Source of the DNA: Psammoneis japonica
Lineage: Eukaryota
Assembly: GCA_008632985.1 (NCBI GenBank)
Contig: QPGO01000010.1
Span: 124,001 to 188,000 of the forward strand
Length of the DNA stretch: 64,000 nucleotides
Reading direction: 5' to 3'
Positions within the stretch are counted from its first letter, which is position 1. Every line of letters starts with the position of its first letter. Positions 1-64,000 of the stretch are shown here, in pieces. The position numbers and the translations under genes are program-made. The notes beneath the pieces were generated by a model, which saw nothing but the letters and a program-made list of their open reading frames with translations, was not told the DNA's origin and did not search any database.

Positions 1-394
1 ACACGCTCCAACTGCCTGGACCAGTGCCAGCAGCTGTGCAGGTTTCCACTGCCACCAGTGCCAGCAGCAAAAATGCTCTGACCATCACAGGTGCCAGCAG
101 CAGATGAAAAAGCTCCAAATGCCTTGATTGCTGGCAGTGCACACGGCCCAATGCCTTGGCCAGTGCCAGCAGCTGCACAGGTTCTCACCACCACCAGCAG
201 CTCAAAACAACAGATGAGCAGTTGCAATTTCTGACACACTGACAAAAATGGGAAAACAGTGTGCCTTGCTTGTCAATCAAGCACTCTCCAAGGCCAGCTG
301 TCAACCAAAATGGGGGAATCTGCATGCCTTGGCTGTTGGGAACAGCGTGGGCACATCTGCGCCATTTCGTGAGAGCTGTGGGGACATCATTGCC

Positions 395-678
395 TTCAGT
401 CTTTCTGGATCTGGACATGAAACTGGAGAAGACAGATGCACCATCAGCAAGGGCATCAAAAACCAATGAACCTCTTTTTGCACATGCCTTGTTTGAAGTG
501 TGTCATTTGTGGCAAGCATCATTTCAAGTGTGAGCTGTGGGAACAAGCACTGCCTGCAGTCTTTCTGGTGGGATCTGGGCACAAAAATTGGAGAAGACAG
601 GTGAATTGTCAGCGCACATTAAAAACCAATGAACCTCTTTTTGTGCATGCCTTGTTTGAAGAGTGTCACTTGTGGCAA
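395..678 (+). repeat. Degenerate tandem direct repeat, period about 160 bp
   Basis: cagtctttctgg...ggagaagacag...aaaaaccaatgaacctctttttg..catgccttgtttgaag.gtgtca.ttgtggcaa occurs at about 395-515 and 553-678. Confidence 0.8.
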
Positions 679-1299
679 CTCACAATGATTCTGGGTGCAA
701 AACTCTGACACACGCAAATGTGCCAACACTGCAAAAAAGTTTTTGTGATGTGCGTGCACACAACAACATGCTGGCTTGGCATTCTGGATGATGATTCTTT
801 GATGTGGCAGATTTGTGACAGCACACTCATTGTCATGAAACTCAAGCAATGCCCCAATCAAAACCCATCTTGACCAACCAGAAGGACAGCAGGGGGGTCT
901 TGCCACATGTTGAGCTGCTGTCATGGCCAATGAGGCAAAGTCTTTCACCACCATGGCAGGTTGTTAATTTGCAGATTTGCAACCACACATGGAATCCATG
1001 TGAATCACAGCAGCGCATGCTTTGGCTTTTCAACATTTTGGGAGAGGGTGTGCTGTTGTGAAGTGTGCAGAAAATTGTGCATGTAAAAAATGCACTGAAA
1101 ATGCAGCAGACCGACAGGCCATGCAAATCTGGGAAGCATGAAGAAAAATTTAAAATGGAGGGTGGGTCACGTGCGTGCAAAAAGTGGGCTGCACACGTGC
1201 AAACACACGATGTGAGTTGAGGAGGACCAAAGTGGAAACCAAGTTGAATTTGATGACTGTCAAAAGGAAACCAAACCATGCATCACAAAACACAGATGT

Positions 1300-4200
1300 C
1301 CTCTGTTCTAATTGATGAAATCAAACATTGCACGTGCATTTGATTGAAGCTTGTGCAAGAAAAGCCAGTGAGACATCAGATGAAACACAAAAAAATCTGC
1401 AATTTGTTGAGCACTGTTGCCGGCAGTTTTCAAATTTTGCTTGTCAACAATTTTGCCAATGCACATTAAAAAAATTTACAAAGGAAAGTGGAAACCACTT
1501 TGTTGCAGCCTCTGATGTCAACACACCCATGAATGAGGGCAAAGCAGCAGAGTGCAGCATCACAGCAGACAGCTCACTGTGGTTGATGGCAGCAGCATGA
1601 GCCTGGTTCATGGCAGAAGGCAGATGTTGGAAAAAGGTCTTGCCCAACTCAGAGAGAGGAAGAAAGTGAGGGCAACAGTGCAAGGGGTAAAAAGTGAGCA
1701 CCAGTGTGTGGAGAAATTGCTCAGGAAGTGAAGCTTTTGCCAATGTCATGTCAGCTCCACAAATGGAACCTTCGCTGAATCCCATGCGTGCTTGTCTGTG
1801 GAATGAAAACAGGAGCAGCACCAAAGTTCAAACCCACATGATGGGTTCCCCATTGGTTTGCCCATTGGTGGGACTCAATGGCATCTTAGACTGCATTCCA
1901 AGGATGCACTCCTCATGAGAAAAGGCACCATTTGAGACAGGTGTGGCAAAATGGGCCAGAGTGGTCCCCACAACAAGCGGACCCAATTGGGGTTTAGAAC
2001 ATGCCCACGCAAGTCCTTCAACCCATGCACTCCTGCTTTTGTGTGGCAACTTTTGGTCCAGCCAAGGATGTCCTCTCCTTGCTGGCTTGAAGTCTTGGCC
2101 ATGACATTTGCTTCTCAGACATGAAGGAAAGGTGTGCTGTGACATTGACAAAAGAAGAGTCCTGTTGGACCTGCTGTGCTCTTCACAAATTTTCAGTTTT
2201 GTGCGTGCCTTCAGAAAATGATGCATGAGTGAACTGAATGAGGGAAGATGCCAAAAGCACTCATGAAAGAATGCAAGCTGAAAGGTGCCAAGAGTGCAAT
2301 CAACCATGACCCAAATCTTGTCAGCACTTTAAGTCTTGGTTGGTGCAGTCAGCCAATCAACTTTCTGCAGGGACCCATGCAAAGAGGTGATGACCAAGTC
2401 ATTGGCCTTTGCAGACATGTTGAAAACATCTCTCAATGTGTTGGGTTCGTTGGGTCTGTTGGTCATTTTGGGCCATTTGGGCAGCTGCCTGGTTGTGCTT
2501 GGGCAGCTTCCAAAGCCTGTTGCAATGGATCAGGACAATGACACAGCTGTGGTCAAACCGCAGGGATTGGACAGATGCAGCGTTGGCTTGCTCCATGTTG
2601 CGTGAGTCGTCAAACAAGGTTTGCTCAAGAAAATCAACCGGGGATTCAGAGGATGCAGCGTGGAGATTTTCTTCATCCACAAAGTGTGCTGATTTGCATG
2701 TGCCAGTGGTGCAGCAAGAGGATTGGTGTGGACCAGCAGGAACAGGGTTGTCCGGGGTTGGTGAACTCAAAATGGAAAAAAATCTTTGGTGTCTGGTGGA
2801 TCTGCATCAAGTTCATGAGGAGTGGCATGGAGTTGACATTGAGGAAGTCTTTGACAGTTCCTGTGTGCTCATCTGCAGGTGTCTTGTCACAGTTGGTGAG
2901 TCCGGGTGTGTCATTGGAGATGTTCCAGATGGGTGGGGCACCTGAGAATAGAGTGTGATTACACACAAGTGAAGATTCAAAGACATTGTGTGCAACAATC
3001 AGATTTTTTGTGCCAGTTTCATTGGGAACATGCACCAAACAGCCAGCTCAGTTGGGTTGACATGAACACCATGGGAGTTGTGTTGGAGCTGTTGTTTGGC
3101 AGTGGTGTTGGACAGCCAGTTTCTGGATTGAGGGGTTGTTGCCTGTTGAAAGCAGTGGGACAGCCAAATGTGCAGAAGTGGTCAATCCTTGCAAGCTTGT
3201 TGAAGGCATGCTGGAAGTGTGGTGCAGCAAGAGAGCCATCAGCCATGTGGATGCCCTTGGTCAGTGGCACATTCAGGATTGCCATGGCATGGATGAACAG
3301 AGGTGCATGAATTGTCTGTTGTTGTTTGCACACATGCATTTGCACACTCTGTGCATGTGCACATTTGTGCATGGATCACACGCAAGGAAGCACATGCCCA
3401 GATGGCAAGACAGTTTGTGCACCTCTGTGGACAAAGGCAGAAGTGGGCCAAGAGGCAGGCATTCACAAGCAGGCAGCAAATGTTGTCAGATGCAACATGC
3501 CACATTCATTCACAAACTCCATTCATTTCTTGGTGACAAAGAGAGGCGCGGGAATTTTGACCTTGTTTCCGTTGTGTGCACCAAAGGAAATGAACTTGTT
3601 AGAGAGGAAGCACTGTGCAGAATTGGCGCAGATGAAGTTGACATCTTTCACATGGCCAACAGCTTGCACTTTGGCTGTCCAGGACTTGAAAGCAACAATG
3701 ATTGCCAGTGGTGGGGCTCTCAAGGCCACGGGCACCACAGTGGTGTCCCTTGTGTGTGGCCATGAAAAGATGACATGGAAAAGACGTTCCAGGGGTGAGA
3801 GCAAGGGAGTCACCTGGGATTTGGATTTACACCCATGAACACACGTGAAAAAGCATGCTCCATTTCAGTTGGGTCACACTTGACACAATTTTGTTTCTGT
3901 GACATGGTGATGTGTGCACTGTGCAAGTGGTCGTCAGTCCCAGGGGCAACATGACAATCACGCCAAACTTTGCCAGCGGCTCCAGCCAAAAAAGAACTCC
4001 AAGAAGAGCGACAACCAAGTTGATGACCTGCAAGGTCAAAGTCAATGGTGGTGGTCTTTGGGTGGGATGAAGCTGGTCAGGTGGTTGAGTGTCATTCTCC
4101 ACTTGATCTGTTGCATTGGAAACTGGAAACAAGAGGTTGAGCCAGCGCATCATGGCAAGATTGCTGCTGGGAAGCTGAAGGTGTGACCATCACCGAAGTC

Positions 4201-6700
4201 AAGTTTGATGATGTTTGTTGTGACCATGACATGGAACAGTTCATTGTTGGTGAACACATGGACCAAGAACAAGTTGTGATTGAGGCCAGGGAGATGCAGT
4301 GCATTTGGTCAAGGACAAGGTTGATGGGTGGCCTTGGTCATCTTGAAATTGCAAGGTGTGGACATGGGTGCCATCTGCAATCACAATGGGGGCATGACAA
4401 CCAGCACTGTTGTCAAGAGAATCATGGTGGACAAAGTGAGAGGAGGTGCCAGAGTCAACAAACCAGCTGCAAATGTTGGAGAGGTCAGTGTCACATGGCA
4501 ACTGCTGGGGTTGGTGTGCAGATTGGGGTCATTGGCCATTCAGGCAACTTCTTGACCAGGGGAGTTGATGACTGGGTTGGAAAAGAGAACAGCAAGGGGA
4601 TGAAGTTCTCTTGAGGAAGTCAACACTGACCCCTGAGACAACTGACAAGTTGTCACAATCTGAAGTGGTTGGCAACAGTTCCTCCAAAGGTGTGGTTGTG
4701 CATGCATCATGCAAATCCAATGGTGGAGTTGGTGTCAACTTTTTGGGAAGAGCAAGGATTTTGCTTGGAGGACCACAAGAGGTGAGAGGGCACTGTGGCA
4801 AGTGTGGTCTTGTGGTGACAAAGAGAAGACAGAGCAGTGGATGAGTCCATGCTGGAGTCACAAGAACAGAGAATCAAAAGTGGCAGACCAGTCAAGGCCA
4901 AGTTGCAGGGCAAGTCATCGCTGAATGAGTCAGAACCAGAATCCATTCAGTGCACATGTGGACAGAGTGGTGGTGAGGATCCACAAGTTGAGACAGACAG
5001 GCAACAATCTTCCTCTGCATCAGTGCAGGTGGCACAAAAAATGATTTGGTCATCATGTGGTTGGGCCGTGTTGTGGCAAGTCCAAGTGGCTGCATTTTGT
5101 GCTGAGTGGCAGCAGGAGCAGTTTGTGTTGGAGTGGACTTGAGCCCAAGGCAACAAGAACAGAGGTGTCCTTTCTTCTTGCAATGGCAGCAAGTGACTTC
5201 ACTCAAGTCATGGGCAGGCTTGGCAGTGGATTGGATTTGGGGCTGGACTTGGGTGTTCCATTTTTCAATTCATGAAGATGGGAACAAAACAGTTGGTGGC
5301 ATTGTGGTTCCTCTTGCCACAGCAGCTGCAAATTTCAGAAGTGATGGTGTTGTGTGTTTGTTGTTGTTGCCATTGTTTGTTGCCTGGAGGGTTCCTTGCC
5401 ATTTCAATGTGGTTGTTGTTCATGCACAAGCCGGTGCCACCAGACAAATGGTTGCAGTGTTGGGCAACATGATGTTGCTCGTCAATGTTGTAGAATGTTT
5501 GCCACATGTCCTTGAAGAGGGGAGCAATGGCAGAAGGCAGGCAAGTGGCAGCTCAAAATTCAGATTTGAGTTGCTTGGCAGCAGCATCACATCACAGATG
5601 ACCACCCGTTTGGCTGAGAAAGTGGGTGCTTTCCTTGGCATTGGTTGTGAGAGGCAGGCCCACATTTTTTTGCAGTTCCAAAACTTGTGCTTGCATTGCT
5701 TGATGAAGTTGTCAGAAGATTTGTTGGAGTTGCGGAAGTCCTGGAGGTGGTCACAAGTGCAGCAGTTGTGTTCCTGGGAGAGAGAAGCACGGTGCTGCTG
5801 CAGCTCTTTGAGTGCAAGGTTGCCAGATTTTGGGCCAAGATTGGAGATGTCCAACTTGCAAGCACCATCCGTGCATGTCCACAGCAAAGCAAGAAGAGCC
5901 TTGTTAGTTTCTGCCAGAAGGGAGCAGAGAGGGTCAGAGGGGAAGCCTTCAAGACAGTTGTCGAGCTCAGGAAAAGAGGAAAAAGAGTTTGTGCAGCTCA
6001 TTCAGGAAGGTGTTGAAGCTCTGATGGCGGGTGCATGGGTTCTGATGGTGTTTCAGAACTCCAAGCTTTGGCCATGTGGAATGCAGGCTTCATGAGAGAA
6101 TTTGCCAAAGATTCTGAGGTGCACTCTGTTGCGCTGGCAGTGCAATGAAGAGGCTCAGAAAGGATGGCATCATTGTCAGAGGAAGAAGCATCACAAAAAG
6201 TTTTGTTGGCAGACAATTGAAGTGGGAGTTCCAGGGGGAGTGCCTCAGCCTGTTGCATCATGTTCTGGAAACAGTCAAGGGCAAGGAGTGCACTGGCTTG
6301 ACAAGCTAGATGGCAATGGAGAAGGGACTCAAAGGACAACTTGGCAGCATTGATCATGCAGTCAAGGTCATCCTTGCCTTTGAAAAATGGAGCAAGTGTC
6401 TGTTGAACATTGGAGAGCACATCGGTGGTGACAATGCAAACTTGTGAATTGAGTGCACTGTTGACTGTGATGTCAGCAATGGCAGGGGTTGACGTCTTCA
6501 GAGGAAGTGGCTGTGTGGTTGGTGGCAAAGATGTTTTCCTGGTCCATGCACTGTGGGGTTGCAAGAGCTTTGTCAAGAGCTCTGTCCATCTCATGGTGTG
6601 CAGAGTGCACGTGCCATGAGGTTCTCTGGACATGTTGCTGGAGTCCCATTGGCGGCATTGACATTAGAAAGAGCTGGTGTGGCAGCTTCACAAACAGTCA
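1300..6700 (-). mobile_element. Degenerate Ty1/Copia-type LTR retrotransposon (gag-PR-IN-RT order); ends approximate
   Basis: On the minus strand: two gag zinc knuckles (CSCCGKRNHNATNC near 5310; VTCCHCKKKGHLCSCC near 5180), aspartic protease WFVDSGTSSH near 4450, integrase-like segment ending in HFCTFGCP near 3170, and RT-like GVHGLKD (cf. LYGLK) near 2020. Many stops and frameshifts. No LTR pair recognised. Confidence 0.7.
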
Positions 6701-8217
6701 AGAGAGGTGGGAATTCTTCAGGAGATCCAAGTGGAGCTGTCCCATTGGCCTTGGATCCATGGGCAGCAGGAGGAGAATGAGCAGGAGAGGTCAGGGGAGA
6801 GCAAGGTGCCCCCCTTTTGGCTGAAGCACTCTCATTGTCAGAAGCAACAGTGTTGACAGCAACACAAATGGATTGAGATGTCAAATGATCACGGGCGGGG
6901 TGGGTGTCCAGATGAATTGCATGTCCTCTTGGGCTTGCTCTTGAAGCGACAATCAACATCTTGACACTGAAATGGTTTCCAACAAGACATGCCATGGCAA
7001 TGACAACAGGTTCATGGGGCTTTGCATTCCTGATTGGGCATCATCTTTTTGTGCTTCTTTGGGTTGAGATTGGGGCAACAATTGTCAGGTCATTCACCTG
7101 AAGTGTGAGCAGAGTTGGCATGGTTGGCTGGTGCAGAAGGTTTCTGGGTGCAATTGTGCAGAGTTTCCACATCTGTGTCAAGAAGAATGTCCAAAGATTT
7201 GTTGACATCCTGCAAGTGGTTGCAGATTGCACAATCACAATCAAGATGCTTGGGGTCAGAAAAGTCAAAATCTCTTTGGTCAGCTTCATCCAACAAGTGG
7301 CCAAGATGAGCACTTGAGTGCTGCAAGACATGAAGGTTGGAGTTGAGTTTGGATGTCTCCATCTGGAGACTGGCAACTTGGTGCTGAGCTTGAGCAACAC
7401 ACAGTTTGAGAGCAAAACGCACATTGTCCTTGAATTGTTGGCAACAGAGTTCCTCAGGAGACAGCAGAGCAGGGGCTGGGGCATGCTGAGTGGCCGCAAT
7501 TGAGCTGCGGATGGCACACAGGCTTGGCGTGCCAAAGACCATGGACAGAGGAGCAAATGTCATGCTCAAAATCAGTGTCATCCTTGAAGGCATCAAAAGC
7601 ACAACAACAAGCACATTGCAAGCAATGAGCAGAGACCTTGTTGTGTCCAGGAGCAGGCTGGGATGGCTTGGCAGATGGCTTGGAAAGCAGTGCAGACGTG
7701 TGCTTGATGCATCGGATCGGGGTGCAGTGTGGTGCTCCCTGGGTCACGCATCAGCTGCATCAACAAGAACTTGTGGAGTGCAACACAAGTTGTGATGCTG
7801 GGCCTTGGGGACATTGTCAACAGTGCCTCCATGTGGACCACAAAAGACGCAATTTGGGTGTGCATGTGACAACACACCTTGCACAAGAAGAAGCAGCGTG
7901 AGATGCATGATGAGCATTTGACGCAAAAGAAGCACTCTCCTCAGACCAAACCAGAAGCATTGCAGCCATGACAGAAATTGAGAAAGAACTGGGCCTCGCC
8001 TGAAAGTGACTTGGGGTGATCAAGTCCGTGCACGAACAGGAGAGAGTGAGCTAAAAAGAGTGACAGCTTGCACCACCAAAGCATGATCCAGACATTGTGA
8101 CAGACTCTGCGCTAGTCTCAGAATCGAAGCCAAGATGGAAATCGAAGGATGATTCCAACATGCCAACTAAACGCTGCGGAATTGCGGATGATTTCCATCA
8201 CAAACTGACCAGAAGAC

Positions 8218-9966
8218 ATGGTCTTCAGTCATGACGTTCAAATTTCAAAAGGGAATTTGGAATCCCTGACATCAAGAAGCAACAAAAAAGGCCACCCAAC
8301 CGACCACCAATCTGAGCCTGTGACCCAAACGCAACGCAAAGATGATGATTCTCTCTTCCACATCTGCGAAATCAGAAAGACGCACAGAAAAAATGAAGAT
8401 CAAAGAGTTGCTCAAAAAACCATGAGAGTCCGAAGACCAGCAGCACGTGACAGGATGAAAGAGGTGGTGAGATGTTGGTTTCTTGTCTCGCTGCCCCTCT
8501 TGGGTGTCATGTGCGCCGTCGCGTGGTTGAGCTTTCAGCAGAATGGACCGATCGGGCCTGCGTCAATGAGCTACACTGGAACTAATGAATGCGAAAACAC
8601 TTGCGACTGGAGTAAATCCAATGTCCCAGAACTTCACCGAAAGCTCTTGCCGGCCCAGCCATTCAGTGTGCCACCAACCATTTTGCCAGTGCTGTCCATG
8701 CTCCGTGGCATTAGTCCCAAAAACAGACACAACCATCGTGCGCTGATGGCCATGCTGCTCTTTTCTGTTGGCATCCCAATGCATTTCACCGCACACTTCC
8801 AGCTTCTCGAACCCCAAAATGTGTCGACATGGTGTGGAGCATGGGGCTCAATGATTTTTGTCACTCAAGTGAGCATGCATCATCTGATCTTTGTTCGCAG
8901 CCTTCCTCACTCGGAAAATTCCAATGAGTCGCTCCTCATCTTGCCATTTGGCCTTGGTTTTGCCATTCACTTGTTGGGACACTTGCATTTCGGCGGCGGG
9001 GCCTTTGTGTTTGTGTGGACCCAATCCGTGGCGTTGCACATTATCTTGATGTACCCTTGGCTTCGCCTGGTGGACCGTTGGCTTGAGAAGCCACACTCAA
9101 GAGGCACGCTAATTAATGCAGTTTTGGGGTTCGCTTGGGATGCATTTTACCTTCCATTTTGCAGCAGACGCGAGTCTTTCTTTCTGCCAGGAGGCTTCCA
9201 AGTGCCACTCCATGCAATTGGTGATTGCTTTCACTCCGCAGCTTGGATCATGAGCTGTGCTCCGCTTGTGAATGACATTCTTACAAAAATTTCACACAAA
9301 CATGAGCACTGCACAGAGCAGAAGAAGAAGCAATTGCAGCAGTTGTTGGACTCACAGTTTGGGGAAATTTTGAACAGAACTAGTGTAAATGCACCCTCCA
9401 GCCATTTGGATGGATTCTTTCAAACCATGTGGGTGTCGCCACCAGTGGTTGTTCCCCGTGTAAATCTGGGAACACCTCCCACAGTGCAGGGGTGGTTCTC
9501 TCAGGTGCATGTGACAGAAGCCATCAGCGAGATCTATCTTCATGAGATGCTCCGGCCATGTGATCAAGAAATTTCAGTGGAAATCTTTTTGGCCGACTGG
9601 TCCACCTCCAGATGCAGCACGCAACTTTCTGCCTTCGCCCCTCACAAAACTCTGGGACACTGCTCTTCCCCTGCTGGGACTTTGAAGAAACAGCAAGAAG
9701 TCTTGAAAGCCAAGAGTGACCGGAAAGCATTGGTCATGCACTCTGCCGGTGTTCCACTCGATCGCACTGAATCATGGAGACATTGCCATGCGTGCCATTT
9801 ACCTTCCATGACCTTCGTCCCAGCCAACTCTCACTTTGCCTCCAAAGTGTTGTTGCAGATCCAGCAACGCGCCATGCGAGTGATTTTCGCTAAATGTGGG
9901 TGCAATCGGAATGACAAGCGCCTCATTCTGTACGGCCCTCAATCTCTCAGTGGGGGCGGATTTTGA
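8218..9966 (+). pseudogene. Multi-pass membrane protein of unknown function, mutated copy; lost stop codons make it read through into TE sequence
   Basis: Several hydrophobic helices. Aligns with 15231-16352 with many Y->H/C changes. TAG TAG of copy 2 is CAG CAG here (9337-9342). Confidence 0.65.
9400..9575 (-). mobile_element. RT fragment resembling DIRS/Ngaro-type retrotransposons
   Basis: HLMKIDLADGFCH (K-x-D-L-x-D-G-F-Y motif), followed in another frame by FPDLHGEQPLVATP. Confidence 0.55.
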
Positions 9967-12400
9967 TCCTTGGACGTTGAACAGGGCATGATTGCGCAAC
10001 TGCAACAGTTCCTTCGGCACTCTTGTGGGTTCAACACATGCTGTCAGAAGATCAACCACATGCCGCAGCTCACATTGCCATTGCTTGGCATCAGCTGCAG
10101 CTGGGTGTGGGAATCAGCTTCCTAAAAGATGTCAGCACCAGACATCCACACAGTGAGTCCCACTGGCTTGCATCTGTCCACTTGTTCCTGCATCGTGTGG
10201 GTGGATGCATTGCTGTGTCCCAGGACGGGGTGTCACCTCTGCAATGTGACAATGATCAGCTCCCAATGGACATTGCCTTGGAGTTGTTGGAATTTTTGTC
10301 CCAAGAAATTTGGTGGATCAACCATTGTTGATTGCACCTTCAAGTGCTGCTCACGGTCTCAGACATTGCCTTGGCGGATGGCTGCAACCTGGATGAGTCC
10401 AAAGTCTGTGGTGACGACCCCACTTTCTCCTTGGCAGCATCAGCACCTTGTTTGACAATGTTGAACAGACCAAACCTTGTCTCAAGGCATGGGGTCCCTG
10501 AGTGTGCCTGTGTGAAATGTTGTGTGATGATGGATCCACCAGACTGCAAGCTCTTTTGGGAGATTGGCCAGTGCCTCCTTCCAACAAGATGCAGATTCAA
10601 GCCTCTGCCTGTTGGTCTCCAGAAGAATCACATTTTTGTGTGAGATCTCCATCTGGTTTTAATGTGTTTCTGGCCAAAGACACAGTCGCAACATCATCAC
10701 ATCAAATTGAAACAGTTCCTTCTCCAGCTGACTCATCTTTCCCAGCAGAAATCAACTCACTCAATGAAGGACGGTGGCAATGCATCCCTCACAGATCGCA
10801 GCTGACAGTTGACACACATCCTCTGCCACCCAAGCTCTTCAAAGACCGGCTGCAAGGCCTGCCTTCTTGGGAGTCAGCCCTCTTCTCAGAGATGGAATTC
10901 CACATGTCCCTCTGCAAATTAGCGGATTGCTTTGTTTCAAATTGCCTGATGTCAGGAAGTGACGGGTCTGTGATCCTCCAGAATGACGACCTTTGGCAGA
11001 CTGTGCAGGACTGGCATTTGGCAGAACACCTTCCTCTTGCCAAGCTGAAGCATGTGGCTTTCTCTCCTTGACACGATTTGTTTTCTGCCTGCAGGAGTTT
11101 TGCAAATTGTCCTCATGCAAGGGAGCTGACAACTGGTGCAACAACAAGGCTCTCATTCGAGTTCTGTCCCGTCTCACAGACAGCCGTCCCTCCATTGATC
11201 CCTCCCCTTGTGTCCATCCCGAACTTGATTTTCACCTTTGGAAGCATGTTGCCAATGTCTTGTCATCAGATTGGGGCATTGTGAACAAAATTTGTCAGAC
11301 CTTCACCACTGTCAAAGCCGTTCTTAATCAGTCTTCCCCCAGTCAGGTTCCCACACTTGCTTGAGTGGGTAAAAGGACATCAAGATTGACATCATCCGGT
11401 GGAAACTCCATCTCACAATGTGCAAATCAACATGCGGACTGACAAGCTGGCAGGCTGCTTTCATGGTCAACGTGAGTTTGACATGACAACGGTGTCCCCC
11501 CACTGCCAGTCTTGCCTCCACCTTCAAGATGGGCCCATTGGGGAAAGAAATGAATGGAACGAATCTGTCACTGACAAGATGGATTGGAAGGTGCATGCAA
11601 TGCTGGTTCATTGATGCTCCACATGTGTCCACTGTCAAATTGATCCATGAACTGCCACCTGCAGCCAAACAAGATTGCTCATCGATGCGATCCAGTCAGA
11701 CCGCATCATTGCCTGTCTTGCAAACATTCCATGGAAGATTGCAATCACATCCTGCAGTGTCCAGCCAATGAACCTTCTTGGCAATGCAAACTCTTGCAGG
11801 GTCTGCAAAAACACTGCAATGATGTTGATGCAATGCCTCCTCTTTGGGATCTGTTCTTGTCCTCTGTTGAAGCATGGTTTGAAGGTGAGATGACATGTGA
11901 TGATGACATTCACCCCTTGTTGCAACCTCCATGGAGAGCCCAGTCAGACATTGGATGGTGACAACTGTTCAATGGCCGTTGTTCCACCCTCTAGAACACT
12001 TTTCAAGAAATGCACCTCTGCAACATGGGACTGTTGGAAAAGTGTAGAAAGGAGAGCCGCCCACCTCCAGTCTGGGCTGTGCAGACAGGAACCTGCATTT
12101 GGAAATCTTGGTGGGAGTTGTGGGAGGAGCACAATCAAGAGGTCCACAGTCATGACGTGGACACTGGGAAGTCATCTCTGTGACAACAAGTGGAGGCCAA
12201 GCTCACGGCAATGTGCAACAAAAGACAGGATCATTTGGCTAAAGATGGGGACATGCTGATGGATTCAGTTGAAGAGCACCAATCTCACTCCACTTTGCAG
12301 ATGATTGGCTGGATCGCAATGGCAAAACCACAACTGAAAGACAGCCTCAAGAAAGCAAAGTGCTCCATGCGGCACTTGCTCTGCAGCCAGTTGTTTTGGC
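9600..12400 (+). mobile_element. 5'-truncated, degenerate non-LTR (LINE-like) retrotransposon with RT C-terminus, RNase H and CCHC finger
   Basis: HKTLG...G (RT thumb), LYGPQSLSGGGF..EQG, RNase H motifs SDGS, SSCQAEACG (cf. SSYRAE), CNN, EWVKGHQD (near 11364) and QINMRTDKLA, then CLSCKHSMEDCNHILQC zinc finger. Confidence 0.75.
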
Positions 12401-12539
12401 GGGTTGGTGTCACCTTCAGATGATGCCCATTCTGGCTGATTTGCACAAGCTTCTGCCGCACCGCAAGGTGCACTTGACGTGTGGGTCAGCTGGTGCCGGC
12501 CTGGCTGGCAAAGGAGTGATGGCGCTCAAAAGATTGACC

Positions 12540-12897
12540 TGGTTTTTTTAATCTTCATGAGACACACCTTGAAAGTTTGCCCAAGTGGCATTGATTTGAC
12601 TGAAGCAGTGGGCTGTGTGGCTGAATTTTCACCCCATAAAATGTTCAGTCCATCCACTGTGGGCCTTGGTTGGTGACCGTGCTGTGACACAACACCAATG
12701 GAGCCAAGTCACAGTCCTGGTGTGTCTTGTGCAAGCACTTTTTTTGCATGGTGGCACAGCTGTCCAGAACCCTTTTTCAACCACATCTGCCATGTCTTTG
12801 TGCAAGAACTTGATGCACTTGCAAGTGGATTCATGTGTTCCCCTGGTGACACTGGCATCCAGCTCAGCACGTGTCCACAGTGCATCAGTGATGGTGT
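12540..12897 (-). mobile_element. DIRS-like RT N-terminal fragment, cut at the duplication junction
   Basis: LWTRAELDASVTRGTHEST..KFLHKDMADVVEKGFW resembles the region upstream of DIRS-type RTs (W....RG.H.S / FL..EM......GFW). Confidence 0.5.
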
Positions 12898-15230
12898 GCA
12901 AAGCAAGAAGAGCCTTGTTAGTTTCTGCCAGAAGGGAGCAGAGAGGGTCAGAGGGGAAGCCTTCAAGACAGTTGTCGAGCTCAGGAAAAGAGGAAAAAGA
13001 GTTTGTGCAGCTCATTCAGGAAGGTGTTGAAGCTCTGATGGCGGGTGCATGGGTTCTGATGGTGTTTCAGAACTCCAAGCTTTGGCCATGTGGAGTGCAG
13101 GCTTCATGAGAGAATTTGCCAAAGATTCTGAGGTGCACTCTGTTGTGCTGGCAGTGCAATGAAGAGGCTCAGAAAGGATGGCATCATTGTCAGAGGAAGA
13201 AGCATCACAAAAAGTTTTGTTGGCGGACAATTGAAGTGGGAGTTCCAGGGGGAGTGCCTCAGCCTGTTGCATCATGTTCTGGAAACAGTCAAGGGCAAGG
13301 AGTGCACTGGCTTGACAAGCTAGATGGCAATGGAGAAGGGACTCAAAGGACAACTTGGCAGCATTGATCATGCAGTCAAGGTCATCCTTGCCTTTGAAAA
13401 ATGGAGCAAGTGTCTGTTGAACATTGGAGAGCGCATCGGTGGCGACAATGCAAACTTGTGAATTGAGTGCACTGTTGACTGTGATGTCAGCAATGGCAGG
13501 GGTTGACATCTTCAGAGGAAGTGGCTGTGTGGTTGGTGGCAAAGATGTTTTCCTGGTCCATGCACTGTGGGGTTGCAAGAGCTTTGTCAAGAGCTCTGTC
13601 CATCTCATGGTGTGCAGAGTGCGCGTGCCATGAGGTTCTCTGGACATGTTGCTGGAGTCCCATTGGCGGCATTGACATTAGAAAGAGCTGGTGTGGCAGC
13701 TTCACAAACAGTCAAGAGAGGTGGGAATTCTTCAGGAGATCCAAGTGGAGCTGTCCCATTGGCCTTGGATCCATGGGCAGCAGGAGGAGAATGAGCAGGA
13801 GAGGTCAGGGGAGAGCAAGGTGCCCCCCTTTGGCTGAAGCACTCTCATTGTCAGAAGCAACAGTGTTGACAGCAACACAAATGGATTGAGATGTCAAATG
13901 ATCATGGGCGGGGTGGGTGTCCAGATGAATTGCATGTCCTCTTGGGCTTGCTCTTGAAGCGACAATCAACATCTTGACACTGAAATGGTTTCCAACAAGA
14001 CATGCCATGGCAATGACAACAGGTTCATGGGGCTTTGCATTCCTGATTGGGCATCATCTTTTTGTGCTTCTTTGGGTTGAGATTGGGGCAACAATTGTCA
14101 GGTCATTCACCTGAAGTGTGAGCAGAGTTGGCATGGTTGGCTGGTGCAGAAGGTTTCTGGGTGCAATTGTGCAGAGTGTCCACATCTGTGTCAAGAAGAA
14201 TGTCCAAAGATTTGTTGACATCCTGCAAGTGGTTGCAGATTGCACAATCACAATCAAGATGCTTGGGGTCAGAAAAGTCAAAATCTCTTTGGTCAGCTTC
14301 ATCCAACAAGTGGCCAAGATGAGCACTTGAGTGCTGCAAGACACGAAGGTTGGAGTTGAGTTTGGATGTCTCCATCTGGAGACTGGCAACTTGGTGCTGA
14401 GCTTGAGCAACACACAGTTTGAGAGCAAAACGCACATTGTCCTTGAATTGTTGGCAACAGAGTTCCTCAGGAGACAGCAGAGCAGGGGCTGGGGCATGCT
14501 GAGTGGCCGCAACTAAGCTGCGGATGGCACACAGGCTTGGCGTGCCAAAGACCATGGACAGAGGAGCAAATGCCGTGCTCAAAATCAATGTCATCCTTGA
14601 AGGCATCAAAAGCACAACAACAAGCACATTGCAAGCAATGAGCAGAGACCTTGTTGTGTCCAGGAGCAGGCTGGGATGGCTTGGCAGATGGCTTGGAAAG
14701 CAGTGCAGACGTGTGCTTGATGCATCGGATCGGGGTGCAGTGTGGTGCTCCCTGGGTCACGCATCAGCTGCATCAACAAGAACTTGTGGAGTGCAACACA
14801 AGTTGTGATGCTGGGCCTTGGGGACATTGTCAACAGTGCCTCCGTGTGGACCACAAAAGACGCAATTTGGGTGTGCATGTGACAACACACCTTGCGCAAG
14901 AAGAAGCAGCGTGAGATGCATGATGAGCATTTGACGCAAAAGAAGCACTCTCCTCAGACCAAACCAGAAGCATTGCAGCCATGACAGAAATTGAGAAAGA
15001 ACTGGGCCTCGCCTGAAAGTGACTTGGGGTGATCAAGTCCGTGCACGAACAGGAGCGAGTGAGCCAAAAAGAGTGACAGCTTGCACCACCAAAGCATGTT
15101 CCAGACATTGTGATAGACTCTGCGCTAGTCTCAGAATCGAAGCCAAGATGGAAATCGAAGGATGATTCCGACATGTTAACTAAACGCTGCGGAATTGCGG
15201 ATGATTTCCATCACAAACTGACCAGAAGAC

Positions 15231-16352
15231 ATGGTCTTCAGTCATGACGTTCAAATTTCAAAAGGGAATTTGGAATCCCTAACATCAAGAAGCAATAAAA
15301 AAGGCCACCCAACCGACCACCAATCTGAGCCTGTGACCCAAACGCAACGCGAAGATGATGATTCTCTCTTCCACATCTGCGAAATCAGAAAGACGCACAG
15401 AAAAAATGAAGATCAAAGAGTTACTCAAAAAACCATGAGAGTCCGAAGACCAGTAGTACGTGACAGGATGAAAGAGGTGGTGAGATGTTGGTTTCTTGTC
15501 TCGCTACCCCTCTTGGGTGTCACACACGCCGTCGCGTGGTTGAGCTTTCAGCAGAATGGACCGATCGGGCCTACGTCAATGAGCTACACTGGAACTAATG
15601 AATGCGAAAACACTTACGACTGGAGTAAATCCAATGTCCCAGAACTTTACCGAAAGCTCTTGCCGGCCCAGCCATTCAGTGTGCCACCAACCATTTTGCC
15701 AGTGCTGTCCACACTCCGTGGCATTAGTCCCGAAAACAGATACAACCATCGTGCGCTGATGGCCATGCTGCTCTTTTCTGTTGGCGTCCCAATGCATTTC
15801 ACCGCACACTTCCAGCTTCTCGAACCCCAAAATGTGTCGACATGGTATGGAGCATGGGGCTTAATGATTTTTGTCACTCAAGTGAGCATGTATTATCTGA
15901 TCTTTGTTCGCAGCCTTCCTCACTCGGAAAATTCCAATGAGTCGCTCCTCATCTTGCCATTTGGCCTTGGTTTTGCCATTTACTTGTTGGGACACTTGCA
16001 TTTCGGCGGCGGGGCCTTTGTGTTTGTGTGGACCCAATCCGTGGCGTTGCACATTATCTTGATGTACCCTTGGCTTCGCCTGGTGGACCGTTGGCTTGAG
16101 AAGCCATGCTCAAGAGGCATGCTAATTAATGCAGTTTTGGGGTTCGCTTGGGATGCATTTTACCTTCCATTTTGCTGTAGACGCGAGTCTTTCTTTCTAC
16201 CAGGAGGCTTCCAAGTGCCACTCCATGCAATTGGTGATTGCTTTCACTCCGCAGCTTGGATCATGAGCTGTGCTCCGCTTGTGAATGACATTCTTACAAA
16301 AATTTCACACAAACATGAGCACTGCACAGAGGAGAAGAAGAAGCAATTATAG
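15231..16352 (+). pseudogene. Multi-pass membrane protein of unknown function, less mutated copy (373 aa ORF; true start may be a later ATG)
   Basis: Hydrophobic helices, retains several Tyr codons and the stop TAG at 16350-16352. Carries its own TA->CA/TG changes. Confidence 0.6.
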
Positions 16353-16612
16353 TAGTTGTTAGACTCACAGTTTAGGGAAATTTTGAACAGAACTAGCACA
16401 AATGCACCCTCCAGCCATTTGGATGGATTCTTTCAAACCATGTGGGTGTCGCCACCAGTGGTTGTTCCCCGTGTAAATCTGGGAACACCTCCCACAGTGC
16501 AGGGGTGGTTCTCTCAGGTGTATGTGACAGAAGCCATCAGCGAGATCTATCTTCATGAGATGCTCCGGCCACACAATCAAGAAATTTCAGTGGAAATCTT
16601 TTTGGCCGACCG

Positions 16613-19414
16613 GTCTGCCTCCAGATGCAGCACGCAACTTTCTGCCTTCGCCCCTCACAAAACTCTGGGACACTGCTCTTCCCCTGCTGGGACTTTGAAG
16701 AAACAGCAAGAAGTCTTGAAAGCCAAGAGTGACCGGAAAGCATTGGTCATGCACTCTACCGGCATTCCACTCGATCGCACTGAATCATGGAGACATTGCC
16801 ATGCGTGCTATTTACCTTCCATGACCTTCATCCCAGCTAACTCTCACTTTGCCTCCAAAGTGTTGTTGCAGATCCAGCAACGCGCCATGCGAGTGATTTT
16901 CGCTAAATGTGGATGCAATCGGAATGACAAGCGCCTCATTCTGTACGGCTTTCAATCTCTCAGTGGGGGCGGATTTTGATCCTTGGACGTTGAACAGGGC
17001 ATGATTGCGCAACTGCAACAGTTCCTTCGGCACTCTCGTGGGCTCAACACATGCTGTCAGAAGATCAACCACATGCCGCAGTTCACATTGCCATTGCTTG
17101 GCATCAGCTGCAGCTGGGTGTGGGAATCAGCTTCCTAAAAGATGTCAGCACCAGACATCCACACAGTGAGTCCCACTGGCTTGCATCTGTCCACTTGTTC
17201 CTGCATCGTGTGGGTGGATGCATTGCTGTGTCCCAGGACGGGCTGTCACCTCTGCAACGTGACAATGATCAGTTCCCAATGGACATTGCCTTGGAGTTGT
17301 TGGAATTTTTGTCCCAAGAAATTTGGTGGATCAACCATTGTTGATTGCACCTTCAAGTGCTGCTCACGGTCTCAGACATTGCCTTGGCGGACGGCTGCAA
17401 CCTGGATGAGTCCAAAGTCTGTGGTGACGACCCCACTTTCTCCTTGGCAGCATCAGCACCTTGTTTGACAATGTTGAACAGACCAAACCTTGTCTCAAGG
17501 CATGGAGTCCCTGAGTGTGCCTGTGTGAAATGTTGTGTGATGATGGATCCACCAGACTGCAAGCTCTTTTGGGAGATTGGCCAGTGCCTCCTTCCAACAA
17601 GATGCAGATTCAAGCCTCTGCCTGTTGGTCTCCAGAAGAATCACATTTGTGTGTGAGATCTCCATCTGGTTTTAATGTGTTTCTGGCCAAAGACACAGTC
17701 GCAACATCATCACATCAAATTGAAACAGTTCCTTCTTCAGCTGACTCATCTTTCCCGGCAGAAATCAACTCACTCAATGAAGGACGGTGGCAATGCATCC
17801 CTCACAGATCGCAGCTGACAGTTGACACACATCCTCTGCCACCCAAGCTCTTCAAAGACCGGCTGCAAGGCCTGCCTTCTTGGGAGTCAGCCCTCTTCTC
17901 AGAGATGGAATTCCACATGTCCCTCTGCAAATTAGCGGATTGCTTTGTTTCAAATTGCCTGATGTCAGGAAGTGACGGGTCTGTGATCCTCCAGAATGAT
18001 GACCTTTGGCAGACTGTGCAGGACTGGCATTTGGCAGAACACCTTCCTCTTGCCAAGCTGAAGCATGTGGCTTTCTCTCCTTGACACGATTTGTTTTCTG
18101 CCTGCAGGAGTTTTGCAAATTGTCCTCATGCAAGGGAGCTGACAACTGGTGCAACAACAAGGCTCTCATTCGAGTTCTGTCCCATCTCACAGACAGCCGT
18201 CCCTCCATTGATCCCTCCCCTTGTGTCCATGCCGAACTTGATTTTCACCTTTGGAAGCATGTTGCCAATGTCTTGTCATCAGATTGGGGCATTGTGAACA
18301 AAATTTGTCAGACCTTCACCACTGTCAAAGCTGTTCTTAATCAGTCTTCCCCCAGTCAGGTTCCCACACTTGCTTGAGTGGGTAAAAGGACATCAAGATT
18401 GACATCATCTGGTGGAAACTCCATCTCACAATGTGCAAATCAACATGCGGACTGACAAGCTGGCAGGCTGCTTTCATGGTCAATGTGAGTTTGACATGAC
18501 AACGGTGTCCCCCCACTGCCAGTCTTGCCTCCACCTTCAAGATGGGCCCATTGGGGAAAGAAATGAATGGAATGAATCTGTCACTGACAAGATGGATTGG
18601 AAGGTGCATGCAATGCTGGTTCGTTGATGCTCCACATGTGTCCACTGTCAAATTGATCCATGAACTGCCACCTGCAGCCAAACAAGATTGCTCATCGATG
18701 CGATCCAGTCAGACCGCATCATTGCCTGTCTTGCAAACATTCCATGGAAGATTGCAATCACATCCTGCGGTGTCCAGCCAATGAACCTTCTTGGCAATGC
18801 AAATTCTTGCAGGGTCTGCAAAAACACTGCAATGATGTTGATGCAATGCCTCCTCTTTGGGATCTGTTCTTGTCCTCTGTTGAAGCATGGTTTTGAAGGT
18901 GAGATGACATGTGATGATGACATTCACCCCTTGTTGCAACCTCCATGGAGAGCCCAGTCAGACATTGGATGGTGACAACTGTTCAATGGCCGTTGTTCCA
19001 CCCTCTAGAACACTTTTCAAGAAATGCACCTCTGCAACATGGGACTGTTGGAAAAGTGTAGAAAGGAGAGCCGCCCACCTCCAGTCTGGGCTGTGCAGAC
19101 AGGAACCTGCATTTGGAAATCTTGGTGGGAGTTGTGGGAGGAGCACAATCAAGAGGTCCACAGTCATGACGTGGACACTGGGAAGTCATCTCTGTGACAA
19201 CAAGTGGAGGCCAAGCTCGCGGCAATGTGCAACAAAAGACAGGATCATTTGGCTAAAGATGGGGACATGCTGATGGATTCAGTTGAAGAGCACCAATCTC
19301 ACTCCACTTTGCAGATGATTGGCTGGATCGCAATGGCAAAACCACAACTGAAAGACAGCCTCAAGAAAGCAAAGTGCTCCATGCGGCACTTGCTCTGCAG
19401 CCAGTTGTTTTGGC
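16613..19414 (+). mobile_element. Second copy of the degenerate LINE-like element
   Basis: Same motifs as 9600-12400 at offset 7013-7014. Confidence 0.75.
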
Positions 19415-19554
19415 GGGTTGGTGTCACCTTCGGATGACGCCCATTCTGGCTGATTTGCACAAGCTTCTGCCACACCGCAAGGTGCACTTGACGTGTGGGT
19501 CAGCTGGTGCTGGCCTGGCTGGCAAAGGAGTGATGGCGCTCAAAAGATTGACCT

Positions 19555-20100
19555 GGTTTTTTTAATCTTCATGAGACACACCTTGAAAGTTTGCCCAAGT
19601 GGCATTGATTTGACTGAAGCAGTGGGCTGTGTGGCTGAATTTTCACCCCATAAAATGTTCAGTCCATCCACTGTGGGCCTTGGTTGGTGACCGTGCTGTG
19701 ACACAACACCAATGGAGCCAAGTCACAGTCCTGGTGTGTCTTGTGCAAGCACTTTTTTTGCACGGTGGCACAGCTGTCCAGAACCCTTTTTCAACCACAT
19801 CTGCCATGTCTTTGTGCAAGAACTTGATGCACTTGCAAGTGGATTCATGTGTTCCCCTGGTGACACTGGCATCCAGCTCAGCACATGTCCACAGTGCATC
19901 AGTGATGGTGTGATGGGAGCACGCACCTCGGTGCTTGCAGCTGCTCAACAACTGGTGTGCCAGATGTTTCTGCATGTGAGACAACCACCTCCAATCTCAT
20001 TCTCTGCTGCTGTGATGTTCGAACAAGTGGCTCAGTCCTCCATCACACAATGATTCAGTGTCAATTGCTGGTGCATGCTCCTCACCCAATTCATCACAGC
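19555..20100 (-). mobile_element. DIRS-like RT upstream region, longer remnant
   Basis: KHLAHQLLSSCKHRGA...LWTCAELDASVTRGTHEST...FLHKDMADVVEKGFW. Confidence 0.5.
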
Positions 20101-21627
20101 AAACTGTGGTGGCAGCTCCCACATCCTGCCCAGGTGCACCTGGAGTGGCAGGTGTGACAGCATTTTGCTGTTGCAAAAACAGGCTCTCTTGGCCCCAGTT
20201 TCCTGCACTGTCTGGGCCAGTGTCAAAGACCTGCTTCATTTTCCAGTTTTCTTCACCCCCCAAACACCAAGTGAAGAACCTGATTTGTTCAGCCTTGGAG
20301 TGGTCATTGTGGTGATCATCACTTGTGCTGCAGTTGGTGCTGAGATGTTTCTTTGTGTGACACAGGTTGCAATGAAGTGACCTTTGGTCTAAAGCTTGTG
20401 GTTGAAGCTCTGTCTTTTCAATCACGTGATCGCAGGTGTCTGGAAAGGAGGAGACTTCCGTTCCCCCTTGATCAGGGGCCAGTTTGCCATGCTTCTTGCC
20501 TTTCCAGGAGCAATTTCATTACAGTGATTTGGAAGCCATTTGCAGCACTGATGGCAAGTGCACACAACATGGACATCCCATTGTTCCATCAGTGGCATCA
20601 AGTTGCCCCACAACTGTGACTGAGCGTCCTTTTTTCATTGTGAAACAAACCAATCCATTGTTGGACATAAATGCATTGTGATTTTTCTTGCGATGCTTTT
20701 GAGGTTCACTGCCAAATTGTCTCCACACCTTTGAGCAATGTTTCTCTTTGATTTGTTCACCAGCACAGCAAGACAGGCAAATGCCATCTTGAACAATGCA
20801 GCAGTTGTCTTTTTGTAACTTGCTCTCGTGATTGGTGGCAAACAATCTCATGGCAGCAGTGCTCGTGTCCGGTGGACCAACTTGCAGTGCCATTGAAGGT
20901 GCTTTGCCACTTACAAAGACGTTTACAAAGCGCCCCTGGACGTCTCTGGGCGTTGACTGGTTGCTAAGAAAACACTGAGAAGGGATCTGACGGCATGATC
21001 GCTTGATTTCGTTCCACAAAAAAAATTTTTTTTCGTGCGGCGACTAACCAATAAAGATGAGAAAGATCAGAGAACGTGATGGTTCTCGTAGAAGGATGGT
21101 GGCAGGCCAACGCAAGAGAGCTCAAATTCACCATAGAAACTGCTTCTGACTACGCGTTGATCTAAGGATGATTTATGAGAGGCAATATAGCATCACCGTA
21201 CAGCCTCTTCCGAGTCGCTTGAACCGCCATGACGTTTCATTCTTCCTTGTGGCCCTCTTGCAGTTTGCCTTAGCGCTGGTGTTGGGTTTCTGATACCTCG
21301 CTGACGAGTCCCAAAAATGATTACTCTGGGGAGCATAAGAAGGAGAGCTACGGCATGCGTTGACTTGAAACGAAAACCACCAGACTCTCTGTGTAACTTG
21401 CTACGCAGACAGGCTTCCGCTACGACTAGCATCTTACCGCATCGCGTTGATCAAAACATCACACCGCTGTCCTTTACGGAGATAGATCGGGGAAGTCCAT
21501 ATACATGTTATGCATCAGGTGGATTTACCCCCTGCAGCATGGCAGGTCACGGCAGTCATTGATGAGATCCTGGACCTGCCGAACAATTGGGCATAACGAG
21601 CGAGACCTTTTTCTCGCGCTTGCGGTG

Positions 21628-22182
21628 CTATTCAAACTTCTTCTTGGTCACGATATGGGGAGTCCAACTGTTGTCGTTCCAGTTGAACTTGATCACCAAG
21701 TCCATGGAGTCGCCATCTTCGCCCTCGATGGGTGTGTCCCTTGAGTACTTGGCATTTCCAAACACGCCTAGTAACTTGCCGCGGATGCCCGTCTTGGCCC
21801 GTAGCATGTGTGTTCCGGCAGGAACTTCGAGGACAATCTTCTCGCACTCCTTGATGTAGCAAGCCTTTTCCTTCTCCTCGTCGAGATAGAGCTTGACTTC
21901 TGGTACCGAGCCGTCGCGGGGGTCCCACACATACCACTTGAAGCGGCCATACTCAGCAAATTTGATGTTGACGTCGAAAGTGCCGGCCTTTTTATTGTTT
22001 GATCCACTGCTATCGACCCGGGCGATGCATTTGACAAGACGAGTAGTACCATCTGTTTCAGCGAGAACTTGATACTTCCTGCCATCAGTTCCTTTGGACA
22101 AGGAATCCCCGTCGCTCTTGATGGGCGTTGCCTGCTCTTGAGGAGGGCCACGGGCATCTCCCGCCGTGGTGGCGGTGGGCAC
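21628..22182 (-). CDS. Hypothetical protein; start uncertain (no in-frame ATG, possible frameshift)
   Basis: 184-codon ORF with normal composition and globular-looking sequence. No recognised motif. Confidence 0.4.
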   Translation of the reverse strand: MPTATTAGDARGPPQEQATPIKSDGDSLSKGTDGRKYQVLAETDGTTRLVKCIARVDSSGSNNKKAGTFDVNIKFAEYGRFKWYVWDPRDGSVPEVKLYLDEEKEKACYIKECEKIVLEVPAGTHMLRAKTGIRGKLLGVFGNAKYSRDTPIEGEDGDSMDLVIKFNWNDNSWTPHIVTKKKFE

Positions 22183-22711
22183 TTGATTTTATCAGCAATG
22201 GTCATAGCGAGCGGAGAAAGCACGAGCGATTTTAGTCTCTTTTCGTCCTTCGCTTTTTTTTATGAGATGATTGAAAGGTTGGTGTGGGATGATCCGCGTT
22301 TGTTTTCATCTGCGGTCGTGATTTTGTGATAGCTAGCCCGTGTCAAGATTCAAAGTAATGGCAGCAAGTCCAACGTGGTGGCGGCGGCGGCTAGAAGTAA
22401 ACGACTCTTTCGCCTCGATTTCATATTCTGTGAGACAAAGCCAGAAAAGGCACATTGTTTCTCTACCAATGTTTCTAACAGCGCTATTGCCATTTTTAAG
22501 AGGAAGAACGTAGCAAACTGTCTTTATAGGGTTCTTTGTTTTTTACTCTGGCTTCCACTACTGTGTCTTCAGTGACGATTAGCGGCTGAGTCGTGACGAT
22601 TAGCTGCAGAGTCGTCATCCCAGTGGCTCGCGAAGACACTCAGCAACCCTGGACCGTACGTCGATAAAGGCCGATTTCTTGACTTGAAGTTTTGGCTCTT
22701 TGATTCTCACA

Positions 22712-24765
22712 TTATTCGCCAGCCGTGTATTCTTCTAGTCTCCATGAATAGCTCTTCTCTTCTAATAAATCGTTGAATGCTTTTGCATACAATCGGTAGT
22801 GTTCTTCAAGTTTCTTTCGAAGCGACGGCCTTAGAAAGCTCTCTTGCCCAAGGTTTACATACTCTGATGCCGCCTTTTCAATAGCAGGAACATCAATCCG
22901 ACGGGTGTCAACCTTGAGGTGGTTTAACACCTTGAAGACGAATGCGACGGCATCCTTTTCAATGTCATCAAAGTTGAGAATGAGTATTTGTTCGTCAGGG
23001 AAATGCTTGTACCAGCGCCTTAGCGCGACTTCGTAGTTGCTTCTCTCTTCATGATCTCGGTCTTCCAACTTCTTCATAAAAAAGTAGTCGTTGAATTGTG
23101 AGGTGTTAGTCGTTGTCAGAATTCCCTTCTTCTCGTCTCCGCGAAGGTTCTTACGAACGTGACTCCACGCTCGGTCTATTAAATTTCGTGCCACAAAGAA
23201 TATTCTAACGTCGGGAAAAAGGAGTCGAATTTCTCGAATGTCTTCGTCAGGAAGGGCCAAGTAGTGTGGTGTTAGCTCGCCGTGGAGTAAATTGGTCATG
23301 TCCTTCCGATGGCGATTCGGAAAGTGGTCGCTGTACCATTTGAGACCATTGAAGCGATGATTGTCCCAGAAATGGATTTCCTTTTGTATTCCAAAGTCAA
23401 CCTGAGGGCGGCACAGTCTAAGCATGTCAGCCAACCAGGTCGTCGCCGCTCCCTGAGCCCCAATGCCAAGGAACGATATGTTCACGTCGAGATCATGGTA
23501 ATCGATTGGAAGCTCATTTGCCTCTGGAAGAACTTGCGTCCCTACGTTTTTAAAGAAGTCTTTCCATCTAGGGTCATTCAAAATGATATCCACATCCAAC
23601 GAGCAGGGCAACCGTTTCCTAAATCCTTGTCTAAATTCAAGCCTCAGATAAGCTTCGCCGTATTCGGACTCGTAAAAGTCGGGAAGAATGTCCTGCTCTA
23701 TTGATATTGTCATGTTGAGCATTCTGTCTATTTCATCCTGGGACAAGCAGTGAAGAGGAAAGTCCTTCTTTCGTTTGTATCGTAGCAACGTGCCGTAGTG
23801 CTGGGCTGCCTCTGTCACGAATCTTCTCGACAATGAAGCATTTACAAGTCCCTTCTCGTAAGCAGCCACTGATAACAGGTCGAACTGCAATCATCCGTAA
23901 AGTTTCGGTGCTCTACTCGAGTTGCATTATTTAAAGGGGATAGAATACCGCACACTCTTGCTGCCTCTGGGACATGACGACAGAAGAAATTTCCAATGAG
24001 GTTTCCTGGAGCGTGTGCATTGAAGACTGACACATTGGAAAACCTTTTCTTCCATTGTTTCAAGATCTCTTGCGGATGCATGTTTTTACGTTGTATAGTT
24101 TGATTGAAAGATGCTTTAAGTGACGAGACCTTTTGTCCTCCCTGGTCGGGCCACTTGTTTGAATCTCGAATCTTTTTCGTTGTCATTTGCGTGTAATGAT
24201 TAGGCACCCATTCGTGAAATCTACGATAGGAATACACGACACGGACATCCCAATCCTGGACTAGCTCAAGAAGATGAACCCAAAGATGCCTTTGCGCATC
24301 TTCGACTTTATAAAATGCTCCAAGAAACTCGTTCGACACGAGAATATTGTGATTCCTTTCTCGATGAAACTCAAGAGTTTTTCCGAATTCTTTCCATGCT
24401 CTCGTGCAATCTTCTTCCTCGTCTTCTGAAATAAGGTAACATTTTTGGTACAATTGATCAGATGAATGTTCTTCTACGTAGAAGAGATTGTCTTGTTGCA
24501 GTTCTTGTTCGTGGTTAGCGGCAAACTCCTGGATACTGGAAGTGTTTGTGTTGGGTGGGCCGACGATTAGCGTTAAAATCGGCTTTTCATTCCCTTGTTG
24601 TTGTTGCTTTCGTTTCGTTGATAGATTCAGAAACCCACCATCATCGAAGCTCGCCACCTTTGGAACTCCATCTATAATCCCAAGGTTGCCTCCGTTGTAG
24701 AAAACCCATAACGAGGCAAGAAACGCAAGCCCCGTCACCGTGAAGTAGTTTGATATCATGGGCAT
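22712..24765 (-). CDS. Type II membrane two-domain sulfotransferase-like protein; 1-nt frameshift near 23890
   Basis: N-terminal TM, then IVGPPNTNTSSIQ P-loop-like domain, then a sulfotransferase domain (FLGIGAQGAATTWL, KEIHFWD, GELTPHYL, ARNLIDRAWSH). ORFs 23842-24765 and 22712-23890 join with one extra base. Confidence 0.75.
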
Positions 24766-25306
24766 GTTGATTGGGAAGGGCGGCGTCGACTCCCACTCGC
24801 TCTATCGCTATCCTGGGGAATGGCCTGATTCATTCCGTCAGATACAATCAACAATGTTCGCTCAGTACCGTATCAAGGCTGTTGGCGTCGAACCGCTCGT
24901 CCTGTCGAAAAAGTATCAAGCAGCAAGTAATTTGCTTTTGTTCACCTCACACGTGTTTCACGTGCGCTGAAGCATTCACTTTCAAATCGCTTGGTAGCAA
25001 ATAAGTAAGACGTTCTTTACTTATTGTTTCAGACATATTAGTCAAGCCCAATGCTTTATTGCGGATGAGCTCCTAATTGTCTTCCATCTAAGTCCTTAAA
25101 CACTGTGAAGAACAGAAGTGTCGCAGGACAAATATAAAAGAAACAACAGCTTTGCCTGTACTTCGACCGTTGCGCTTTTCGGCAGAGGTTGGCAGCGGCG
25201 AAGACCGAGAAGGCGTCCTGTAAACAACAACGACGCTAAGTTCTAAGTTCCGAGCGTTTCCGAGTGAAGAGAATACCTTGTGATAGAGTGATCGCCCCTT
25301 CTCATC

Positions 25307-26533
25307 ATGCAAGTGCGTCAGCGCCGTTCAAAGAAATCAGAGCACAAACCACAGACTGAATCCGTGTCCGTCAGCCCGGATCCTCGAGAAAAGCAAAGAT
25401 ATGTTCCAACTTCTAGACAGAGAAAGTCAATTGGACTGTTGGTTGCGGTGATTTACGTTCCCTTTCTGATTCTCTTTAATCCCAGTACAATTCGGTTATG
25501 GTATTATCGACTCTCAAGAAAGCCGTGTCAGGGCGTTTGTTCGCTGGAAGATTCGCAAGCAGAAGAAGAGAGCTGTACGCCTGCCGATCCCACCAGGCTG
25601 GTGTTTGTGCGAATTCCTAAAACCGCAACAACGACAGTCTTGTCCGTCATGAAACGTGGCTTTGAACGGAAATCTGTCGTCTTGATTGATTTGGGTGAAC
25701 TGGAAGACCTTGTACCGTCAATCGCGTCACCTTCAGCGACCTTTGAAACGATGGGGTATCACGATGTGCTCAAGTACAAGGAACGCGTTGCATGGTTCTA
25801 TGAGCGTGCCTCAAACATGATTGTTAGTCCACCGTATTATGCTCAAGATCGAACGTTGTTTGAAGGACACTTGCATTATTTCAACTTTGTCAAGAACGCA
25901 CCTAGATTGGTAAGGCCGCCCCCTTGGTACTACAGTCGTTTACCAGAATGGATCTTAGAGTGGTATCAAATACAACGTGAACCACAGCCATTGGATGATT
26001 TACAACAAATTTCTTTTGTACGACACCCTCATATTCGACTAAAGTCCATGTATTACTATGATCGCCATGACGCACGGACGAACGTGTGGAGGGACGAGCT
26101 GGTGAAGCAGAGGGGGAATGCTACAATGGAAGAATGCCTGTTGGATCCAGCTTGCATTGAAAAGAATGAGTTATCCAAGTGGTGTTCCATACAGGTAGAG
26201 ATGCTTTGCGGTGTTGGAAAATCGTGTCACCCAGTCACGACAGCATCCCTTGAAATTGCCAAGACCAATCTAAGAGACAACATGTTGCTTGTTGGTGTGG
26301 CGGAACGAATGGACGAATCCCTTCTTTTGTTGCAACATCTCTTACCAACGTATCTAGAGGGGGTATCTCTCGAAGAAATTCCTCAGAAAAAGACGAGCAG
26401 TCATATTTCCCGCCGCGAGTCTTCCTTTTCCACTCAAGCGAAAGCCATCTTGGAAGAGATGTGCTCCATGGATCTTGAGCTTTACAACTATGCCAACGAA
26501 ATCCTAACAGAGCGTCTACAGACTTGTCGATGA
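25307..26533 (+). CDS. Sulfotransferase family 2 protein (heparan sulfate 2-O-sulfotransferase-like)
   Basis: N-terminal TM, 5'-PSB motif FVRIPKTATTT, 3'-PB motif FVRHPHIRLKSMYYY, and LVGVAERMDESL. Confidence 0.85.
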   Translation: MQVRQRRSKKSEHKPQTESVSVSPDPREKQRYVPTSRQRKSIGLLVAVIYVPFLILFNPSTIRLWYYRLSRKPCQGVCSLEDSQAEEESCTPADPTRLVFVRIPKTATTTVLSVMKRGFERKSVVLIDLGELEDLVPSIASPSATFETMGYHDVLKYKERVAWFYERASNMIVSPPYYAQDRTLFEGHLHYFNFVKNAPRLVRPPPWYYSRLPEWILEWYQIQREPQPLDDLQQISFVRHPHIRLKSMYYYDRHDARTNVWRDELVKQRGNATMEECLLDPACIEKNELSKWCSIQVEMLCGVGKSCHPVTTASLEIAKTNLRDNMLLVGVAERMDESLLLLQHLLPTYLEGVSLEEIPQKKTSSHISRRESSFSTQAKAILEEMCSMDLELYNYANEILTERLQTCR

Positions 26534-26585
26534 ACGAAACTACTATGAGTACGACTGTCCGGTAGAGAGCTTCGGTCGTTATTGA

Positions 26586-29217
26586 TTATTTGCGTGCCCT
26601 TCTCTGATGGCTTTCATGAGATCCTTGTACTTGGAGCTGCATTGCATCAGCTTGTCGTTTCCACTTGTTTCGCAGCACCAGCGGCTTCCATTTCTTCCTG
26701 CCATTGATTAATGATGGCTTTGTCCCCACCCTTAGCAAGCAGTTTTGGATCTCATCCATACATCTGCCTTCCTTAGACATTGCGTCTGATATTTCAGTGA
26801 GAATTGGGTTTGCCTCATTCAGTTGATTAGTGAAACACTCCACCATCTGATGAGCATAGTTGTATCGGTCCATATCTCCTTTTGCTTTCGCATCTGATGC
26901 CTCAGTCATTGCTTTGCTAACTTCTATGGAAAAAACAGAGTAAGGAAATTACGGATTCTGATGCACCCGTAGAGAGAGAAAATCCAAATAGGAGACAAGT
27001 TATTAGACGGTATACAATACAATCAAGCAAGGTGGCTCTCGATACATACCCGAAGCCGCCGCATCCTGGCTTGAGGTCCGCAGGACACCCATTTTCGTCA
27101 AGGCACTCGGAGCAAACCCGCTGGATAAATTCAAAGAAAGGAGCCTCGTCGCCTGGGTTTCGTTGTAGGATATTTGATGTGAATATTTGAAAGAGTAAGT
27201 CCTCGCCCTATTTCGAGTCGGCGTCATTGCTCCAAGTGAGTTCTAGGAACAACGAAAGCCACAAATCAAGCCGGTCGACAGACTCTCTTACCTGTACATC
27301 TACTAGAATCTTGTTTCGAACAATTCCAAGATAGCTTTCTTCGGATAAGTGATCTCCTAACAAGTTGTACAGATTTGTATACCGAGACCGAAGAATCGAA
27401 TCCACGATCTGCCGCCTGTTGGAACGAAACTCCTCCAAATCTGACCCTGTCAAGGCAGAATTCAACTGATTCTCGATATCATCGTCCCTAAGCTGGAGGT
27501 CCACAGCAAAGTCTTCTGCCACAATCTGACACTGTTCGCAAGCATCGAGTACAGCCTGAGCACATGATTCAGATATCAGCGCTGCTGAACCATATCGCTC
27601 ACTGTTTGAAATACACTCTTTGGTCAAGATACCATAGTAACTCCTTGGAATGTTTAGGAACGTGAAGCCTTCGCCTGTAATTTTGCGGTAGTCGTTGCCT
27701 CTCTGAACAAATTCAATCAAATTGTCCACCCGAGATGCAATATGCTGAACGCCTTGTCCGATTTCTTTCAAAAATCCGTAAACGTGGCTGATTTGGAAGT
27801 AGTACGTTGGAGGAAAACGTTAGTTCCGAAATGTCGCTACATCTTTCTTGGCAGATGACGTGAAACATAATAATACTGAAACTCACCCGACTTCGGAAAG
27901 AGCATTATTAATTGGCAGATATACTTGTCGCTGGTCTCTTAATACATTTTCCTTACTGCTAGCCGATAAGGAGGACGCGTCATTACCGGTAACAGTACTT
28001 TCGATTTGAGCCTCTCCCGCAGCTACGACTCCGGCGTTGAAATCAACCTAAGTGATACGGCAAAGAGCAGCAGTAAGAAACGAGACGGATCCAAACTATT
28101 CATAGCAACACGCCAGTATAGAGTCCCAAAGTACACACCTTTGGTGTAAAACCCAGTGTGTCTTCCAACGTGCTAAGGAATGAAGTTCTGCTGACGACTT
28201 TGTGTTTGCAGACGAGTCGTCAACTCGTTAGGCAAGACGTGAGAAAACAACTTTCAATTTTGATGTAAGACATACCATTGGAGACCCAGTGATCGCAATA
28301 GGCTGCACGACATGTTTCATCGAAGGAAGCATCGACCGGCATCAACCCTGGGACAATACAAAAGCCATCTTGCCGCTTCACGATTGACTCTATAAACCTC
28401 AGCACTGTACCATTGTCCACACCAGAGTCAGGCGTATCTCCGCGATAGAAGGCAAAAACTTCCAACACCTTGGCCTCGCCATAGTCGTGCATTCCAATAA
28501 CAAGACTTGGATGCTTTTCCATATATCTTGCGTACAAATCAACGACGGACGAAACTTCAAATCCAAGAACCGCAATGCCCTGTCGAGAATCATGCGCGAC
28601 ATGAATCGATCTAGATTCGAGGCATCAAAGTGATGATATGGGTCCTGTTTGTGATTGCTGTTTTTGTCTAGCGCACTGACAATCATTTGCACTCCCGACG
28701 GGTCCTTGGATGTCACCAGGACCGATTTTGTGTTTGTCGTTGTTGCATCCGAAGCGACTCGCTTCCCCGTGACACGAAAGCCCAACCCAGACAACAGTTG
28801 TTTCACAACATCGCGATTCTGTGGAACGAACTCTTCATCTGGAATGATTGAGACATCATTTGTTGATTCATACACTTCGCGGTATGAATCAATGTTCTCG
28901 CCCAGAGCCAATGAGTCCTCTCCTCTTTGTTGCCTTTTCAGTGCAAATTGATTGAGTTTGTCTTCCAAGCTCTTGTATACAGATACGTCTTCTAAATCGT
29001 CCACGTAGAGATGGATATGTGAAAAAGAAACGTCAACTGTTTTTGCCGTTTTGGAAAGCAATGGATCCGATTGGAGCCCCGGTGGCCTTGGTGTTGCCAC
29101 GGACGACAACGCCGAAGAATATCGACAGTAACAGATGAGAATCATCATGGAAGTGACTGCAATTCTCCACCGCCATGGAATCTGTCGTGTGACGTTTACT
29201 TGCCCGTCGTCAATCAT
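26586..29217 (-). CDS. HPPD: 4-hydroxyphenylpyruvate dioxygenase-like protein, multi-exon
   Basis: Exons give FSHIHLYV, DHWVSN, YLPINN, GQGVQHIA, FLNIPRSYY, ILVD, LLFQIFT, FFEFIQR and GCGGFG..NF. GT-AG introns. Apparent 1-nt deletions near 28595 and 26930. Confidence 0.85.
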
Positions 29218-29640
29218 CGATTCTGTTTCAAGGTATATAGCAGATTTAGAACTTTAAGAGTTGTCCGAGTGTGTTAAAATGGTGTCCACGCAACGATAGC
29301 CCCCGCCATTTTGTCGATGCTCGATGAATCATGAATCATCGCATTCTCGCGATATCAAATATCTGGGTGACTGATGGACAGACGACAACGCGCCATACCG
29401 CAGATTTTTGAACACAGCAAAAAAAACTTCGCTACAGTAGCCCTAGGTACAGTACAAGTGCCATTGACAGATCGTCGGCACTGTATTACTCGAGCATGAC
29501 CATATCCATACGGTATCCCATGGCCCATGGGACAAGTACAAATCAAAACACACAACACCAACAACACAACCTCGTGAAAACGGTTGTACATTGAATGATT
29601 GAATGACCTGCGTTGCGGTCGTTGAGCTCCTCGTCAAAGC

Positions 29641-29917
29641 TCAACGCATTCTTCCTCTGGGCATGTTGGGAAAAATCAACGGATCAAACGCTTCTACCGT
29701 AAATGTTCATTGATTGATATTTGTATGTTCACTTTCTCATCGTGGCCCAGCAATTCGCAATTGTGGCCCAGCAATTCGCAATTTTGGCCCACTCTCAACG
29801 CATTCTTCTTAATTGTTGGGCAACAATTCAACGCATCCAACGCTTTTGCTGTAACTATACTCATTGATTGATGTTTGTATGTTCATTTTCTCATTGCGGC
29901 CCAGCAATTTCGAAATT
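29641..29917 (+). repeat. Short tandem duplication (about 150 bp) with an internal 21-bp repeat
   Basis: tcaacgcattcttc...cattgattgat.tttgtatgttca.tttctcat.g.ggcccagcaatt twice; gtggcccagcaattcgcaatt twice. Confidence 0.75.
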
Positions 29918-29974
29918 CTCAATCGCGGCCCAGTCTCTGCTCTCAGAGCTCTTGTTCCTGTGAACTCCGGACCG

Positions 29975-30695
29975 CTTGGAAGTTGGGTAAGGTTAGCAGT
30001 ACAGCGACGGCAGTAGACGCATTGCCCAACGACAGAAAAATAGAATTGGAAAAAAGCGGCTTCGTTTGGGATGTTTTCGAAAATCTGTGGGAGAAACAGT
30101 ATGAGAATCTGTTGCTACACATTGTAGTTCATGGAGACAGTAAGTATTGCGACTTGTTGTGCTTCGATTCGTTTCTTCTCTTGTCACAATGATCTAAGTA
30201 TCTTTTCATTTTTCTGCGCTTTGCTGGCAGCGTTAGTTCCTAGTGTGGATGAGACGGGTCTTGGGCCATGGGTGTTACGACAGAGGCAGGAGAAGGACAC
30301 TATGCCTTCTGAGAGACGTCAAAAGCTAGACGACGTTGGATTTGTTTGGGATGTTTCCGACTACCTTTGGAATGAAAAATTCCAACAGCTGTGCCAGCAC
30401 CGCGAGACTCATGGAGACAGTAAGTGTCGCCATTTGTTATACTTTGGCTATTCTGATTTAGTTGTCTAATCAATATCTACTCTATGCATTTCGTTTCTCT
30501 GGTATTGTAGCGTTGGTTTTTCCAGGACGGTTCTTGGGTCATGGGTAAATACACAGAGGCAAAACAAGGACGGCATGTCAGCGGAACGACGTCAAAAGCT
30601 AGAGGACATCGGGTTTGTTTGGGATGTTCTTGACTACTCTTGGAACGAGAACTACCAACGGCTGTGCCAGTACCGCTAGGCTCATGGATACAGTG
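29975..30695 (+). pseudogene. Helicase-associated (HA) domain repeat protein remnant, three exon-repeats
   Basis: Three LG.WV..QR......R..KL...GFVWD....W......L.......HG units separated by introns. In-frame TAG near 30677. Confidence 0.75.
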
Positions 30696-30846
30696 AGTAC
30701 GCCATTACATGAGGGCTTGGATTCGAGAGGAAGGCGTAGAAACCTACAGTATGTGAGTTTTGTACTCTAGCGAAGACCAAATTTGCTTTTTTGAGCCCGG
30801 GCGGTGCACAGGACAGTACAGTAGGTGCACGATTATTCTGGCCACC

Positions 30847-33800
30847 ATGGTGACCATGGCGTCGTCGCTGCAGCCGCATGCTGCTGCTGTTGAGAATGAC
30901 TGGGACAGTAACAAAGACGCGACACACACGGCTGTGTTGAAAGCTACGGGGATGATGTGCCAAAAGAGCTGCGGTGCGTTCTGAATAGTTTCCTTTGAAT
31001 ATGCAGTGACAACATGCTTCTCACTTGCGCGTTTTGACGACGTGTGTGTTTGTGTGGTTGCAAAACCTGCTCTATTTTTTTACAGGCGCCATGGTGGAGA
31101 ATGCTTCAAGAGTTCTTCCAGGAGTTCATATCCGCGAGCGCTTCCTTTGAGCCGAGCCGAGCTATCCTCGCGGCGGAGTTAAATGCCTAGTCCCAACAAG
31201 ACCCTATGCGCCGCATGGAAGAACAAGCGGTGGATGCCGTAGAGTGTGTTGGCTTTGATGCCGAGGTTATTCATCAAAAAAATCCCGTGAGCAGTACTGT
31301 TCATCTCGTAATTACGGGCATGATGTGTCAGAAAAACTGTGGTGAGTACAGAATTCTTTAGGGATGAACAATATTGAAGAAGCAAGACCTTTAATTGTTT
31401 GATTCATCTTTTGCCGTGTAGGAACGACTGTGGAGAACGTACTCAAAGCCTTACCTGGTGTCGGATTTTTACAAGCGTCGTTTGAAAACAGTCTCGCCAC
31501 TGTCACTGTGGATCTTACGCGCTTGTCAAGACAGCAAGCTAGACTCATTAGAAGCACTCCACCGCAAGCTTGTCGAAGAAGCAATAGACGCCGTCGAGTG
31601 CGTGGGTTTTGATGCACGACTCTTGCAGTCCGACCAAGAATTGCTGATGCATCGCCACCGCTAATACAATCTAATAGAAATCGAACAGAATCGTTATCGA
31701 GTGATTTGGATGAGCCGCTTTTGGACGACGCGAACGGCCAACACGATTCGAACAAACCTGGAGCATCCCTTCAAGCGGGAGGGATGAGTTGTGCGGTTTG
31801 TACGGGACGAGTAGAGCAGGCGCTGCATTCTGTCGATGGTGTCGAACGCGCCACAGTTACACTAGCCATGAACCGAGCAAGAGTCGTATTCAACAGTAAC
31901 CAAAACGTTCACGATGTAGCTCGAGAGTGTGTCGAGGCTGTGCAAAAGGGAGGCTACGACTGCGATGTGATTCAAGTCGCGGACCCCAACTCCAGCGCTG
32001 TAGCACAAGTAGTATCCTTGGCTGAGAATGCTGCCAAAATGAAACAAGCGCGTAAGCAAGAGTCGCAGTCCTGGAAACGACTATGGTTGGCGGCCGTTGT
32101 TATGATCGTGCCAATCATGATTATTCACTATTCACAAATGAAGGACGATGACGACATGTCGTCGGCTTGTCCAACTCATAAAGATACCAATAAACTCGCC
32201 TGTACAGTTTGGAGTTGGACGGAGATACTACCAAGCTTCCTTCAAGGCTTGGCCCGGCAATGGGGATGGACGCCTTGGTTGCGATGGGAACGACTGCGTC
32301 CTACATGCATTCTCTTGCTGTATACTGTATCCTGCTCTTCTCCAGCAATGCTACGAAGCTCAAGCCGACGTTTGAGACTGGCGCCATGCTTATCATGTTT
32401 GTCACCTTTGGCAAGTTTCTGGAACCGTACGCCAAAGGGAAGACTGCCTCGGCGTTACAAACACTCATGGAACTACAACCTGCACTTGCCTTGCGAGTCG
32501 TTTCGAAGGATCCCTCCCGATCATACCGGCAGGACGTTGACATATCTTCCATAGAGACAAAAAATGTACAAATAGACCAAGTCGGAGAGTACCTGGTTGT
32601 ACTGCCCGGTGCTCGTATTCCCACGGACAATTTTTTGGTATACGCATCCCATAGTGACGACTCGTATGCCTACATTGACGAATCCTCCATTTCGGGCGAG
32701 CCCTTTCCTGTGGCAAAAGCAGTGGGTGATTCGGTGTTTGGCTCGACTGTGAACCAATTGAGCGTCTTGCTGATTCGAGTCACTGCAACAGGCGGTGGCA
32801 CCGGCACCATGCTTGCGAAGATTGTAAAGCTCGTGGAAGACGCCCAAAGCAGTCGGGCTCCAATTCAAGCTCAAGCGGATGCAATCGCATGCATCTTTGC
32901 TCCGACCGTCCTGGCGTTGGCTACTGTCACTTTCTGTGAGTGGATGATATTTGTTAAGGAAAGCTTGGAGGAACGCTTCTTCGTGGCATTGACTTCAGCT
33001 ATGCTATTAGTGTGATTGTGGTGGCCTGTCCGTGTGCCCTTGGACTCGCAACGCCTACAGCGGTGACGGTGGGAACAGGTATGTCAGAACAATGCTGTGG
33101 GAGATTTCTTTTCTGAAGGACCATGTTTTGTTCACCTACTTCATTGCGCTGCAATCGAAAAAGGCGTCGGAGCGACGAACGGTTTACTAATCAAGGGTGG
33201 AGCGGTTCTGGAAAGTGCTCGATACGATTGTTCTGGATAAGACAGGAACCATCACAAGTAGACGCGCTATCTTGGGTGACCATATTGAATTCATTGACAC
33301 TTCGAGTACAACAGACCCGCTTCTGTATGGGCTGCCGACAAAGATATCCAGAGAACACATCGCTCTCTGGTTGGCTGCATGTGCGGAACGGCAGAGTGAG
33401 CACCCACTTGCAAAGGCTATTCTGAATGCCGCAAGCGCGACATGGGGCGCAGATGTAACTTGCTCCGAGGAAGGAGTATCAGTAACGGATTTTGTCGTGG
33501 TGCCAGGTTCGGGTGTTCATTGTTTGGTTCATCAGGCCACCTGGGGTGTGGTGTGTCAGGGCAGGCAACAAGCACTTTGTCAGTGAGCCGATGTCAGATG
33601 ACGCGGCACTGAGCAGAAATGAATCACGTGGTGATGGAGCATCATGTGTCGGAGACTCGGAAGTAATGGATCTTCGCAGACACGGTCAAGTTGGAGTTTA
33701 CGTGAGTGTTATACGTCGGATGCCAAAGACAATGGAAGATGACGTGCGTCGACGTGTTGTGGGGGTGTTGGGAATCGTTGACCCAATCGTCCCGGAGGCT

Positions 33801-34589
33801 CGGTCGACTATTGCGGCTCTTCGCAGAATGGGTTTGGATGTCTGGATGTGTACTGGCGATCACGGAGTCACCGCAGCTAGCGTCGCCAGAAAGGTCGGAA
33901 TTGACATCGAAAATGTTTGTCCGAACGTGAAACCCGAGGGTAAGGCTGATCTGGTCACTCGACTGCAGAAGAAGCAGCGAGGTACGTCGCTACGACGGAG
34001 TATTGCGAGACGGCGAGAAGCACGAGAAGAGCATCAACTCGGTCGAGTAGCGGTGGTGGGAGATGGCATAGTGATGCAGTTGCACTTTCTCGCGCCGACG
34101 TTGGAGTAGCGATTGGTGCAAGGACCCAAGTCGCGGTCGAAGCAGCAGCGTGGTATTGCTTCGTTCTTCACTCCATGACGTCGTGGTGGCGTTGCATCTT
34201 TCTCGAGTCGTGTTCCATCGAATCCGAATAAACTTTGTTTGAGCTATGGGTTGCAATCTTTGTGCATTGCCATTGGCTGCCGGGGCTTTGTATCCAATGA
34301 CCAGCTGGCGATTGCCGCCGGAATTTGCGGGCTTGATGATGGCTTTCAGTTCAGTAAGTGTCGTGAGTAGCAGTCTGTCCCTAAGAACCTAGGGCCCTAT
34401 TCAAAACCGCGAATCGAGGAGGATGGCAAACTGAAAACCGGCGGTATTATTGAGCGTTTGTGTCATCTTCGCTCAAAGTTGCTTGCTACATCAAGTCATT
34501 TCATCACCTCGAGTCATTCAGGCGTCCAGTATGGAAATTTGAACGCTTCGTGTGTCAGTAGTGCCGACTCCCACCTCGAGCTAGTGTAG
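30847..34589 (+). pseudogene. Heavy-metal (Cu-type, P1B) P-type ATPase, disrupted
   Basis: Three HMA domains (GMMCQKSC, GMMCQKNC, GMSCAVC), then [45 protein letters not shown] and MAFSSVSV. Many frameshifts and an in-frame TGA near 34240. Confidence 0.85.
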
Positions 34590-36353
34590 AGAGGGGTTGA
34601 CGAGCGGGACAACGGGCAGTTGGCATGTCACCGTCTCAAGCAGGTATGCTGCTATTTTCCTGATACGCCGCTTTACCAATCCTCTCACCGACTAGATCAT
34701 CGCTATTATGTGATTGTCCGGAGACGGAGCCACCCAACATTGTATCTTCATAATTAGGCCCTAGTTTGTATGAGTTCGACTGGATCCTTTGGCTACGATG
34801 GGAAGAAATCTACTCTAGTTCGACAAAAAAACATTCCATTTGGGAACGCTCTTCTTTCTGCGATCTCGGCGAAAACAGAGTTCGCGACATCTTCAAGCCG
34901 GTTGGTGAAAAAAGATTTTCCCAATCGCCGTCGTGGGATGTCACGGACAACCAACGAAATCTCCTGGCAACGACAAACTACTCTGTTCGTCGCCAGGCCT
35001 GGCAACACATGCCCCATCACCATCAACAGAGAATGGCGTCACACCACTACCCGGGGACGTGAAGGTTTATTGGCTCCTGTGACCTCTAATCTCTACAGCA
35101 CTTCAAACTGCACTGTTTTTTCCAAATTATGAGCCCCCCCATCAGGGCTCTTTTCTAACTATCCCCGACTTGCTCTCCTCGGGATTACAATATCCTCTTG
35201 GGATCAACCCTCGCGTAAGATTCGCCCTCCGCGGGACTCGCCACGTCAGAGGTCTTGAATCGCATTCCCCTCCACACTGCTCCACACAAGGCAGGGCCCT
35301 AGCCGGTCATAGTGCCGCCGAATATAATTGCATTCAAATAAAAAAAAGTAGCAAACGACGAAAAAAGATGAGAAGAATGACGTCCACAAAGCATTATGCA
35401 GAAGCCTATCGCATGTACAGTCAATGCCTCCCTACAAAATGGGTTGTTCAAAGTAAACGCGGAGTTTGGAGGGAAGGCACAGGATACTACAAGGATGATG
35501 TGCAGTGAACATCACAAGAATATCCATCCCGACTTTGTCGTTGCTTCTGAGCGTCCACTAAGATGCGTTCTTCTCATCTCGGTTTGGCTTGGCAGTATCC
35601 TTCCCAACTAGAGCACCAAGCCAACAACACATCCATTGCTGCCATTGAGCTACTTCAAGAGTCTCGTACATTCCCGTGGACATGAAGTCAACCTCCGGTA
35701 TCATGATGCAAGGCCCTGACAGCTGTTCTCCAGCCGCCCTCGCTGCTCGGGAGTAGTCCAAGACTGACTCGATCAAAACTTGTCGACCACCTCATGCTGT
35801 CGAGCGATATGTCGACAATACCCTACGCGAAGCCAGCACAAACAAAAGCGCTGTTCGCCATGAGCCATGACGCCCGAAACGCAAGAACAATGGTTGTGGG
35901 TTGTGCGATGTGGATAGGTTGTGGATCATTTCGTTGCTACTTTTGCTCCGATTGTAGTCGGAGAGGGAAGCCCTAGCGGGTCACAACTTTGGAGGGCTGA
36001 TGCTGCACCCGCAGTTCATTCCAGAAGCCCCGAGGACAACAAAAGTTCGGACCACTGGTCAAGGTGGTCGCTTTTTGTGCCTGGATCACACTCGAGTATT
36101 TCGCTCTTTCAGTCGACGAACCTCGGAGTTCTCCTCCAGTTTGAAGATCCCCGTTGGGTAGAAAAAAGACCGTCTCATTCGCGAGTGAGTCAGTCGTGAT
36201 GAAACCGCGAACTGTGGCAAAGAAATGAGATAGTTTGTGTAACCTAAAAACGCAATGAAGGCGCAAGCAACCGCGAACCGAGGACCGGGTTAGCATCAAC
36301 GTTTCAACGCTGCAAACTCCCATTCAACCGGGCGGAGAAACGACGAATCAGCA

Positions 36354-37286
36354 GTGGGAAAATATGATTCTGGACTTGTTTCATTCCCGAAAGAGCTCTT
36401 TCGATCGATTGCAAGCTTTTTGAATATCCAAGACACTTTCAATTTGGGTCAAACGTGCAAAGATTTGTACCGTAGTGTTGATAACCTTGCTGACCAGAAA
36501 TCTGGAAAGCTTGGTTGGGGTTGCGAGTACTGCAAGGCGGAGACACTCTTTTGCACCATTGGCGTTGAAGAACGGCCATGGTGCAATCACGAGCACTGCA
36601 AGAAGCTCTGTGTTGCTTGCTCGCGAGGAGGAATTGCGAAAAATATCACTACGATCCCGATATTGAGGACTTTGGTTGCGGATTAGGGGCGTCGTGCCCT
36701 GTAGTTCTTCTGCATGCGGCCTGGTGGAACGTCGGTGACGGATCAGAACCTTTGCTGGCTGAGACTCGAAGCTGGATGAAGGACTACAAGCTCTCTTTGA
36801 CCGTTTCAAGCCACCTCCAGGACCACGCGTACCGGACTCTGTATGGCAGAATGAAGCTGAAGAACATCAGATCTAGACCAAGAAACACAAGACGCGATCC
36901 TCAGAATCTTTTCTAGACATATGGTACATCCCAAGATGATGTGACGGAAGAGACTCGGCAAAAATTGCTTTCAGCGGGAGAGTACCTCCTCAACTCTAAC
37001 TTCAGTGGAAGTAGAACGGCACTTGGTTGAGTTTCCGGGTGGTTTCCTCGTACCGGCCACAATAGCCGAAAAGTTGGCAGTTCTCACTTGTGTGTGTTAC
37101 CAATTTATGACCCGCTTTGAACATTTATTCCAGGCAATTGAAATGGCTGGAAAACTAGTCATTCGTTACTCGAAGGATACAATTTCGGCTGCAACGAAAG
37201 ACCATGTCGAATTTGATGAGACGTCGAGCAGAGTGGCCATTGTACTCCGTTTACTTGAACACGCTTTTGGTCATCACACCATTTGA
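36354..37286 (+). pseudogene. F-box-like protein fragments, frameshifted
   Basis: FPKELFRSIASFLNIQDTFNLGQTCKDL matches the F-box pattern. A Cys-rich segment follows. Pieces lie in different frames. Confidence 0.45.
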
Positions 37287-37965
37287 CGGGTGGATGGGAT
37301 TTCGCCTGTGTCCACCAACATTGACAAGGGGAAAGATTATTCATCAAGTTCTTTTGTTCCTGAGGAGCACGTAGATCTTTTGAGCTGTGTTTGCCAGAGC
37401 GGTTGACTGCGTGTATCTACTTGGACGTAGACTTGATCCTCCCGGCTGTCCTCCCGGCTTAAACTCCATACCCAAGTAGAAGGTGGGAATAAAATGCTGC
37501 TCTCGAGACTTGTTATCTTACCGTCAGGATTTAGACCAAAGGCTTTTCTTCTTTGTTCCCTCCTTGCACTCGGCTGCAGCTCCTGACGTTCGACGCAGAC
37601 ATGTGCCCATGAAAAAAAGAGTCGCTCCATGATATCCACAAGAAGAATAGAGAAGTCAACATCGTCGCCTTTCTGCCACTAGCACTGGGCGGTTGGCATA
37701 TTTTCTATATCAACCCAAATTGCAATTCACTTCCTGCCCATCAGCTGCACTTCCAGCTTCCAGGGGCATGCCGTTGGCAAGATCGAGATGTGTGCAACTG
37801 CTTCTATGCTACAAGTAAAAGCGCTGCTGTGCCAGTTAGCGCGGGAAGTGAAAACTGCGATAACAACGTGCGCGGTCGACTATTGACTATCTACTGGGAC
37901 GTAAACTTGGTCCTCCTCCTCTTAGCATAAAAGCTTTATAGAAATGGGGAGCGAAAGATTGGTCT

Positions 37966-39972
37966 CTATACTTGTAGTACCTTACCACCGGGACGCAAAC
38001 CAACAGCTTTTTTCTTTTCTTTTTCCCCTTTGCACTCGGCTGTCGCACTTGTCGGTGAAGCTACCGTCTCGTCGCCGCCTAGATCGATGTCCCAATCGTC
38101 TAAATCATTGTCAACGATCCCAAAGGCATCCTTCAAGGCATTTCGAGACAAGGGAGTTTGATTCGACGAGGGGAAATTGTTGACGTATTCAACAGACTGT
38201 GAATCTCGGTGGGTGCTATCTTTGGGTACAGCAGTGTCACGAGAAGAATCCCGCGCTGGAGAGCCCTTCAGTGACGGCGGCAATCTTCCAAAAACTTGCT
38301 GCCATTCCTCTTTAATGCTCTCATGCTCTAGCTGAATAAACTTGTAGTGATCCTCTGTTGTACTAGTAGCTGCACCGGAAAAGTGAGAAGGCAGTACACC
38401 AAGTATCATGGCTAGAATCTGGTCCAAAAGGGAAAGCTCGCCTTCGACCGGTCTGGATTCCGAATATTTTCTGTCCTTTGTTTCCTTTTGCTGCATTCCG
38501 TACTCCGCCTCCTCGTCTGCCCATTCCTCCTCCTGAAGTGATTCCAGCAAATCGTCAACTTGCTTCATTCTTGTCTCCAAGGACAGTACAACGGCCTTCG
38601 CCATTTGGAGCTGGGGCGAATACTCTTTCTCCTGTTCCGCTTCTGCAGCTTCACGCCTTGGGATTAGGTCTTTTTCTATACTAGCGGAATACGATTCTTC
38701 ATCGATAGATGCGTCGCCTAAACCATCGTTAGACAGCAACTCAGCGTCATCGTCAGCGCCATTGTCATCGATTCCACTAGCGGAAAGCGATTCCTCGCTT
38801 TTGGGACTTGCCTTGTGAAAGTCATCTGGTGATATCACAACGCGGCCATCCTCATTGGTCTCGAAACCATCCGCTGTGTCTTCAATGGATAGTTTATCGT
38901 GAGCAAAAATAGATTCGTCGTCACTTTCATCCCCAATCCATCCTTCTTGTCGCCTTAACGTTTCGAGCTTGTCTTGAGCAACTTCTAGGCGATGATTGAA
39001 CGTCTCACGAACCTGATAAAGCTTGTCAAGCTGCTCTTTTCGCCGGACCGTGCGCCAATCATGTAGCTCCGACTCATAAATTGTTTCCTGTTTGTGAGAT
39101 TGCTCTGACCGGGCAAGTACTTTGAGTTCGTGATTCATCTCAATTTTCCAGAAGAGACCGCGGCTGCAATTTCGCAAGTGTCGCTGGATTCGCCGCACAA
39201 CAGGAACATCGTGCGGTTGCAACAAAATTTTCCATTCCCGTGCAGTAGTTACAACCTTTTCATTTTGTTCATTAGTTCCACCTCGGCACAGAAATTCAGG
39301 ATACGGCAGCACAGCAAAACCCAGCTTGTCACTCCAGATATCGTCCGCCGTGTCGGCATGAAAGGCCATGCCGGCATCAAAGAGTTCGCCAACACGCTCC
39401 TCAAAGTGATATGACAACGCCTCGCTCTCGACTGTCTCCTGTCTGTCGCTGGTTTCGCCGTCCTCGTCCAACATGAGAGCATCACCCACCTGCTTTCGTA
39501 GTTCTCGCGCTTCATCCATGCTCTTTGGTGTATACCCGCAGAGTTTTTCTAAATCCACAACCACCAACGGTAAATTTGGTGGTGGGCTAGTCGATACATT
39601 GTCCTCGTCAATAATTTCAACCTCCTCCTCGTTGTTTGTGGAATTGACATCTTCCTTTTCCTCGTCGCAAAGATCGTCGAATGCTGTTTTGATCTTTGGT
39701 AAAGGTACCAAGGCGTCCCAATCATCTTCAGCATATGGATTTTCTGCATACCTCTCTTCACTACCTGACAACGAAACTATTTCTTGTATCTGATCTTTGT
39801 TTTCATCTTTTTCGCTCTCTCGCTGTTGACCACCAAGCGGCTCCAAGTTGTGGCATGCCGATTCTATGGCGGAGGTAGTCACGCCGTTCCTCTTGCTTTC
39901 CTGCTCTTTGAGAGCAGCTGCCAGTTCTGGCGACAAGTCAAGCGTCAAACCTAAGGGGTTTCCCGTCGACAT
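37966..39972 (-). CDS. Hypothetical acidic, coiled-coil protein
   Basis: Uninterrupted ORF of about 670 codons from the ATG at 39972 (MSTGNP), normal composition. Confidence 0.8.
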   Translation of the reverse strand: MSTGNPLGLTLDLSPELAAALKEQESKRNGVTTSAIESACHNLEPLGGQQRESEKDENKDQIQEIVSLSGSEERYAENPYAEDDWDALVPLPKIKTAFDDLCDEEKEDVNSTNNEEEVEIIDEDNVSTSPPPNLPLVVVDLEKLCGYTPKSMDEARELRKQVGDALMLDEDGETSDRQETVESEALSYHFEERVGELFDAGMAFHADTADDIWSDKLGFAVLPYPEFLCRGGTNEQNEKVVTTAREWKILLQPHDVPVVRRIQRHLRNCSRGLFWKIEMNHELKVLARSEQSHKQETIYESELHDWRTVRRKEQLDKLYQVRETFNHRLEVAQDKLETLRRQEGWIGDESDDESIFAHDKLSIEDTADGFETNEDGRVVISPDDFHKASPKSEESLSASGIDDNGADDDAELLSNDGLGDASIDEESYSASIEKDLIPRREAAEAEQEKEYSPQLQMAKAVVLSLETRMKQVDDLLESLQEEEWADEEAEYGMQQKETKDRKYSESRPVEGELSLLDQILAMILGVLPSHFSGAATSTTEDHYKFIQLEHESIKEEWQQVFGRLPPSLKGSPARDSSRDTAVPKDSTHRDSQSVEYVNNFPSSNQTPLSRNALKDAFGIVDNDLDDWDIDLGGDETVASPTSATAECKGEKEKKKAVGLRPGGKVLQV

Positions 39973-40180
39973 GGTCTGCGTAAGCTTTTGAATAACATAC
40001 AAACGTGGACTTGTATAATGCAAACAAGCTTCAGATGCGGAAGGAACCCTTCAAAGAAAATCTCGTGGATGGTCGCGGGTCGCGGGTCCAGCGCGCGATT
40101 TCTCGGACGACGCAACGACGAGAAAACTGCTTGCCCATGCATCGCACACCAACAATCAAACCGGCGCATTGTCACGTCGA

Positions 40181-40200
40181 CACACACACACACACACACA
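40181..40200. repeat. (CA)10 microsatellite
   Basis: Direct read. Confidence 0.9.
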
Positions 40201-40214
40201 AATCTCCCACGTAA

Positions 40215-40983
40215 CCGGCAAGGGTGCTGCAATGATCGGCTCTGCCAAGCTGCACCATGGTGAGTCACAGTCCCCAGCTGGGGGTGAGGAAAAGAAGGGA
40301 GGTTGCTCCTGTGGTGGGAGCAGGCTTTTTTGACCTTCTTTGACCAGAGACCTCTCTCTCCTGTGAGCACAGGTCTGTGGCACAGCTTGCTGGTCAGCCA
40401 ACATGCTGGTCAGCCAACATGCCATTTTGTTTAATGCTCCAACTGCTCTCGCAACTGCGATCTCCTCATGCTTGTTGATGTTCCTTCTTGTTTTGTGCGC
40501 TGGCTCATGCAAAACACAGCACTGCCAGTGCGAGCAACAACGACTCTCTTGGCACTGCTTTTGTTGCTGTTGTGGCTCTGCTGGGGCACAGTCAGTTGCG
40601 AGCCTTGGCTCATCACATTTGTTGGCATGACACTGCACAAATGAAGCAATGGCTGTTGTCAAACCCAAAAAATGTTTGTCTCCATCAAAAGTTCAGGGTT
40701 GAAATGTGAGGTTGTCAACACAAGCTGATTTGTGGGCTCATTGCTGACACCTGCTGTCCACAGCAAGCTTCGCCATTCCCACTTGCAGCCCCTCTCCATT
40801 GCTTGTGATGGTGCATGAGAATGCACTGGACTTGACCACGATTGTGTGCATCATGCAATCTTGGCAACAACCCTCTTCTTTTGTGCACTGTGCACAGCCT
40901 TCTTGTTGTCTTCAGTGCCCCCAAATTTGACCTGCCAGGCTGCAAACAGGGAGGCCACCATTTGCTCTCATTCATTTGGTGTG

Positions 40984-41016
<33 letters not shown>

Positions 41017-42300
41017 CACAACTCAAACACTCAAATTGAGCCAAGTTGTTTGTTTGCTCAGTCTTTTTACCCTCCTGCAGCATCAGATCTTTCTGGCGCA
41101 ACAGCCTCAGCCAGCCCATGCTGACAACAGCCACCAGCCCCGCTGATGTGCAGATGGTTGGGTGCCAAGCAAATTTCTTGCTCCTGATTTCAGCCAACGC
41201 TGCTGTGCCTGCTGTCAATCTGCAGCTTGGAACAATGCCAAATGAGCAGCTCCTGCTTGGCTGCTTTTCATTTTTGTCACGTTTGGCAGCTGATCTTGGT
41301 GGCACCAATCAACTTGTTCCATCAAGAGAGAGAGGCAAAAATCCCCCCAACATGGCATCTCTGCAAGCAGCAGCAGCCTTGCTGTGTGGCTTGGAAGTGC
41401 AGACCAATGGCAAGTTTCAACAAGTTGTTGCTCAAAACACTGGCCATGCTCAAAGAGCTCCCCCTTGAGAACCCCAGCCAGTCCAAAGAAGAACTTGTCC
41501 AAAGGCAAGAGGATGCTTTGTGCCTTCTTTGCTTCTTTCTTTGCCTCCATGAGCAAAGTCACTGAGACCTGTTTTAGAAGCTCTTGTTGAGGCTCTCTGA
41601 ACAACTGCAAGGAAAACAACATCTTTGCATTTGACGGAAATGCCCAGCACTGTCACAATGAAAAACAGTGCTGGCAGATTGTTTGGCAGGTTCAGAAGAT
41701 TGGCTCCTGTTTTTTTTTAACTTTTGCACTTGCCAGCCATTGTGACACTCATTTGGTTGCTTGTCTTGCTGCTTTTCTGCCCCCCTGCGGTGTTGTGGTT
41801 TGGACCTGCCCCCCCCCCCACTGGACTCACGTCCTGCACACAAAGGGTTTGCCGACCTGCCTGTGGTTCTTGCGAGGGATCAGTTCACATTTGCAGTGGC
41901 TGGCAACTGCACAGCAGTGCATTGCTGGTTGACAGGGGTCAGTGCTTCCTGGCAAACAAGCAAACTTGCAAAAAAAATGGGCCTGAATTCTGAAGACAAA
42001 AAGTGGCAAAAACCTTGGTGCACAACCTGGGCCAAATCTCACAGACAGAGAAGCTCGTGCATGCCCAAACGCTGCTGCAGGAAAAGAGTGGCAGACAACT
42101 TGGCAAACAACCTGGTTCTCCAGGCTCCAAAATGGGTGCAGTGCAACCTGCTGCACAGGTTTGCACCTGGATGCACACAGCAAATTTCAAGCATGATGGA
42201 GCACCCAAGGCCTCCACAGGGCCAACAAGAGCCCAAGTTCTTGCGCATGGCAAGAATCTACCCCAAAGACCAGATGGGTCGAATCTCAGGCTGCATGCAA
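40215..42300. other. TpA/CpG-depleted domain B (unclassified repeat remnants)
   Basis: TA nearly absent. Shares sequence with 46880-47400. (GA)n tract at about 40985-41016. Confidence 0.85.
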
Positions 42301-42646
42301 TCCAAAAATGAGGCACTTACGTCAGTCAATGGTTATGACCAAATGGCCGTGGCACCTGTTGATCCAATTTCCATCAACACCAACCGCGTCAAACAACACG
42401 TGCCTGCTTTTCAAACCTGCTTTGGGATCGCGTGAGTGAGTCGTGCAGGCGGCACGACTCGATTGTCCTGCAACAGCATAGCAAACATTCCAAAAATAAG
42501 CTGGACACTAGACACTATTACCTATTACACCTCTCGCAGGCAAAGAGCAGAGAGGTACGTAGGAGGTTGTCAGTTTCCGTTGAGTTCCTGTGCCTAAGAA
42601 TTCCACTTCAGCAAAAACCAGCACCCTATCATTCTTCTTCAAGACG

Positions 42647-43759
42647 ATGGCTGATCAACTATATTTCCAATCAAGGCTACGCAAGAAGGCCGAACATCGC
42701 CCGTTCGATTTCCATTCGTACATGTCCCTTATACAACAACATACGTTCAAGAGCGTCGTTGTACCTGTCGATGTGGCTTGTGCAAAAGCCATAGTATCTT
42801 ATTATCAGCAACGGTACAACAGCCGCCATGGGGCGTTATCAAACAATGATATCGAGCAACTGTACAACCTTCGTAAAAGAATCACCGAAGCAATTGACAA
42901 AGAATTTGATGGCGGGCCCGTATTTTGTCGGATGACAAATCGTTCTCCAAAAGACGGTGAGCCGCGAGATCTTGAGAAATTATCGCATCTTTACAGGCAA
43001 CAGCTTCGCGAGTTGGAAGAACAAGAAAGACTAATGTCAAGAATTCCGCCCACCGAGTCGTCACCATCAGTTTGGAGCAGATCCAACATGCAAATGGTAG
43101 CAGCCAGTTCGGCTCAGCTTCAAATGCTCCGTTGTGAGAAGGCTCATGAAGTAATGGACCTTCTGCTATCAAGTGAAAGGGTATTCGTCGATACATTGTT
43201 GGCATTGGATTGTGCTTCTGCCGATTCTAATGACGAATGGTCCACCTGTTTGATCCTTCGAGAATGGAATGAAAAAGTCCGCGGTGATTGGGAATTTCGG
43301 CTTTTTGTTTACGAAGGCGATCTGACAGCAGTTTCTCAGTACAATCATTATTGTATCTTTCCGGAATTGAATATCGAAGTGGACGAGAATTCCCTCAAAA
43401 ACGAGATTGTTACATATTGGAAGGAGGTGCGCGAGTGTATTACTTTTTCAAACTCGTACGTCGTCGATATCGTGAAGCTATCGGACGGAACATGGAAAGT
43501 GATCGAATTAAATCCGTATGCAACAACAACAGGAGGGGCATTATTCGATTGGGATATTGATCGAGACATACTTCATGGGAAGAGCTATCACCTGAACGAC
43601 GGAGAACAAAAACAGTTCAAGCCGGAGTTGCGTATCCGTCACGAACCATACCGAGGCCTTGAAGATCTACTGGAGGTAGTGATGTTGCCATTTGTCTCAG
43701 GAAATCAGAAGCCATTTCAATCTGGGCCTTGGGAACAGTTCCTCGCTATATGTGTTTGA
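42647..43759 (+). CDS. Cdc123/D123-like ATP-grasp protein
   Basis: RSPKD, LLSSERVFVD, LILREW, EFRLFV...LTAVSQY, YVVD and VIELNPY..TTGGALFDW. Confidence 0.85.
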   Translation: MADQLYFQSRLRKKAEHRPFDFHSYMSLIQQHTFKSVVVPVDVACAKAIVSYYQQRYNSRHGALSNNDIEQLYNLRKRITEAIDKEFDGGPVFCRMTNRSPKDGEPRDLEKLSHLYRQQLRELEEQERLMSRIPPTESSPSVWSRSNMQMVAASSAQLQMLRCEKAHEVMDLLLSSERVFVDTLLALDCASADSNDEWSTCLILREWNEKVRGDWEFRLFVYEGDLTAVSQYNHYCIFPELNIEVDENSLKNEIVTYWKEVRECITFSNSYVVDIVKLSDGTWKVIELNPYATTTGGALFDWDIDRDILHGKSYHLNDGEQKQFKPELRIRHEPYRGLEDLLEVVMLPFVSGNQKPFQSGPWEQFLAICV

Positions 43760-44159
43760 CGGACCTTGACGATTCATCACAACCTCCTGAATCTTGTCCA
43801 TTCCAAGTCAACTGCGTCGTCAACTAGGGGATGAAGGCAGCCGTTAAATACAAATCCAAGCTCACTACCTGCTCCAATGTGTACCCGGATCATATCCAAA
43901 GAAGAAGGATAGTCTTGTTTTCCCGAGACCGATTATCAATGACAGAGAGTCTGCACTTCCAGAATTTGACATTTTGTAGACGCTGTTTCCTTAGAACATT
44001 TGAACATCATTCTAGTTTACTTCGTTTCTCCTTTCTGTGTCTCCACTCCTTTCTTTTGCAATAACATAGCCACCGTCGGAAACCTTCACGACAACAATTT
44101 AGCCAAAAGGTGCTACTTCCCTTTTTTGCCACTTGTTTTTGGATCGTCGAGTTTAAGGT

Positions 44160-47100
44160 GCAGCTGTGGCACTGCAGTGGGTCTGTTTCTCTCCAGGCCT
44201 GACGAGTTGGCAAAAGAGCTGTGCTGGATGACTGCACACCTCTGTTGTTTGCAATTTTTCAATGGCAACTGTAAAATTTGAAATTTGCACAGCCACACAG
44301 CATTGCAGGTGTGCCAATCATGTTGGAAAAAACATGCGCACTTGGTTTCCCATCCAGCGCAAACAACCACAACAGCGCACGAAATCCTTTGTCATCTCCT
44401 TCTTTCCAAGCAACATGAAATGTGCATTTCATCATTGTTGGGTTTGTGCTGTTGCTGTTGCTGTTGTCAAAATGTTGGTTGATCAAATGTTTTGAACTTC
44501 AAAGACACTGGATGAAATGTTGCTTGAAAGAAAAGCCAACACTGGATTGCCAGCATTGACGCAATCTAGCTGCTGCCACCATCACACAAATTCAAAGGGC
44601 TGTTTGTGTCATTTCATTTGCTTGTTCTTCTTTTTTCCCTTCCCTCCTTTCCTTCCTCTTTTTCTAGAGTCATTGAGTGCTGCTGGCAAGTGCAGATGTG
44701 GTGACCATTTTGAGTGCACGGGAGTGCTTCAACATGCTCTCTTGCATGTGGCAATCAGCTCCAACAAAAAAATGCCCAACTTGGCTGATTGCAGATTTGC
44801 TGCAGTGCACTTCACTTGACATGGCATCATCACACAGGAACAACAAAACAACGATGAAAAACAGATTCTTAGTCAACACTGTCAGAGCATTTGTCAAAGA
44901 AATCATTGCATCAGATTGCATTGCATTTGATCAGATTGGGCCTGGCAGATGGCAAAACACAGCACTGCAAGTTTGCTGTTCTTCTTGTTTGGAGATTCCC
45001 TGTGTTGTTTTTGAGCTTGAATCATGCAACATCAACATTGCTGTGCTTTGTTTTCAATGTTCATTTGATTGGCTGATGACCCATCTCCATGCTGGAGATT
45101 TTGCTGCACACCCTTTTTTCTTTCCTCCCTCTGTGTTTTGGTGCAAAAGAACAAAGTAACTGTGATCACAACCCCATTTTGTTTTTGCACTGTTGCATTT
45201 TTGGAAAAAGTTTCAACTTAAAAAAATGCTGGTCCACTCCAACAACCAAATTCAGTGAGCTCCAACACAGCACAATCAACAAATGGTTGGCGATCTTGCC
45301 AGCTGTTTTCTTTTCTTTGCCAAAAAGCCCAGCAACTCTCAGTGCACCTGGACAATGTGCCTGAACAAGAAGAACATGACAATGAACAATGGACTGTGTG
45401 ACAGGCTGTTTTCCTGGTGTTGTCAATTGCTCAACTTAAACTTCATTCAATTGAATTTGGGTCATTGGACAACTCATTGTGTGCCATGTCCAAACAGGCA
45501 CAACAATGTCTGTCATGGTTTGAATTTGGTGGCTCTGAGTTTGCTCAAGAAGAAATTGGCCATGCACTTCTGGAACCATGTTGTTGCAGCAGACTTGTTC
45601 TGGTGAAGAAAGAATTTTGGCATGGACAGACTGTCTCAATGCAATGGATTGTTTCCAACTCTCCCCAGCAGCCACTGCAAGAAGGAACAGAACAAGCCAG
45701 CTGGCACAAGTGACTGATTTTTTCTTTTCTCATCATGACTGGTGAGATTGCTCTTTGTGCATCACATGCAGATCTGCATGATCAGCGCACTCCACCTGCA
45801 CAACTCTGACTGCAACTTGTGCCACAGGGAGCTGTCTCTCCTTCCAACAGAAGCCATCCACTTCATGCCTGCTGTCAGCAAAGATCAAGCATTTCTTGTC
45901 ATCACCATGCAACAACAATTTCTGCAGCTGCATCTCCATCAAAGGGCTCGTGCAGAACCAAATCAGCTCTGCAACTTTGCACATGCATGGCTCAAATGGG
46001 ACCTTGACAAACACAGCTGTTTCATCAACATGCCAGTTGATGATGATGACAAGAACCACAATCCAAGAAGAGTGCACCTCTGATCCAACTGGACACACTG
46101 CCTCTCTAGAAGCTGTCCAACAGTTTGAAATGCCATCGCGTCACCTTCAAAGCAAAACTTGCTGAGCTTTTTGCCAAACACCAAGGCAGAGCCAGCAACC
46201 TCCCACCTCACTGGCATCATGCTCTTGTGCATCTTTTCAAAGAAGATGACTTTGTCATTGCCCAATGTGACAAAAACCTGGGGCCCACCATTGTCAAAAA
46301 GAAGACCAAGCAATGCACATCAAAATGGCACTCACAACCACCTCAATGATGTGACTTGCATGCCACCACTTGAGCAAGTTTGAAGCCCAAGTGCATGAAT
46401 GTTGCATCAAAACCCTCCTTGGTGACTTGCTCAAAATGCACAAAAGCAGCCTCTCTGTGCTGAGGAATGCAAGTGCTTGAAACATCACATTGAGGCTGAC
46501 AAAAATCCATTCCCTGTCTTCCACCTTGCTTCAAAGTGGCACAAATCTCCACTGCTGTGCTCTTGACCCATCGCACAGACCAGTGACAGCCTCGTCCATG
46601 GCTTGGGCATCTGCAAACAAACTCCAGAAAGCTGCACACAACATTCACACTTTAAGAGCTCCCCAGACCTCAAGCAAGAACCAGTCCAAATGACAGCGCC
46701 ACTGAGTTGCCTCCTCTTGACATCTGATGCTGAGGCCTGCTGTTCAAACATTCCTGCTGCCAAAGCCCTTTTCATGAGATCACCTCCTGTCTTTGATGCC
46801 ATGTTGATGACTGCCAAGATTCACCAATGGAGCCTCTCATTGAAGCACTTCAAATCAACAATGGTGTTGCAATGGTGGGTTCTGCCAAGCTGATGGTGGA
46901 GCACAGTCCCCTGCTGCAAGAAAAAAGAGTGAGATGAGCTCCCACATGGTGCTGTGCTTCTTCATCAGAGGCAAGAAAAGAACAAAGAGGGGTGCCGGGG
47001 TTTGCAGAGCCAGCAGAGGACCCTTCACATTCTTTCTTCTGGCGCAAGTGCACAAGAGCTAAGATGAGTTGATGGCACCAATTTGTTCATCCATCAACAT

Positions 47101-50100
47101 GCTGTTCAGTTTGCCACTTTCATTGATCTTGCTGCTGTGCTTGCCTCAAACCTTTTGTTGTTCCTCTTTTCTTCTTGCTGCCATGCTGGCTTCATTTTTC
47201 CGGCAAGAGCCAGCTCTCTTTTGTGTGCTTTGTTTCTTGTTGTTGATGATTGTGGAGTGCATGTGGGTCTCTGTGGCAGGGTGCAAGCCTTGGCTCATGA
47301 TGCACTCATTTCCATGAGACTGCACAAATGATGATGATGGTGCATTGGCTGTTGTCACACCCAAACAAATGCTTGTCCATTGAACAATCAGAGCTGGGGG
47401 AGGTTGAGAACAAGTTGTGGGTGCTGTCAGCAAATTGGACATCATCTGAATGAGAGAGAGAGAGAGAGAGAGAGAGATGACAACTTGACTTGACTTGAAT
47501 CAATTTCATCAACCTGTCTGTCCTTCTTTGGATCTTTTTAACACAACACAATGCCCACCGCACGTCAACAACAACAGCCGGCCGCTGATGAAGCCACCGC
47601 AAAAGTCTTGTTCTCCTGACTTCAGCCAACGTTGTTGTGCCTGCTGTTTGCTAAAATGGTTGGACAAACATCCAATTAAGCAGCTCTGCCTTGGCCACTT
47701 GCATTGCTGTTGTTTGTCACATTTGAAAGAAAATTGCCAATTTTGATCGTTCGTTTGAGAGAGAGAGAGAGATGCCACTTCATTCATTCGCCCACCGCGT
47801 GACAACAACAACAGCCAGCCACTGATGTGAAGCCACCACGAAAGTCTCATTCTCCTGACTTTGGCCAACATTGTTGTGCCTGTTGTTTGCTGGGACAGTT
47901 GGGTGAACATGGCTTCACCAATTTTGATCATTTGAGAGAGAGAGAGAGAGAGATGCCAATTTTGATCATTCAAGAGAGAGAGAGAGAGAGAGATGCCACT
48001 TCACTCATTTGTTTGTTTGAGAGATGAGAGAGAGAGAGAGAAAGAGAGAGATCCCAGCCTTTCATCTTCCACCACAAGTGGAAGCCTGCCATGTGGCTTG
48101 GGAATGTGGGTCAACAACAAGCTCCAACAAGTTGCTCATTGCCATTGGCCACACTTCAACAGCAGTCTACCTTGTTGACCACAAACAAGAGCTCATCCAA
48201 AATTGCAAGTGGTGCTGCCCAGCAGCCCAACTGTCTCCAAGCCTCTTGTGCTGCTCAGCTTGTCCAGCAATGAGGCCTGCCACTTTGGCCCCCCTCTGTT
48301 CCCGAGCAAAGCCACCAAGACCTGCCTTTGGAGGCTCTCATCAAGGCCCTCTTCTGAACAATCATCTCATGAAAAACACAACAGTCATGGGTGCACCACC
48401 CACCCCACCATGTGCAATGCTGTCCATGTAGAAGCAGGTCTGGGGGGAGCTTGGCTGCAACCTCAAAGACCACAAAAACACAGCTTCATTGACACAATGT
48501 TTTTGGCACTCCTTTTTGCTTGGGCCACCACCTGGTGGTGCCACCCAATGCTGCCTGCTGGAAAGCATTTGCACTCTCCAGACTGTCAAGAATGACTTTG
48601 AAATCACCTGGGTGGCCAGAACCCAACATGTGTCACACTGTGAATTTCACGGACCCACAGTGTTGCTCCATGGCCAACACATTGTCCACACCCCCAGCAC
48701 CCTCTGCAAAAAGCTGTGCCCCATGCACTCTGCCAGCACCACAGAGGTGCCCAAACTAAAAATGAAGCATGTGGGTGTCGCTCTCCCCAGCATCAAATGC
48801 AGTGGGGCCCCAAATGCAATGAGCCCAAAACCCACATGCATTAAAAATAAAAGACAGACCCAAATTGTTAAATTGCCCCCCCAGGCAAATTGTTCCCCCC
48901 TGTGATGCACTCTGCTCCCCCACCTGAAGCACTGTCTGGGCATGCACTTTTGGTTCAAAACCTCTGCTCTGACTTCAACAATGCAAAAGTGAAGATGAGA
49001 CCATTGCACCTTTGTCTCCAAGCCCATGGCTGCAAGCCCAGCAAGCTGCAGCCAGGCTCCAAAAAGTGCGGCAGCACCCACAACCTCATTTTTGGTGAGC
49101 CAGGTGCATGCCCAGATCAGACATGCCCCCATCCAACCCACTGTTCTTCATGTGCTGCATCACCCAAATGAAACCCATCAGCACCTTGCGTGTTTTTCAG
49201 AATCTTTTGGAAGGGAGCCATGGCCCACCCACCCTGCTTGTGGTGTGCACAACCCCACCACCACCACCACCACCACCACACCACCTTTGTGAGACCATGC
49301 CCAACAACAAATGGGGTGCACTGCTGCTTGCTGCAACTGACCTCACAATCTTGGGAACACCTGCTGTCCCATCCCAAAAACCTTTGCATCTTCACAGCCC
49401 CCATTTTTGTCCCACAGGATTGCAAGCAGGGAGGCAGAGCCACCTCAAAAAGCCAGTTGTTTGAATCAACCTTGGTTTGTCTGTCTCACAGGAGCCCACC
49501 ACAGCTTGGATCTTTTTTTGACACAGCAGTCTCAACCACAGGCATCACAACAACAGCAGCCAGCCACTGATGAAGGCACTGCAAAAGCCTTGCTCCTGAT
49601 TTTCTGCACAGCTGTTGGACGAATGTCTGACTGGCAGCTGCCACCTTGGCCACTTTCACTTTGGTCGCAGCCAAATTTTTTGTGCCTGTCATGATTGGTG
49701 CTCCTGAACAGCCCAACAAATGTCTGAAGTGTGGCCACAACACTGGCTGCTCTGTTTTTTTGTTTGTTGTGTTTGTCAGTGGTTCCCTGCCTGACTGACA
49801 TGGAGAGAGTGTGGTGGAGAGCTTGAGAGACATCGGGACACAAGCCAACACCATGTCAGCCCTGCGACTCAACTCATCTGTCCCCCCCCCCCCCCCACAC
49901 ACACATCGGATTGTTTCAACATGACAATCTCAGCCACATTGACAACAGCAGCTGGCAAATGACAGAGCCACCACAAAAGTCTTGCTCCCAACTTTGGCCA
50001 ATTTTGTTCTTCTGTCCACCATTTGCTGGATGGCTTGGACGAATGTCCGACTGGCCAGCGGCTCAGCCTTGGCTCTGCTCGTCTCCTTTGTTGTTTGTTG

Positions 50101-50380
50101 ACCGCATTTGATGGGAAACTGGCTGTGCCAATTGTGCCATTCATTTGAAAGAGAGGAAAAGAGAACAGTGCATGGACTTGAGCCAATCAGCTGCAGCACT
50201 CTTTTGTGCTGCCTCTGGCCATCTCCTGCAGCACACAGCAGCCTCCAGCAAGAGCCGAGTGTGTGTGTCAACAACAGCTGTGTCTGTGTGTCTTGGACAA
50301 ACACCCAAATGGCAGCTGCCTCAGCTGCGCTTTCCTGCTTTTCGACAGTTGCTTTTGATGGTCTTTCGTGCTCTCATTCG
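44160..50380. other. TpA/CpG-depleted domain C
   Basis: TA and CG nearly absent until about 50385 (actacagtgccgcactagatagggcctatgtaccggtac). Several (GA)n tracts at 47450-48050. Confidence 0.9.
46100..46800 (+). mobile_element. Penelope-like RT remnant
   Basis: FVIAQCDKNLGP, TKIH, and LLTSDAEACCSNIP (cf. D...LYTNIP, with Y->C). Confidence 0.55.
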
Positions 50381-50705
50381 CTCAACTACAGTGCCGCACT
50401 AGATAGGGCCTATGTACCGGTACACGCCCGGGACGATGAACATCATTTCAGATGCCGTTATTTCGTTAGAATAGAAAACTACGTTATAACGACTATTGCT
50501 ACTATAGCACTGAAGAGATAATAAAAAATGTTATGTATAGAAAATTTTTTATATATTCCACGCCAGGCGGCCAGCCCCCATTTCAAACCGTCAAACCGCG
50601 CCCCAGAATTCCTCACATTTTTTCTTTCCCGTGCGAGAGACGCAAAAACCAACAACCCTGATGTCCATGTGAAAAGAAAGAGCAACTCCCCTACTCGAAT
50701 TCGAC

Positions 50706-53066
50706 ATGAAATGTTCACTATCGCTTTGCTCTATCTTCTATGTGGGTCTATCCTCCGGAGAGTATCTTCTGCCGGTTCCTAATGCCACGAGCGAGACTAT
50801 ACGACTAAGAAATCGTTCCCTGACTGTCGAGGAAACCGCGAAGCATGGCGATTCAGATGGATTGGTTTCAAACAATATTTTTGCACGCAACGAGAAAGCT
50901 TCTTTTGTTGAGGTCAATATGGATGGGGATGTAATAAACGGAAACGATGCCGTATCTGACTTGATCGACGAGGAGAAGGACACTACCAAACAGATGAGAT
51001 GGTGGCAAGCAGCGTACGTAGGCCAAATGAGAGGCAGCATTAAATCAGAACCGGAGCCAATATCATCAGAAGGTGAGAATGCTAAAGTAGGACTCTTTCA
51101 GTCATGATAAAGCTTACAATGCTGATTTCATTTTTTCTCCAACTACAAAATTGAAGGTCAGAAAAACGTCGCACAAGATACTGGCCCGCCCTCGCAGAAC
51201 CAGGCTGATTTCCGTAAGATTGACTTCTTTCTTGCTTTCATGTTTCAGATTTTGGATATCTTTGTTTCTAATTGATTTTTTTACTATTCTCAAATGTTCG
51301 TCCAGCGTCGAAACATGACATCGATGTTCAGGCTGATGATCGTAAGATTGACTACTGTTTTGCCAGCATGTTTCAGATTTCAGATATCCTTGTTTCTAAT
51401 TCACTCTTTTACGGTGCTAAAATGTTTGTTCAGCGACGCAATATAACATCGATATTCAGTACACTGGAGATCCAATAGTCCGTTCCTTCATCGACGATGC
51501 TGCGAGACGTTGGGAGGAGGTCATTACGGGAGATCTCCCACCTTTCAATCTTGGAAACCAAATCCCTTTTCAATGTACAGAACCGCCAGGAGAGGTGGAT
51601 GATATGTTAGTCTGTGCAAGGTCTGCCTTCATTGACGGTCCGGGTAACGTATTGGGTTTTGGCGGGCCAGGTGTTATTCGTCCACGAAACACGGGGCTTG
51701 TTGGGGCGGGATTGCCTGTTACTGGTCAAATAACAATTGATGAGGACGATATTCAATCCATGATAGACCGGCAAATCCTATTTGATGTTGCTCTACACGA
51801 AATTGGCCATACTCTTGGAATTGGTGAGTGAACAGAAAAGATACAGTGCAATTAGCTCCAGAAATCGCTTTGGCTACATTGTCGCCTGCAATTTGCATTA
51901 ACATTTGCGTCGTCAACGATGTATGCATTGATGTTGTAGGTACGTTGTGGGCTGCCTTTGATTTAAGGGAAACAAACAGAATGGGGCCCTATCGACCCGG
52001 CACAGCTGCTTGTCGTGAATATGAATTACTCACAGGGTGCGAGGGGTGCCCACCAGTTCAAGAAGGAGGCGGACACTGGGAGCAAGCCAACTTGTCCACT
52101 GAGTTAATGACGCAAGCGCTTGGTCCTGGGAATATTATCCCCCTCACGGCGATTACAATCGGCACATTAGAAGATATGACGTACGAAGTAGATTACAGCA
52201 CTGCAGAACCCATAGGTCCTTTTCAATGTGGACCACCGCCCGCGCCAACGTCACCTCCAACGCCTTCTCCAACTTCAAGTCCTACGACTTCGACGACTCC
52301 AGCTCCCACTGTAGCAACCACACCCGCTCCAACGACAGCAACGACTCCAGCTCCGACGGTAGCAACCACACCCGCTCCTACAACGGCGACAACTCCAGCT
52401 CCTACGGTAGCAACTACACCCGCCCCTACGATGGTGACGACTCCAGCTCCTTCGAGCAGTTTAACCCTAATGCCTACACGATCTCCAACGGATGAGACTG
52501 ATCCTCCCACGACGCCAGCTCCTTCGAATAATCCAACACAAATCCCTTCATCTTCCCCAACGGTAGAGTCTGAGCCTCCCACTCCACGACCCACTCCAAA
52601 TCCAACACGGAGAACCACGTCACCCCAGTCGGAGGACACGTCTAACAGGCAGGGATCATCTGACCCATCTGAAATGGGTGTTGAACTGTTGGATGAAGAT
52701 GGAGATTCAAAGCAGCGAAAGCGAAAACGGACCCCTAAACAACGAAAACGCAAACGGAACCGCAAGCGAAGAGCCCCGAAGTGGCGAAACCGCAAACGGA
52801 GAGCCCCGCCACCCCAGCCGCAGGACCCGCCTAGCAAGCGAGGACCATCTAAACGGCGAAACCGCACACTTAGCCAGAAAGGGTTAGTTGAAGCCATCGT
52901 CGCTGGAAAATTGGCGCTGGAAGAGGCTCGAGTGGCTTTTTTAGAACATACAAACGACGGAAATGCAACAGACGGCGTGTACATTGGCCATCTCATCATT
53001 TGTGTTTTTTACGAAGAGGAGGGAGCTTTACACACTGTGATCGTAACTGCCGACGAACTACAATAG
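50706..53066 (+). CDS. Leishmanolysin-like (M8/zincin) secreted metalloprotease with a Thr/Pro-rich stalk, multi-exon
   Basis: DGPGNVLG, HEIGHTLG zinc motif, GHW, ELMT, ITIGTLED..YEVDY, TPAPT repeats. Introns include 51214-51305, 51342-51433 and about 51824-51939. Confidence 0.8.
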
Positions 53067-53284
53067 AGACCAGGTTTTTTTTACATTGTGCAATATCCTA
53101 GCTCCCTGGATTTCCTTCACCTCTAACCTCTTTTTGTTCAATCTGAATCCATCATTCTCTCTTCACTAACCAACAAGGAAACTTTTCTTATTTCGGATCT
53201 TGTTTTTCGTTTTGTTATCGGTCTGCCCCTGTTGTTTACCGAGAGTCTCCAATTCGAAGGCAGTCGTCTAGTTTTCCTGCTCAT

Positions 53285-53480
53285 TAAGAGCAGCTCCTAC
53301 AATAATAGCTCTAGAGAAGCTCTCTAGAGTCTCTCTACTCTCTCTGCTCTCTCTAGCTGGTAACTAGCTCTACTAGAGCTCTAGCTAGCTAGAGAGAGTA
53401 CGGTAGAGTAGAAGTAGTGCAGTAGTAGACTCTCTAGAGTAGCTACTCTAGTAGAGTAGAGCAGTCTAACTACTTCTAAG
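53285..53480. repeat. Low-complexity TAG/CTA/AG-rich tract
   Basis: Repeated ctctagag, tagctag and gtagagtag motifs. Confidence 0.7.
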
Positions 53481-53724
53481 ATGAAGGAAATACCCGGGAG
53501 CAGACAGACAGATGCTATCGCGCGAAAGTGCGCAAGGCTCCACGTAGAAATACTACCAGATTTCTGCGTAGCTTTTTCTTGAACTCGAAGATTTGCCGAT
53601 CCCTTGGTTTCGCAACGTTGCGATGTTTCGCGTAGAAATCATACGAGGTTCTACGATCGTACGTTTGTTCGCGGAAATCAACACTCTTTCATTCACAAAG
53701 GCTGACGAATCGATAACATCCACC

Positions 53725-54644
53725 ATGAAGCTTGCTGTCCTCTCCGCCCTTGTCGGCTCTGCCGCCGCGTTTGCTCCGGCTAACACCGTTGTAAGTATAA
53801 TGTAGTTGCTGGGTTTGCGAAGGAACGACGTGTAGTGAGAAATTGGCGCCACTGTTCATTCGCTCAGAAGTACCGTCGTGTTCTGTGATGGTGAAGGATA
53901 CTGTTCGCGAATCATCATATCGAGTGTACTCGGTAATGCCGGTTCCTTCGCGGCTATGATTGATAATACGATGTGGTAGTAATGTAGTCTGTTTTCTTTC
54001 CCTGGAATTTGTTCCTCACGCTTTTCGTTGTGCCTACAACCCAATTTCAGGAGAGTTCCTCGGCACTCAAAGCGGTTGACTCGCTCGACCCTTCCATCGG
54101 AGTGACCGCTCCTCTTGGACTTTACGATCCTTTGGGATGGCTCAACCCTGAAAAGGACCCCGCCTCCAAGTTTGCTACCTTCCATGCTAGCTTCGAGCGT
54201 CGTCGTGCTGTGGAGCGCAAGCACGGACGTGTTGCAATGATGGCCGTTGTTGGTATGCTTTTCCACAATGCCGACATTGAATTCCCCGGATACCTTTCCA
54301 AGGAACTTGGCATTCGCTTCTCCGACATCCCCAACGGTATCCATGGTCTTTTCTCCGTTCCTATTGCCGGAATTACCCAAATCTTTTTCTTCTGCGGTGT
54401 CTGCGAACTTGCCATTTGGCCAGCCTCCAACTACTCGGGTGACTACGGATGCGGATACGGACGTCCCTTTGTCCCCAACGTCCTCGAAGGCGAAGAGCTC
54501 AAGTACAAGCTTGACATGGAAATCAACCAAGGCCGTGCCGCTATGATGGGCATCTTTGGTGCCATGGTTGGCGAGATGGTCACCGGCCAGACCCTTGCAG
54601 AGCAGTATGCTTCGGGCAACCTCATTGGATACGGACCTCCCTAA
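53725..54644 (+). CDS. Fucoxanthin-chlorophyll a/c light-harvesting protein (LHC/FCP); intron 53791-54050
   Basis: Presequence MKLAVLSALVGSAAAFAP, then GVTAPLGLYDPLG, ERKHGRVAM (helix 1) and EINQGRAAMMG (helix 3). GTAAGT...CAG intron. Confidence 0.95.
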
Positions 54645-55084
54645 ACAATGATCGTGTGTTAAGCGAAACAAATAGATGATGTATACGCACTCTCGCTCAA
54701 ACTTCACAATCTAAACCATGGATCTGTTCGAACTCTTTGGGAAAAAATAGAATGGTTTCATTGTTAGGTAACCAGTTTTCTGGGCAAAGCTAATAATTTT
54801 TGATTTGTCTCAAGAAAGTCAGGCCTCCCTTTGATTACACTATTTTAGGTTCTCCCGGTTACGTTAAGCGCTGTGTCATGCAAGCATGCTGCTTGCTGAG
54901 AGGGGTAGTCTGGCGATGCGACTGTACGACGCTTTGTAAGCATGCAAAGCTCAGCTCTTCTGAAGCCGAATCGACTCTCTCTCTCTCTCTGGAGAGGACG
55001 CACGTGACCTAAGATTCCTTGGCTGGCGATTTATCGTGCACTGGTACGTGAGAATCAATACCCAATACACTCTCGGTTCCTCGA

Positions 55085-55588
55085 TCATTGACAACATGGG
55101 CAAGAGGGCTGACGAAGACCTCCATTCGCAAACGTCATGTTGGCTAAAATGTCGAGTTGCTCCTCTTGAGTGCTCTTGTTTTCGACATTATTACTGCTTT
55201 GAAACTGTCGTCTCATCAATCCTTTTGGCGAATCAAAATCATGGTTATTTTTATGCTCAGTCAAGACGTTGTCTTTGCCTGTTCCTGTTCCCTTCAAGAA
55301 AGTCTCGTTGCGGCTAGGCGACGCATGAGAATGCCTTGGTTCCCATGGAAATGGTGAAAGCGTCATTAAATCCACTTTAACTTTGGTCACATCGCATTGT
55401 GCGTTAATGTCTCTGGCCTTAATCGTTTCACTTCTTGCGCAATCCTCCTCGTTCACCTTGGGTGGAGGAGGTGACTCTTCGTTGTCTCTAAAGTTTTGCG
55501 TTGCAGCCGCGACTGCGTGCGAATAAAAGACAATCGAGGCAATAAAAATAACCACACTTCCAAGAAATGAGCCTTCCATCATTATCAA
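55085..55588 (-). CDS. Hypothetical protein fragment with an N-terminal hydrophobic segment
   Basis: 167-codon ORF with a signal/TM-like N-terminus. No firm motif. Confidence 0.3.
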   Translation of the reverse strand: MIMMEGSFLGSVVIFIASIVFYSHAVAAATQNFRDNEESPPPPKVNEEDCARSETIKARDINAQCDVTKVKVDLMTLSPFPWEPRHSHASPSRNETFLKGTGTGKDNVLTEHKNNHDFDSPKGLMRRQFQSSNNVENKSTQEEQLDILANMTFANGGLRQPSCPCCQ

Positions 55589-55789
55589 AAGAGCAATGAG
55601 CTACAACAAAATGTGATTGCTGTTTAGCCGGTGATCATAATATTGCGCTGCACTTTTTGATCTGTGCGAATGTTTTCCGGAGCGACCCACTACGGTAAGG
55701 TTTATACGGTATCTTGAATGCGTGGATGCATGCGCGTTATTTCACCTCTCTCAATCGTCCGACTGTGGGGTAGAGAGGCTAAACAAGAA

Positions 55790-58700
55790 CCCTGCAGCGA
55801 GAGGCAATGACATTGAACATGTCACAAATCAACCGAACAGCAACAGTGGAATCCTTTGACCGCCATTGACACAAGCAACAACTGCAACATCTCAACAACA
55901 CTGCTGCAAACATGATCAACTTCCTTTCCTTGGGGAGAGGAGGGGGTGAGGCCACACGCTGGCAGAGAAAGGGCGGGCTTGTCCAATCGAAACAACATCA
56001 GTGTCAGCCACATCATCAACACTGCCATCAATGACAATCCAGCAGCAACATCACATGGAAGGATGAAGAGCTGAGCTGGGCTGTGAATGAGGAGGAGGGA
56101 AAAAAGGGAGAAGAGAAAGCCTTTTTCTGAAAATGTGTGAGTTGACAACCCCAAGCACTGCCAGCAGAGAAAAAGCAAAAGAGCTGTGCAGCTTCATTGT
56201 GGAACCTTGAAAAGGTGAGGGGACAATCAGCAAGTGCTCCACAGAGCCTTGCACGTGTTTTGTGCCAGAGCCATCTCGTGAACTGGGCACATGTTTTTTG
56301 AGCTCAGGCAGAGGGTCTGTGACCAAGCAGCACGAGGTGTCTGCAAAGAAATTGTTGCATGCAAAAGCAGGTGGAACAGTGGAAATTGGACCCTGTTGTC
56401 CAAGAATTCTTTCCATCAGATGGTGAAGGCAAGACCTTCAGTTGGTTGTTGTTTTGTCAGCTTTGTTTCACAAGCACAGTTTTTTTGCTCATGTCAAATC
56501 ATTTTGTGCAGCAGCAGAGAAAAGCAAAAGGGCTGTGCAGCTTCATTGTGGAACCTTGCAAAGGTGAGGGAGAACAATCAGCAAGTGCTCCACAGAGCCT
56601 TGCGTGTGTTTTTTGCCACAGAGCGCCATCTCTTGTGAACTGGGCACATGTTTTTTGGAGCTCAGGCAGAGGGTCTGTGACCAAGCAGCATGAGGTGCCT
56701 GCAAAGAAAATTGTTGCATGCAAAAGCAGGTGGAACAGTGGAAATTTGACGCTGTCATCCAAGAATTCTTTCCATCAGATGACAAAGGCAAGACCTTCAG
56801 TTGTTTGTTGTTTTGTCAGCTTTGTTTCATCAGCACAATTTTTGCTCACGTCCCGTCATTTTGTGCAGCAGCACAGGCCCTGAGAAGTCCAACTTCTGCT
56901 GAAAAGGAGACCATGACAACCACCTTGACCACAAATTCAGGTGCAACATTGTTTTGTTTGGTGTGTTTGTTCCATCATTTGCAGTTGTTTGACGAGCATT
57001 TTTTCCTGGAATGATGTCATCGCGATGCAAATTGCTCACAATTTGACCCCTCTTCCATTTGTTCTTGCAGCAGGCAGCTCCAACCATGCCCACCACCACT
57101 GGGACAATGATGGCCACAATGTGAGGAGGTGTGTAAGTGTTCCATTTGTAATTTTTTGCGACTTTTGCATTTTTGACCATGGCACGGCAGCTTGACACAG
57201 GAACACAGCACTTTCCACTGTCACACTGGAGTTGGATTGTTTTGGCAGATTGTGACCTTGACTTTCATTTGGATCTAACTTGAACAGCACCTGTGTCATT
57301 CTCAACATCTTCCCTGGCTGTTCTGGGGCCGACTCTTTGTGTGGTGGGAAGCTCGGTGACTGCCATGCTCAGTCTTAGATGGAACAGGACTGTCAATGGG
57401 CAGGGCAGATGCAAGAATCACAAGAGGGATTTGTCTGGTCTTTCAGATGGAAATGACACTGTTCTCAACACGATGAGAACTCTCTGCTGGCTGCCGGTGC
57501 AGGAGGTGCTTGATCTTGAAAAAAGATGGAAACCTTTCGCTTCTCAGGACTGCGAGAATCAAGTGGCAAAAAGAAAATGGCGTGGGTGAAAATGTGGAGA
57601 GCTCCAGCTTCTACATTTTGAACACAAAGCCTCACAGTGAGACAACATTGTTGACACCTGATTGTCTTTGAATTCTAAACCTGACAACTCGGCTGCAGAT
57701 TCACAAGGAATTGGCTGGCGCACTGGCAAATGGTTGGCTTCATCATTGCTGGTTTTGGTTGTCTCCATTCTGTCTTTTTCTGTTCTGGGTCTTGTCGACT
57801 GCAACTGCATCTTCATTCTCTGGGAAAAGCCTTGAACATTCCCCAATGAAATCTGTGCCCATCTTCTCTTTGTGCCTGTTGTAGAGATCTCTTGTTGCCA
57901 CAACAAACCTGTTGTGAAGTGCATCCACTTGCTGATTGGTCGGATTGTCAATCTGCTGCACTTCAACAGGCGATCAAATTGCAAGGACAAGCTTGTTTCC
58001 ATTGGGAATGAATCCAAATGGGACACCAAATCACCCAGTCCAAAAGACAAAAGACACGTGAGCCCGATGCGAAAACCGCGCAGCCCACGAACGAGGACCA
58101 AGGGTTCAATCACACGTTTGATCGAAGCCAAAAAAGCAGCAAGGGACAAGATCCACTCCTGTCTGCAAAGCAACTTTGCAAAAGCCTCACCATCGCTCCA
58201 GTGCAATTTGTTCACGGTCAATGCCGTAAAACATGCAACATGCCCACAATCCCATCGTGCTGCAGCATCAAGACAGAGTGTGGATGTGGCAGAGCCAACG
58301 TCTTTTTCAATTCGGTCTTGGACACCAGCACAAGTCCCCCCCATCATGTCATGAGTCGTTGCAACATTGGAACTTGAAAAACAATGTCGGCTCCTGAAAA
58401 CAACATGGTCACACCACAATGTTCTTGAAAGTGCCTTCTAGCCAAGAAGACTCCGATGCCAAAAGCGAGCGCGGAAAGCAGCGCAGAAGACAGCTCCTGT
58501 GCTGTTCTCGAAATGGCCGTCAACAACTGTTTCACAATTGTTGCAACGTTCAAGACCCCTGCCATTGTCACAAAACGCATTGAATGCAGACCAGTGTCCA
58601 TGCGGCCCAGGTCGAAGAGGAACGAGGTGCTCTGCAAGCATGCCACCGAGGATCACATGGCAAAACACAAAGCCTCGAATCGCTCCAACCAGGACGAGCA
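55790..58700. other. TpA/CpG-depleted domain D
   Basis: TA nearly absent from about 55790. It returns at about 58730 (aaatatataaaccgcacatagtgttaag). Confidence 0.85.
56163..56873 (+). repeat. Tandem direct repeat, 2 x about 350 bp
   Basis: agcagagaaaa(a)gcaaaag.gctgtgcagcttcattgtggaacc... starts at 56163 and 56513. Confidence 0.9.
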
Positions 58701-58797
58701 TTGACAGAAGGAAGGAGAAGTTGGAAAATATATAAACCGCACATAGTGTTAAGTGTGCCAACACATGTCGGTCGAGTAGGGGCGAATCTTGCGTCAT
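57743..58797 (-). pseudogene. DGAT2: Diacylglycerol/monoacylglycerol acyltransferase type 2 family pseudogene
   Basis: N-terminal TM, then VFQVPMLQRLMT*WGG, DGIVGM, EQIALERW*GFCKVALQTGVDLVPCCFFG (cf. RxGFxxxAxxxGxxLVPxYxFG) and IDNPTNQQVDALH...LYNRHK. Confidence 0.75.
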
Positions 58798-59138
58798 GGC
58801 GGCGGCGATGATGATGTGCTTGATGGGATCAAAATACAGTGCCGGTAAAAAAAGATCTGATCTGTGTGACGTCAGTATGACGTTTGGATTCATTCGCTTC
58901 GCGCGCTTGAGCGCGCGAGCAACCAATCCACAATGGCTGACGCCGAAAAAGATACACAGTGGATACCGCACAAAACACAAAACAAAAATAGGCAGCGAAA
59001 AGCGAATCGCTGTTGTTGTCGACGTCGTCCCTGTTTGTCGTTGATATCATTTGGCTAATCAGTAAGCGGCTCTCTTCAGCTTTCTTGAAACGAATTGAAC
59101 GGACGAGACATTAAATCTACTTTTTCCGCCACTCCAAA

Positions 59139-60190
59139 ATGAAATGTATTCTACAAATCCTATGCGCGCTGCTGTTTGCACCGACACGTGGCTTTGTGGT
59201 TCCAAGTTGTGGCCATAAAGGCTGCCATGCAGCTCTCTGTAAGGGTCATCGTTGCAGTCTTGCGTTTGTCTCGTTATCGAGCAGCAGTGCAGATGATGAA
59301 GACAAGAGCACTGACGCAGAGGGTGCCTTTCTCGCGGAGGAATTCTCCAAGTTTGCAAAGGCTGAAGGCATTCAGCTAAGCGACGACGATATGCTAGATG
59401 ATGACGACGAGGAGGAGGAAGAAGAAGAAGTCAGTCATGATGAGGAGGAGAGTACTGTTGTTGCGTCTTCGGACGACGAGGACTGGGATCCAGAGGACGT
59501 TGGTGAAAATGTTGCTCTCACTGATGATCAGCTCTACAGCGAGGTGAAGGAACGTGTCTTGGATACCGCAGGCGGATTTGCAAAGTTTGTCGGTGGTGTC
59601 GACTCGGATGAAGAACTAGACGAGGATGGTAAGCCCAAGAAAAAAGAGTACAAGCCACCCACGACGGTTCCTGATTCTGGCCTGACGGCAGGAGAAGTTG
59701 TTGAGCTTGTTCTGGATGCCCTCTTGCACAACGACGTTCCGACCAACAACCGTGGCCTCGAGATCCTTTTCGAGTATTCCAGTGCTACGTCACAAATCAA
59801 AAAGGAAATAGGTTTGACTCCTCAAGAGTACGGGGACTACCTCAAGGAAACTGAATACAAGGTTCTTTTTGAACACGGTGAGGTGGTAAGTTTCAACCAA
59901 TGTTTACGTTTCGATTCTCTCTGACAATAACGAAAAGCCGCTCACTCTTATACTTACTTGTTCCTTCTTTGGTACTCTTTATTTATTGCTAGGTTGTTGA
60001 TAAGGGTGACTATGCCTTTGATGGTAAAAAGGCCTTCTTTACTGCGCGGCTTCGCGTGGGACCCGGTCCGAAAGACTTTACTCCGGTCAACTTTATTCTT
60101 TCGACGGCGGGACATGACGAAGACGATTGCTGGTTAGTTGATTCCATGTTGATCCGTCCCCAGTCAATGCGTCGAAGGAGGAGACGGTAA
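59139..60190 (+). CDS. Hypothetical protein with signal peptide (possibly plastid-targeted); intron 59886-59992
   Basis: Signal-like N-terminus, acidic tract, PDSGLTAGEVVELVLDALLHND. Exon 2 is in frame and ends DCWLVDSMLIRPQSMRRRRR*. Confidence 0.8.
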
Positions 60191-60663
60191 ACAGTTAACA
60201 TATGAATGATGGAAGAGTGACTAAGAAAAGGAGCCCTACTGAGGTTCAGTTTCTTGTTTCTTGACAGTACCCTTGTCGTAAGCTCACTTAGCTAATCTTG
60301 TCATAGATATGGTTATATCCTAGTTAATTTACCTCAAAGACCTGCCTCGGAAAGAAGGAATCTCGTTTGTCCGTCTGGGTTGTTGCAGATACGAGTCAGG
60401 GATGACAGAAGCAGTTCGAGCAATAATCTGCGACCATCTAGCCTGCATTCCACACAATTCAAATCAAGTTGCCCAACGAGGCTACCATTGACTACAGTAG
60501 AGAGACTACGACTAGCTCTATGGATAGTAGTCGTGATAGGAAGCGGTTTGTTTAGAGTTTTTTTTGTGCTTTAGATCGAGGTCACGAGCTCTCTTTTCCA
60601 CCTCTAAAGCAGAACTCACTCACTTTTGTTGTTGTTGAAGGTTGCGAGCCAAAACCCAAAACA

Positions 60664-61638
60664 ATGGCGTCGGAACGCGTCGCTTCTGCATCCGCAACAG
60701 CTACGGTTCGCTTATTTAGGCAATGGAACTCTCATTTTTCTAAAGGGTCATTCTTTCGTGTTCTTGGAACAGGAAATCACGACGATGACTGCCAAATTTA
60801 TGATGATGGGAATCGAGTCCTGTGGCGTGGTTTGGTATCCAACGCGTTGACTGCCCCGAACAACCAATCACCCCTTACCCTTGCCGGAGCTTTGGCCTTG
60901 TTTGACGAGATTTCCACCTGGGGATTCTTCACCACGGATAGAACGATGCGTCCCGGAGTATCAGTGGCTCTATCGGCAACTCGGCATGACGAGCAGTTTC
61001 CTGAACGAGGCGAAGAAATTGAGATTGAAGCTACAATAAGAAAAACTGGGAGAACTATGGGATTTGCAAACATGATCTTGCGAGATGGATCGTCGGGACG
61101 GGTTTTAGCATCTGGGCACCACACAAAGTTCTTGCCAATGGGTCATCTGCCGCCCGGTGTGCCATGGGACACACTCTTTCATCCAACAGTGTACACGTCT
61201 TTTACACAGGCATACAAGCGATGGCGTATAAAGCAGTCGTCTATGAGAGGAGGAGGGGTAGAGAGAGGTCCTCTACCAGATAGTATCGATGAATTGTTGC
61301 CGCTGGAACTTTCGCCGTTCGAGTCAGCTACAGGTCTCATTAGAGGCAAGGGCGTACAAGCAGCGCCTTTGGTTCCCGAGAGACACCACTGCAACCAACT
61401 TGGATCATGCCACGGCGGACTCTTGTCCATGCTTACAGAGCGACTTGTGCAAGGGATGTTCTTGATGGAGAACAAGAGACCCTTGATTCAGGGGATCCAT
61501 GCTTCTTTCCTCGATGCCGCGAAGCGAGACGTCCAGATCGAAGCCAGAGTGATAAAACTCTCTTCTCGCGCTTCCGAAGTCGAAGTTTTTGCTTCTACAA
61601 CGTCACCACCAATATTTCGAGCTGAAGTATTCTATTGA
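60664..61638 (+). CDS. Double hotdog-fold acyl-CoA thioesterase (PaaI/ACOT13-like)
   Basis: GALALFDEIST, PGVSVALS, GEEIEIEATIRKTGRTMGF, and a second domain with CNQLGSCHGG. Confidence 0.8.
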   Translation: MASERVASASATATVRLFRQWNSHFSKGSFFRVLGTGNHDDDCQIYDDGNRVLWRGLVSNALTAPNNQSPLTLAGALALFDEISTWGFFTTDRTMRPGVSVALSATRHDEQFPERGEEIEIEATIRKTGRTMGFANMILRDGSSGRVLASGHHTKFLPMGHLPPGVPWDTLFHPTVYTSFTQAYKRWRIKQSSMRGGGVERGPLPDSIDELLPLELSPFESATGLIRGKGVQAAPLVPERHHCNQLGSCHGGLLSMLTERLVQGMFLMENKRPLIQGIHASFLDAAKRDVQIEARVIKLSSRASEVEVFASTTSPPIFRAEVFY

Positions 61639-62948
61639 ACCAGAACTCATGTGACATGCCAACACCACGCTACATGCTATCGTGGTTGCTAGCGCCATGC
61701 AGCACAAAACGCGTCCTAACGAGTAACAGGTATTTGTTTGTTTGTCAACACTCGCCCATTACCTCGTGGGAAAGCTTATTCAGATACCAGCAATGGAGAA
61801 AACTGCATTTTTTGCTTCTGTACTACTGGTACGGTAATTGGGATGATGCTCAAGACGAGTGGAAAAAGGGAGATGAAGTCGACGAGGGATCCCCGAGAAC
61901 AAGCCCCTCTCAAAGTTTGAATGGAAGTTATTCTATGTGACGAAGAACTGAACTGCTGTCGGTCGACTCGACACGAGCTCTATTTCGACAATGTTGAGAT
62001 GCGAACCAAGAGGTGACGTGGTTCCGAGACCCTGTCAAGCCTTCAGTTTCGTGACGATTTCGCTTTGCTATCTTCGGGACATCGTCATCCAATACTTTTT
62101 GGTTCGCCAAACCAACCGAATCTGTTTGAAAGTGTCCCAACTATGAATGTCGGTCGCGAGTGCATGAATACATAGAAAAGTGGCGACTACCGCTTCGACC
62201 ATTGGTGTGCTTCTGAGCTGCAGCCATTTCACATGGTAGCCTCGTCCTGTTCCTCCTGTGCTGCTCCCCGTCAACTACCGCCACCACCGGGACCAAAGAA
62301 AATGGCAGACGAGCGACTGGCCGCTTGGACATCTGAGATAACTCGTCTTGAGCAACAGTTGACCCAAGCCAAAGAAACTGGGAAGGAAGCAAGTCGAAGG
62401 AATTCTCGGTGACGGCATTGGATTTACCGCACAGGAGGCCAAGATCGAGCGTCTTCGAAACAAAGCGAAACAAGAACTCAAAGCAGGTCGCGGTGTGCAC
62501 CACACACAAGATACCGTAAGTTTGTCGAACTGAACTTGGTTCTTTTGTATGCTTTCAAAACCTTGCGGAACTCTTGTTGATTGTGTGGCCGTCCTCTTTT
62601 CGCGTTGAGTACACAGGACGCTCGTTGAGCAACCAGCTCCCTTTCCCCAGCCCTCAACGGTTGTGCGCAAAGAAGCTACTCCCCTTCATGAAACTCCGCG
62701 GTTGCGTGATCCTATTGATAATGCGGCTGTGGCGTGACTTCGGGCTGACAAACCCCTCCGTCGCATATGGCTGTTTTCATCAGTCGCCGCCCCGTCAACT
62801 GCCGCGCTCAATTCCAAACTTCGCCTCGGACCGGTTTGCCTCTGCCCCTCACCCTGATCTGGAGTGGTCCGCGGCTACGGCAAAAGTAGTCGTTGAGACA
62901 GCACACAGACGATCAACACCTGCTAGTGAGACGGAACATTGTTGATAT

Positions 62949-63872
62949 ATCCCCGACAATCCCAGAGTGGTCGATTGTGACCCCCAAACGAAAAGGATCT
63001 TGATGCATGTGAAGGGTCTGTGAAGAAGGGAAGGCAGGAGTATGAAGACCAATAGCATGGGTCGCGCGACTCTGGGTATGTGTAAAGGGGGGGGCATCTG
63101 TGTAAATGCTGCAGTTTGAAGCTTTGGTAGGGGAGAACGTCAACTTTGAAGCTCCAAAAGGAAAAGAAAACGACTCGCCAGTCTCAGCAGCAATCGACGC
63201 ATGCTCCCAAGAATGTCTAAATCACCGGGATGGACGGCTATTCCGCATTGAATTGGCCGATTCGAACCTGTCGTATTTATAGTTTTAGTAGAGTGAATGA
63301 TGTATGCAAAAGAGCAGCAAAATAACAGAACCTCTCTGGCACAATCGCCAGAGCCAGCTAGTGTACTACCTTATTTTCTTAATCTCTGCTTACACAGAAT
63401 CCCCGACAGTCCCAGAGCGGTTGATTTTGACCCCCGAACGAAAAGGATCTTGATGCATGTGAAAGTTCTGTAGTGAGAAAGGGAAGGCAGGAGTACGAAG
63501 ACCAATAGCAGTGGTCACGCGACTTAAGGTTCTGTGTAAAAGGGGGTGCACTCTCAAAAACAAGCTGCAGTTTGAAGCCTTTGGATGGTAGGAGAGAAAA
63601 TTTTGCAGCTCCAAAAGGAAACGAAAACGAGGGTACTCCTCGCCAGTCGCAGCAGCAGTCGACGCATGGTCCCAAAAATACCTCAAAGCGAAATCACCGG
63701 GATGGAGGGCTATTCCGCATTGAATTCGCCGATTCAAACCTGTCCTATTTGTCGTTTTAGTTGAGTGTATGTATACAAAGTAGCAGCAAAGCAACAGAAC
63801 CTGTCTGACACAACAGCCAGAGCCAGCTCTAGAGTACTACCTTATTTTCTTTACCTCGATTTATACAGAATC
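62949..63872 (+). repeat. Diverged tandem direct repeat, 2 x about 450-470 bp
   Basis: atccccgaca.tcccagag...gaaaaggatcttgatgcatgtgaa...tactaccttattttctt...acagaatc starts at 62949 and 63399. Confidence 0.9.
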
Positions 63873-64000
63873 AAGTGTCCTTATCTGGCTTGTGCAATGT
63901 GATACAAAGAACAGTTCCATCATCCACTGGGTCCGATCCTGCAGGCACTAATATCTCACCCATGATTGCAATGTCTTCGTCGTCTGTGGTCATTCCGAAT

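What the first reader, a model, noticed from the sequence alone, without database searches (positions are those of the whole stretch)
1..58700. Domain-restricted TpA->TpG/CpA hypermutation of repeats: a candidate reverse-RIP genome-defence system
Seen: four blocks (about 1-20900, 40215-42300, 44160-50380, 55790-58700) lack both TpA and CpG and are full of TpG/CpA. By eye there are 0 TpA in 1-600 and 11 in 1-2340, while the intervening genes are normal. Conserved TE Tyr residues read as Cys or His (GVHGLK for LYGLK, ACCSNIP for xYxNIP, DGFCH for DGFY), which is what TAY->TGY/CAY gives. Known: CpG loss is explained by 5mC deamination, but 5mC deamination and fungal RIP (CpA->TpA) cannot remove TpA; RIP creates it. 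Inference: a second, targeted mutagenic activity converts T:A to C:G at TpA in repeat chromatin. Candidates are a DNA adenine deaminase (A->I) or a thymine modification such as 5hmU/5fU that mispairs with G. I do not know of such a system being described, and no candidate enzyme gene is visible in this window.
Basis: partly seen in the sequence, partly recalled or inferred. Interest (0 to 1): 0.95.

Follow-up and report, generated by a model that had tools for sequence, protein, structure and literature searches.

The report
Repeat blocks stripped of TpA, CpG
In this diatom-like genome stretch, old repeats, a recent 7-kb duplication and a dead gene copy have had almost every TA and CG step rewritten to TG or CA, which points to an undescribed activity that targets TA in silenced DNA, unless it is a sequencing artefact of modified bases.

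Summary
In 22.6 kb of blocks, TpA o/e is 0.04 and CpG 0.18, while TpG and CpA are about 1.8. Intervening genes are normal (0.60 and 0.99). The total of YpR steps is unchanged, so TA and CG were converted to TG/CA.

The direction is shown directly. Two copies of a 7,014-bp tandem duplication differ at 110 columns, and 86 of these lie at such sites. A 1.9-kb insert kept about normal TA density until the duplication, then lost about 71% (copy A) and 30% (copy B) of its TAs. Background divergence is about 0.15%. A DGAT2-like pseudogene shows Tyr->Cys/His and Arg->stop.

Conversion follows a per-strand context rule (5'-TAY/RTA favoured, TTAA resistant). The TG-or-CA outcome is variable for a given tetranucleotide, yet fully concordant in the older, shared parts of the duplication. 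That fits inherited mutations.

My best reading (about 0.58) is an in-situ, repeat-associated T:A->C:G mutator at TpA, plus slower CpG decay. The main rival (about 0.27) is nanopore miscalling of modified TpA/CpG.

No candidate enzyme gene lies in the window.

The parts
1..8100 (.). Fully depleted block (left part). From 5884 on it belongs to tandem copy A.
   Evidence: TA 20, CG 76, TG 979, CA 900. No Pfam domain in six frames.
5884..12898 (+). Tandem duplication, copy A (7,015 nt).
   Evidence: 98.4% identical to 12898-19912. Of the 110 differing columns, 86 lie at TA/CG<->TG/CA or TG<->CA sites.
12898..19912 (+). Tandem duplication, copy B.
8133..10033 (+). 'Insert' in copy A: the segment converted after the duplication. 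It has lost about 71% of its TAs and holds an orphan ORF at 8218-9963.
   Evidence: A lost 27 TAs that B keeps, and there are 9 TG<->CA swaps. Only 6 CGs were lost. The ORF has no homologue.
15147..17047 (+). The same insert in copy B, the least converted version (TA loss about 30%). It holds the orphan ORF 15231-16349, which ends at TAG.
   Evidence: TA o/e 0.34-0.36 and CG 0.56-0.76.
16901..20900 (.). Fully depleted right part of the first block. A sharp edge to normal genes lies at about 20900.
40215..42300 (.). Depleted block. Positions 40219-41598 are an old copy of the same repeat family as 46859-48352.
44160..50380 (.). Depleted block. It holds the second family copy (46859-48352) and GA-rich simple repeats.
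55790..58700 (.). Depleted block. It includes a 350-nt tandem repeat (56162-56873) and, at its right end, the DGAT2-like pseudogene.
57812..58743 (-). DGAT2-like pseudogene. It reads in three frames (two frameshifts). It has in-frame TGA where homologues have Arg, and Cys/His where they have Tyr. The TA-free zone ends at its 5' end.
   Evidence: Pfam DAGAT 5e-17. tblastn with P0001 and P0002. TA/CG profile.

Best explanation
These are real, inherited mutations made in place on chromosomal DNA. Repeated or duplicated and silenced DNA of this diatom-like alga is hit by two context-specific transition processes.

(1) A fast one converts T:A to C:G at TpA. It acts independently on either strand, so each TA ends as TG or CA. 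It has a trinucleotide preference: the edited A is followed by T or C rather than G, and least by A. This is the same as saying the edited T is preceded by A > G > C >> T.

(2) A slower one converts CpG to TpG/CpA, with TCG most prone. This is most simply deamination of 5-methylcytosine in methylated repeats.

Shown here: the direction of change, its timing after a duplication, its two-strand nature, the context rule, and the sharp limits.

Inferred: process (1) is enzymatic, either adenine deamination or thymine oxidation at TpA. It is aimed at repeats, by homology or by chromatin state. It works as a RIP-like genome defence.
For: - Composition. TA and CG losses equal TG/CA gains, and the YpR total is constant.
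- Direction. In the 1.9-kb insert, copy B keeps 27 TAs that are TG or CA in copy A. The reverse holds once. The DGAT2-like copy has Tyr->Cys/His and Arg->TGA relative to two homologues.
- History signal. The flanks of the duplication hold about 380 excess TG/CA sites (my arithmetic). They show 0 TG<->CA swaps between copies. The insert has 9 swaps, about half of the roughly 18 doubly converted sites I infer. So the flanks were converted before the duplication and the insert after it.
- TA density before conversion. Back-calculated TA in the insert at duplication is about 63 per 1901 nt, or 33/kb. That is close to the 39-41/kb of normal stretches.
- Rates since duplication. TA loss is about 71% and 30% per site. 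CG loss is 14-20% in the flanks and 3-8% in the insert. Other changes are about 0.15% per copy.
- Kinetics. TA survival by tetranucleotide fits a product of two per-strand factors: T 0.77, C 0.30, G 0.12, A 0.04 (one search counts, my arithmetic). The same factors predict which of TG or CA predominates in each context (for example G..A is 0.78 CA observed against about 0.82 predicted).
- Independent conversion of family copies. The two old family copies show 11 TG<->CA swaps in about 460 aligned nt. So the family ancestor had TA/CG there.
- Public reads. Contigs of run X1 hold 0.94 of 1061 sampled 31-mers of 40001-50000, of which 79% lies in blocks.
- Normal genes look intact, for example an LHC/FCP gene in one frame.
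Against: - X1's platform is unknown and it may be the assembly's own source. The 31-mer match is therefore not independent proof.
- Untrained base modifications are known to give consensus errors in nanopore-only assemblies (PMC10687267, passages read).
- No natural enzyme that turns T:A into C:G in DNA at TpA is known to me, and none is encoded in the window.
- In the window, the homologous copies of the blocks are limited to the tandem pair and one diverged family pair. 'Repeat-directed' therefore rests on little.
- The codon-position test for selection in copy B was not significant: [11, 8, 10] against [108, 175, 137].
- The expected counts assume the blocks once had the composition of the neighbouring genes.
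- The context model mispredicts about 5 of the 29 individual A/B events (my reading).
Confidence: 0.58

Rival explanations
1. Sequencing artefact on modified DNA. The true sequence has normal TA and CG. In silenced repeats both strands carry base modifications at TpA (for example 5hmU, base-J-like or 6mA) and at CpG (5mC or an oxidised form). A nanopore basecaller reads these as the transition partner, so plus-strand reads say TG and minus-strand reads say CA. The consensus then keeps one of the two.
For: - Modification-mediated consensus errors at untrained motifs are documented (PMC10687267, passages; bioRxiv 10.64898/2026.01.14.699587, listing only).
- The pattern is palindromic, two-stranded, domain-limited and nearly complete, as a symmetric mark would give.
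- 5hmU in a dinoflagellate prefers TA and TC and is tied to transposon silencing (PMC11572971, Discussion passage).
- The reads could not be checked.
- The sizes of runs X1-X3 (141, 30 and 1 million letters) would fit small nanopore runs.
Against: - For one tetranucleotide context the TG/CA outcome is variable (fractions 0.2-0.8). Yet it is identical at all of about 380 converted flank sites of the two duplicate copies, and discordant at 9 sites of the insert. An artefact would need to be deterministic in the flanks and random in the insert.
- Survival and direction follow one competing-risk rule.
- 5mCpG was in basecaller training sets by 2019 (recalled). An 82% CpG miscall rate would therefore need a second unknown mark.
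- Copies A and B differ by only 2 indels in 7 kb.
- X1's de Bruijn contigs hold 94% of the words. That is hard to reach with shallow noisy reads.
- The two frameshifted genes also carry in-frame stops, so they are true pseudogenes and not signs of an error-ridden assembly.
Confidence: 0.27
2. The mutations are real, but they are a passive by-product and not a dedicated system. Frequent T:G mismatches from 5mC deamination in methylated repeats recruit error-prone patch repair (polymerase-eta type, WA hotspot). That repair mutates nearby A:T pairs at TA.
For: - The two signatures occur together in the same blocks.
- Polymerase eta's WA->WG bias with a TA hotspot is established knowledge (recalled: Rogozin 2001; non-canonical mismatch repair, Pena-Diaz 2012).
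Against: - AA is not depleted (o/e 1.21 against 1.16), although WA includes AA.
- In the insert, TA loss (71% and 30%) runs far ahead of CG loss (8% and 3%). At block edges the TA-free zone reaches further than the CG-poor zone. TA loss therefore does not follow CpG deamination.
- Near-total removal of TA (93%) exceeds CG removal (82%).
Confidence: 0.1
3. Editing before integration. Retroelement RNA or cDNA was hyperedited (ADAR-like A-to-I) and the edited copies were then inserted.
For: - The block edges are sharp, as insertions would give.
- ADAR prefers a 5' U (recalled).
Against: - TG and CA gains are equal, and there is no strand coherence (lag-1 autocorrelation 0.003, n=5102).
- The changes arose after a tandem DNA duplication, at the same locus.
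- No reverse transcriptase was found.
- A gene copy (DGAT2-like) and CpG are affected too.
Confidence: 0.03
4. Intrinsic composition. The blocks are foreign or selfish DNA that evolved to avoid TA and CG, for example to escape nucleases.
For: Both avoided steps are palindromic, as in restriction avoidance.
Against: - There is no Tyr at all in the block ORFs (0.06%).
- A recognisable host-type gene shows Tyr->Cys/His and Arg->stop.
- Copy B still has the TAs that copy A lost.
Confidence: 0.02

Closest known systems
Fungal repeat-induced point mutation (RIP; Neurospora RID/DIM-2)
   Same: Dense transitions confined to repeated or duplicated DNA. Sharp limits. Both copies of a duplication are hit to different degrees. 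Genes caught in a duplication are killed by stop codons.
   Different: RIP changes C:G to T:A, mostly at CpA, and so creates TpA. Here T:A goes to C:G at TpA and TpA disappears. Base composition stays near 49% G+C instead of becoming AT-rich. No strand-coherent runs are seen. The host is a diatom-like alga and not a fungus. Premeiotic timing and homology dependence are untested.
CpG decay by 5-methylcytosine deamination, and the TpCpG hypermutation of basidiomycete repeats (Horns et al. 2012, PMC3318451; search listing only)
   Same: The CG branch: CpG is lost with reciprocal TpG/CpA gain, and TCG is the most prone context. TCGA survival is 6% against 47% for GCGC.
   Different: It explains nothing about TpA. 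The CpG rate since the duplication is roughly 100 times background. That is higher than I would expect for spontaneous decay (recalled 10-50 fold).
Dinoflagellate 5-hydroxymethyluracil made by TET/JBP enzymes on transposons (PMC11572971; passages read)
   Same: A thymine-directed activity linked to transposon silencing in an alga. The paper's Discussion cites earlier work on C. cohnii showing a preference for TA and TC.
   Different: That is an epigenetic mark, with no reported loss of TpA from the genome. Here the sequence itself lacks TA. No TET/JBP gene is in the window, and the modification is untested.
tRNA adenosine-34 deaminases TadA/ADAT2-3 (recalled, not tested)
   Same: Their natural target is A34 after the invariant U33 (U-A-C in tRNA-Arg). 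That matches the preferred 5'-T-A-Y-3' found here. Engineered TadA variants do deaminate A in DNA.
   Different: No natural TadA or ADAT is known to edit chromosomal DNA at adenine. No such gene was seen here. The same data fit thymine editing at 5'-R-T-A-3' equally well.
APOBEC or ADAR editing of retroelements (for example PMC4866542; listing only)
   Same: Clustered transitions that disable mobile elements.
   Different: Those act on one strand of cDNA or RNA before integration. The changes here are on both strands and arose after a duplication.
Modification-mediated nanopore consensus errors (PMC10687267; passages read)
   Same: Recurrent substitutions at specific short motifs that consensus polishing cannot remove.
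   Different: They were reported for bacterial 5-nt motifs at Q27-34 genome quality. They were not reported as 80-97% conversion of two dinucleotides in chromatin-like domains.

Membership tests
Fungal-type RIP | Acts on duplicated or repeated DNA and stops at the limits of the repeat. | tested here: inconclusive
   A tandem pair, one diverged family pair and a gene copy are affected, with sharp edges. Copy number in the genome cannot be checked, because no genome is held.
Fungal-type RIP | C:G to T:A transitions, mainly at CpA, which raise TpA. | tested here: not met
   TpA o/e falls to 0.04 and CpA/TpG rise to about 1.8. B-to-A changes are TA->TG/CA.
Fungal-type RIP | Needs a RID/DNMT4-type enzyme and occurs before meiosis. 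| not testable with these tools
   No DNMT is in the window. Diatom DNMT4s related to RID exist in 31 of 60 diatom species surveyed (PMC9998398, passages).
5mC-deamination CpG decay | CpG loss matched by TpG/CpA gain in methylated DNA. | tested here: inconclusive
   The composition part is met. Methylation of these blocks cannot be tested.
RNA-level (ADAR-type) hyperediting of retroelements | A-to-G on the transcribed strand only, fixed before integration. | tested here: not met
   TG and CA gains are equal with no strand coherence. The changes post-date a DNA duplication.
Nanopore modification artefact | The differences vanish in amplified or short-read data. | not testable with these tools
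Only a 31-mer share of 0.94 in run X1, of unknown platform, is known.
Nanopore modification artefact | The call is set by local sequence and signal, so identical sequence gives identical calls. | tested here: inconclusive
   About 380 flank sites are concordant, but 9 insert sites in identical local context are discordant. The outcome is variable for a given tetranucleotide.
TET/JBP thymine-modification system | A TET/JBP dioxygenase gene and 5hmU (or a derivative) at the sites. | not testable with these tools
   No such domain among the ORFs scanned in the window. The rest of the genome and the DNA chemistry are unavailable.

The most novel reading that the evidence does not exclude
A diatom lineage has a dedicated DNA editor that recognises newly duplicated or repeated DNA. 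It rewrites T:A to C:G at 5'-TAY-3'/5'-RTA-3' on either strand. The editor would be, for example, a TadA/ADAT-type adenine deaminase or a TET/JBP-type thymine oxidase recruited to chromatin. It erases Tyr codons within one or a few generations, and it acts ahead of and separately from CpG methylation. This would be a 'reverse RIP' genome defence with chemistry not known in any organism.
Probability: 0.3. Interest if true: 0.95.

Novelty: categorically new. Interest (0 to 1): 0.82.

Why it matters
If the mutations are real, this would be the first natural process I know of that directs A:T-to-G:C transitions at a defined DNA motif. It would also be the first RIP-like point-mutation defence outside fungi. 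It would give diatom genomics a simple marker (TpA o/e) for silenced DNA, and a natural source of DNA adenine- or thymine-editing enzymes.

If it is an artefact instead, it still implies a dense, symmetric, previously unreported base modification at TpA in diatom heterochromatin. It would also be a warning for nanopore-only algal assemblies.

Either way the question becomes directly testable. There are defined loci, above all the two insert copies at 8133-10033 and 15147-17047, and a defined motif rule.

Tried and rejected
- No RNA holder was listed for 40001-50000.
- No whole genome is held.
- Earlier scan notes: nothing on this genome, nothing by sequence, and only unrelated phage notes by words.
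- Transposon identity: Pfam on 98 block ORFs, on three ORFs of the partly depleted insert, and on six-frame read-throughs of all blocks gave no TE domain.
- Homologues of the orphan ORF 15231-16349: none by word-indexed search and none among 1.84 billion representatives.
- Ten window ORFs are not in the 15-billion-protein collection by exact look-up.
- Orthologous locus of the D123-like gene in metagenome contigs: none.
- 72 Cu-ATPase loci held no look-alike block. This serves as a control only.
- Strand-coherent patches: none. A tetranucleotide test for coherent TATA->TGTG/CACA gave a mixed result and was dropped.
- Codon-position test for purifying selection on copy B: not significant.
- Frameshifts in the Cu-ATPase gene as a sign of a noisy assembly: rejected, because the gene also has in-frame stops and is a pseudogene.
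- Rfam and tRNA scans found nothing.
- Literature: searches found no description of TA->TG/CA hypermutation of repeats. PMC7884421 was checked and is irrelevant.
- I did not use structure prediction, complex prediction or the protein atlas.


Full report
**Observation**

The four blocks have TpA o/e 0.04-0.08 and CpG o/e 0.14-0.39. The four intervening stretches have 0.57-0.70 and 0.96-1.02.

I compared 22,603 nt of non-redundant, fully depleted sequence with 31,300 nt of normal sequence:

| Dinucleotide | Normal o/e | Block o/e |
|---|---|---|
| TA | 0.60 | 0.04 |
| CG | 0.99 | 0.18 |
| TG | 1.14 | 1.79 |
| CA | 1.09 | 1.83 |
| Sum of YpR | 3.82 | 3.84 |

The other twelve dinucleotides barely change. 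The blocks therefore look like ordinary local sequence in which about 93% of TA and 82% of CG were turned into TG or CA.

Edges are sharp to within 100-200 nt. None of 72 metagenome loci with Cu-ATPase relatives (638 kb) holds anything close. Block 1-20900 is not uniform: 8200-10000 and 15000-17000 are only partly depleted.

**What the sequence is**

Named protein hits are diatoms: Ditylum, Epithemia, Thalassiosira and Mayamaea at 46-53% identity. The best unnamed hits reach 59-60%. An intact chlorophyll a/b-binding (FCP-type) gene lies at 53988-54641. So this is nuclear DNA of a diatom or close relative.

The normal stretches carry sulfotransferase, D123-like, thioesterase, HA-domain and F-box ORFs. 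They also carry a Cu-ATPase pseudogene.

The blocks are repeats, but not recognisable transposons.
- A 7,014-bp tandem duplication (5884-12898 / 12898-19912) is 98.4% identical.
- Positions 40219-41598 are colinear with 46859-48352 at about 60-80% identity, with many transversions.
- No RT, integrase, RNase H or transposase domain appears in 98 block ORFs, in three ORFs of the partly depleted insert, or in six-frame read-throughs.
- The only domain inside a block is a DGAT2-like gene copy on the minus strand (57812-58743).

**Direction and timing**

The tandem duplication works as a natural experiment. The two copies differ at 110 columns:
- 68 are single TA/CG<->TG/CA changes.
- 18 belong to 9 TG<->CA swaps.
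- 24 are anything else, including 2 indels.

The 5.1-kb flanks were already TA-free. They hold about 380 excess TG/CA sites (my arithmetic) and show not one swap. They differ mainly at CG sites: copy A lost 17, copy B lost 12, and 55 are shared.

The 1.9-kb insert (8133-10033 / 15147-17047) behaves differently.
- Copy B keeps 27 TAs that are TG or CA in copy A. The reverse occurs once.
- 17 TAs are shared, and 9 sites are TG in one copy and CA in the other.
- Counting an equal number of unseen same-direction double hits, the insert had about 63 TAs (33/kb) at the duplication. That is close to the 39-41/kb of normal stretches.
- It has since lost about 71% of them in A and about 30% in B.
- CG loss in the insert was only 6 and 2 of 76. 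Other substitutions are about 0.15-0.18% per copy.

TA conversion is thus hundreds of times faster than background. It occurred in place after a DNA duplication. It is unequal between the copies, and it is separate from CpG loss.

The DGAT2-like copy tells the same story against two homologues. It has Cys or His where they have Tyr, and Trp or TGA where they have Arg. The TA-free zone ends at the 5' end of the homology, while CpG loss fades 700 nt earlier.

The two old family copies carry 11 TG<->CA swaps in about 460 aligned nt. Their common ancestor therefore had TA/CG there.

**Signature**

TG and CA are gained equally, and neighbouring sites show no strand coherence (lag-1 autocorrelation 0.003, n=5102).

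Survival of TA depends on its neighbours. The figures below are one search counts, scaled by me to the normal regions.

| Tetranucleotide | TA surviving |
|---|---|
| TTAA | 59% |
| CTAA | 21% |
| GTAA | 12% |
| CTAG | 9% |
| CTAC | 5% |
| ATAA | 3% |
| GTAC | 1.4% |
| ATAG | 1% |
| ATAT | 0 |
| ATAC | 0 |

A product of two per-strand factors reproduces all ten classes. The factors depend on the base 5' of the T: T 0.77, C 0.30, G 0.12, A 0.04. The target is therefore 5'-R-T-A-3' if T is edited, or 5'-T-A-Y-3' if the opposite A is edited. The recent A/B events agree: conversion per opportunity is 0.41-0.46 with a 3' pyrimidine, against 0.11-0.17 with a 3' purine.

CG survival (19% overall) follows another rule: TCGA 6% and GCGC 47%.

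The same factors predict which product predominates in each context. That is what competing per-strand events would give. All of this assumes the blocks once had the composition of their neighbours.

**Real or artefact?**

This is the crux, and I could not settle it.

For reality:
- The TG/CA outcome is variable for a given tetranucleotide, yet inherited. It is identical at all flank sites of the two copies and independent in the insert.
- The kinetic rule is consistent.
- There are few indels between the copies.
- The normal genes are intact.
- The two frameshifted genes also have in-frame stops, so they are pseudogenes and not assembly noise.
- De Bruijn contigs of public run X1 hold 94% of sampled 31-mers of a stretch that is 79% block.

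For an artefact:
- X1's platform is unknown, and it may be the assembly's own data.
- Its size and that of its sister runs would fit small nanopore runs.
- Untrained modifications are known to give uncorrectable consensus substitutions (PMC10687267, passages).
- A symmetric mark at TpA and CpG would give exactly this palindromic, two-strand, domain-limited picture.
- A thymine mark with TA preference on transposons exists in dinoflagellates (PMC11572971, passage).

I put real mutation at about 0.7 in all. That splits into 0.58 for a directed process and 0.10 for a repair by-product. I put the artefact at about 0.27.

**Mechanism**

The shown steps are listed above. The rest is inference.
- The speed, the completeness and the trinucleotide rule point to an enzyme and not to polymerase error. 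AA is untouched, which argues against a WA-type polymerase-eta signature.
- Sequence alone cannot tell adenine deamination (A->I, read as G) from thymine oxidation (5hmU/5fU mispairing with G).
- The T-A-Y preference recalls the U33-A34-C35 target of tRNA deaminases TadA/ADAT. That is recalled, not tested.
- The preserved insert inside an old converted block, hit only after it was duplicated, and the depletion ending at the limit of the DGAT2 homology both fit homology-triggered targeting as in RIP. A chromatin-domain rule with a gradient is not excluded: copy A lies deeper in the block than copy B.
- CpG loss is most simply 5mC deamination following methylation. Diatoms do carry RID-related DNMT4 genes of unknown function (PMC9998398, passages).
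- No deaminase, TET/JBP or DNMT domain is present in the window.

**Novelty**

Seven full-text searches found no report of TA->TG/CA hypermutation of repeats in any organism. The library lacks most subscription journals, so this is not proof of absence.

Against RIP the chemistry is reversed. Against CpG decay, the TA branch is unexplained. Against ADAR and APOBEC editing, the changes are on both strands and post-date a duplication.

Under either leading reading, a TpA-directed DNA activity aimed at silenced repeats is implied.

Noticed in passing
window 31206-34466 (+): A Cu-transporting P-type ATPase pseudogene in normal-composition DNA. It has about nine frame changes with contiguous homology and in-frame stops, including Trp->stop in a conserved membrane segment. 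It shows no TA or CG depletion, so not every dead gene here is targeted.
   Followed up: partly
window 15231-16349 (+) and 8218-9963 (+): An orphan ORF (373 aa in copy B, read through to 582 aa in copy A because TAG became CAG). It has several hydrophobic stretches. It has no homologue in a word-indexed search or among 1.84 billion representatives, and no Pfam domain. I do not know what it is.
   Followed up: partly
window 22715-26530: Three neighbouring ORFs, two of them with sulfotransferase domains (Sulfotransfer_1 on the minus strand, Gal-3-O-sulfotransferase type on the plus strand). The minus-strand pair 22715-23890 / 23845-24801 overlaps by 46 nt in different frames.
   Followed up: no
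window 47000-48600: GA/TC-rich simple repeats inside the depleted block, read as runs of ERER/SLSL in translation. The local repeats 47553-47652 / 47790-47891 lie here too.
   Followed up: no
window 56162-56873: A roughly 350-nt unit repeated in tandem (90% identity) inside a depleted block. Its differences include CG<->TG changes and two TG<->CA swaps.
   Followed up: partly
window 53988-54641 (+): An intact chlorophyll a/b-binding (FCP/LHC-type) gene in one frame, 1.1 kb from the edge of a depleted block.
   Followed up: no
window 34174-34347 (+): Within the normal-composition ATPase pseudogene, a conserved Tyr reads Cys (ALGYNL -> AMGCNL). This single TA->TG-type change lies outside the blocks. 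It may be chance.
   Followed up: no

Follow-up and report, generated by a model that had tools for sequence, protein, structure and literature searches.

Near-complete loss of TpA from discrete blocks of a diatom-like genome follows a graded T-A-Y footprint

Introduction

The closest described parallel to the pattern reported here is the hypermutation of silent, integrated viral DNA in mutation-accumulation (MA) lines of the chlorarachniophyte Bigelowiella natans, in which A:T to G:C changes arise de novo and at TpA only (Mettrop et al., bioRxiv 10.64898/2026.01.13.699255, 2026). The experiment yielded 231 de novo TpA events, confined to some of the MA lines, and in the main text of the preprint the words 'context', 'flanking', 'trinucleotide' and 'CpG' each have 0 occurrences (bioRxiv 10.64898/2026.01.13.699255). 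This 2026 preprint, whose main text gives no context past TpA, was the sole report of natural A:T to G:C DNA hypermutation in the literature that we searched, and the search returned no report of TpA hypermutation in diatoms.

Individual features of several other systems also bear on the pattern. The tRNA A34 deaminases target an adenine that follows U (U33-A34), the 3' bases in the case of TadA being C35 and G36. The substrate of ADAR is RNA; its favoured 3' neighbour is G, and in retro-copies its edits are strand-specific. The amphioxus enzyme BjADAT2 is active in DNA on A, where it prefers GAA, and on C, where it prefers TCG (PMC10354150). Fungal RIP, described in part in PMC7296669, converts C to T mainly at CpA, which makes TpA and lowers GC.

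Here we describe a 64-kb window (the whole stretch of DNA that was analysed) holding seven blocks that can be set directly beside the B. natans case. In both, transitions turn TpA into TpG or CpA on both strands, are confined to particular regions and appear to fall on silent or foreign-looking DNA, with long-term TpA depletion and CpA/TpG enrichment as the outcome. Unevenness is also common to both, since only some MA lines were affected in B. natans and copy A but not copy B of a tandem duplication is affected here. The two cases differ in lineage, the best protein match here being to a diatom, and in extent, with a TA observed/expected ratio (o/e) of 0.04, near saturation, over ~44% of the window compared with 0.45 in the NCLDV region of B. 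natans. They differ further in that CpG depletion is coupled here and goes unmentioned in the main text of the preprint. The target in B. natans is integrated viral DNA; here 0 of 79 block ORFs reached the Pfam cut-off, and 389-1552 is high copy.

Results

HMM segmentation of the whole window resolved seven sharp-edged blocks (Table 1), together 27.9 of the 64 kb, with identical borders for TpA and CpG depletion. Pooled over the seven, o/e is 0.04 for TA, 0.19 for CG and 1.83 for CA/TG, and the TA value, compared with 0.59 in adjoining DNA, delimits discrete regions of TpA to TpG/CpA transition as in B. natans. With ancestral block composition estimated from neighbouring unmutated DNA rather than from ancestral copies, the densities of TA and CG drop to 2.9 and 11.0 per kb (from 40.4 and 56.7, respectively), and that of CA/TG rises from 140.0 to 225.9 per kb; the combined TA and CG loss of 83.2/kb approximately equals the CA/TG gain of 85.9/kb. 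Base composition is nearly constant (GC 0.47-0.51 in the blocks and 0.45-0.49 outside), and AA/TT is unaltered (157.8 per kb in the blocks, 157.5 in unmutated DNA). Depletion like that of TpA is absent for CpA and for ApG/GpA in the blocks, where ApA, CpA and GpA are kept, and TpC shows no loss past the overall GA/TC contrast of the blocks with genes. As the initial annotation had held, ApT is not visibly depleted, its o/e being slightly lower in the blocks (0.83 vs 0.90 outside); the loss is not centred on ApT, which speaks against symmetric ApT N6-adenine methylation as its cause. The D123 island lies unmutated between two blocks, and genes with their short flanks are thus spared.

Table 1. 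Coordinates of blocks, duplicated segments and other features in the 64-kb window
Feature	Coordinates	Strand	Description
Hypermutated block 1	2..8109	.	8108 bp; 20 TA, 76 CG, 980 TG, 901 CA; surviving TpA 13 YTAR, 7 mixed, 0 RTAY; HMM
High-copy repeat in block 1	389..1552	.	run X1 word depth 1900-3100 vs ~64 for rest of 1-5800
Region of the initial annotation	601..2340	.	inside block 1; holds all 11 surviving TpA of 1-2340
Tandem copy A	5884..12898	+	7,014-bp duplication; 98.4% identity to copy B
Gene-like segment, copy A	8110..9976	+	partly hypermutated; mosaic of mutated and normal patches
Hypermutated block 2	9978..15112	.	14 TA, 73 CG, 595 TG, 546 CA
Tandem copy B	12898..19912	+	second unit of 7,014-bp duplication
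Matching gene-like segment, copy B	15114..17038	+	little mutated; 46 TA, 76 CG
Hypermutated block 3	17039..20909	.	14 TA, 52 CG, 460 TG, 416 CA
Hypermutated block 4	40219..42315	.	5 TA, 22 CG; ends 275 bp short of D123-family ORF
Unmutated 1.8-kb island between two blocks	42318..44155	+	D123/ATP-grasp gene, ORF 42590-43759
Hypermutated block 5	44159..50327	.	19 TA, 47 CG, 681 TG, 721 CA
Hypermutated block 6	55805..58056	.	7 TA, 30 CG
Hypermutated block 7, short	58129..58433	.	1 TA, 8 CG

The TpA steps that survive are strongly biased in context. Within 1-2340 (o/e: TA 0.07, CG 0.16, TG 1.99, CA 1.77, AT 0.84) a recount returned exactly the eleven sites and contexts of the initial annotation, every one within 601-2340: TTAA at 620, 965, 1151, 1467 and 2330, CTAA at 1309, TTAG at 1887 and 1995, GTAA at 1084 and 1688, and TTAC at 1477, that is, eight YTAR, three mixed and no RTAY. 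GTAC, ATAT, GTAT and ATAC are absent among these 11, and what had been noticed there extends to all seven blocks, whose 80 survivors comprise 52 YTAR, 28 mixed and 0 RTAY, compared with 247 YTAR, 665 mixed and 389 RTAY among the 1301 TpA in unmutated regions of the window (chi-square p 9e-23). The bias recurs in a held-out set, made up of the blocks minus 1-2340 and minus tandem copy B, in which 55 survivors divide as 33/22/0 (p 6.5e-14); NTAN survival inside versus outside the blocks, which the initial annotation had expected to depend on context, is far from uniform after correction for base composition. The TG and CA steps of the blocks fall into flank classes of about 24/53/23 %, and the survivor pattern is therefore not the product of ordinary new mutation out of TG and CA. 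For all YpR steps the flank classes are likewise similar in blocks (24.2/53.1/22.7 %) and normal DNA (24.5/53.8/21.8 %).

Expressed as a per-strand factor according to the 3' neighbour of the A, TpA survival is 0.70 for A, 0.29 for G, 0.115 for C and 0.029 for T. The effect of the +1 base is graded rather than binary, spanning a ~25-fold range, and a multiplicative per-strand model fits the full set of 16 NTAN tetramers (deviance 15.7 on 12 degrees of freedom, p 0.21). Survivors rank TTAA > CTAA/TTAG > CTAG and RTAY is extinct, because survival needs a poor context on both strands. Likelihood ratios for extended context are 101.9 at +1, 39.2 at +2 and 12.6 at +3. The footprint is one of an obligatory 5' T, loss in the order T>C>G>A at +1 and protection by A at +2, with a weak further effect at +3. 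The products carry it as well, the gain in YTGY+RCAR being 31.0/kb compared with 16.3/kb for YCAY+RTGR (Fisher p 0.005). These figures derive from one 64-kb window, with survivor counts of 66-80 and 31 polarised events.

The polarised events come from the tandem duplication, whose copies show 109 differences: 99 transitions, eight transversions and two indels. Almost all of the transitions pair a TA or CG with a TG/CA at the matching place of the other copy. TA in one copy faces TG or CA in the other at 31 sites, and among YpR states TA faces another dinucleotide at none. The near-ancestral segment of copy B served as reference for polarisation; in the matching segment of copy A most of the TpA still present in copy B have already been lost, and a 582-aa ORF passes through a position that is TAG in copy B. 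Changes had been described as mostly TAY to TGY and RTA to RCA with some exceptions, and 19 of the 31 polarised losses do indeed have A followed by Y. As a proportion of available sites, A then Y was edited at 19/43 (44%) and A then R at 12/81 (15%; odds ratio 4.6, p 8e-4), or by the base after A at 6/13 for T, 13/30 for C, 5/37 for G and 7/44 for A. The target proposed at the outset, TA(C/T) on the strand carrying the A, is supported by the survivors, by these polarised differences and by the YTGY/RCAR product excess alike. TpA loss is separable from CpG loss, and faster: the young 1.9-kb segment shows ~30 polarised TpA losses and only a few at CpG. TG or CA is present in both copies at 1429 sites, and at 1420 of these the copies agree on which of the two it is. 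A small duplicate (355-520 and 512-685) offers too few informative sites.

Counts of TG and CA products are near equal in every block and form no strand runs; the autocorrelation of TG/CA labels is ~0 across blocks, and in 500-bp bins the variance amounts to 1.04 times the binomial value. Equal and unclustered products of this kind point to a two-stranded process at the level of DNA, and not to RNA editing. Two TGTG versus CACA swaps between the tandem copies had hinted at coupled adjacent events, but strand processivity is ruled out by the same near-zero autocorrelation, and in a hand count the ordered events of copy A form 14 runs where 14.4 are expected.

Contigs from run X1 (depth ~64), which may be the source sample of the assembly, are identical to 1470-2479 with zero differences, and most of 1553-5800 lies at single-copy depth in this run. 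Among the runs listed as containing 1-5800 there was none of RNA. Between the window and run X1, differences of CpG against TpG/CpA segregate where TpA is already exhausted. The blocks contain 93 stop-to-stop ORFs with a minimum length of 110 aa; 79 of them were scanned against Pfam, the other 14 belonging to the second tandem copy. One sub-threshold match was found, to Excalibur (17.5 bits, cut-off 22), and no reverse transcriptase or other retroelement, viral or TE domain was found in the 79. Within the window the blocks match one another solely through the 7-kb duplication and through short repeats of local extent. For the gene-like segment at 15231-16349 the only look-alikes are diatom 'hypothetical protein' entries, whose scores of 0.79-0.83 fall below the level at which matches were counted. 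When metagenomes were scanned with an alignment of D123, 35 loci were returned with no close relative among them (best 41% identity), a result that carries no weight for other diatoms. Joint TA and CG depletion occurs in 0 of these 35; the lowest 1-kb TA o/e among them, 0.12, belongs to a locus of 59% GC whose CG stands at 1.14.

Discussion

We propose, with moderate confidence, that the blocks record a region-confined, DNA-level TpA to TpG/CpA hypermutation of silent DNA with a T-A-Y footprint, probably arising by adenine deamination, with CpG loss as a separate process. A saturating mutation process would hit non-genic, partly repetitive nuclear blocks and convert TpA to TpG or CpA, the two strands being processed independently and the chance of A to G change in T-A being set by the sequence that follows on the 3' side, in the order T > C > G > A at +1, with A at +2 and weakly at +3 adding protection. 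As to the chemistry, it would most likely be an enzyme that deaminates adenine in DNA, with hypoxanthine as the product. The candidate is a deaminase with a TadA/ADAT2-like way of reading, dependent on a 5' T and sensitive to the first one or two positions on the 3' side, and it may be guided to silenced chromatin. The blocks, the mass balance, the transition-only polarised changes, the graded footprint and the strand symmetry are observed directly, and deamination, the class of enzyme and chromatin targeting are inferred. CpG loss would proceed separately, more slowly and with almost no dependence on context, its simplest explanation being 5-methylcytosine deamination in methylated silent DNA. 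It resembles vertebrate-type CpG methylation decay in its o/e of ~0.19, TpG/CpA products, little flank dependence and segregating CpG polymorphisms; such decay covers the CpG half only, and no TpA loss follows from it.

The likeness to TadA and ADAT2 lies in the T/U before the target A, TpA alone being lost here, perhaps in the reading of flanks on the same strand, and in TCG, which BjADAT2 prefers for C and which is the most depleted CpG context here. The 3' C then G of TadA differ from the T>C>G>A order at +1 and the 'not A' at +2 of the blocks. BjADAT2 prefers GAA for A and not T-A-Y, and evolved TadA editors are broad in context for A (PMC10354150). The comparison with TadA made in the initial annotation stands as an analogy, and the broad context of the evolved editors weakens its addition that DNA-editing derivatives of TadA favour TA. 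Fungal RIP resembles the present case in its saturating two-strand transitions, in sharply bounded non-genic or repeated DNA with genes intact, but here TpA is destroyed, GC is unchanged and most of 1553-5800 is at single-copy depth.

A and its paired T form one base pair, so the attacked base is indistinguishable from sequence, R-T-A on the T strand being equivalent. It is conceivable, though unlikely in our judgement, that thymine is the base attacked, a TET/JBP-type hydroxylase (or other modification of T) marking R-T-A in silenced DNA and the modified T being copied or repaired as C to give CpA; the data are symmetric in this respect, 'A then Y' being the same as 'T after R'. The pairing of 5hmU is mostly with A, and it is not known as a strong T to C mutagen, which speaks against this route, as does the lack of TpC loss past the general GA/TC difference; in addition, no report of 5hmU in diatoms was found in the literature searched. 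In its favour, the 5hmU of dinoflagellates prefers TpA and TpC, is enriched on repeats, overlaps 5mC and silences transposons, but it is described as an epigenetic mark, with no T to C substitution reported in that study (PMC11572971), and no TpC effect is evident here. The authors of the B. natans preprint likewise favour adenine deamination (bioRxiv 10.64898/2026.01.13.699255). Quite unlikely, too, is a single dual-specificity TadA/ADAT2-like deaminase converting A to I at T-A and C to U at T-C-G in one system. The identical block borders of the two depletions would follow from it, TCG has the lowest CpG survival by 5' base (0.67, the others ranging from 1.08 to 1.25 for GCG), and amphioxus ADAT2 does accept A as well as C as substrates in DNA, preferring TCG for the latter (PMC10354150). 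However, with a likelihood ratio of 25.6 this influence of context on CpG is weak next to the ~25-fold per-strand range for TpA, and in the young segment TpA loss runs far ahead of CpG loss. CpG differences still segregate against run X1 where TpA is exhausted, and methylation decay alone suffices for a strict CpG requirement and an o/e of 0.19.

The footprint might instead belong to repair, lesions arising without regard to context and hypoxanthine or another lesion being removed well in T-A-R-A and poorly in T-A-Y. Glycosylases are context dependent, and damage rate and repair rate are inseparable in survival data; we nevertheless hold this to be very unlikely, since the absolute need for a 5' T (TpA only, with ApA, CpA and GpA kept) falls to the damaging step and the range at +1 is large for repair bias alone. 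ADAR-like editing of retroelement RNA, fixed by reverse transcription and insertion, would share with the blocks an A to G change with a preferred 5' U/T, the 5' U being favoured by ADAR (bioRxiv 10.64898/2026.01.13.699255, Discussion). It is barely credible here, where TG equals CA in each block, 3' T and C are preferred and 3' G is poor, the changes arose in place after the tandem duplication, and no reverse transcriptase or retroelement domain was found in the 79 ORFs. Some platforms misread heavily modified DNA, and the sole run containing the stretch may be its source sample; an artefact of assembly or base calling at modified bases, or a native composition, is all the same extremely unlikely. 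Contigs at ~64 depth reproduce 1 kb of block exactly and the tandem copies agree almost throughout on TG versus CA, which speaks against an artefact; the exact mass balance and the transition-only polarised differences contradict native composition.

Adenine deamination at T-A-Y in silent DNA thus remains the reading that we favour, and the locus looks like a second lineage for TpA hypermutation, now with a defined footprint; the data suggest that the same kind of process operates in a diatom-like genome, where it has reached saturation and affects much of the sequence. The quantitative footprint is a testable specification, which can be compared with the 231 B. natans events, used in screening candidate deaminases or thymine hydroxylases, and which discriminates against mechanisms of the ADAR and RIP types. 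For annotation, near-total loss of TAA and TAG stops leads to long spurious ORFs in the stop-depleted blocks. More speculatively, and with considerable doubt, diatoms, and with Bigelowiella perhaps much of SAR, may possess a genome defence based on a chromatin-directed DNA adenine deaminase, a mirror of fungal RIP that would act at T-A-Y-(not A) and remove TAA/TAG stops and TATA-like signals, alongside CpG deamination or via the same enzyme. If this were true, the footprint would make it possible to identify the enzyme, which could prove to be a natural editor of adenine in double-strand-context DNA; a natural, context-defined DNA adenine deaminase would be of interest to the base-editing field.

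Results

A dinucleotide scan reveals a two-state landscape along the window, and a two-state HMM over YpR steps (Y, pyrimidine; R, purine), run across the whole window, marks off seven hypermutated blocks totalling 27,937 bp, in which TA and CG are near absent and TG/CA almost doubled. Counts per kilobase outside and inside the blocks are 40.4 and 2.9 for TA, 56.7 and 11.0 for CG, and 140.0 and 225.9 for CA/TG, such that the loss of TA and CG (83.2/kb) nearly equals the gain of CA/TG (85.9/kb). Base composition is the same in blocks and outside, as are the YpR flank classes (24.2/53.1/22.7% against 24.5/53.8/21.8%). The blocks are therefore ordinary DNA in which the palindromic YpR steps have become the non-palindromic one via transitions, the ancestral state being taken from the adjoining DNA of this one 64-kb window. 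Their edges are abrupt, and the D123 gene forms a 1.8-kb unmutated island with a block on either side.

Features of the window (blocks from the two-state HMM)
Feature	Position (strand)	Detail
Block 1	2-8109	
Block 2	9978-15112	
Block 3	17039-20909	
Block 4	40219-42315	
Block 5	44159-50327	
Block 6	55805-58056	
Block 7	58129-58433	
Dispersed repeat in block 1	389-1552	
Local 160-bp duplication in repeat region	363-515 / 520-678	81% identical
CpG vs CpA/TpG substitutions, window vs run X1	3457, 3619, 3628, 4009	
Long block ORFs, examples	5106-6095, 3136-3765	
7,014-bp unit, copy A	5884-12898	
7,014-bp unit, copy B	12898-19912	
Gene-like 1.9-kb segment, copy A	8110-9976	mosaic; most of copy B's TpA lost
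Gene-like 1.9-kb segment, copy B	15114-17038	little mutated; 46 TA, 76 CG
Gene-like frame, ~580 codons, copy A	8218-9966 (+)	no Pfam match; 582-aa ORF
Gene-like frame, ~580 codons, copy B	15231-16979 (+)	no Pfam match; broken by one TAG (16353-16355), CAG in copy A
Divergent sulfotransferase-family ORFs, unmutated DNA	22712-23890 (-), 25307-26533 (+)	Sulfotransfer_1/3 and Gal-3-O-sulfotransferase/Sulfotransfer_2
24-nt-period repeat	52232-52450	seven overlapping copies; Ser/Thr/Asp/Asn-rich in one frame
ORF pair containing this repeat	51828-53066 (+) / 52223-52999 (-)	(+) ORF: weak, sub-threshold leishmanolysin match
450-bp tandem unit, unmutated DNA close to window end	62949-63872	80-90% identity

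The sequence was checked against a public run (run X1; platform not on record), possibly from the source sample, which contains 83% of sampled words. Its contigs, at a word depth of ~64, show zero differences from the window over 1-482 and 1470-2479. One segment of block 1 reaches a depth of 1900-3100, against ~64 in adjoining sequence, and is therefore a repeat dispersed in roughly 30-45 copies; the remainder of 1-5800 lies at single-copy depth (exact 31-mers).

The initial annotation had listed 11 surviving TpA in 1-2340, and our count matches exactly (8 YTAR, 3 mixed, 0 RTAY). Across all blocks the 80 survivors divide 52/28/0, against 247/665/389 for the 1301 TpA of unmutated regions (p 9e-23). 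The pattern is present in each block with more than one survivor and holds when the second tandem copy is set aside (41/25/0, n=66, p 1.6e-17), and likewise with the region of that list removed as well (33/22/0, n=55, p 6.5e-14). Relative to the average, survival is 7.7 for TTAA, 3.1 for CTAA/TTAG, 1.5 for both GTAA/TTAC and CTAG, 0.63 for CTAC/GTAG, 0.45 for ATAA/TTAT, 0.10 for ATAG/CTAT and 0 for ATAC/GTAT, ATAT and GTAC. TTAA is thus the most frequent survivor (20/80) and the rarest TA tetramer of normal DNA (42/1301). Since the spectrum of unmutated DNA (20912-40217 and others; RTAY 30%, YTAR 19%) is opposite to that of the survivors, nothing in it suggests that the TpA process acts at a low level on genes and their flanks. 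Because the changes are transitions only, the process itself could not alter the purine/pyrimidine class of the flanks. Survivors are also not new TpA arising from TG/CA, whose flanks (~24/53/23%) cannot yield 65/35/0.

A model in which the strands are independent and the fate of each A is set by its 3′ neighbour fits the whole set of 16 tetramers (deviance 15.7, 12 df, p 0.21), with per-strand survival factors of 0.70 for A, 0.29 for G, 0.115 for C and 0.029 for T. In a case-control regression on surviving TpA, the likelihood ratio is 101.9 at +1, 39.2 at +2 and 12.6 at +3. An A at +2 is protective, the survivors being TAAA and TAGA (among 37 surviving TAG views, 26 TAGA and 1 TAGG). The earlier reading of an enzyme-type footprint is thereby supported and sharpened into a graded effect: on 66-80 survivors and 31 polarised events from a single window, T is obligatory at -1, at +1 loss declines in the order T>C>G>A, A at +2 protects, and the strands are read separately.

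The products agree with this rule. Where only one strand of a TpA offers the favourable context (YTAY/RTAR), the expected YTGY/RCAR gained 31.0/kb against 16.3/kb for YCAY/RTGR (Fisher p 0.005). Each block contains TG and CA products in roughly equal numbers; along the DNA their order is free of autocorrelation, and in 500-bp bins their variance is that of a binomial (1.04-fold). The two strands were therefore struck independently, site by site.

Two head-to-tail copies of a 7,014-bp unit, which may be a genuine tandem duplication or a pair of haplotypes that the assembly joined, are 98.4% identical. Of the 109 differences between them, 99 are transitions, 8 transversions and 2 indels, and nearly all are transitions of TA/CG versus TG/CA. 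With TA taken as ancestral where the other copy carries TG or CA, A had changed at 6 of 13 opportunities before T, 13/30 before C, 5/37 before G and 7/44 before A. The TAY preference claimed initially for copy-to-copy changes is thus borne out (Y 19/43, R 12/81, odds ratio 4.6, p 8e-4). Both copies carry the same TG or CA at 1420 sites and opposite ones at 9; conversion is therefore mostly older than the duplication, with a little independent conversion afterwards. Within the gene-like frame, copy A has lost ~30 TpA and copy B ~2; the process therefore struck copy A and spared copy B.

CpG loss shares the block borders of TpA loss. Its context effect is weak (TCG 0.67, ACG 1.08, CCG 1.16, GCG 1.25; likelihood ratio 25.6), and in the young, gene-like 1.9-kb segment the polarised changes are mostly TpA losses with few at CpG, despite the larger number of CpG sites there. 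Over 3312-5800 the window and the run X1 contig differ by five substitutions, four of them CpG versus CpA/TpG; CpG decay therefore seems to be still segregating in a block already exhausted of TpA.

A Pfam scan of 79 of the 93 stop-to-stop block ORFs of at least 110 aa gave no match above the cut-off. With ~8% of block bases changed, reverse transcriptase or transposase domains should still be detectable, so neither LTR elements nor DNA transposons can be recognised in the blocks. The window is eukaryotic: outside the blocks, long ORFs encode sulfotransferases, an HMA-domain protein and a D123/ATP-grasp protein, the last having its best match (51% identity) in the centric diatom Stephanocyclus meneghinianus.

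Discussion

The strand-independent hits, together with changes built up in place after the duplication, exclude single-strand RNA editing followed by retro-copying and point to a process acting on double-stranded genomic DNA, limited to certain chromatin. Fungal RIP and ADAR editing were rejected, as the blocks lack their defining features. The mechanism that we favour, with moderate confidence in the statement as a whole, is that adenine in silent chromatin would be deaminated by an enzyme. The nearest known case is described in a 2026 preprint on Bigelowiella natans (bioRxiv 10.64898/2026.01.13.699255), where two silent integrated viral regions mutate ~1000-fold faster in mutation-accumulation lines, nearly always A:T->G:C and at TpA only, where genomic clusters are low in TpA and high in CpA+TpG, and where an ADAT2 homologue is put forward as the enzyme; the words 'context', 'flanking', 'trinucleotide', 'CpG' and 'diatom' are absent from its main text. 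Our literature searches found no report of this TpA hypermutation in diatoms.

Three main rivals have to be weighed. Thymine-directed modification stays alive because an attacked A and an attacked T look alike in sequence data, and it has a precedent in dinoflagellates, where 5hmU reportedly replaces T preferentially at TA and TC, lies on repeats along with 5mC and silences transposons (PMC11572971). A single dual A/C deaminase finds a parallel in amphioxus ADAT2, which is described as deaminating both A and C in DNA with preference for GAA and TCG (PMC10354150); the latter resembles the weak TCG bias of the blocks, whereas GAA differs from their T-A-Y. Context-dependent repair is the remaining rival cause. 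From the weak CpG context, the few CpG changes in the young segment and the CpG substitutions against run X1, we take two processes to have acted side by side on the blocks' silent chromatin, a fast, context-bound TpA editing and a slower, methylation-type CpG decay.

With TAA and TAG gone, TGA is the sole remaining stop, and the long ORFs on both block strands are thus a by-product of hypermutation; gene finders would over-call in such blocks.

Follow-up and report, generated by a model that had tools for sequence, protein, structure and literature searches.

Background

Fungal RIP, which is triggered by sequence duplication and depends on a cytosine methyltransferase-like protein and on a sexual phase, changes C:G to T:A, typically CpA to TpA. 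A targeted hypermutation that turns A:T into G:C in nuclear DNA mirrors RIP and APOBEC activity, and the first example to be described comes from one 2026 preprint, on an alga of the Rhizaria. In that organism, Bigelowiella natans, TpA-specific hypermutation affects integrated NCLDV and virophage DNA (Mettrop et al., bioRxiv 10.64898/2026.01.13.699255). In mutation-accumulation lines, 230 of the 231 mutations in two regions of integrated viral origin were A>G or T>C, all of them at TpA; these de novo mutations, observed as they arose, came at a rate about 1000 times that of the background. The same preprint cites amphioxus ADAT2 and engineered TadA as active on DNA. In diatoms, methylation of transposable elements needs DNMT5a (PMC9998398). 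Our literature search found hypermutation of TpA to TpG or CpA reported only in the 2026 preprint, and none in diatoms.

The same TpA signature is here described in a diatom. The window is a 64,000-nt stretch of Psammoneis japonica (contig QPGO01000010.1, positions 124,001 to 188,000), which contains a large tandem duplication. We propose, with a probability of about 0.8, that this region has undergone in-situ, domain-targeted A:T-to-G:C hypermutation at TpA, probably through adenine deamination, beside a separate decay of CpG.

Results

About half of the 64-kb window consists of sharply bounded blocks poor in both TpA and CpG (Table 1), whose borders were drawn from 500-bp counts and HMM segmentation and are sharp under the HMM. 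Between normal and depleted blocks, TA falls from 40.3 to 2.9 per kb (by 37.4) and CG from 56.1 to 10.6 (by 45.5), while CA rises from 67.7 to 110.3 (by 42.6) and TG from 72.5 to 115.9 (by 43.4), the losses being matched by the gains. The total of YpR steps is 239.7 per kb in depleted and 236.6 in normal blocks, and base composition is the same in both. The erasure covers areas well beyond the duplication, where the blocks are equally depleted. At position 20622, the reads contain a variant with TA where the window has TG.

Pfam searches of the depleted-block ORFs returned no match at E < 0.005 among the 73 of at least 110 aa, with a few chance matches at 0.005-0.03, and no credible match among the 150 searched of the 161 ORFs of 65-109 aa. 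No matches came from scans for Rfam families or tRNAs. Short tandem repeats in normal blocks, which served as a control, carry transitions and transversions in about equal numbers (30:29, 40:43 and 15:12). Similarity among the blocks in purine/pyrimidine space hints at old repeats; block 40219..42315, for example, is collinear with 47.4-48.4 kb in this space, with uncalibrated E-values. Old repeats within the window have an excess of transitions, in pairs that were themselves selected in purine/pyrimidine space.

Table 1. Coordinates of the features in the window; features present once are given in the first position column.
Feature	Position (copy A or single)	Position (copy B)	Strand	Remarks
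Depleted block	2..15112			Begins at or before the window edge; 5.9 kb left of the duplication, copy A and start of copy B
Depleted block	17039..20909			End of copy B and 1 kb to its right
Depleted block	40219..42315			TA-depleted domain 40019-42478, wider than CG-depleted 40243-42382
Depleted block	44159..50327
Depleted block	55805..58433			TA depletion continues to 58723; CpG normal from 58057
Copy A of tandem duplication	5884..12897			7,014 bp; more mutated copy; 38 TA losses (inferred); self-BLAST, global alignment
Copy B of tandem duplication		12898..19912		11 TA losses (inferred); self-BLAST, global alignment
Head-to-tail junction	12897..12898			One Logan contig begins precisely at 12898
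Island, copy A	8110..9976		+	CpG near normal, TpA already mostly gone
Island, copy B		15114..17038	+	Near-normal TpA (46 TA) and CpG; most A/B differences
Artificially extended ORF	8218-9966		+
Orphan ORF		15231..16352	+	373 aa; hydrophobic segments; ends TAG TAG (16350-55)
Reciprocal site	TGTG 8510..8513	CACA 15523-15526		Third version TATA
Reciprocal site	TG 8699..8700	CA 15712-13		Third version TA
Reciprocal site	CA 9094..9095	TG 16107-08		Third version TA
Reciprocal steps, five more	9384-85, 9559-60, 9561-62, 9603-04, 9750-51	16397-98, 16572-75, 16616-17, 16763-64
cagCagCa (A), cagTagTa (B)	8441/8444			Alignment
catcat (A), tattat (B)	8878/8881			Alignment
TGTA (A), CACA (B)	9384-87	16397-400		Alignment

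The 7,014-bp tandem duplication proposed in a preliminary description of this DNA was recovered by self-BLAST and global alignment. Its copies lie head to tail with 98.43% identity and differ, in the global alignment, by 108 substitutions and 3 indel columns; a 1-nt microhomology is present, as the G at 19912, which ends copy B, equals the first base of the unit. Diatoms are diploid, and the copies could in principle be diverged haplotypes set in tandem by the assembly, their differences then being allelic. A further version is present in the reads, and no contig bridging the 12897/12898 junction was found among the contigs listed (Logan, public reads). However, the k-mer depth of about 111 for contigs within the repeat, compared with 57-64 in both flanks, indicates that two copies are present in the read set, whereas a false haplotype duplication would equal the flank depth. 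The contig ends at 5913, 12898 and 19855 are the branch points expected of a true two-copy graph, the contig start at 12898 among them. Collapsed contigs were assigned to copy A, and the copy B segments 13959-15012 and 16594-18701 have no contig of their own. An assembly artefact is very unlikely, and would in any case leave both the TA-centred spectrum and the blocks across the window unaffected.

Transitions account for 100 of the 108 substitutions, and 86 of the 108 swap one YpR step (TA, CG, CA or TG) for another, in line with the earlier claim that the copies differ mostly by TA against TG or CA and by CG against CA or TG. Steps with TA in at least one copy comprise 31 TA/TA, 19 TA/CA and 12 TA/TG pairs, those with CG comprise 123 CG/CG, 20 CG/CA and 17 CG/TG pairs, and the remainder are 691 CA/CA, 742 TG/TG and 9 CA/TG pairs. 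The last nine are reciprocal steps of the kind noted in the preliminary description, all of whose sequence examples were found in their places in the alignment. TA steps differ between the copies in 31 of 62 cases (50%), against 22 of 3,685 positions outside YpR (0.6%; Fisher P = 3e-45), and CpG steps in 37 of 160 (P = 5e-38 against the same positions).

The differences cluster in a 1.9-kb island, which holds 30 of the 31 TA/CA-TG differences because only the island still had TA to lose, the flanks being nearly free of it. Single TA losses number 28 in copy A and 2 in copy B (P = 9e-7), and CpG in the island is little altered, with 7 of 73 steps differing. The orphan ORF of copy B lies in the island; its differences from copy A are mostly non-synonymous (B has Tyr where A has His or Cys), which indicates that the copies are decaying without selection. 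In copy A, the longer frame is open because TAG TAG was changed to CAG CAG. Relatives of the 373-aa product were absent from a word search (none of 1,489 candidates matching), from a full HMMER search over 1.84 billion representatives, from Pfam and from viral contigs; the ESM Atlas gave only sub-threshold scores, up to 0.83, to diatom hypothetical proteins. Exact-stretch scans of metagenome contigs for further alleles yielded no matches.

The direction of change could be read from a third version of the island, a single 984-nt Logan contig (run X2) from public reads of the same sample, which is probably the one that gave the assembly. The contig, placed on 15394-16377, is either an allele of copy B or a third paralogue, and spans four of the nine reciprocal steps. 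It differs from copy B at nine sites, and at all nine it has TA where B has CA or TG, an outcome with a chance of about 1e-7 by our arithmetic, in which roughly 17% of B positions can give TA by one transition. Over the 984-nt stretch the sets of TA steps are nested, with 39 in the third version, 30 in B and 10 in A, none being private to A or B, and the third version, at 39.6 per kb, is as rich in TA as the normal blocks (40.3 per kb). At 15523-15526 the third version has the codons ATA TAC (I-Y) and encodes exactly GVIYAVAW, the peptide that had been predicted for the ancestor. TA is thus the ancestral state, as had been suggested, also at the four reciprocal steps covered, and a TA ancestor is also probable for the five reciprocal steps beyond the contig (9384..9751). 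The TA against CA or TG differences among versions within one sample support the earlier view that the process is recent or ongoing.

The opposite polarity, with TG/CA ancestral and TA derived, fails. It would correspond to an ordinary RIP-like process, in which C>T changes at CpA/TpG made the TA of copy B and of the third version and the reciprocal sites descend from CG. Only well-known cytosine deamination would be needed, and the TA-bearing copies with their stops (TAG TAG, 16350-55) resemble RIP damage. Nevertheless, TA differences involve 1 of about 1,115 CA/TG steps in the flanks and 30 of about 357 in the island (Fisher P = 3e-18), the blocks are TA-poor without AT enrichment, and CpG in the island is barely changed. 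Moreover, the supposedly most mutated third version would show exactly normal TA density, and at each reciprocal step the three versions would together require four changes, where TA loss needs two. A RIP-like origin of the TA steps is therefore hardly credible, and TA loss is retained as the direction of change.

How readily TA is lost depends on the base that follows the adenine on its 3' side, in the order T>C>G>A, both in the old blocks and in the recent differences. With normal blocks standing in for the ancestral composition of depleted blocks, survival of T-A*-N in the latter is 0.009 for TAT, 0.034 for TAC, 0.084 for TAG and 0.196 for TAA, and the best-surviving context is TTAA (0.435). 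The 16 NTAN counts are fitted by a model in which the two strands are hit independently, the relative hazards being 8.0 : 5.4 : 3.0 : 1. For recent events in the duplication, hits per opportunity by 3' base are 0.38 for T, 0.25 for C, 0.08 for G and 0.09 for A. The process acts on both strands, as had been proposed, since the TA-loss events of copy A comprise 19 on the plus and 19 on the minus strand. The substrate may be double-stranded DNA, as had also been proposed, or DNA that is transiently single-stranded. Long-range clustering by strand is absent (runs test P = 0.56), and neighbouring events at most 5 bp apart share a strand in 8 of 9 cases (P = 0.04).

This strand pattern bears on RNA editing, in which ADAR-type A-to-I changes on double-stranded RNA would be reverse transcribed back into the genome. 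ADARs favour U before the edited A and act on double-stranded RNA derived from repeats, according to the Discussion of the B. natans preprint. On the other hand, the copies lie side by side and have diverged where they stand, events on the plus and minus strands are interleaved without long one-strand runs, and no reverse-transcriptase domain was found by Pfam among the depleted-block ORFs searched. An edited retrocopy is thus highly implausible, and mutation of the DNA in situ remains the preferred reading.

The lesion might instead fall on thymine, if an oxidase of the TET/JBP type converted the T of TpA to 5-hydroxymethyl- or 5-formyluracil, which mispairs with G and gives T>C, equivalent to A>G on the opposite strand. 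Modified thymines exist in some protists, and 5-formyluracil is mutagenic. The data are symmetric in this respect, T-A*-T being A-T*-A on the other strand, and the context and strand results fit equally well. Nothing in the window favours a thymine lesion over adenine deamination, however, and in the available part of their preprint the authors of the B. natans study prefer, by prediction alone, an ADAT2-like adenine deaminase. We regard a thymine lesion as unlikely.

TA loss is separable from CpG loss and goes before it. This holds for the island of copy A, which is TA-depleted yet CpG-normal, and for the block edges, where TA-depleted domains extend past CpG-depleted ones at three borders. 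Outside the blocks the observed/expected ratio of CpG is about 1.0, and within them it drops to 0.08-0.24. The 37 CpG/CA-TG differences between the copies are unpolarised, and 18 of them lie in ACG/CGT; long-term CpG depletion is strongest at TCG, an order of contexts that the recent differences do not match.

Three further candidates were rejected: selection against TA and CG, as the copies evolve unconstrained; APOBEC-type editing at TC/CC; and biased gene conversion, which cannot alter two identical copies.

Discussion

In the proposed mechanism, chosen chromosomal domains of this diatom nuclear region would undergo in-situ DNA hypermutation which converts TpA to TpG or CpA, i.e. A:T to G:C at a self-complementary TA step. 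Either strand would be hit independently, at a rate governed by the base 3' of the adenine. The same domains would lose CpG to TpG or CpA by a slower, separable process, most simply the deamination of 5-methylcytosine in methylated, silenced DNA, and the two processes jointly would turn almost all TA and CG into CA and TG while keeping base composition. At the split of the copies or alleles, the TA content of the island would still have been normal, and independent losses since then (38 TA in copy A and 11 in copy B) would have given rise to the reciprocal TG/CA sites. Chemically, the change is probably a deamination of adenine to inosine in DNA, carried out by an enzyme similar to TadA/ADAT or ADAR; targeting may follow a silenced chromatin state, and the system is plausibly the same as in B. 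natans.

A broader and more speculative reading, which we hold to be possible but doubtful, joins these elements. An old genome-defence DNA adenine deaminase of the TadA/ADAT type, shared across SAR (diatoms and chlorarachniophytes), would read 5'-T-A*-Y on either strand and be aimed at DNA that is silenced or freshly duplicated. Its action and 5mC decay would jointly turn every self-complementary YpR step into CA/TG, and the enzyme may even make new CpGs by editing C-A*-T off target. In that case, the duplication would be a natural time-course of the switch-on at a previously normal gene.

The near-saturated signature over about half of a 64-kb window suggests a process that may occur widely across the SAR supergroup and may play a major part in shaping repeat-rich diatom genomes. 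As old repeats are made unrecognisable, repeat annotation will miss them, while the removal of TAA and TAG stops creates long false ORFs; composition-based analyses are likewise distorted by the erasure of TpA. The duplication with its third version provides a polarised, internally controlled data set. Furthermore, the sequence rule, with its independent strands, and the separability of TA from CpG loss narrow the search for the enzyme, and a natural adenine editor acting on DNA would interest base-editing research.

Comparison with known systems

The process in B. natans is similar in several respects, as far as the available part of the preprint describes it: A>G and T>C changes occur only at TpA, giving TpG or CpA according to strand; discrete regions are affected, the rest being ordinary, as are the normal blocks here (TA 40.3 and CG 56.1 per kb); long-term TpA depletion is accompanied by a gain of CpA and TpG in mostly unannotatable sequence; and the process seems episodic or uneven. 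There are also differences. B. natans is a chlorarachniophyte, hence rhizarian, whereas P. japonica is a diatom and thus a stramenopile. There, Rho is 0.45 in the NCLDV region; here, TpA is near saturation, with an observed/expected ratio of 0.02-0.07, and about half of the window is affected. CpG, co-depleted in the diatom, receives no mention in the available preprint text, nor does that text discuss a preference for the 3' neighbour such as T>C>G>A. The targets in B. natans are integrated viral DNA; for the blocks of the window, no sign of a viral or transposon origin came from the ORFs searched by Pfam (73 and 150, with no credible match). Finally, the mutations in B. natans were observed experimentally, while the process here is read from sequence alone.

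With fungal RIP the diatom process shares a defence-like, transition-only and dinucleotide-specific character, the hitting of both copies of a duplication and the destruction of reading frames. RIP, however, makes TA and leaves its targets AT-rich, whereas here TA is consumed and base composition is unchanged; and, unlike in RIP, blocks outside the duplication are also hit, while the small tandem repeats of normal blocks are spared. The CpG decay that methylation brings about in silenced repeats, as in animals, plants and the DNMT5-methylated transposons of diatoms (PMC9998398, as far as its available text goes), shares the change of CpG to TpG or CpA and the low observed/expected ratio, and would account for the CG half of the pattern; it leaves TpA alone, whereas here the TA process precedes CpG loss.

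The enzymes TadA, ADAT2-3 and ADAR carry out A-to-I conversion, read as A>G, and their required 5' U or T fits the strict TpA rule. In tRNA, TadA/ADAT naturally acts on U-A*-C, a context similar to the T-A*-Y preference seen here. These enzymes are known as RNA editors, whereas in the diatom the substrate would be DNA.

Dinucleotide depletion across the window

The window is a mosaic of two dinucleotide profiles, a pattern which adds to the tandem duplication reported in the preliminary description. Normal blocks hold ~20 TA, 28 CG, 32 CA and 36 TG per 500-bp window, while stretches poor in TpA and CpG, here called depleted blocks, hold ~1, 4, 55 and 58. Pooled per kb, depleted and normal blocks have 2.9 versus 40.3 TA, 10.6 versus 56.1 CG, 110.3 versus 67.7 CA and 115.9 versus 72.5 TG. 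As base composition is equal and the sum of these YpR steps is constant (239.7 versus 236.6 per kb), TA and CG have been turned into CA and TG via transitions. Depleted blocks make up about half of the window, reaching leftward 5.9 kb past the duplication, and their borders lie near genes, e.g. the TA-depleted border at 40019 and an ORF end at 40023. The D123/CDC123-like gene occupies the narrow gap between two depleted blocks; one TA-depleted domain stops 112 bp short of its ORF start, and the next begins 400 bp past its stop.

Coordinates of features in the window
Feature	Position	Strand	Details
Depleted block	2-15112		two-state segmentation
Depleted block	17039-20909		two-state segmentation
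Depleted block	40219-42315		two-state segmentation
Depleted block	44159-50327		two-state segmentation
Depleted block	55805-58433		two-state segmentation
Island, copy A	8110-9976		1.9 kb, much less depleted
Island, copy B	15114-17038		1.9 kb, much less depleted
TA-depleted extent	40019-42478		CpG-depleted extent 40243-42382
TA-depleted extent	55784-58723		CpG-depleted extent 55805-58056
Island ORF	15231-16352		373 aa, hydrophobic segments
Sulfotransfer_1/3	22712-23890	-	sulfotransferase cluster 22712-26533
Gal-3-O-sulfotransferase-like	25307-26533	+	sulfotransferase cluster 22712-26533
Copper-transporting P-type ATPase	31706-34109	+	HMA and E1-E2 domains
D123/CDC123-like gene	42590-43759	+	
Short tandem repeats	56162-56873		unit 359 bp
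Short tandem repeats	51201-51459		unit 128 bp
Short tandem repeats	52280-52451		unit 48 bp, inside ORF 51828-53066
Short tandem repeats	62949-63872		unit ~450 bp

Differences between the duplicated copies

Self-BLAST revealed one long direct repeat in the window (5884-12898 versus 12898-19912, 98.43% identity, 108 mismatches). Global alignment of copy A (5884-12897, 7,014 bp) with copy B (12898-19912) gave 108 substitutions and three indel columns, and every difference quoted in the preliminary description was found in it as stated. Apart from the final G of copy B, which equals the base that opens the unit (a microhomology of one base), the repeat borders have no sequence in common, and the assembly therefore has exactly two head-to-tail copies.

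Transitions account for 100 of the 108 substitutions and exchanges of one YpR step for another for 86; after reduction to purines and pyrimidines, which hides transitions, the copies are 99.86% identical. The aligned steps comprise 31 TA/TA, 19 TA/CA and 12 TA/TG, 123 CG/CG, 20 CG/CA and 17 CG/TG, and 9 CA/TG, 691 CA/CA and 742 TG/TG. Differences thus affect 31 of 62 TA steps (Fisher P 3e-45) and 37 of 160 CpG steps (P 5e-38), in comparison to 22 of 3,685 non-YpR positions. The islands, the less depleted part of each copy, contain every one of the nine reciprocal steps, in which one copy has TG and the other CA, as well as 30 of 31 TA differences; TA loss accounts for this near confinement in a simple way, as the flanks had no TA left to lose. 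Copy A registered 38 TA losses and copy B 11, the single losses being 28 and 2, respectively (P 9e-7).

TA as the ancestral state

A third version of this sequence, either an allele of B or a third copy, is a 984-nt contig of run X2 of the public reads that aligns with 15394-16377. Nine sites distinguish it from copy B, all of which are TA in the third version and CA or TG in copy B. As about 17% of copy B positions could give TA via a transition, this has a chance probability of ~1e-7. Reciprocal steps make up four of these sites: TGTG in A, CACA in B and TATA in the third version at 8510-13/15523-26, TG, CA and TA at 8699/15712, and CA, TG and TA at 9094/16107. At the remaining five, copies A and B carry identical CA or TG. 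Codons 98-99 of the third version are ATA TAC (I-Y), and it encodes exactly the GVIYAVAW which the preliminary description had predicted from a TA ancestor. Moreover, the TA sets are nested over this stretch: of the 39 in the third version, B retains 30 and A 10, and no TA is private to A or B. With 39.6 TA per kb, the third version has the density of normal blocks.

The opposite direction, CA/TG to TA as in ordinary RIP, would need 30 hits in ~357 island steps and 1 in ~1,115 flank steps (P 3e-18), and this distribution excludes it.

Within 15394-16377, the nine losses of copy B all fall among the 29 of copy A (hypergeometric about 0.05), an overlap more in keeping with hot sites than with common ancestry. 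Outcomes at doubly hit sites were the same in five cases and different in four, matching the 1:1 ratio expected of independent hits, and copy A events are divided into 19 on the plus and 19 on the minus strand. Long same-strand runs are absent among copy A events (P 0.56), and eight of nine event pairs at most 5 bp apart share a strand (P 0.04). The observation made in the preliminary description is confirmed, and its interpretation, namely a TA ancestor with each copy mutated independently on either strand after the duplication, is supported.

Sequence context and relation to CpG loss

Compared with normal blocks, the strand-symmetrised survival of T-A*-N (A* being the mutated adenine) in depleted blocks is 0.009 for TAT, 0.034 for TAC, 0.084 for TAG and 0.196 for TAA. 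Among NTAN words, TTAA survives best in depleted blocks (0.435), while ATAT, GTAC, ATAC/GTAT and ATAG/CTAT are extinct there. A model in which adenines on the two strands mutate independently, with a hazard that depends on the 3' neighbour, fits the 16 residual counts with relative hazards of 8.0 for T, 5.4 for C, 3.0 for G and 1 for A. Recent events in the duplication independently follow this long-term order, with 0.38, 0.25, 0.08 and 0.09 hits per opportunity for T, C, G and A.

In the island of copy A, TA is already depleted while CpG is still normal. Together with the wider TA-depleted domains, this indicates that TA loss is faster than, and separable from, CpG loss: the TA process extends farther or acts sooner. 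Margins with depleted TpA and normal CpG lie at 40019-40243, 58057-58723 and 8110-9976. The 37 CpG differences between the copies are all unpolarised, and 18 of them, noted in the flanks of the island, sit in ACG/CGT. As losses, these would run counter to the long-term pattern, where depletion is strongest at TCG. If they are instead gains, from C-A*-T to C-G-T, the 3' neighbours rank T 0.025 > G 0.012, C 0.011 > A 0.0045 (P 0.004), which echoes the T-A*-N rule; such CpGs may have been created by off-target A>G at CpA.

Reads and assembly

The public runs containing the stretch derive from one sample, probably that used for the assembly, and thus probably provide no independent support for it. 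Read depth, named as a check in the preliminary description, indicates two copies: contig k-mer depth is ~111 inside the repeat unit and 57-64 in both flanks, which counts against falsely duplicated haplotypes. Contigs end at 5913, 12898 and 19855, the branch points required of a two-copy graph, and none bridging 12897/12898 was found among the contigs listed. A variant at 15712 has a depth of 30 of 65, and at 20622 the reads have TA and the window TG, which suggests heterozygous TA/CA-TG sites. A contig of run X1 matches the window to 19535 and continues with 255 nt of unlike sequence, which points either to an additional copy or to structural variation where the unit ends.

Targets and neighbouring genes

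No relatives of the 373-aa island ORF were found by Pfam, word search, full HMMER or in viral contigs, and an Atlas search gave only sub-threshold scores. Differences between the copies in this ORF are mostly non-synonymous, with Tyr in B replaced by His or Cys in A, and the stop pair TAG TAG of copy B is CAG CAG in copy A. Decay is therefore unconstrained in both copies, and the 582-aa ORF of copy A is an artefact of stop loss. Long overlapping ORFs occur in all frames of depleted blocks (1-21000, 40-42, 44-50 and 56-58 kb), e.g. 5106-6095 (329 aa). They are artefacts of the disappearance of TAA and TAG which gene callers would probably list; no credible Pfam match was found in ORFs of fully depleted blocks. 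Stretches 40948-41598 and 47452-48352 are collinear only in purine/pyrimidine space, with segments 52/52, 95% and 80% identical. Such similarity, with uncalibrated E-values, hints that depleted blocks are old repeats whose family is masked by transitions. Short tandem repeats located in normal blocks served as a control: they keep TA and have similar numbers of transitions and transversions (30:29, 40:43, 15:12).

Normal blocks code for eukaryotic proteins, namely D123, sulfotransferases and a fragmented copper P-type ATPase. D123 is most similar to a protein of the centric diatom Stephanocyclus meneghinianus (51% identity). The ATPase is divided among three reading frames, probably by introns, and it most resembles proteins of diatoms (~60% identity). 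Among the 120 matches listed, all five with an organism in the source name are diatoms. The top ATPase match (59%) belongs to Asterionellopsis glacialis and a further one to Leptocylindrus danicus. These relatives assign the window to a diatom, one whose own proteins are absent from the collection searched.

Comparison with known systems

Among classical systems, RIP comes nearest, yet its direction is opposite. CpG decay of methylated repeats would account for the CG half of the pattern; in a diatom, methylation of transposable elements is reported to be DNMT5a-dependent (PMC9998398). A full-text literature search returned one matching report of TpA-directed hypermutation (Mettrop et al., bioRxiv 10.64898/2026.01.13.699255). 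There, mutation-accumulation lines of Bigelowiella natans gained 302 mutations, of which 231 were located in two regions derived from integrated viruses. Of these 231, 230 were A>G or T>C changes, each at a TpA step, with a rate of ~6e-7 per site per generation, and an ADAT2-like protein is the proposed enzyme (bioRxiv 10.64898/2026.01.13.699255). The words CpG, diatom and trinucleotide are absent from the preprint's text, supplements aside (bioRxiv 10.64898/2026.01.13.699255).

The two cases share the defining chemistry and the confinement to regions, here read from sequence. Unlike B. natans, the window belongs to a diatom, its depletion is near saturation, its depleted blocks also lose CpG, a 3'-neighbour rule is visible and its targets have no demonstrable viral origin. 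The window very probably adds a second, independent example of DNA hypermutation directed at TpA, this time from a new lineage, and it provides information on polarity, strand and context beyond that in the text of the B. natans preprint.

Follow-up and report, generated by a model that had tools for sequence, protein, structure and literature searches.

In Psammoneis japonica, a full-length but broken gene of the DGAT2 family (57743..58797, minus strand, with no intron seen) lies in an island of altered DNA within the window, the stretch of 64,000 nucleotides analysed here. Our comparisons show that two context-specific transition processes act on host DNA by position. The faster process turns TpA into TpG/CpA (A:T to G:C, on either strand), best at TAY and more weakly at AAT and CAT; the slower turns CpG into TpG/CpA, acts strongly nowhere but in the island's interior, and weakens along the gene. 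Taking these observations together, we think it probable that the gene is a unitary pseudogene caught in a 2.9-kb island under both processes, where silent chromatin would be the common setting and deamination would supply both arms.

The gene was identified with Pfam and by tblastn and alignment to intact homologues. With its stops written as X, the C-terminal half of the relic matches the DAGAT family (PF03982) with 67.2 bits (E 1.5e-18; the curated cut-off is 22 bits), and the locus can be aligned with 28 of 29 intact homologues, those of full length across three frames from about 58790 to 57780. It is colinear with the DGAT2 subfamily P0002-P0028 over about 330 residues, at 40-55% identity by segment, and keeps 92 of the 124 columns conserved at 70% or more in 22 homologues. 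The earlier note had read the minus strand as ERW*GFCKVALQTGVDLVPCCFFGFDQTCD* and had taken the gene for a host DGAT2-type gene; both the reading and the assignment are borne out. The relic shares whole-length colinearity with the members of the family; however, it has no open frame, and their YFPH, RRGF and PCY motifs appear in it as CFPR, W*GF and PCC.

Between the ATG at 58797 and the first stop after the aligned part (57745-57743) we find five stops and two or three frameshifts, where a working DGAT2 has an intact frame. In the alignment the five in-frame TGA codons (57974..58346, minus strand) start at 58346, 58189, 58108, 58033 and 57976, and fall on three Arg columns (CGA to TGA), one Trp column and one invariant Gly column (GGA to TGA). 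A one-base frameshift (58495..58500) precedes the NYxLCYFPHS motif, which reads SCLLRCFPRS in the relic, and a 7-base tandem duplication shifts the frame in the GMFYG motif (58230..58243). The remaining frameshift, of one base, falls where the window has four consecutive A (58461..58464); it could reflect a misassembly or a polymorphism, because the contig from sequencing run X1 has five A at this place and keeps the frame. At its 3' end (57743-57775, minus strand) the relic extends a few codons past the ends of its homologues, through CAG and CAA codons; speculatively, this would fit a former TAG or TAA stop turned into CAG or CAA.

The assembly (91 Mb) was searched with the relic, an intact homologue and DNA queries. 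The relic locus is 40-52% identical to the intact homologue, and the other DGAT2 genes of the same assembly are 26-35% identical to it. Protein and DNA searches of the assembly, which may be incomplete, returned no intact copy of the relic gene, and neither did the contigs of three runs at 80% likeness. No other member of its subfamily turned up in these searches, and the relic is probably a unitary DGAT2 pseudogene. Its present position is the putative native one; the orthologues found in metagenomes (11 loci) share no neighbours with it and have diverged too far to be aligned as DNA.

Along the window, ordinary DNA (TA observed/expected 0.60, CG 0.98) takes turns with blocks in which TA is 0.04, CG 0.16 and CA/TG 1.81; the most depleted triplets are TAT/ATA and TAC/GTA. 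A two-state model on TA places the gene, minus its first 23 codons, in a TpA-lost island at 55781..58728, with TA observed/expected of 0.04-0.05 against 0.60 outside. A CpG-lost core, called in the same manner at 55862..58056, lies within this island and ends on the gene side 672 bases short of the TpA edge. In the part of the gene between the two edges (58057..58728, minus strand) TpA is nearly gone (an inferred 87-100%) and CpG is partly lost (an inferred 15-36%). The 5' tip of the gene (58729..58797, minus strand) is spared, with TA in 5 of its 23 codons versus 2 of 306 in the body (Fisher p 2e-5, for an edge picked after inspection). By direct count there are 3 TA in 57746-58728, where each of 134 overlapping ordinary 983-base windows has at least 23 (median 39), and TA reappears at 58729. 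CG is found 3 times in 57746-58050, and none of 283 ordinary windows of 305 bases has so few. In 58051-58728 there are 33 CG, a number that 25% of 274 ordinary windows equal or fall below.

To classify the changes in the relic by context we aligned it to 22 of the 29 homologues, leaving aside three that are long and four that are partial or distant. The relic is altered at 32 of the 124 conserved columns, for which the simplest paths run through TA at 8, CG at 6, TA and CG together at 1, CG plus a transversion at 1, other transitions at 6, and changes containing a transversion at 10. Every tyrosine codon contains TA. At 13 columns, half or more of the 22 homologues have Tyr; there the relic has Cys at 6, His at 3, Phe at 1 and Tyr at 3; at two of the three His columns some intact homologues also have His. 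A codon model, with the codon usage of this genome taken from 51 open frames and codons below 57800 omitted, was fitted against the 22 intact homologues and gives pTA 0.85, pCG 0.39 and 0.02 for other transitions. From this we infer that about 85% of TpA and 39% of CpG in the relic turned into TG/CA, an estimate drawn from proteins of 40-55% identity, as there is no intact orthologue DNA for the relic. The context model exceeds a context-free model by 2dLL 111.6, in agreement with the earlier claim of context-specific changes at TpA and CpG, and adding pCG to the codon model contributes 2dLL 24.2. When context-free decay was simulated on six held-out homologues, 2dLL was 0.6 or less, and planted values were recovered; the simulations also show that the model underestimates transversions.

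The two kinds of loss are distributed differently along the gene. From the 5' tip through the four quarters of the body, pTA runs 0, 1.0, 0.95, 0.87 and 0.91, and pCG runs 0, 0.15, 0.25, 0.36 and 0.87 (heterogeneity of CG across segments, likelihood-ratio test p 0.012). By permutation, TpA has no slope in the gene body (p 0.44), and the CpG trend in direct counts has p 0.023 over 57746-58728 and p 0.65 within 58051-58728; over 55800-58728 the CpG trend has p 5e-5. TpA loss thus forms a plateau that drops abruptly at 58728, whereas that of CpG may be either a slope or a step near 58050, its gradient being modest. A flat TpA profile combined with a graded CpG profile implies two processes with different edges. 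The earlier note was right that TpA returns at the 5' end and that CpG becomes commoner upstream; the gradient toward the promoter that it described is found for CpG, whose loss rises from about 15% to 87% toward the 3' end, but not for TpA, whose loss stays flat and stops abruptly.

The direction of these changes is fixed by a second pair of DGAT2 loci, one of which is intact. L006 (G000:C374:28674-30408) is a TA-poor paralogue and a copy, 89.7% alike over 1737 bases, of the intact L005 (G000:C300:14971-16700). Of the 79 TA sites in L005, 64 are TG or CA in L006, 9 are kept and 6 are otherwise changed, with no change in the reverse direction; 64 of the 70 changed sites are therefore clean transitions, and they divide between the strands as 27 TG and 37 CA (p 0.26). 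For CG, 17 of 91 sites in L005 became TG/CA, with 13 in reverse, and over the pair as a whole A:T to G:C changes number 110 versus 27 for G:C to A:T. Changes per adenine in L006 are 50/94 at TAY, 17/62 at TAR, 15/82 at AAT, 9/68 at CAT and 2/60 at GAT, and AAA, AAC and AAG adenines are barely changed (4/222). Extra changes are more frequent beside TA sites than elsewhere (10/74 vs 33/700, p 0.005). All 15 tyrosines of L005 are lost in L006 (7 to His, 7 to Cys, 1 to Arg), whose 329 codons contain a single stop and no frameshift. The TA-lost island of L006 (28623-30324, 1.7 kb) approximates the copied stretch; it is flanked by ordinary DNA on both sides and contains no CG-lost run. The pair shows that TpA loss is a mutation of host DNA, largely uncoupled from CpG decay, and that it can occur with no CG-lost repeat block alongside. 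As the relic and L006 are both host DGAT2 genes, the earlier conclusion that TpA loss is not a native trait of transposable elements stands.

In ascomycetes, repeat-induced point mutation (RIP) knocks out genes through dense transitions in a specific context, which can spill over into neighbours; it changes CpA to TpA and mutates both copies of a duplication. The resemblance to the present case lies in the dense, context-specific and gene-inactivating transitions. However, RIP makes TpA, whereas here TpA is destroyed, one twin of two is altered, and the gene in the window is single-copy. We rejected RIP, since CA to TA accounts for only 5 of 262 sites while TA is lost, L005 is untouched, and no second copy of the relic gene was found in the assembly.

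A further internal comparison comes from a 7-kb tandem duplication in the window (5884-19912) whose copies are 98.4% alike. Its 108 differences include 31 of TA versus TG/CA and 37 of CG versus TG/CA (68 of 108 together), and 29 of the 31 TA-type differences have TA kept in one copy. In the part that is spared in one copy, 29 of 94 TA-adenines differ versus 9 of 188 CG-cytosines. The duplication is a young record of the TpA process. At about 15000-16900, TA is kept by the second copy and lost from the first.

These comparisons bear on whether the signature is targeted at all. A genome-wide TA to TG bias filtered by selection in genes would agree with the observation that the islands are mostly gene-free, but ordinary intergenic DNA and silent sites hold TA observed/expected at 0.60, the island edges are sharp, and in an intact control pair of DGAT2 loci (L003/L004) only 2 of 275 TA-adenines differ. 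The control loci are 97.6% identical, lie on different contigs, and are probably uncollapsed alleles. An assembly artefact is opposed by the run X1 contig, which was independently assembled, possibly from the same sample, and agrees with the window except at 3 places in 6 kb. The L005/L006 and L003/L004 comparisons contradict both the untargeted bias and the artefact, and we regard either as very improbable. The two base differences of the X1 contig, at 57134 and 57386, are one TA to CA and one CA/CG; both lie in the island and on the signature (n=2).

To place the island in a wider setting we surveyed 321 kb. Of these, 264 kb belong to the contig of the window, and the other 57 kb surround L005/L006 and were chosen, not random. 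Of the 29 TA-lost islands called, 9 have no CG-lost run, and 36,550 bases are TA-lost only versus 666 that are CG-lost only. In the other 20 islands the TA edge lies outside the CG edge at 28 of 35 edges, with a median overhang of 120 bases; the rates of the two-state model were fixed by hand and the TA contrast is sharper than that of CG, so small overhangs may reflect unequal power.

Pol eta-type polymerases misread at WA, and the TpA arm could in principle be a by-product of the CpG arm, in which T:G mismatches arising from 5-methylcytosine undergo long-patch repair by such a polymerase. TA islands overhang the CG-lost cores that they enclose by about the length of a repair patch, AAT ranks second among the targets in L006, and changes there cluster beside TA sites. 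However, a polymerase of this kind leaves unexplained why AAA, AAC and AAG are barely touched while CAT is changed, why the changed TA sites are so largely clean transitions, and why 9 of 29 islands have no CG-lost run. In addition, the main text of a preprint on Bigelowiella natans describes a TpA signature with almost no G/C to A/T change (Mettrop et al., bioRxiv 10.64898/2026.01.13.699255). We consider error-prone repair an improbable source of the TpA arm.

On the 5' side, the relic gene is separated from its intact neighbour by a head-to-head spacer (58798..59138) of ordinary TA and high CG, which we presume to be a shared promoter region; over 58721-59138, CG is 1.48 and TA 0.56. The neighbour (59139..60190, plus strand) belongs to no Pfam family and has one GT-AG intron at about 59885-59992, as judged from its open frame and a spliced contig of run X2 that covers it from 58972. 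The TpA edge at 58728 is 244 bases from the start of this contig and 411 from the neighbour's ATG, and the earlier statement that the loss halts close to the intact gene at 59139 is upheld. Spliced contigs of run X2 extend over both neighbours on the right but leave the relic uncovered; we do not take the missing cover as a sign of silence. On the other side, a possible gene of 165 residues (55085..55582, minus strand) starts 199 bases from the island's left edge. Its hydrophobic N-terminus may mark a secreted or membrane protein; it has no Pfam match and one short homologue across 16% of its length. Farther left are a light-harvesting gene at 53988, which was identified by Pfam and points to a probable diatom as the host, and a leishmanolysin-like zinc peptidase (51421-53066, plus strand) with weak Pfam matches and a Thr/Pro-rich repeat stalk.

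This arrangement suggests that the island may be transcriptionally silent chromatin lying between active transcription units, and that its edge at 58728 would be determined by the neighbouring gene, which is active and has a transcript extending at least as far as 58972. Over the surveyed islands, 24 edges face the head of an open frame (median distance 446 bases) and 14 face a tail (median 863). Edges lie near open frames in both orientations and promoters are not singled out, so these distances do not point to a barrier specific to promoters.

The earlier note had placed the origin of the mutagenic state in adjacent repeats at 56163-56873. The repeat is real; however, it consists of two tandem copies, local to this place and about 355 bases each (56162..56876; copies 56162-56519 and 56512-56876, 89.7% alike) with no sign of a transposon. 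A Pfam search in six frames found no transposon domain in 55782-57745. The 2-kb stretch beside the gene has two weak DNA matches elsewhere in the assembly (77% over 93 bases and 88% over 39 bases), in a search that skips very common words, and both sit in TA-poor DNA. A transposon origin for 55782-57745 thus finds no support in these searches.

Spread of a mutagenic chromatin state from this repeat is possible, and in its fullest form this account holds that the state killed a working gene and that its front is still advancing to the promoter. It would explain why inferred CpG loss climbs toward the island centre, as in the trend over 55800-58728, and why TA edges run ahead of CG edges, as expected of the faster process in a growing domain. 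L006 shows that 81% TA loss can be reached with one stop and no frameshift, and the two on-signature differences in the X1 contig hint at recent activity. Yet TA loss has no slope in the gene body, a static methylation gradient would look alike, the repeat shows no sign of being a transposon, and the island of L006 sits in ordinary DNA with no CG-lost core, all of which speak against spread from the repeat as the earlier note had it. The same note held that the gene was destroyed by the signature. This is supported for three of the five stops, which fit CGA to TGA, and not for the 7-base duplication, the one-base shift and the other two stops, which are off-signature; the duplication, the shift and the GGA to TGA stop could predate the island. 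On balance we find the spreading-front account doubtful, and silencing or mutation may either have killed the relic gene or have come after its death.

We favour position in silent chromatin as the common cause, with a separate chemistry for each arm. The CpG arm would be deamination of 5-methylcytosine. CG to TG/CA changes are in excess in the relic, as the pCG term shows, and make up 37 of the 108 differences in the 7-kb duplication. DNMT5 is described as methylating CG on transposon islands of diatoms, with genes not the primary targets (PMC9998398). Decay of methylated repeats, as it would be expected in sharply bounded islands of an otherwise unmethylated genome, resembles the inner core and would account for it; but CpG decay is unable to remove TpA, and TA loss here is both wider and faster than CG loss. 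The genome contains 27 matches to the C5 DNA methylase family (e.g. G000:C297, C301, C10, C28), several of them clustered and several broken by stops, which make methylation possible without demonstrating it; at two candidate DNMT5 loci the methylase domain alone was found.

The TpA arm would come from a TadA/ADAT-like enzyme that is recruited to silent DNA and deaminates adenine there. This mechanism is favoured because the changes are nearly pure transitions, prefer a 5' T and are independent of CG loss. We rank it as the most likely, though short of an even chance, with error-prone repair and a modified T or A far behind and on a par with one another, and any other mechanism below these. 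A modified base in silent DNA, either an oxidised thymine or a methylated adenine that deaminates, could miscode at TpA while unmodified adenine goes unedited. The strand symmetry of the L006 changes cannot separate a lesion in A from one in T, and marking followed by decay would parallel the CpG arm; the rate needed, however, is several-fold above that of 5-methylcytosine decay (64/79 vs 17/91), and we think a modified base unlikely. As to the enzyme of the favoured deaminase mechanism, TadA/ADAT-like genes are present (L052 and L055, with scores below the TadA cut-off), but to our knowledge such genes are universal, so their presence is permissive and proves nothing. The available part of a base-editor paper (PMC13101598) contains no motif data. 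At another locus (L054:313-1785, minus strand, G000:C79), an open frame of 491 residues contains, in this order, a zinc deaminase and a 2OG-Fe(II) oxygenase domain (DIOX_N); judged by these domains it is possibly a fused nucleobase-modifying enzyme, and a role in purine or pyrimidine catabolism is more likely.

The closest known system is that of B. natans, in which integrated NCLDV and virophage DNA undergoes TpA to TpG/CpA hypermutation, at a rate raised about 1000-fold in mutation-accumulation lines; an ADAT2-like deaminase has been proposed and is unproven, and low-TpA coding sequences with host-like domains are mentioned (Mettrop et al., bioRxiv 10.64898/2026.01.13.699255). As far as its main text describes it, the likeness extends to A:T to G:C change at TpA on both strands, bounded regions, the sufficiency of a single copy, and long-term TpA-poor clusters. 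There are also differences from that description. Mutation in B. natans is exclusively at TpA, with G/C to A/T rare, whereas AAT and CAT are affected here too, albeit as accumulated differences and not fresh mutations. The targets there are viral inserts and foreign-looking DNA, as opposed to two host DGAT2 genes near saturation, and the present organism belongs to a different supergroup and has a nested core of CpG decay. The words 'diatom', 'CpG' and 'pseudogene' do not occur in the main text of the preprint, and a literature search that excluded most subscription papers found nothing on TpA hypermutation in diatoms.

TpA hypermutation has so far been measured in one alga, on viral inserts. 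Our data show that a TA-specific mutation process known from the viral DNA of another alga extends to ordinary host genes. What is new is its action on host genes in a distant lineage and near saturation, with a direction fixed by an intact twin, a preference for TAY over TAR and then AAT and CAT, and edges apart from those of CpG decay. As a tentative generalization, for which we would claim less confidence than for the local account, enzymatic editing of adenine at TAY, and weakly at HAT, may operate across silent chromatin with no need of cytosine methylation or duplication, be kept a few hundred bases off active units, destroy silenced host genes, and be common to stramenopiles and rhizarians. 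The observed action on host genes recasts the process, otherwise read as a defence against foreign DNA, as one that would mutate silent DNA according to position. In a gene caught in such an island every Tyr codon would turn into Cys or His, making gene loss irreversible even without a stop, and this offers a possible route from epigenetic silencing to irreversible gene loss. The change of Tyr to Cys or His is a simple mark by which such pseudogenes may be recognized in algal annotations, and the exact edges of the islands can be used for testing chromatin marks and candidate enzymes.
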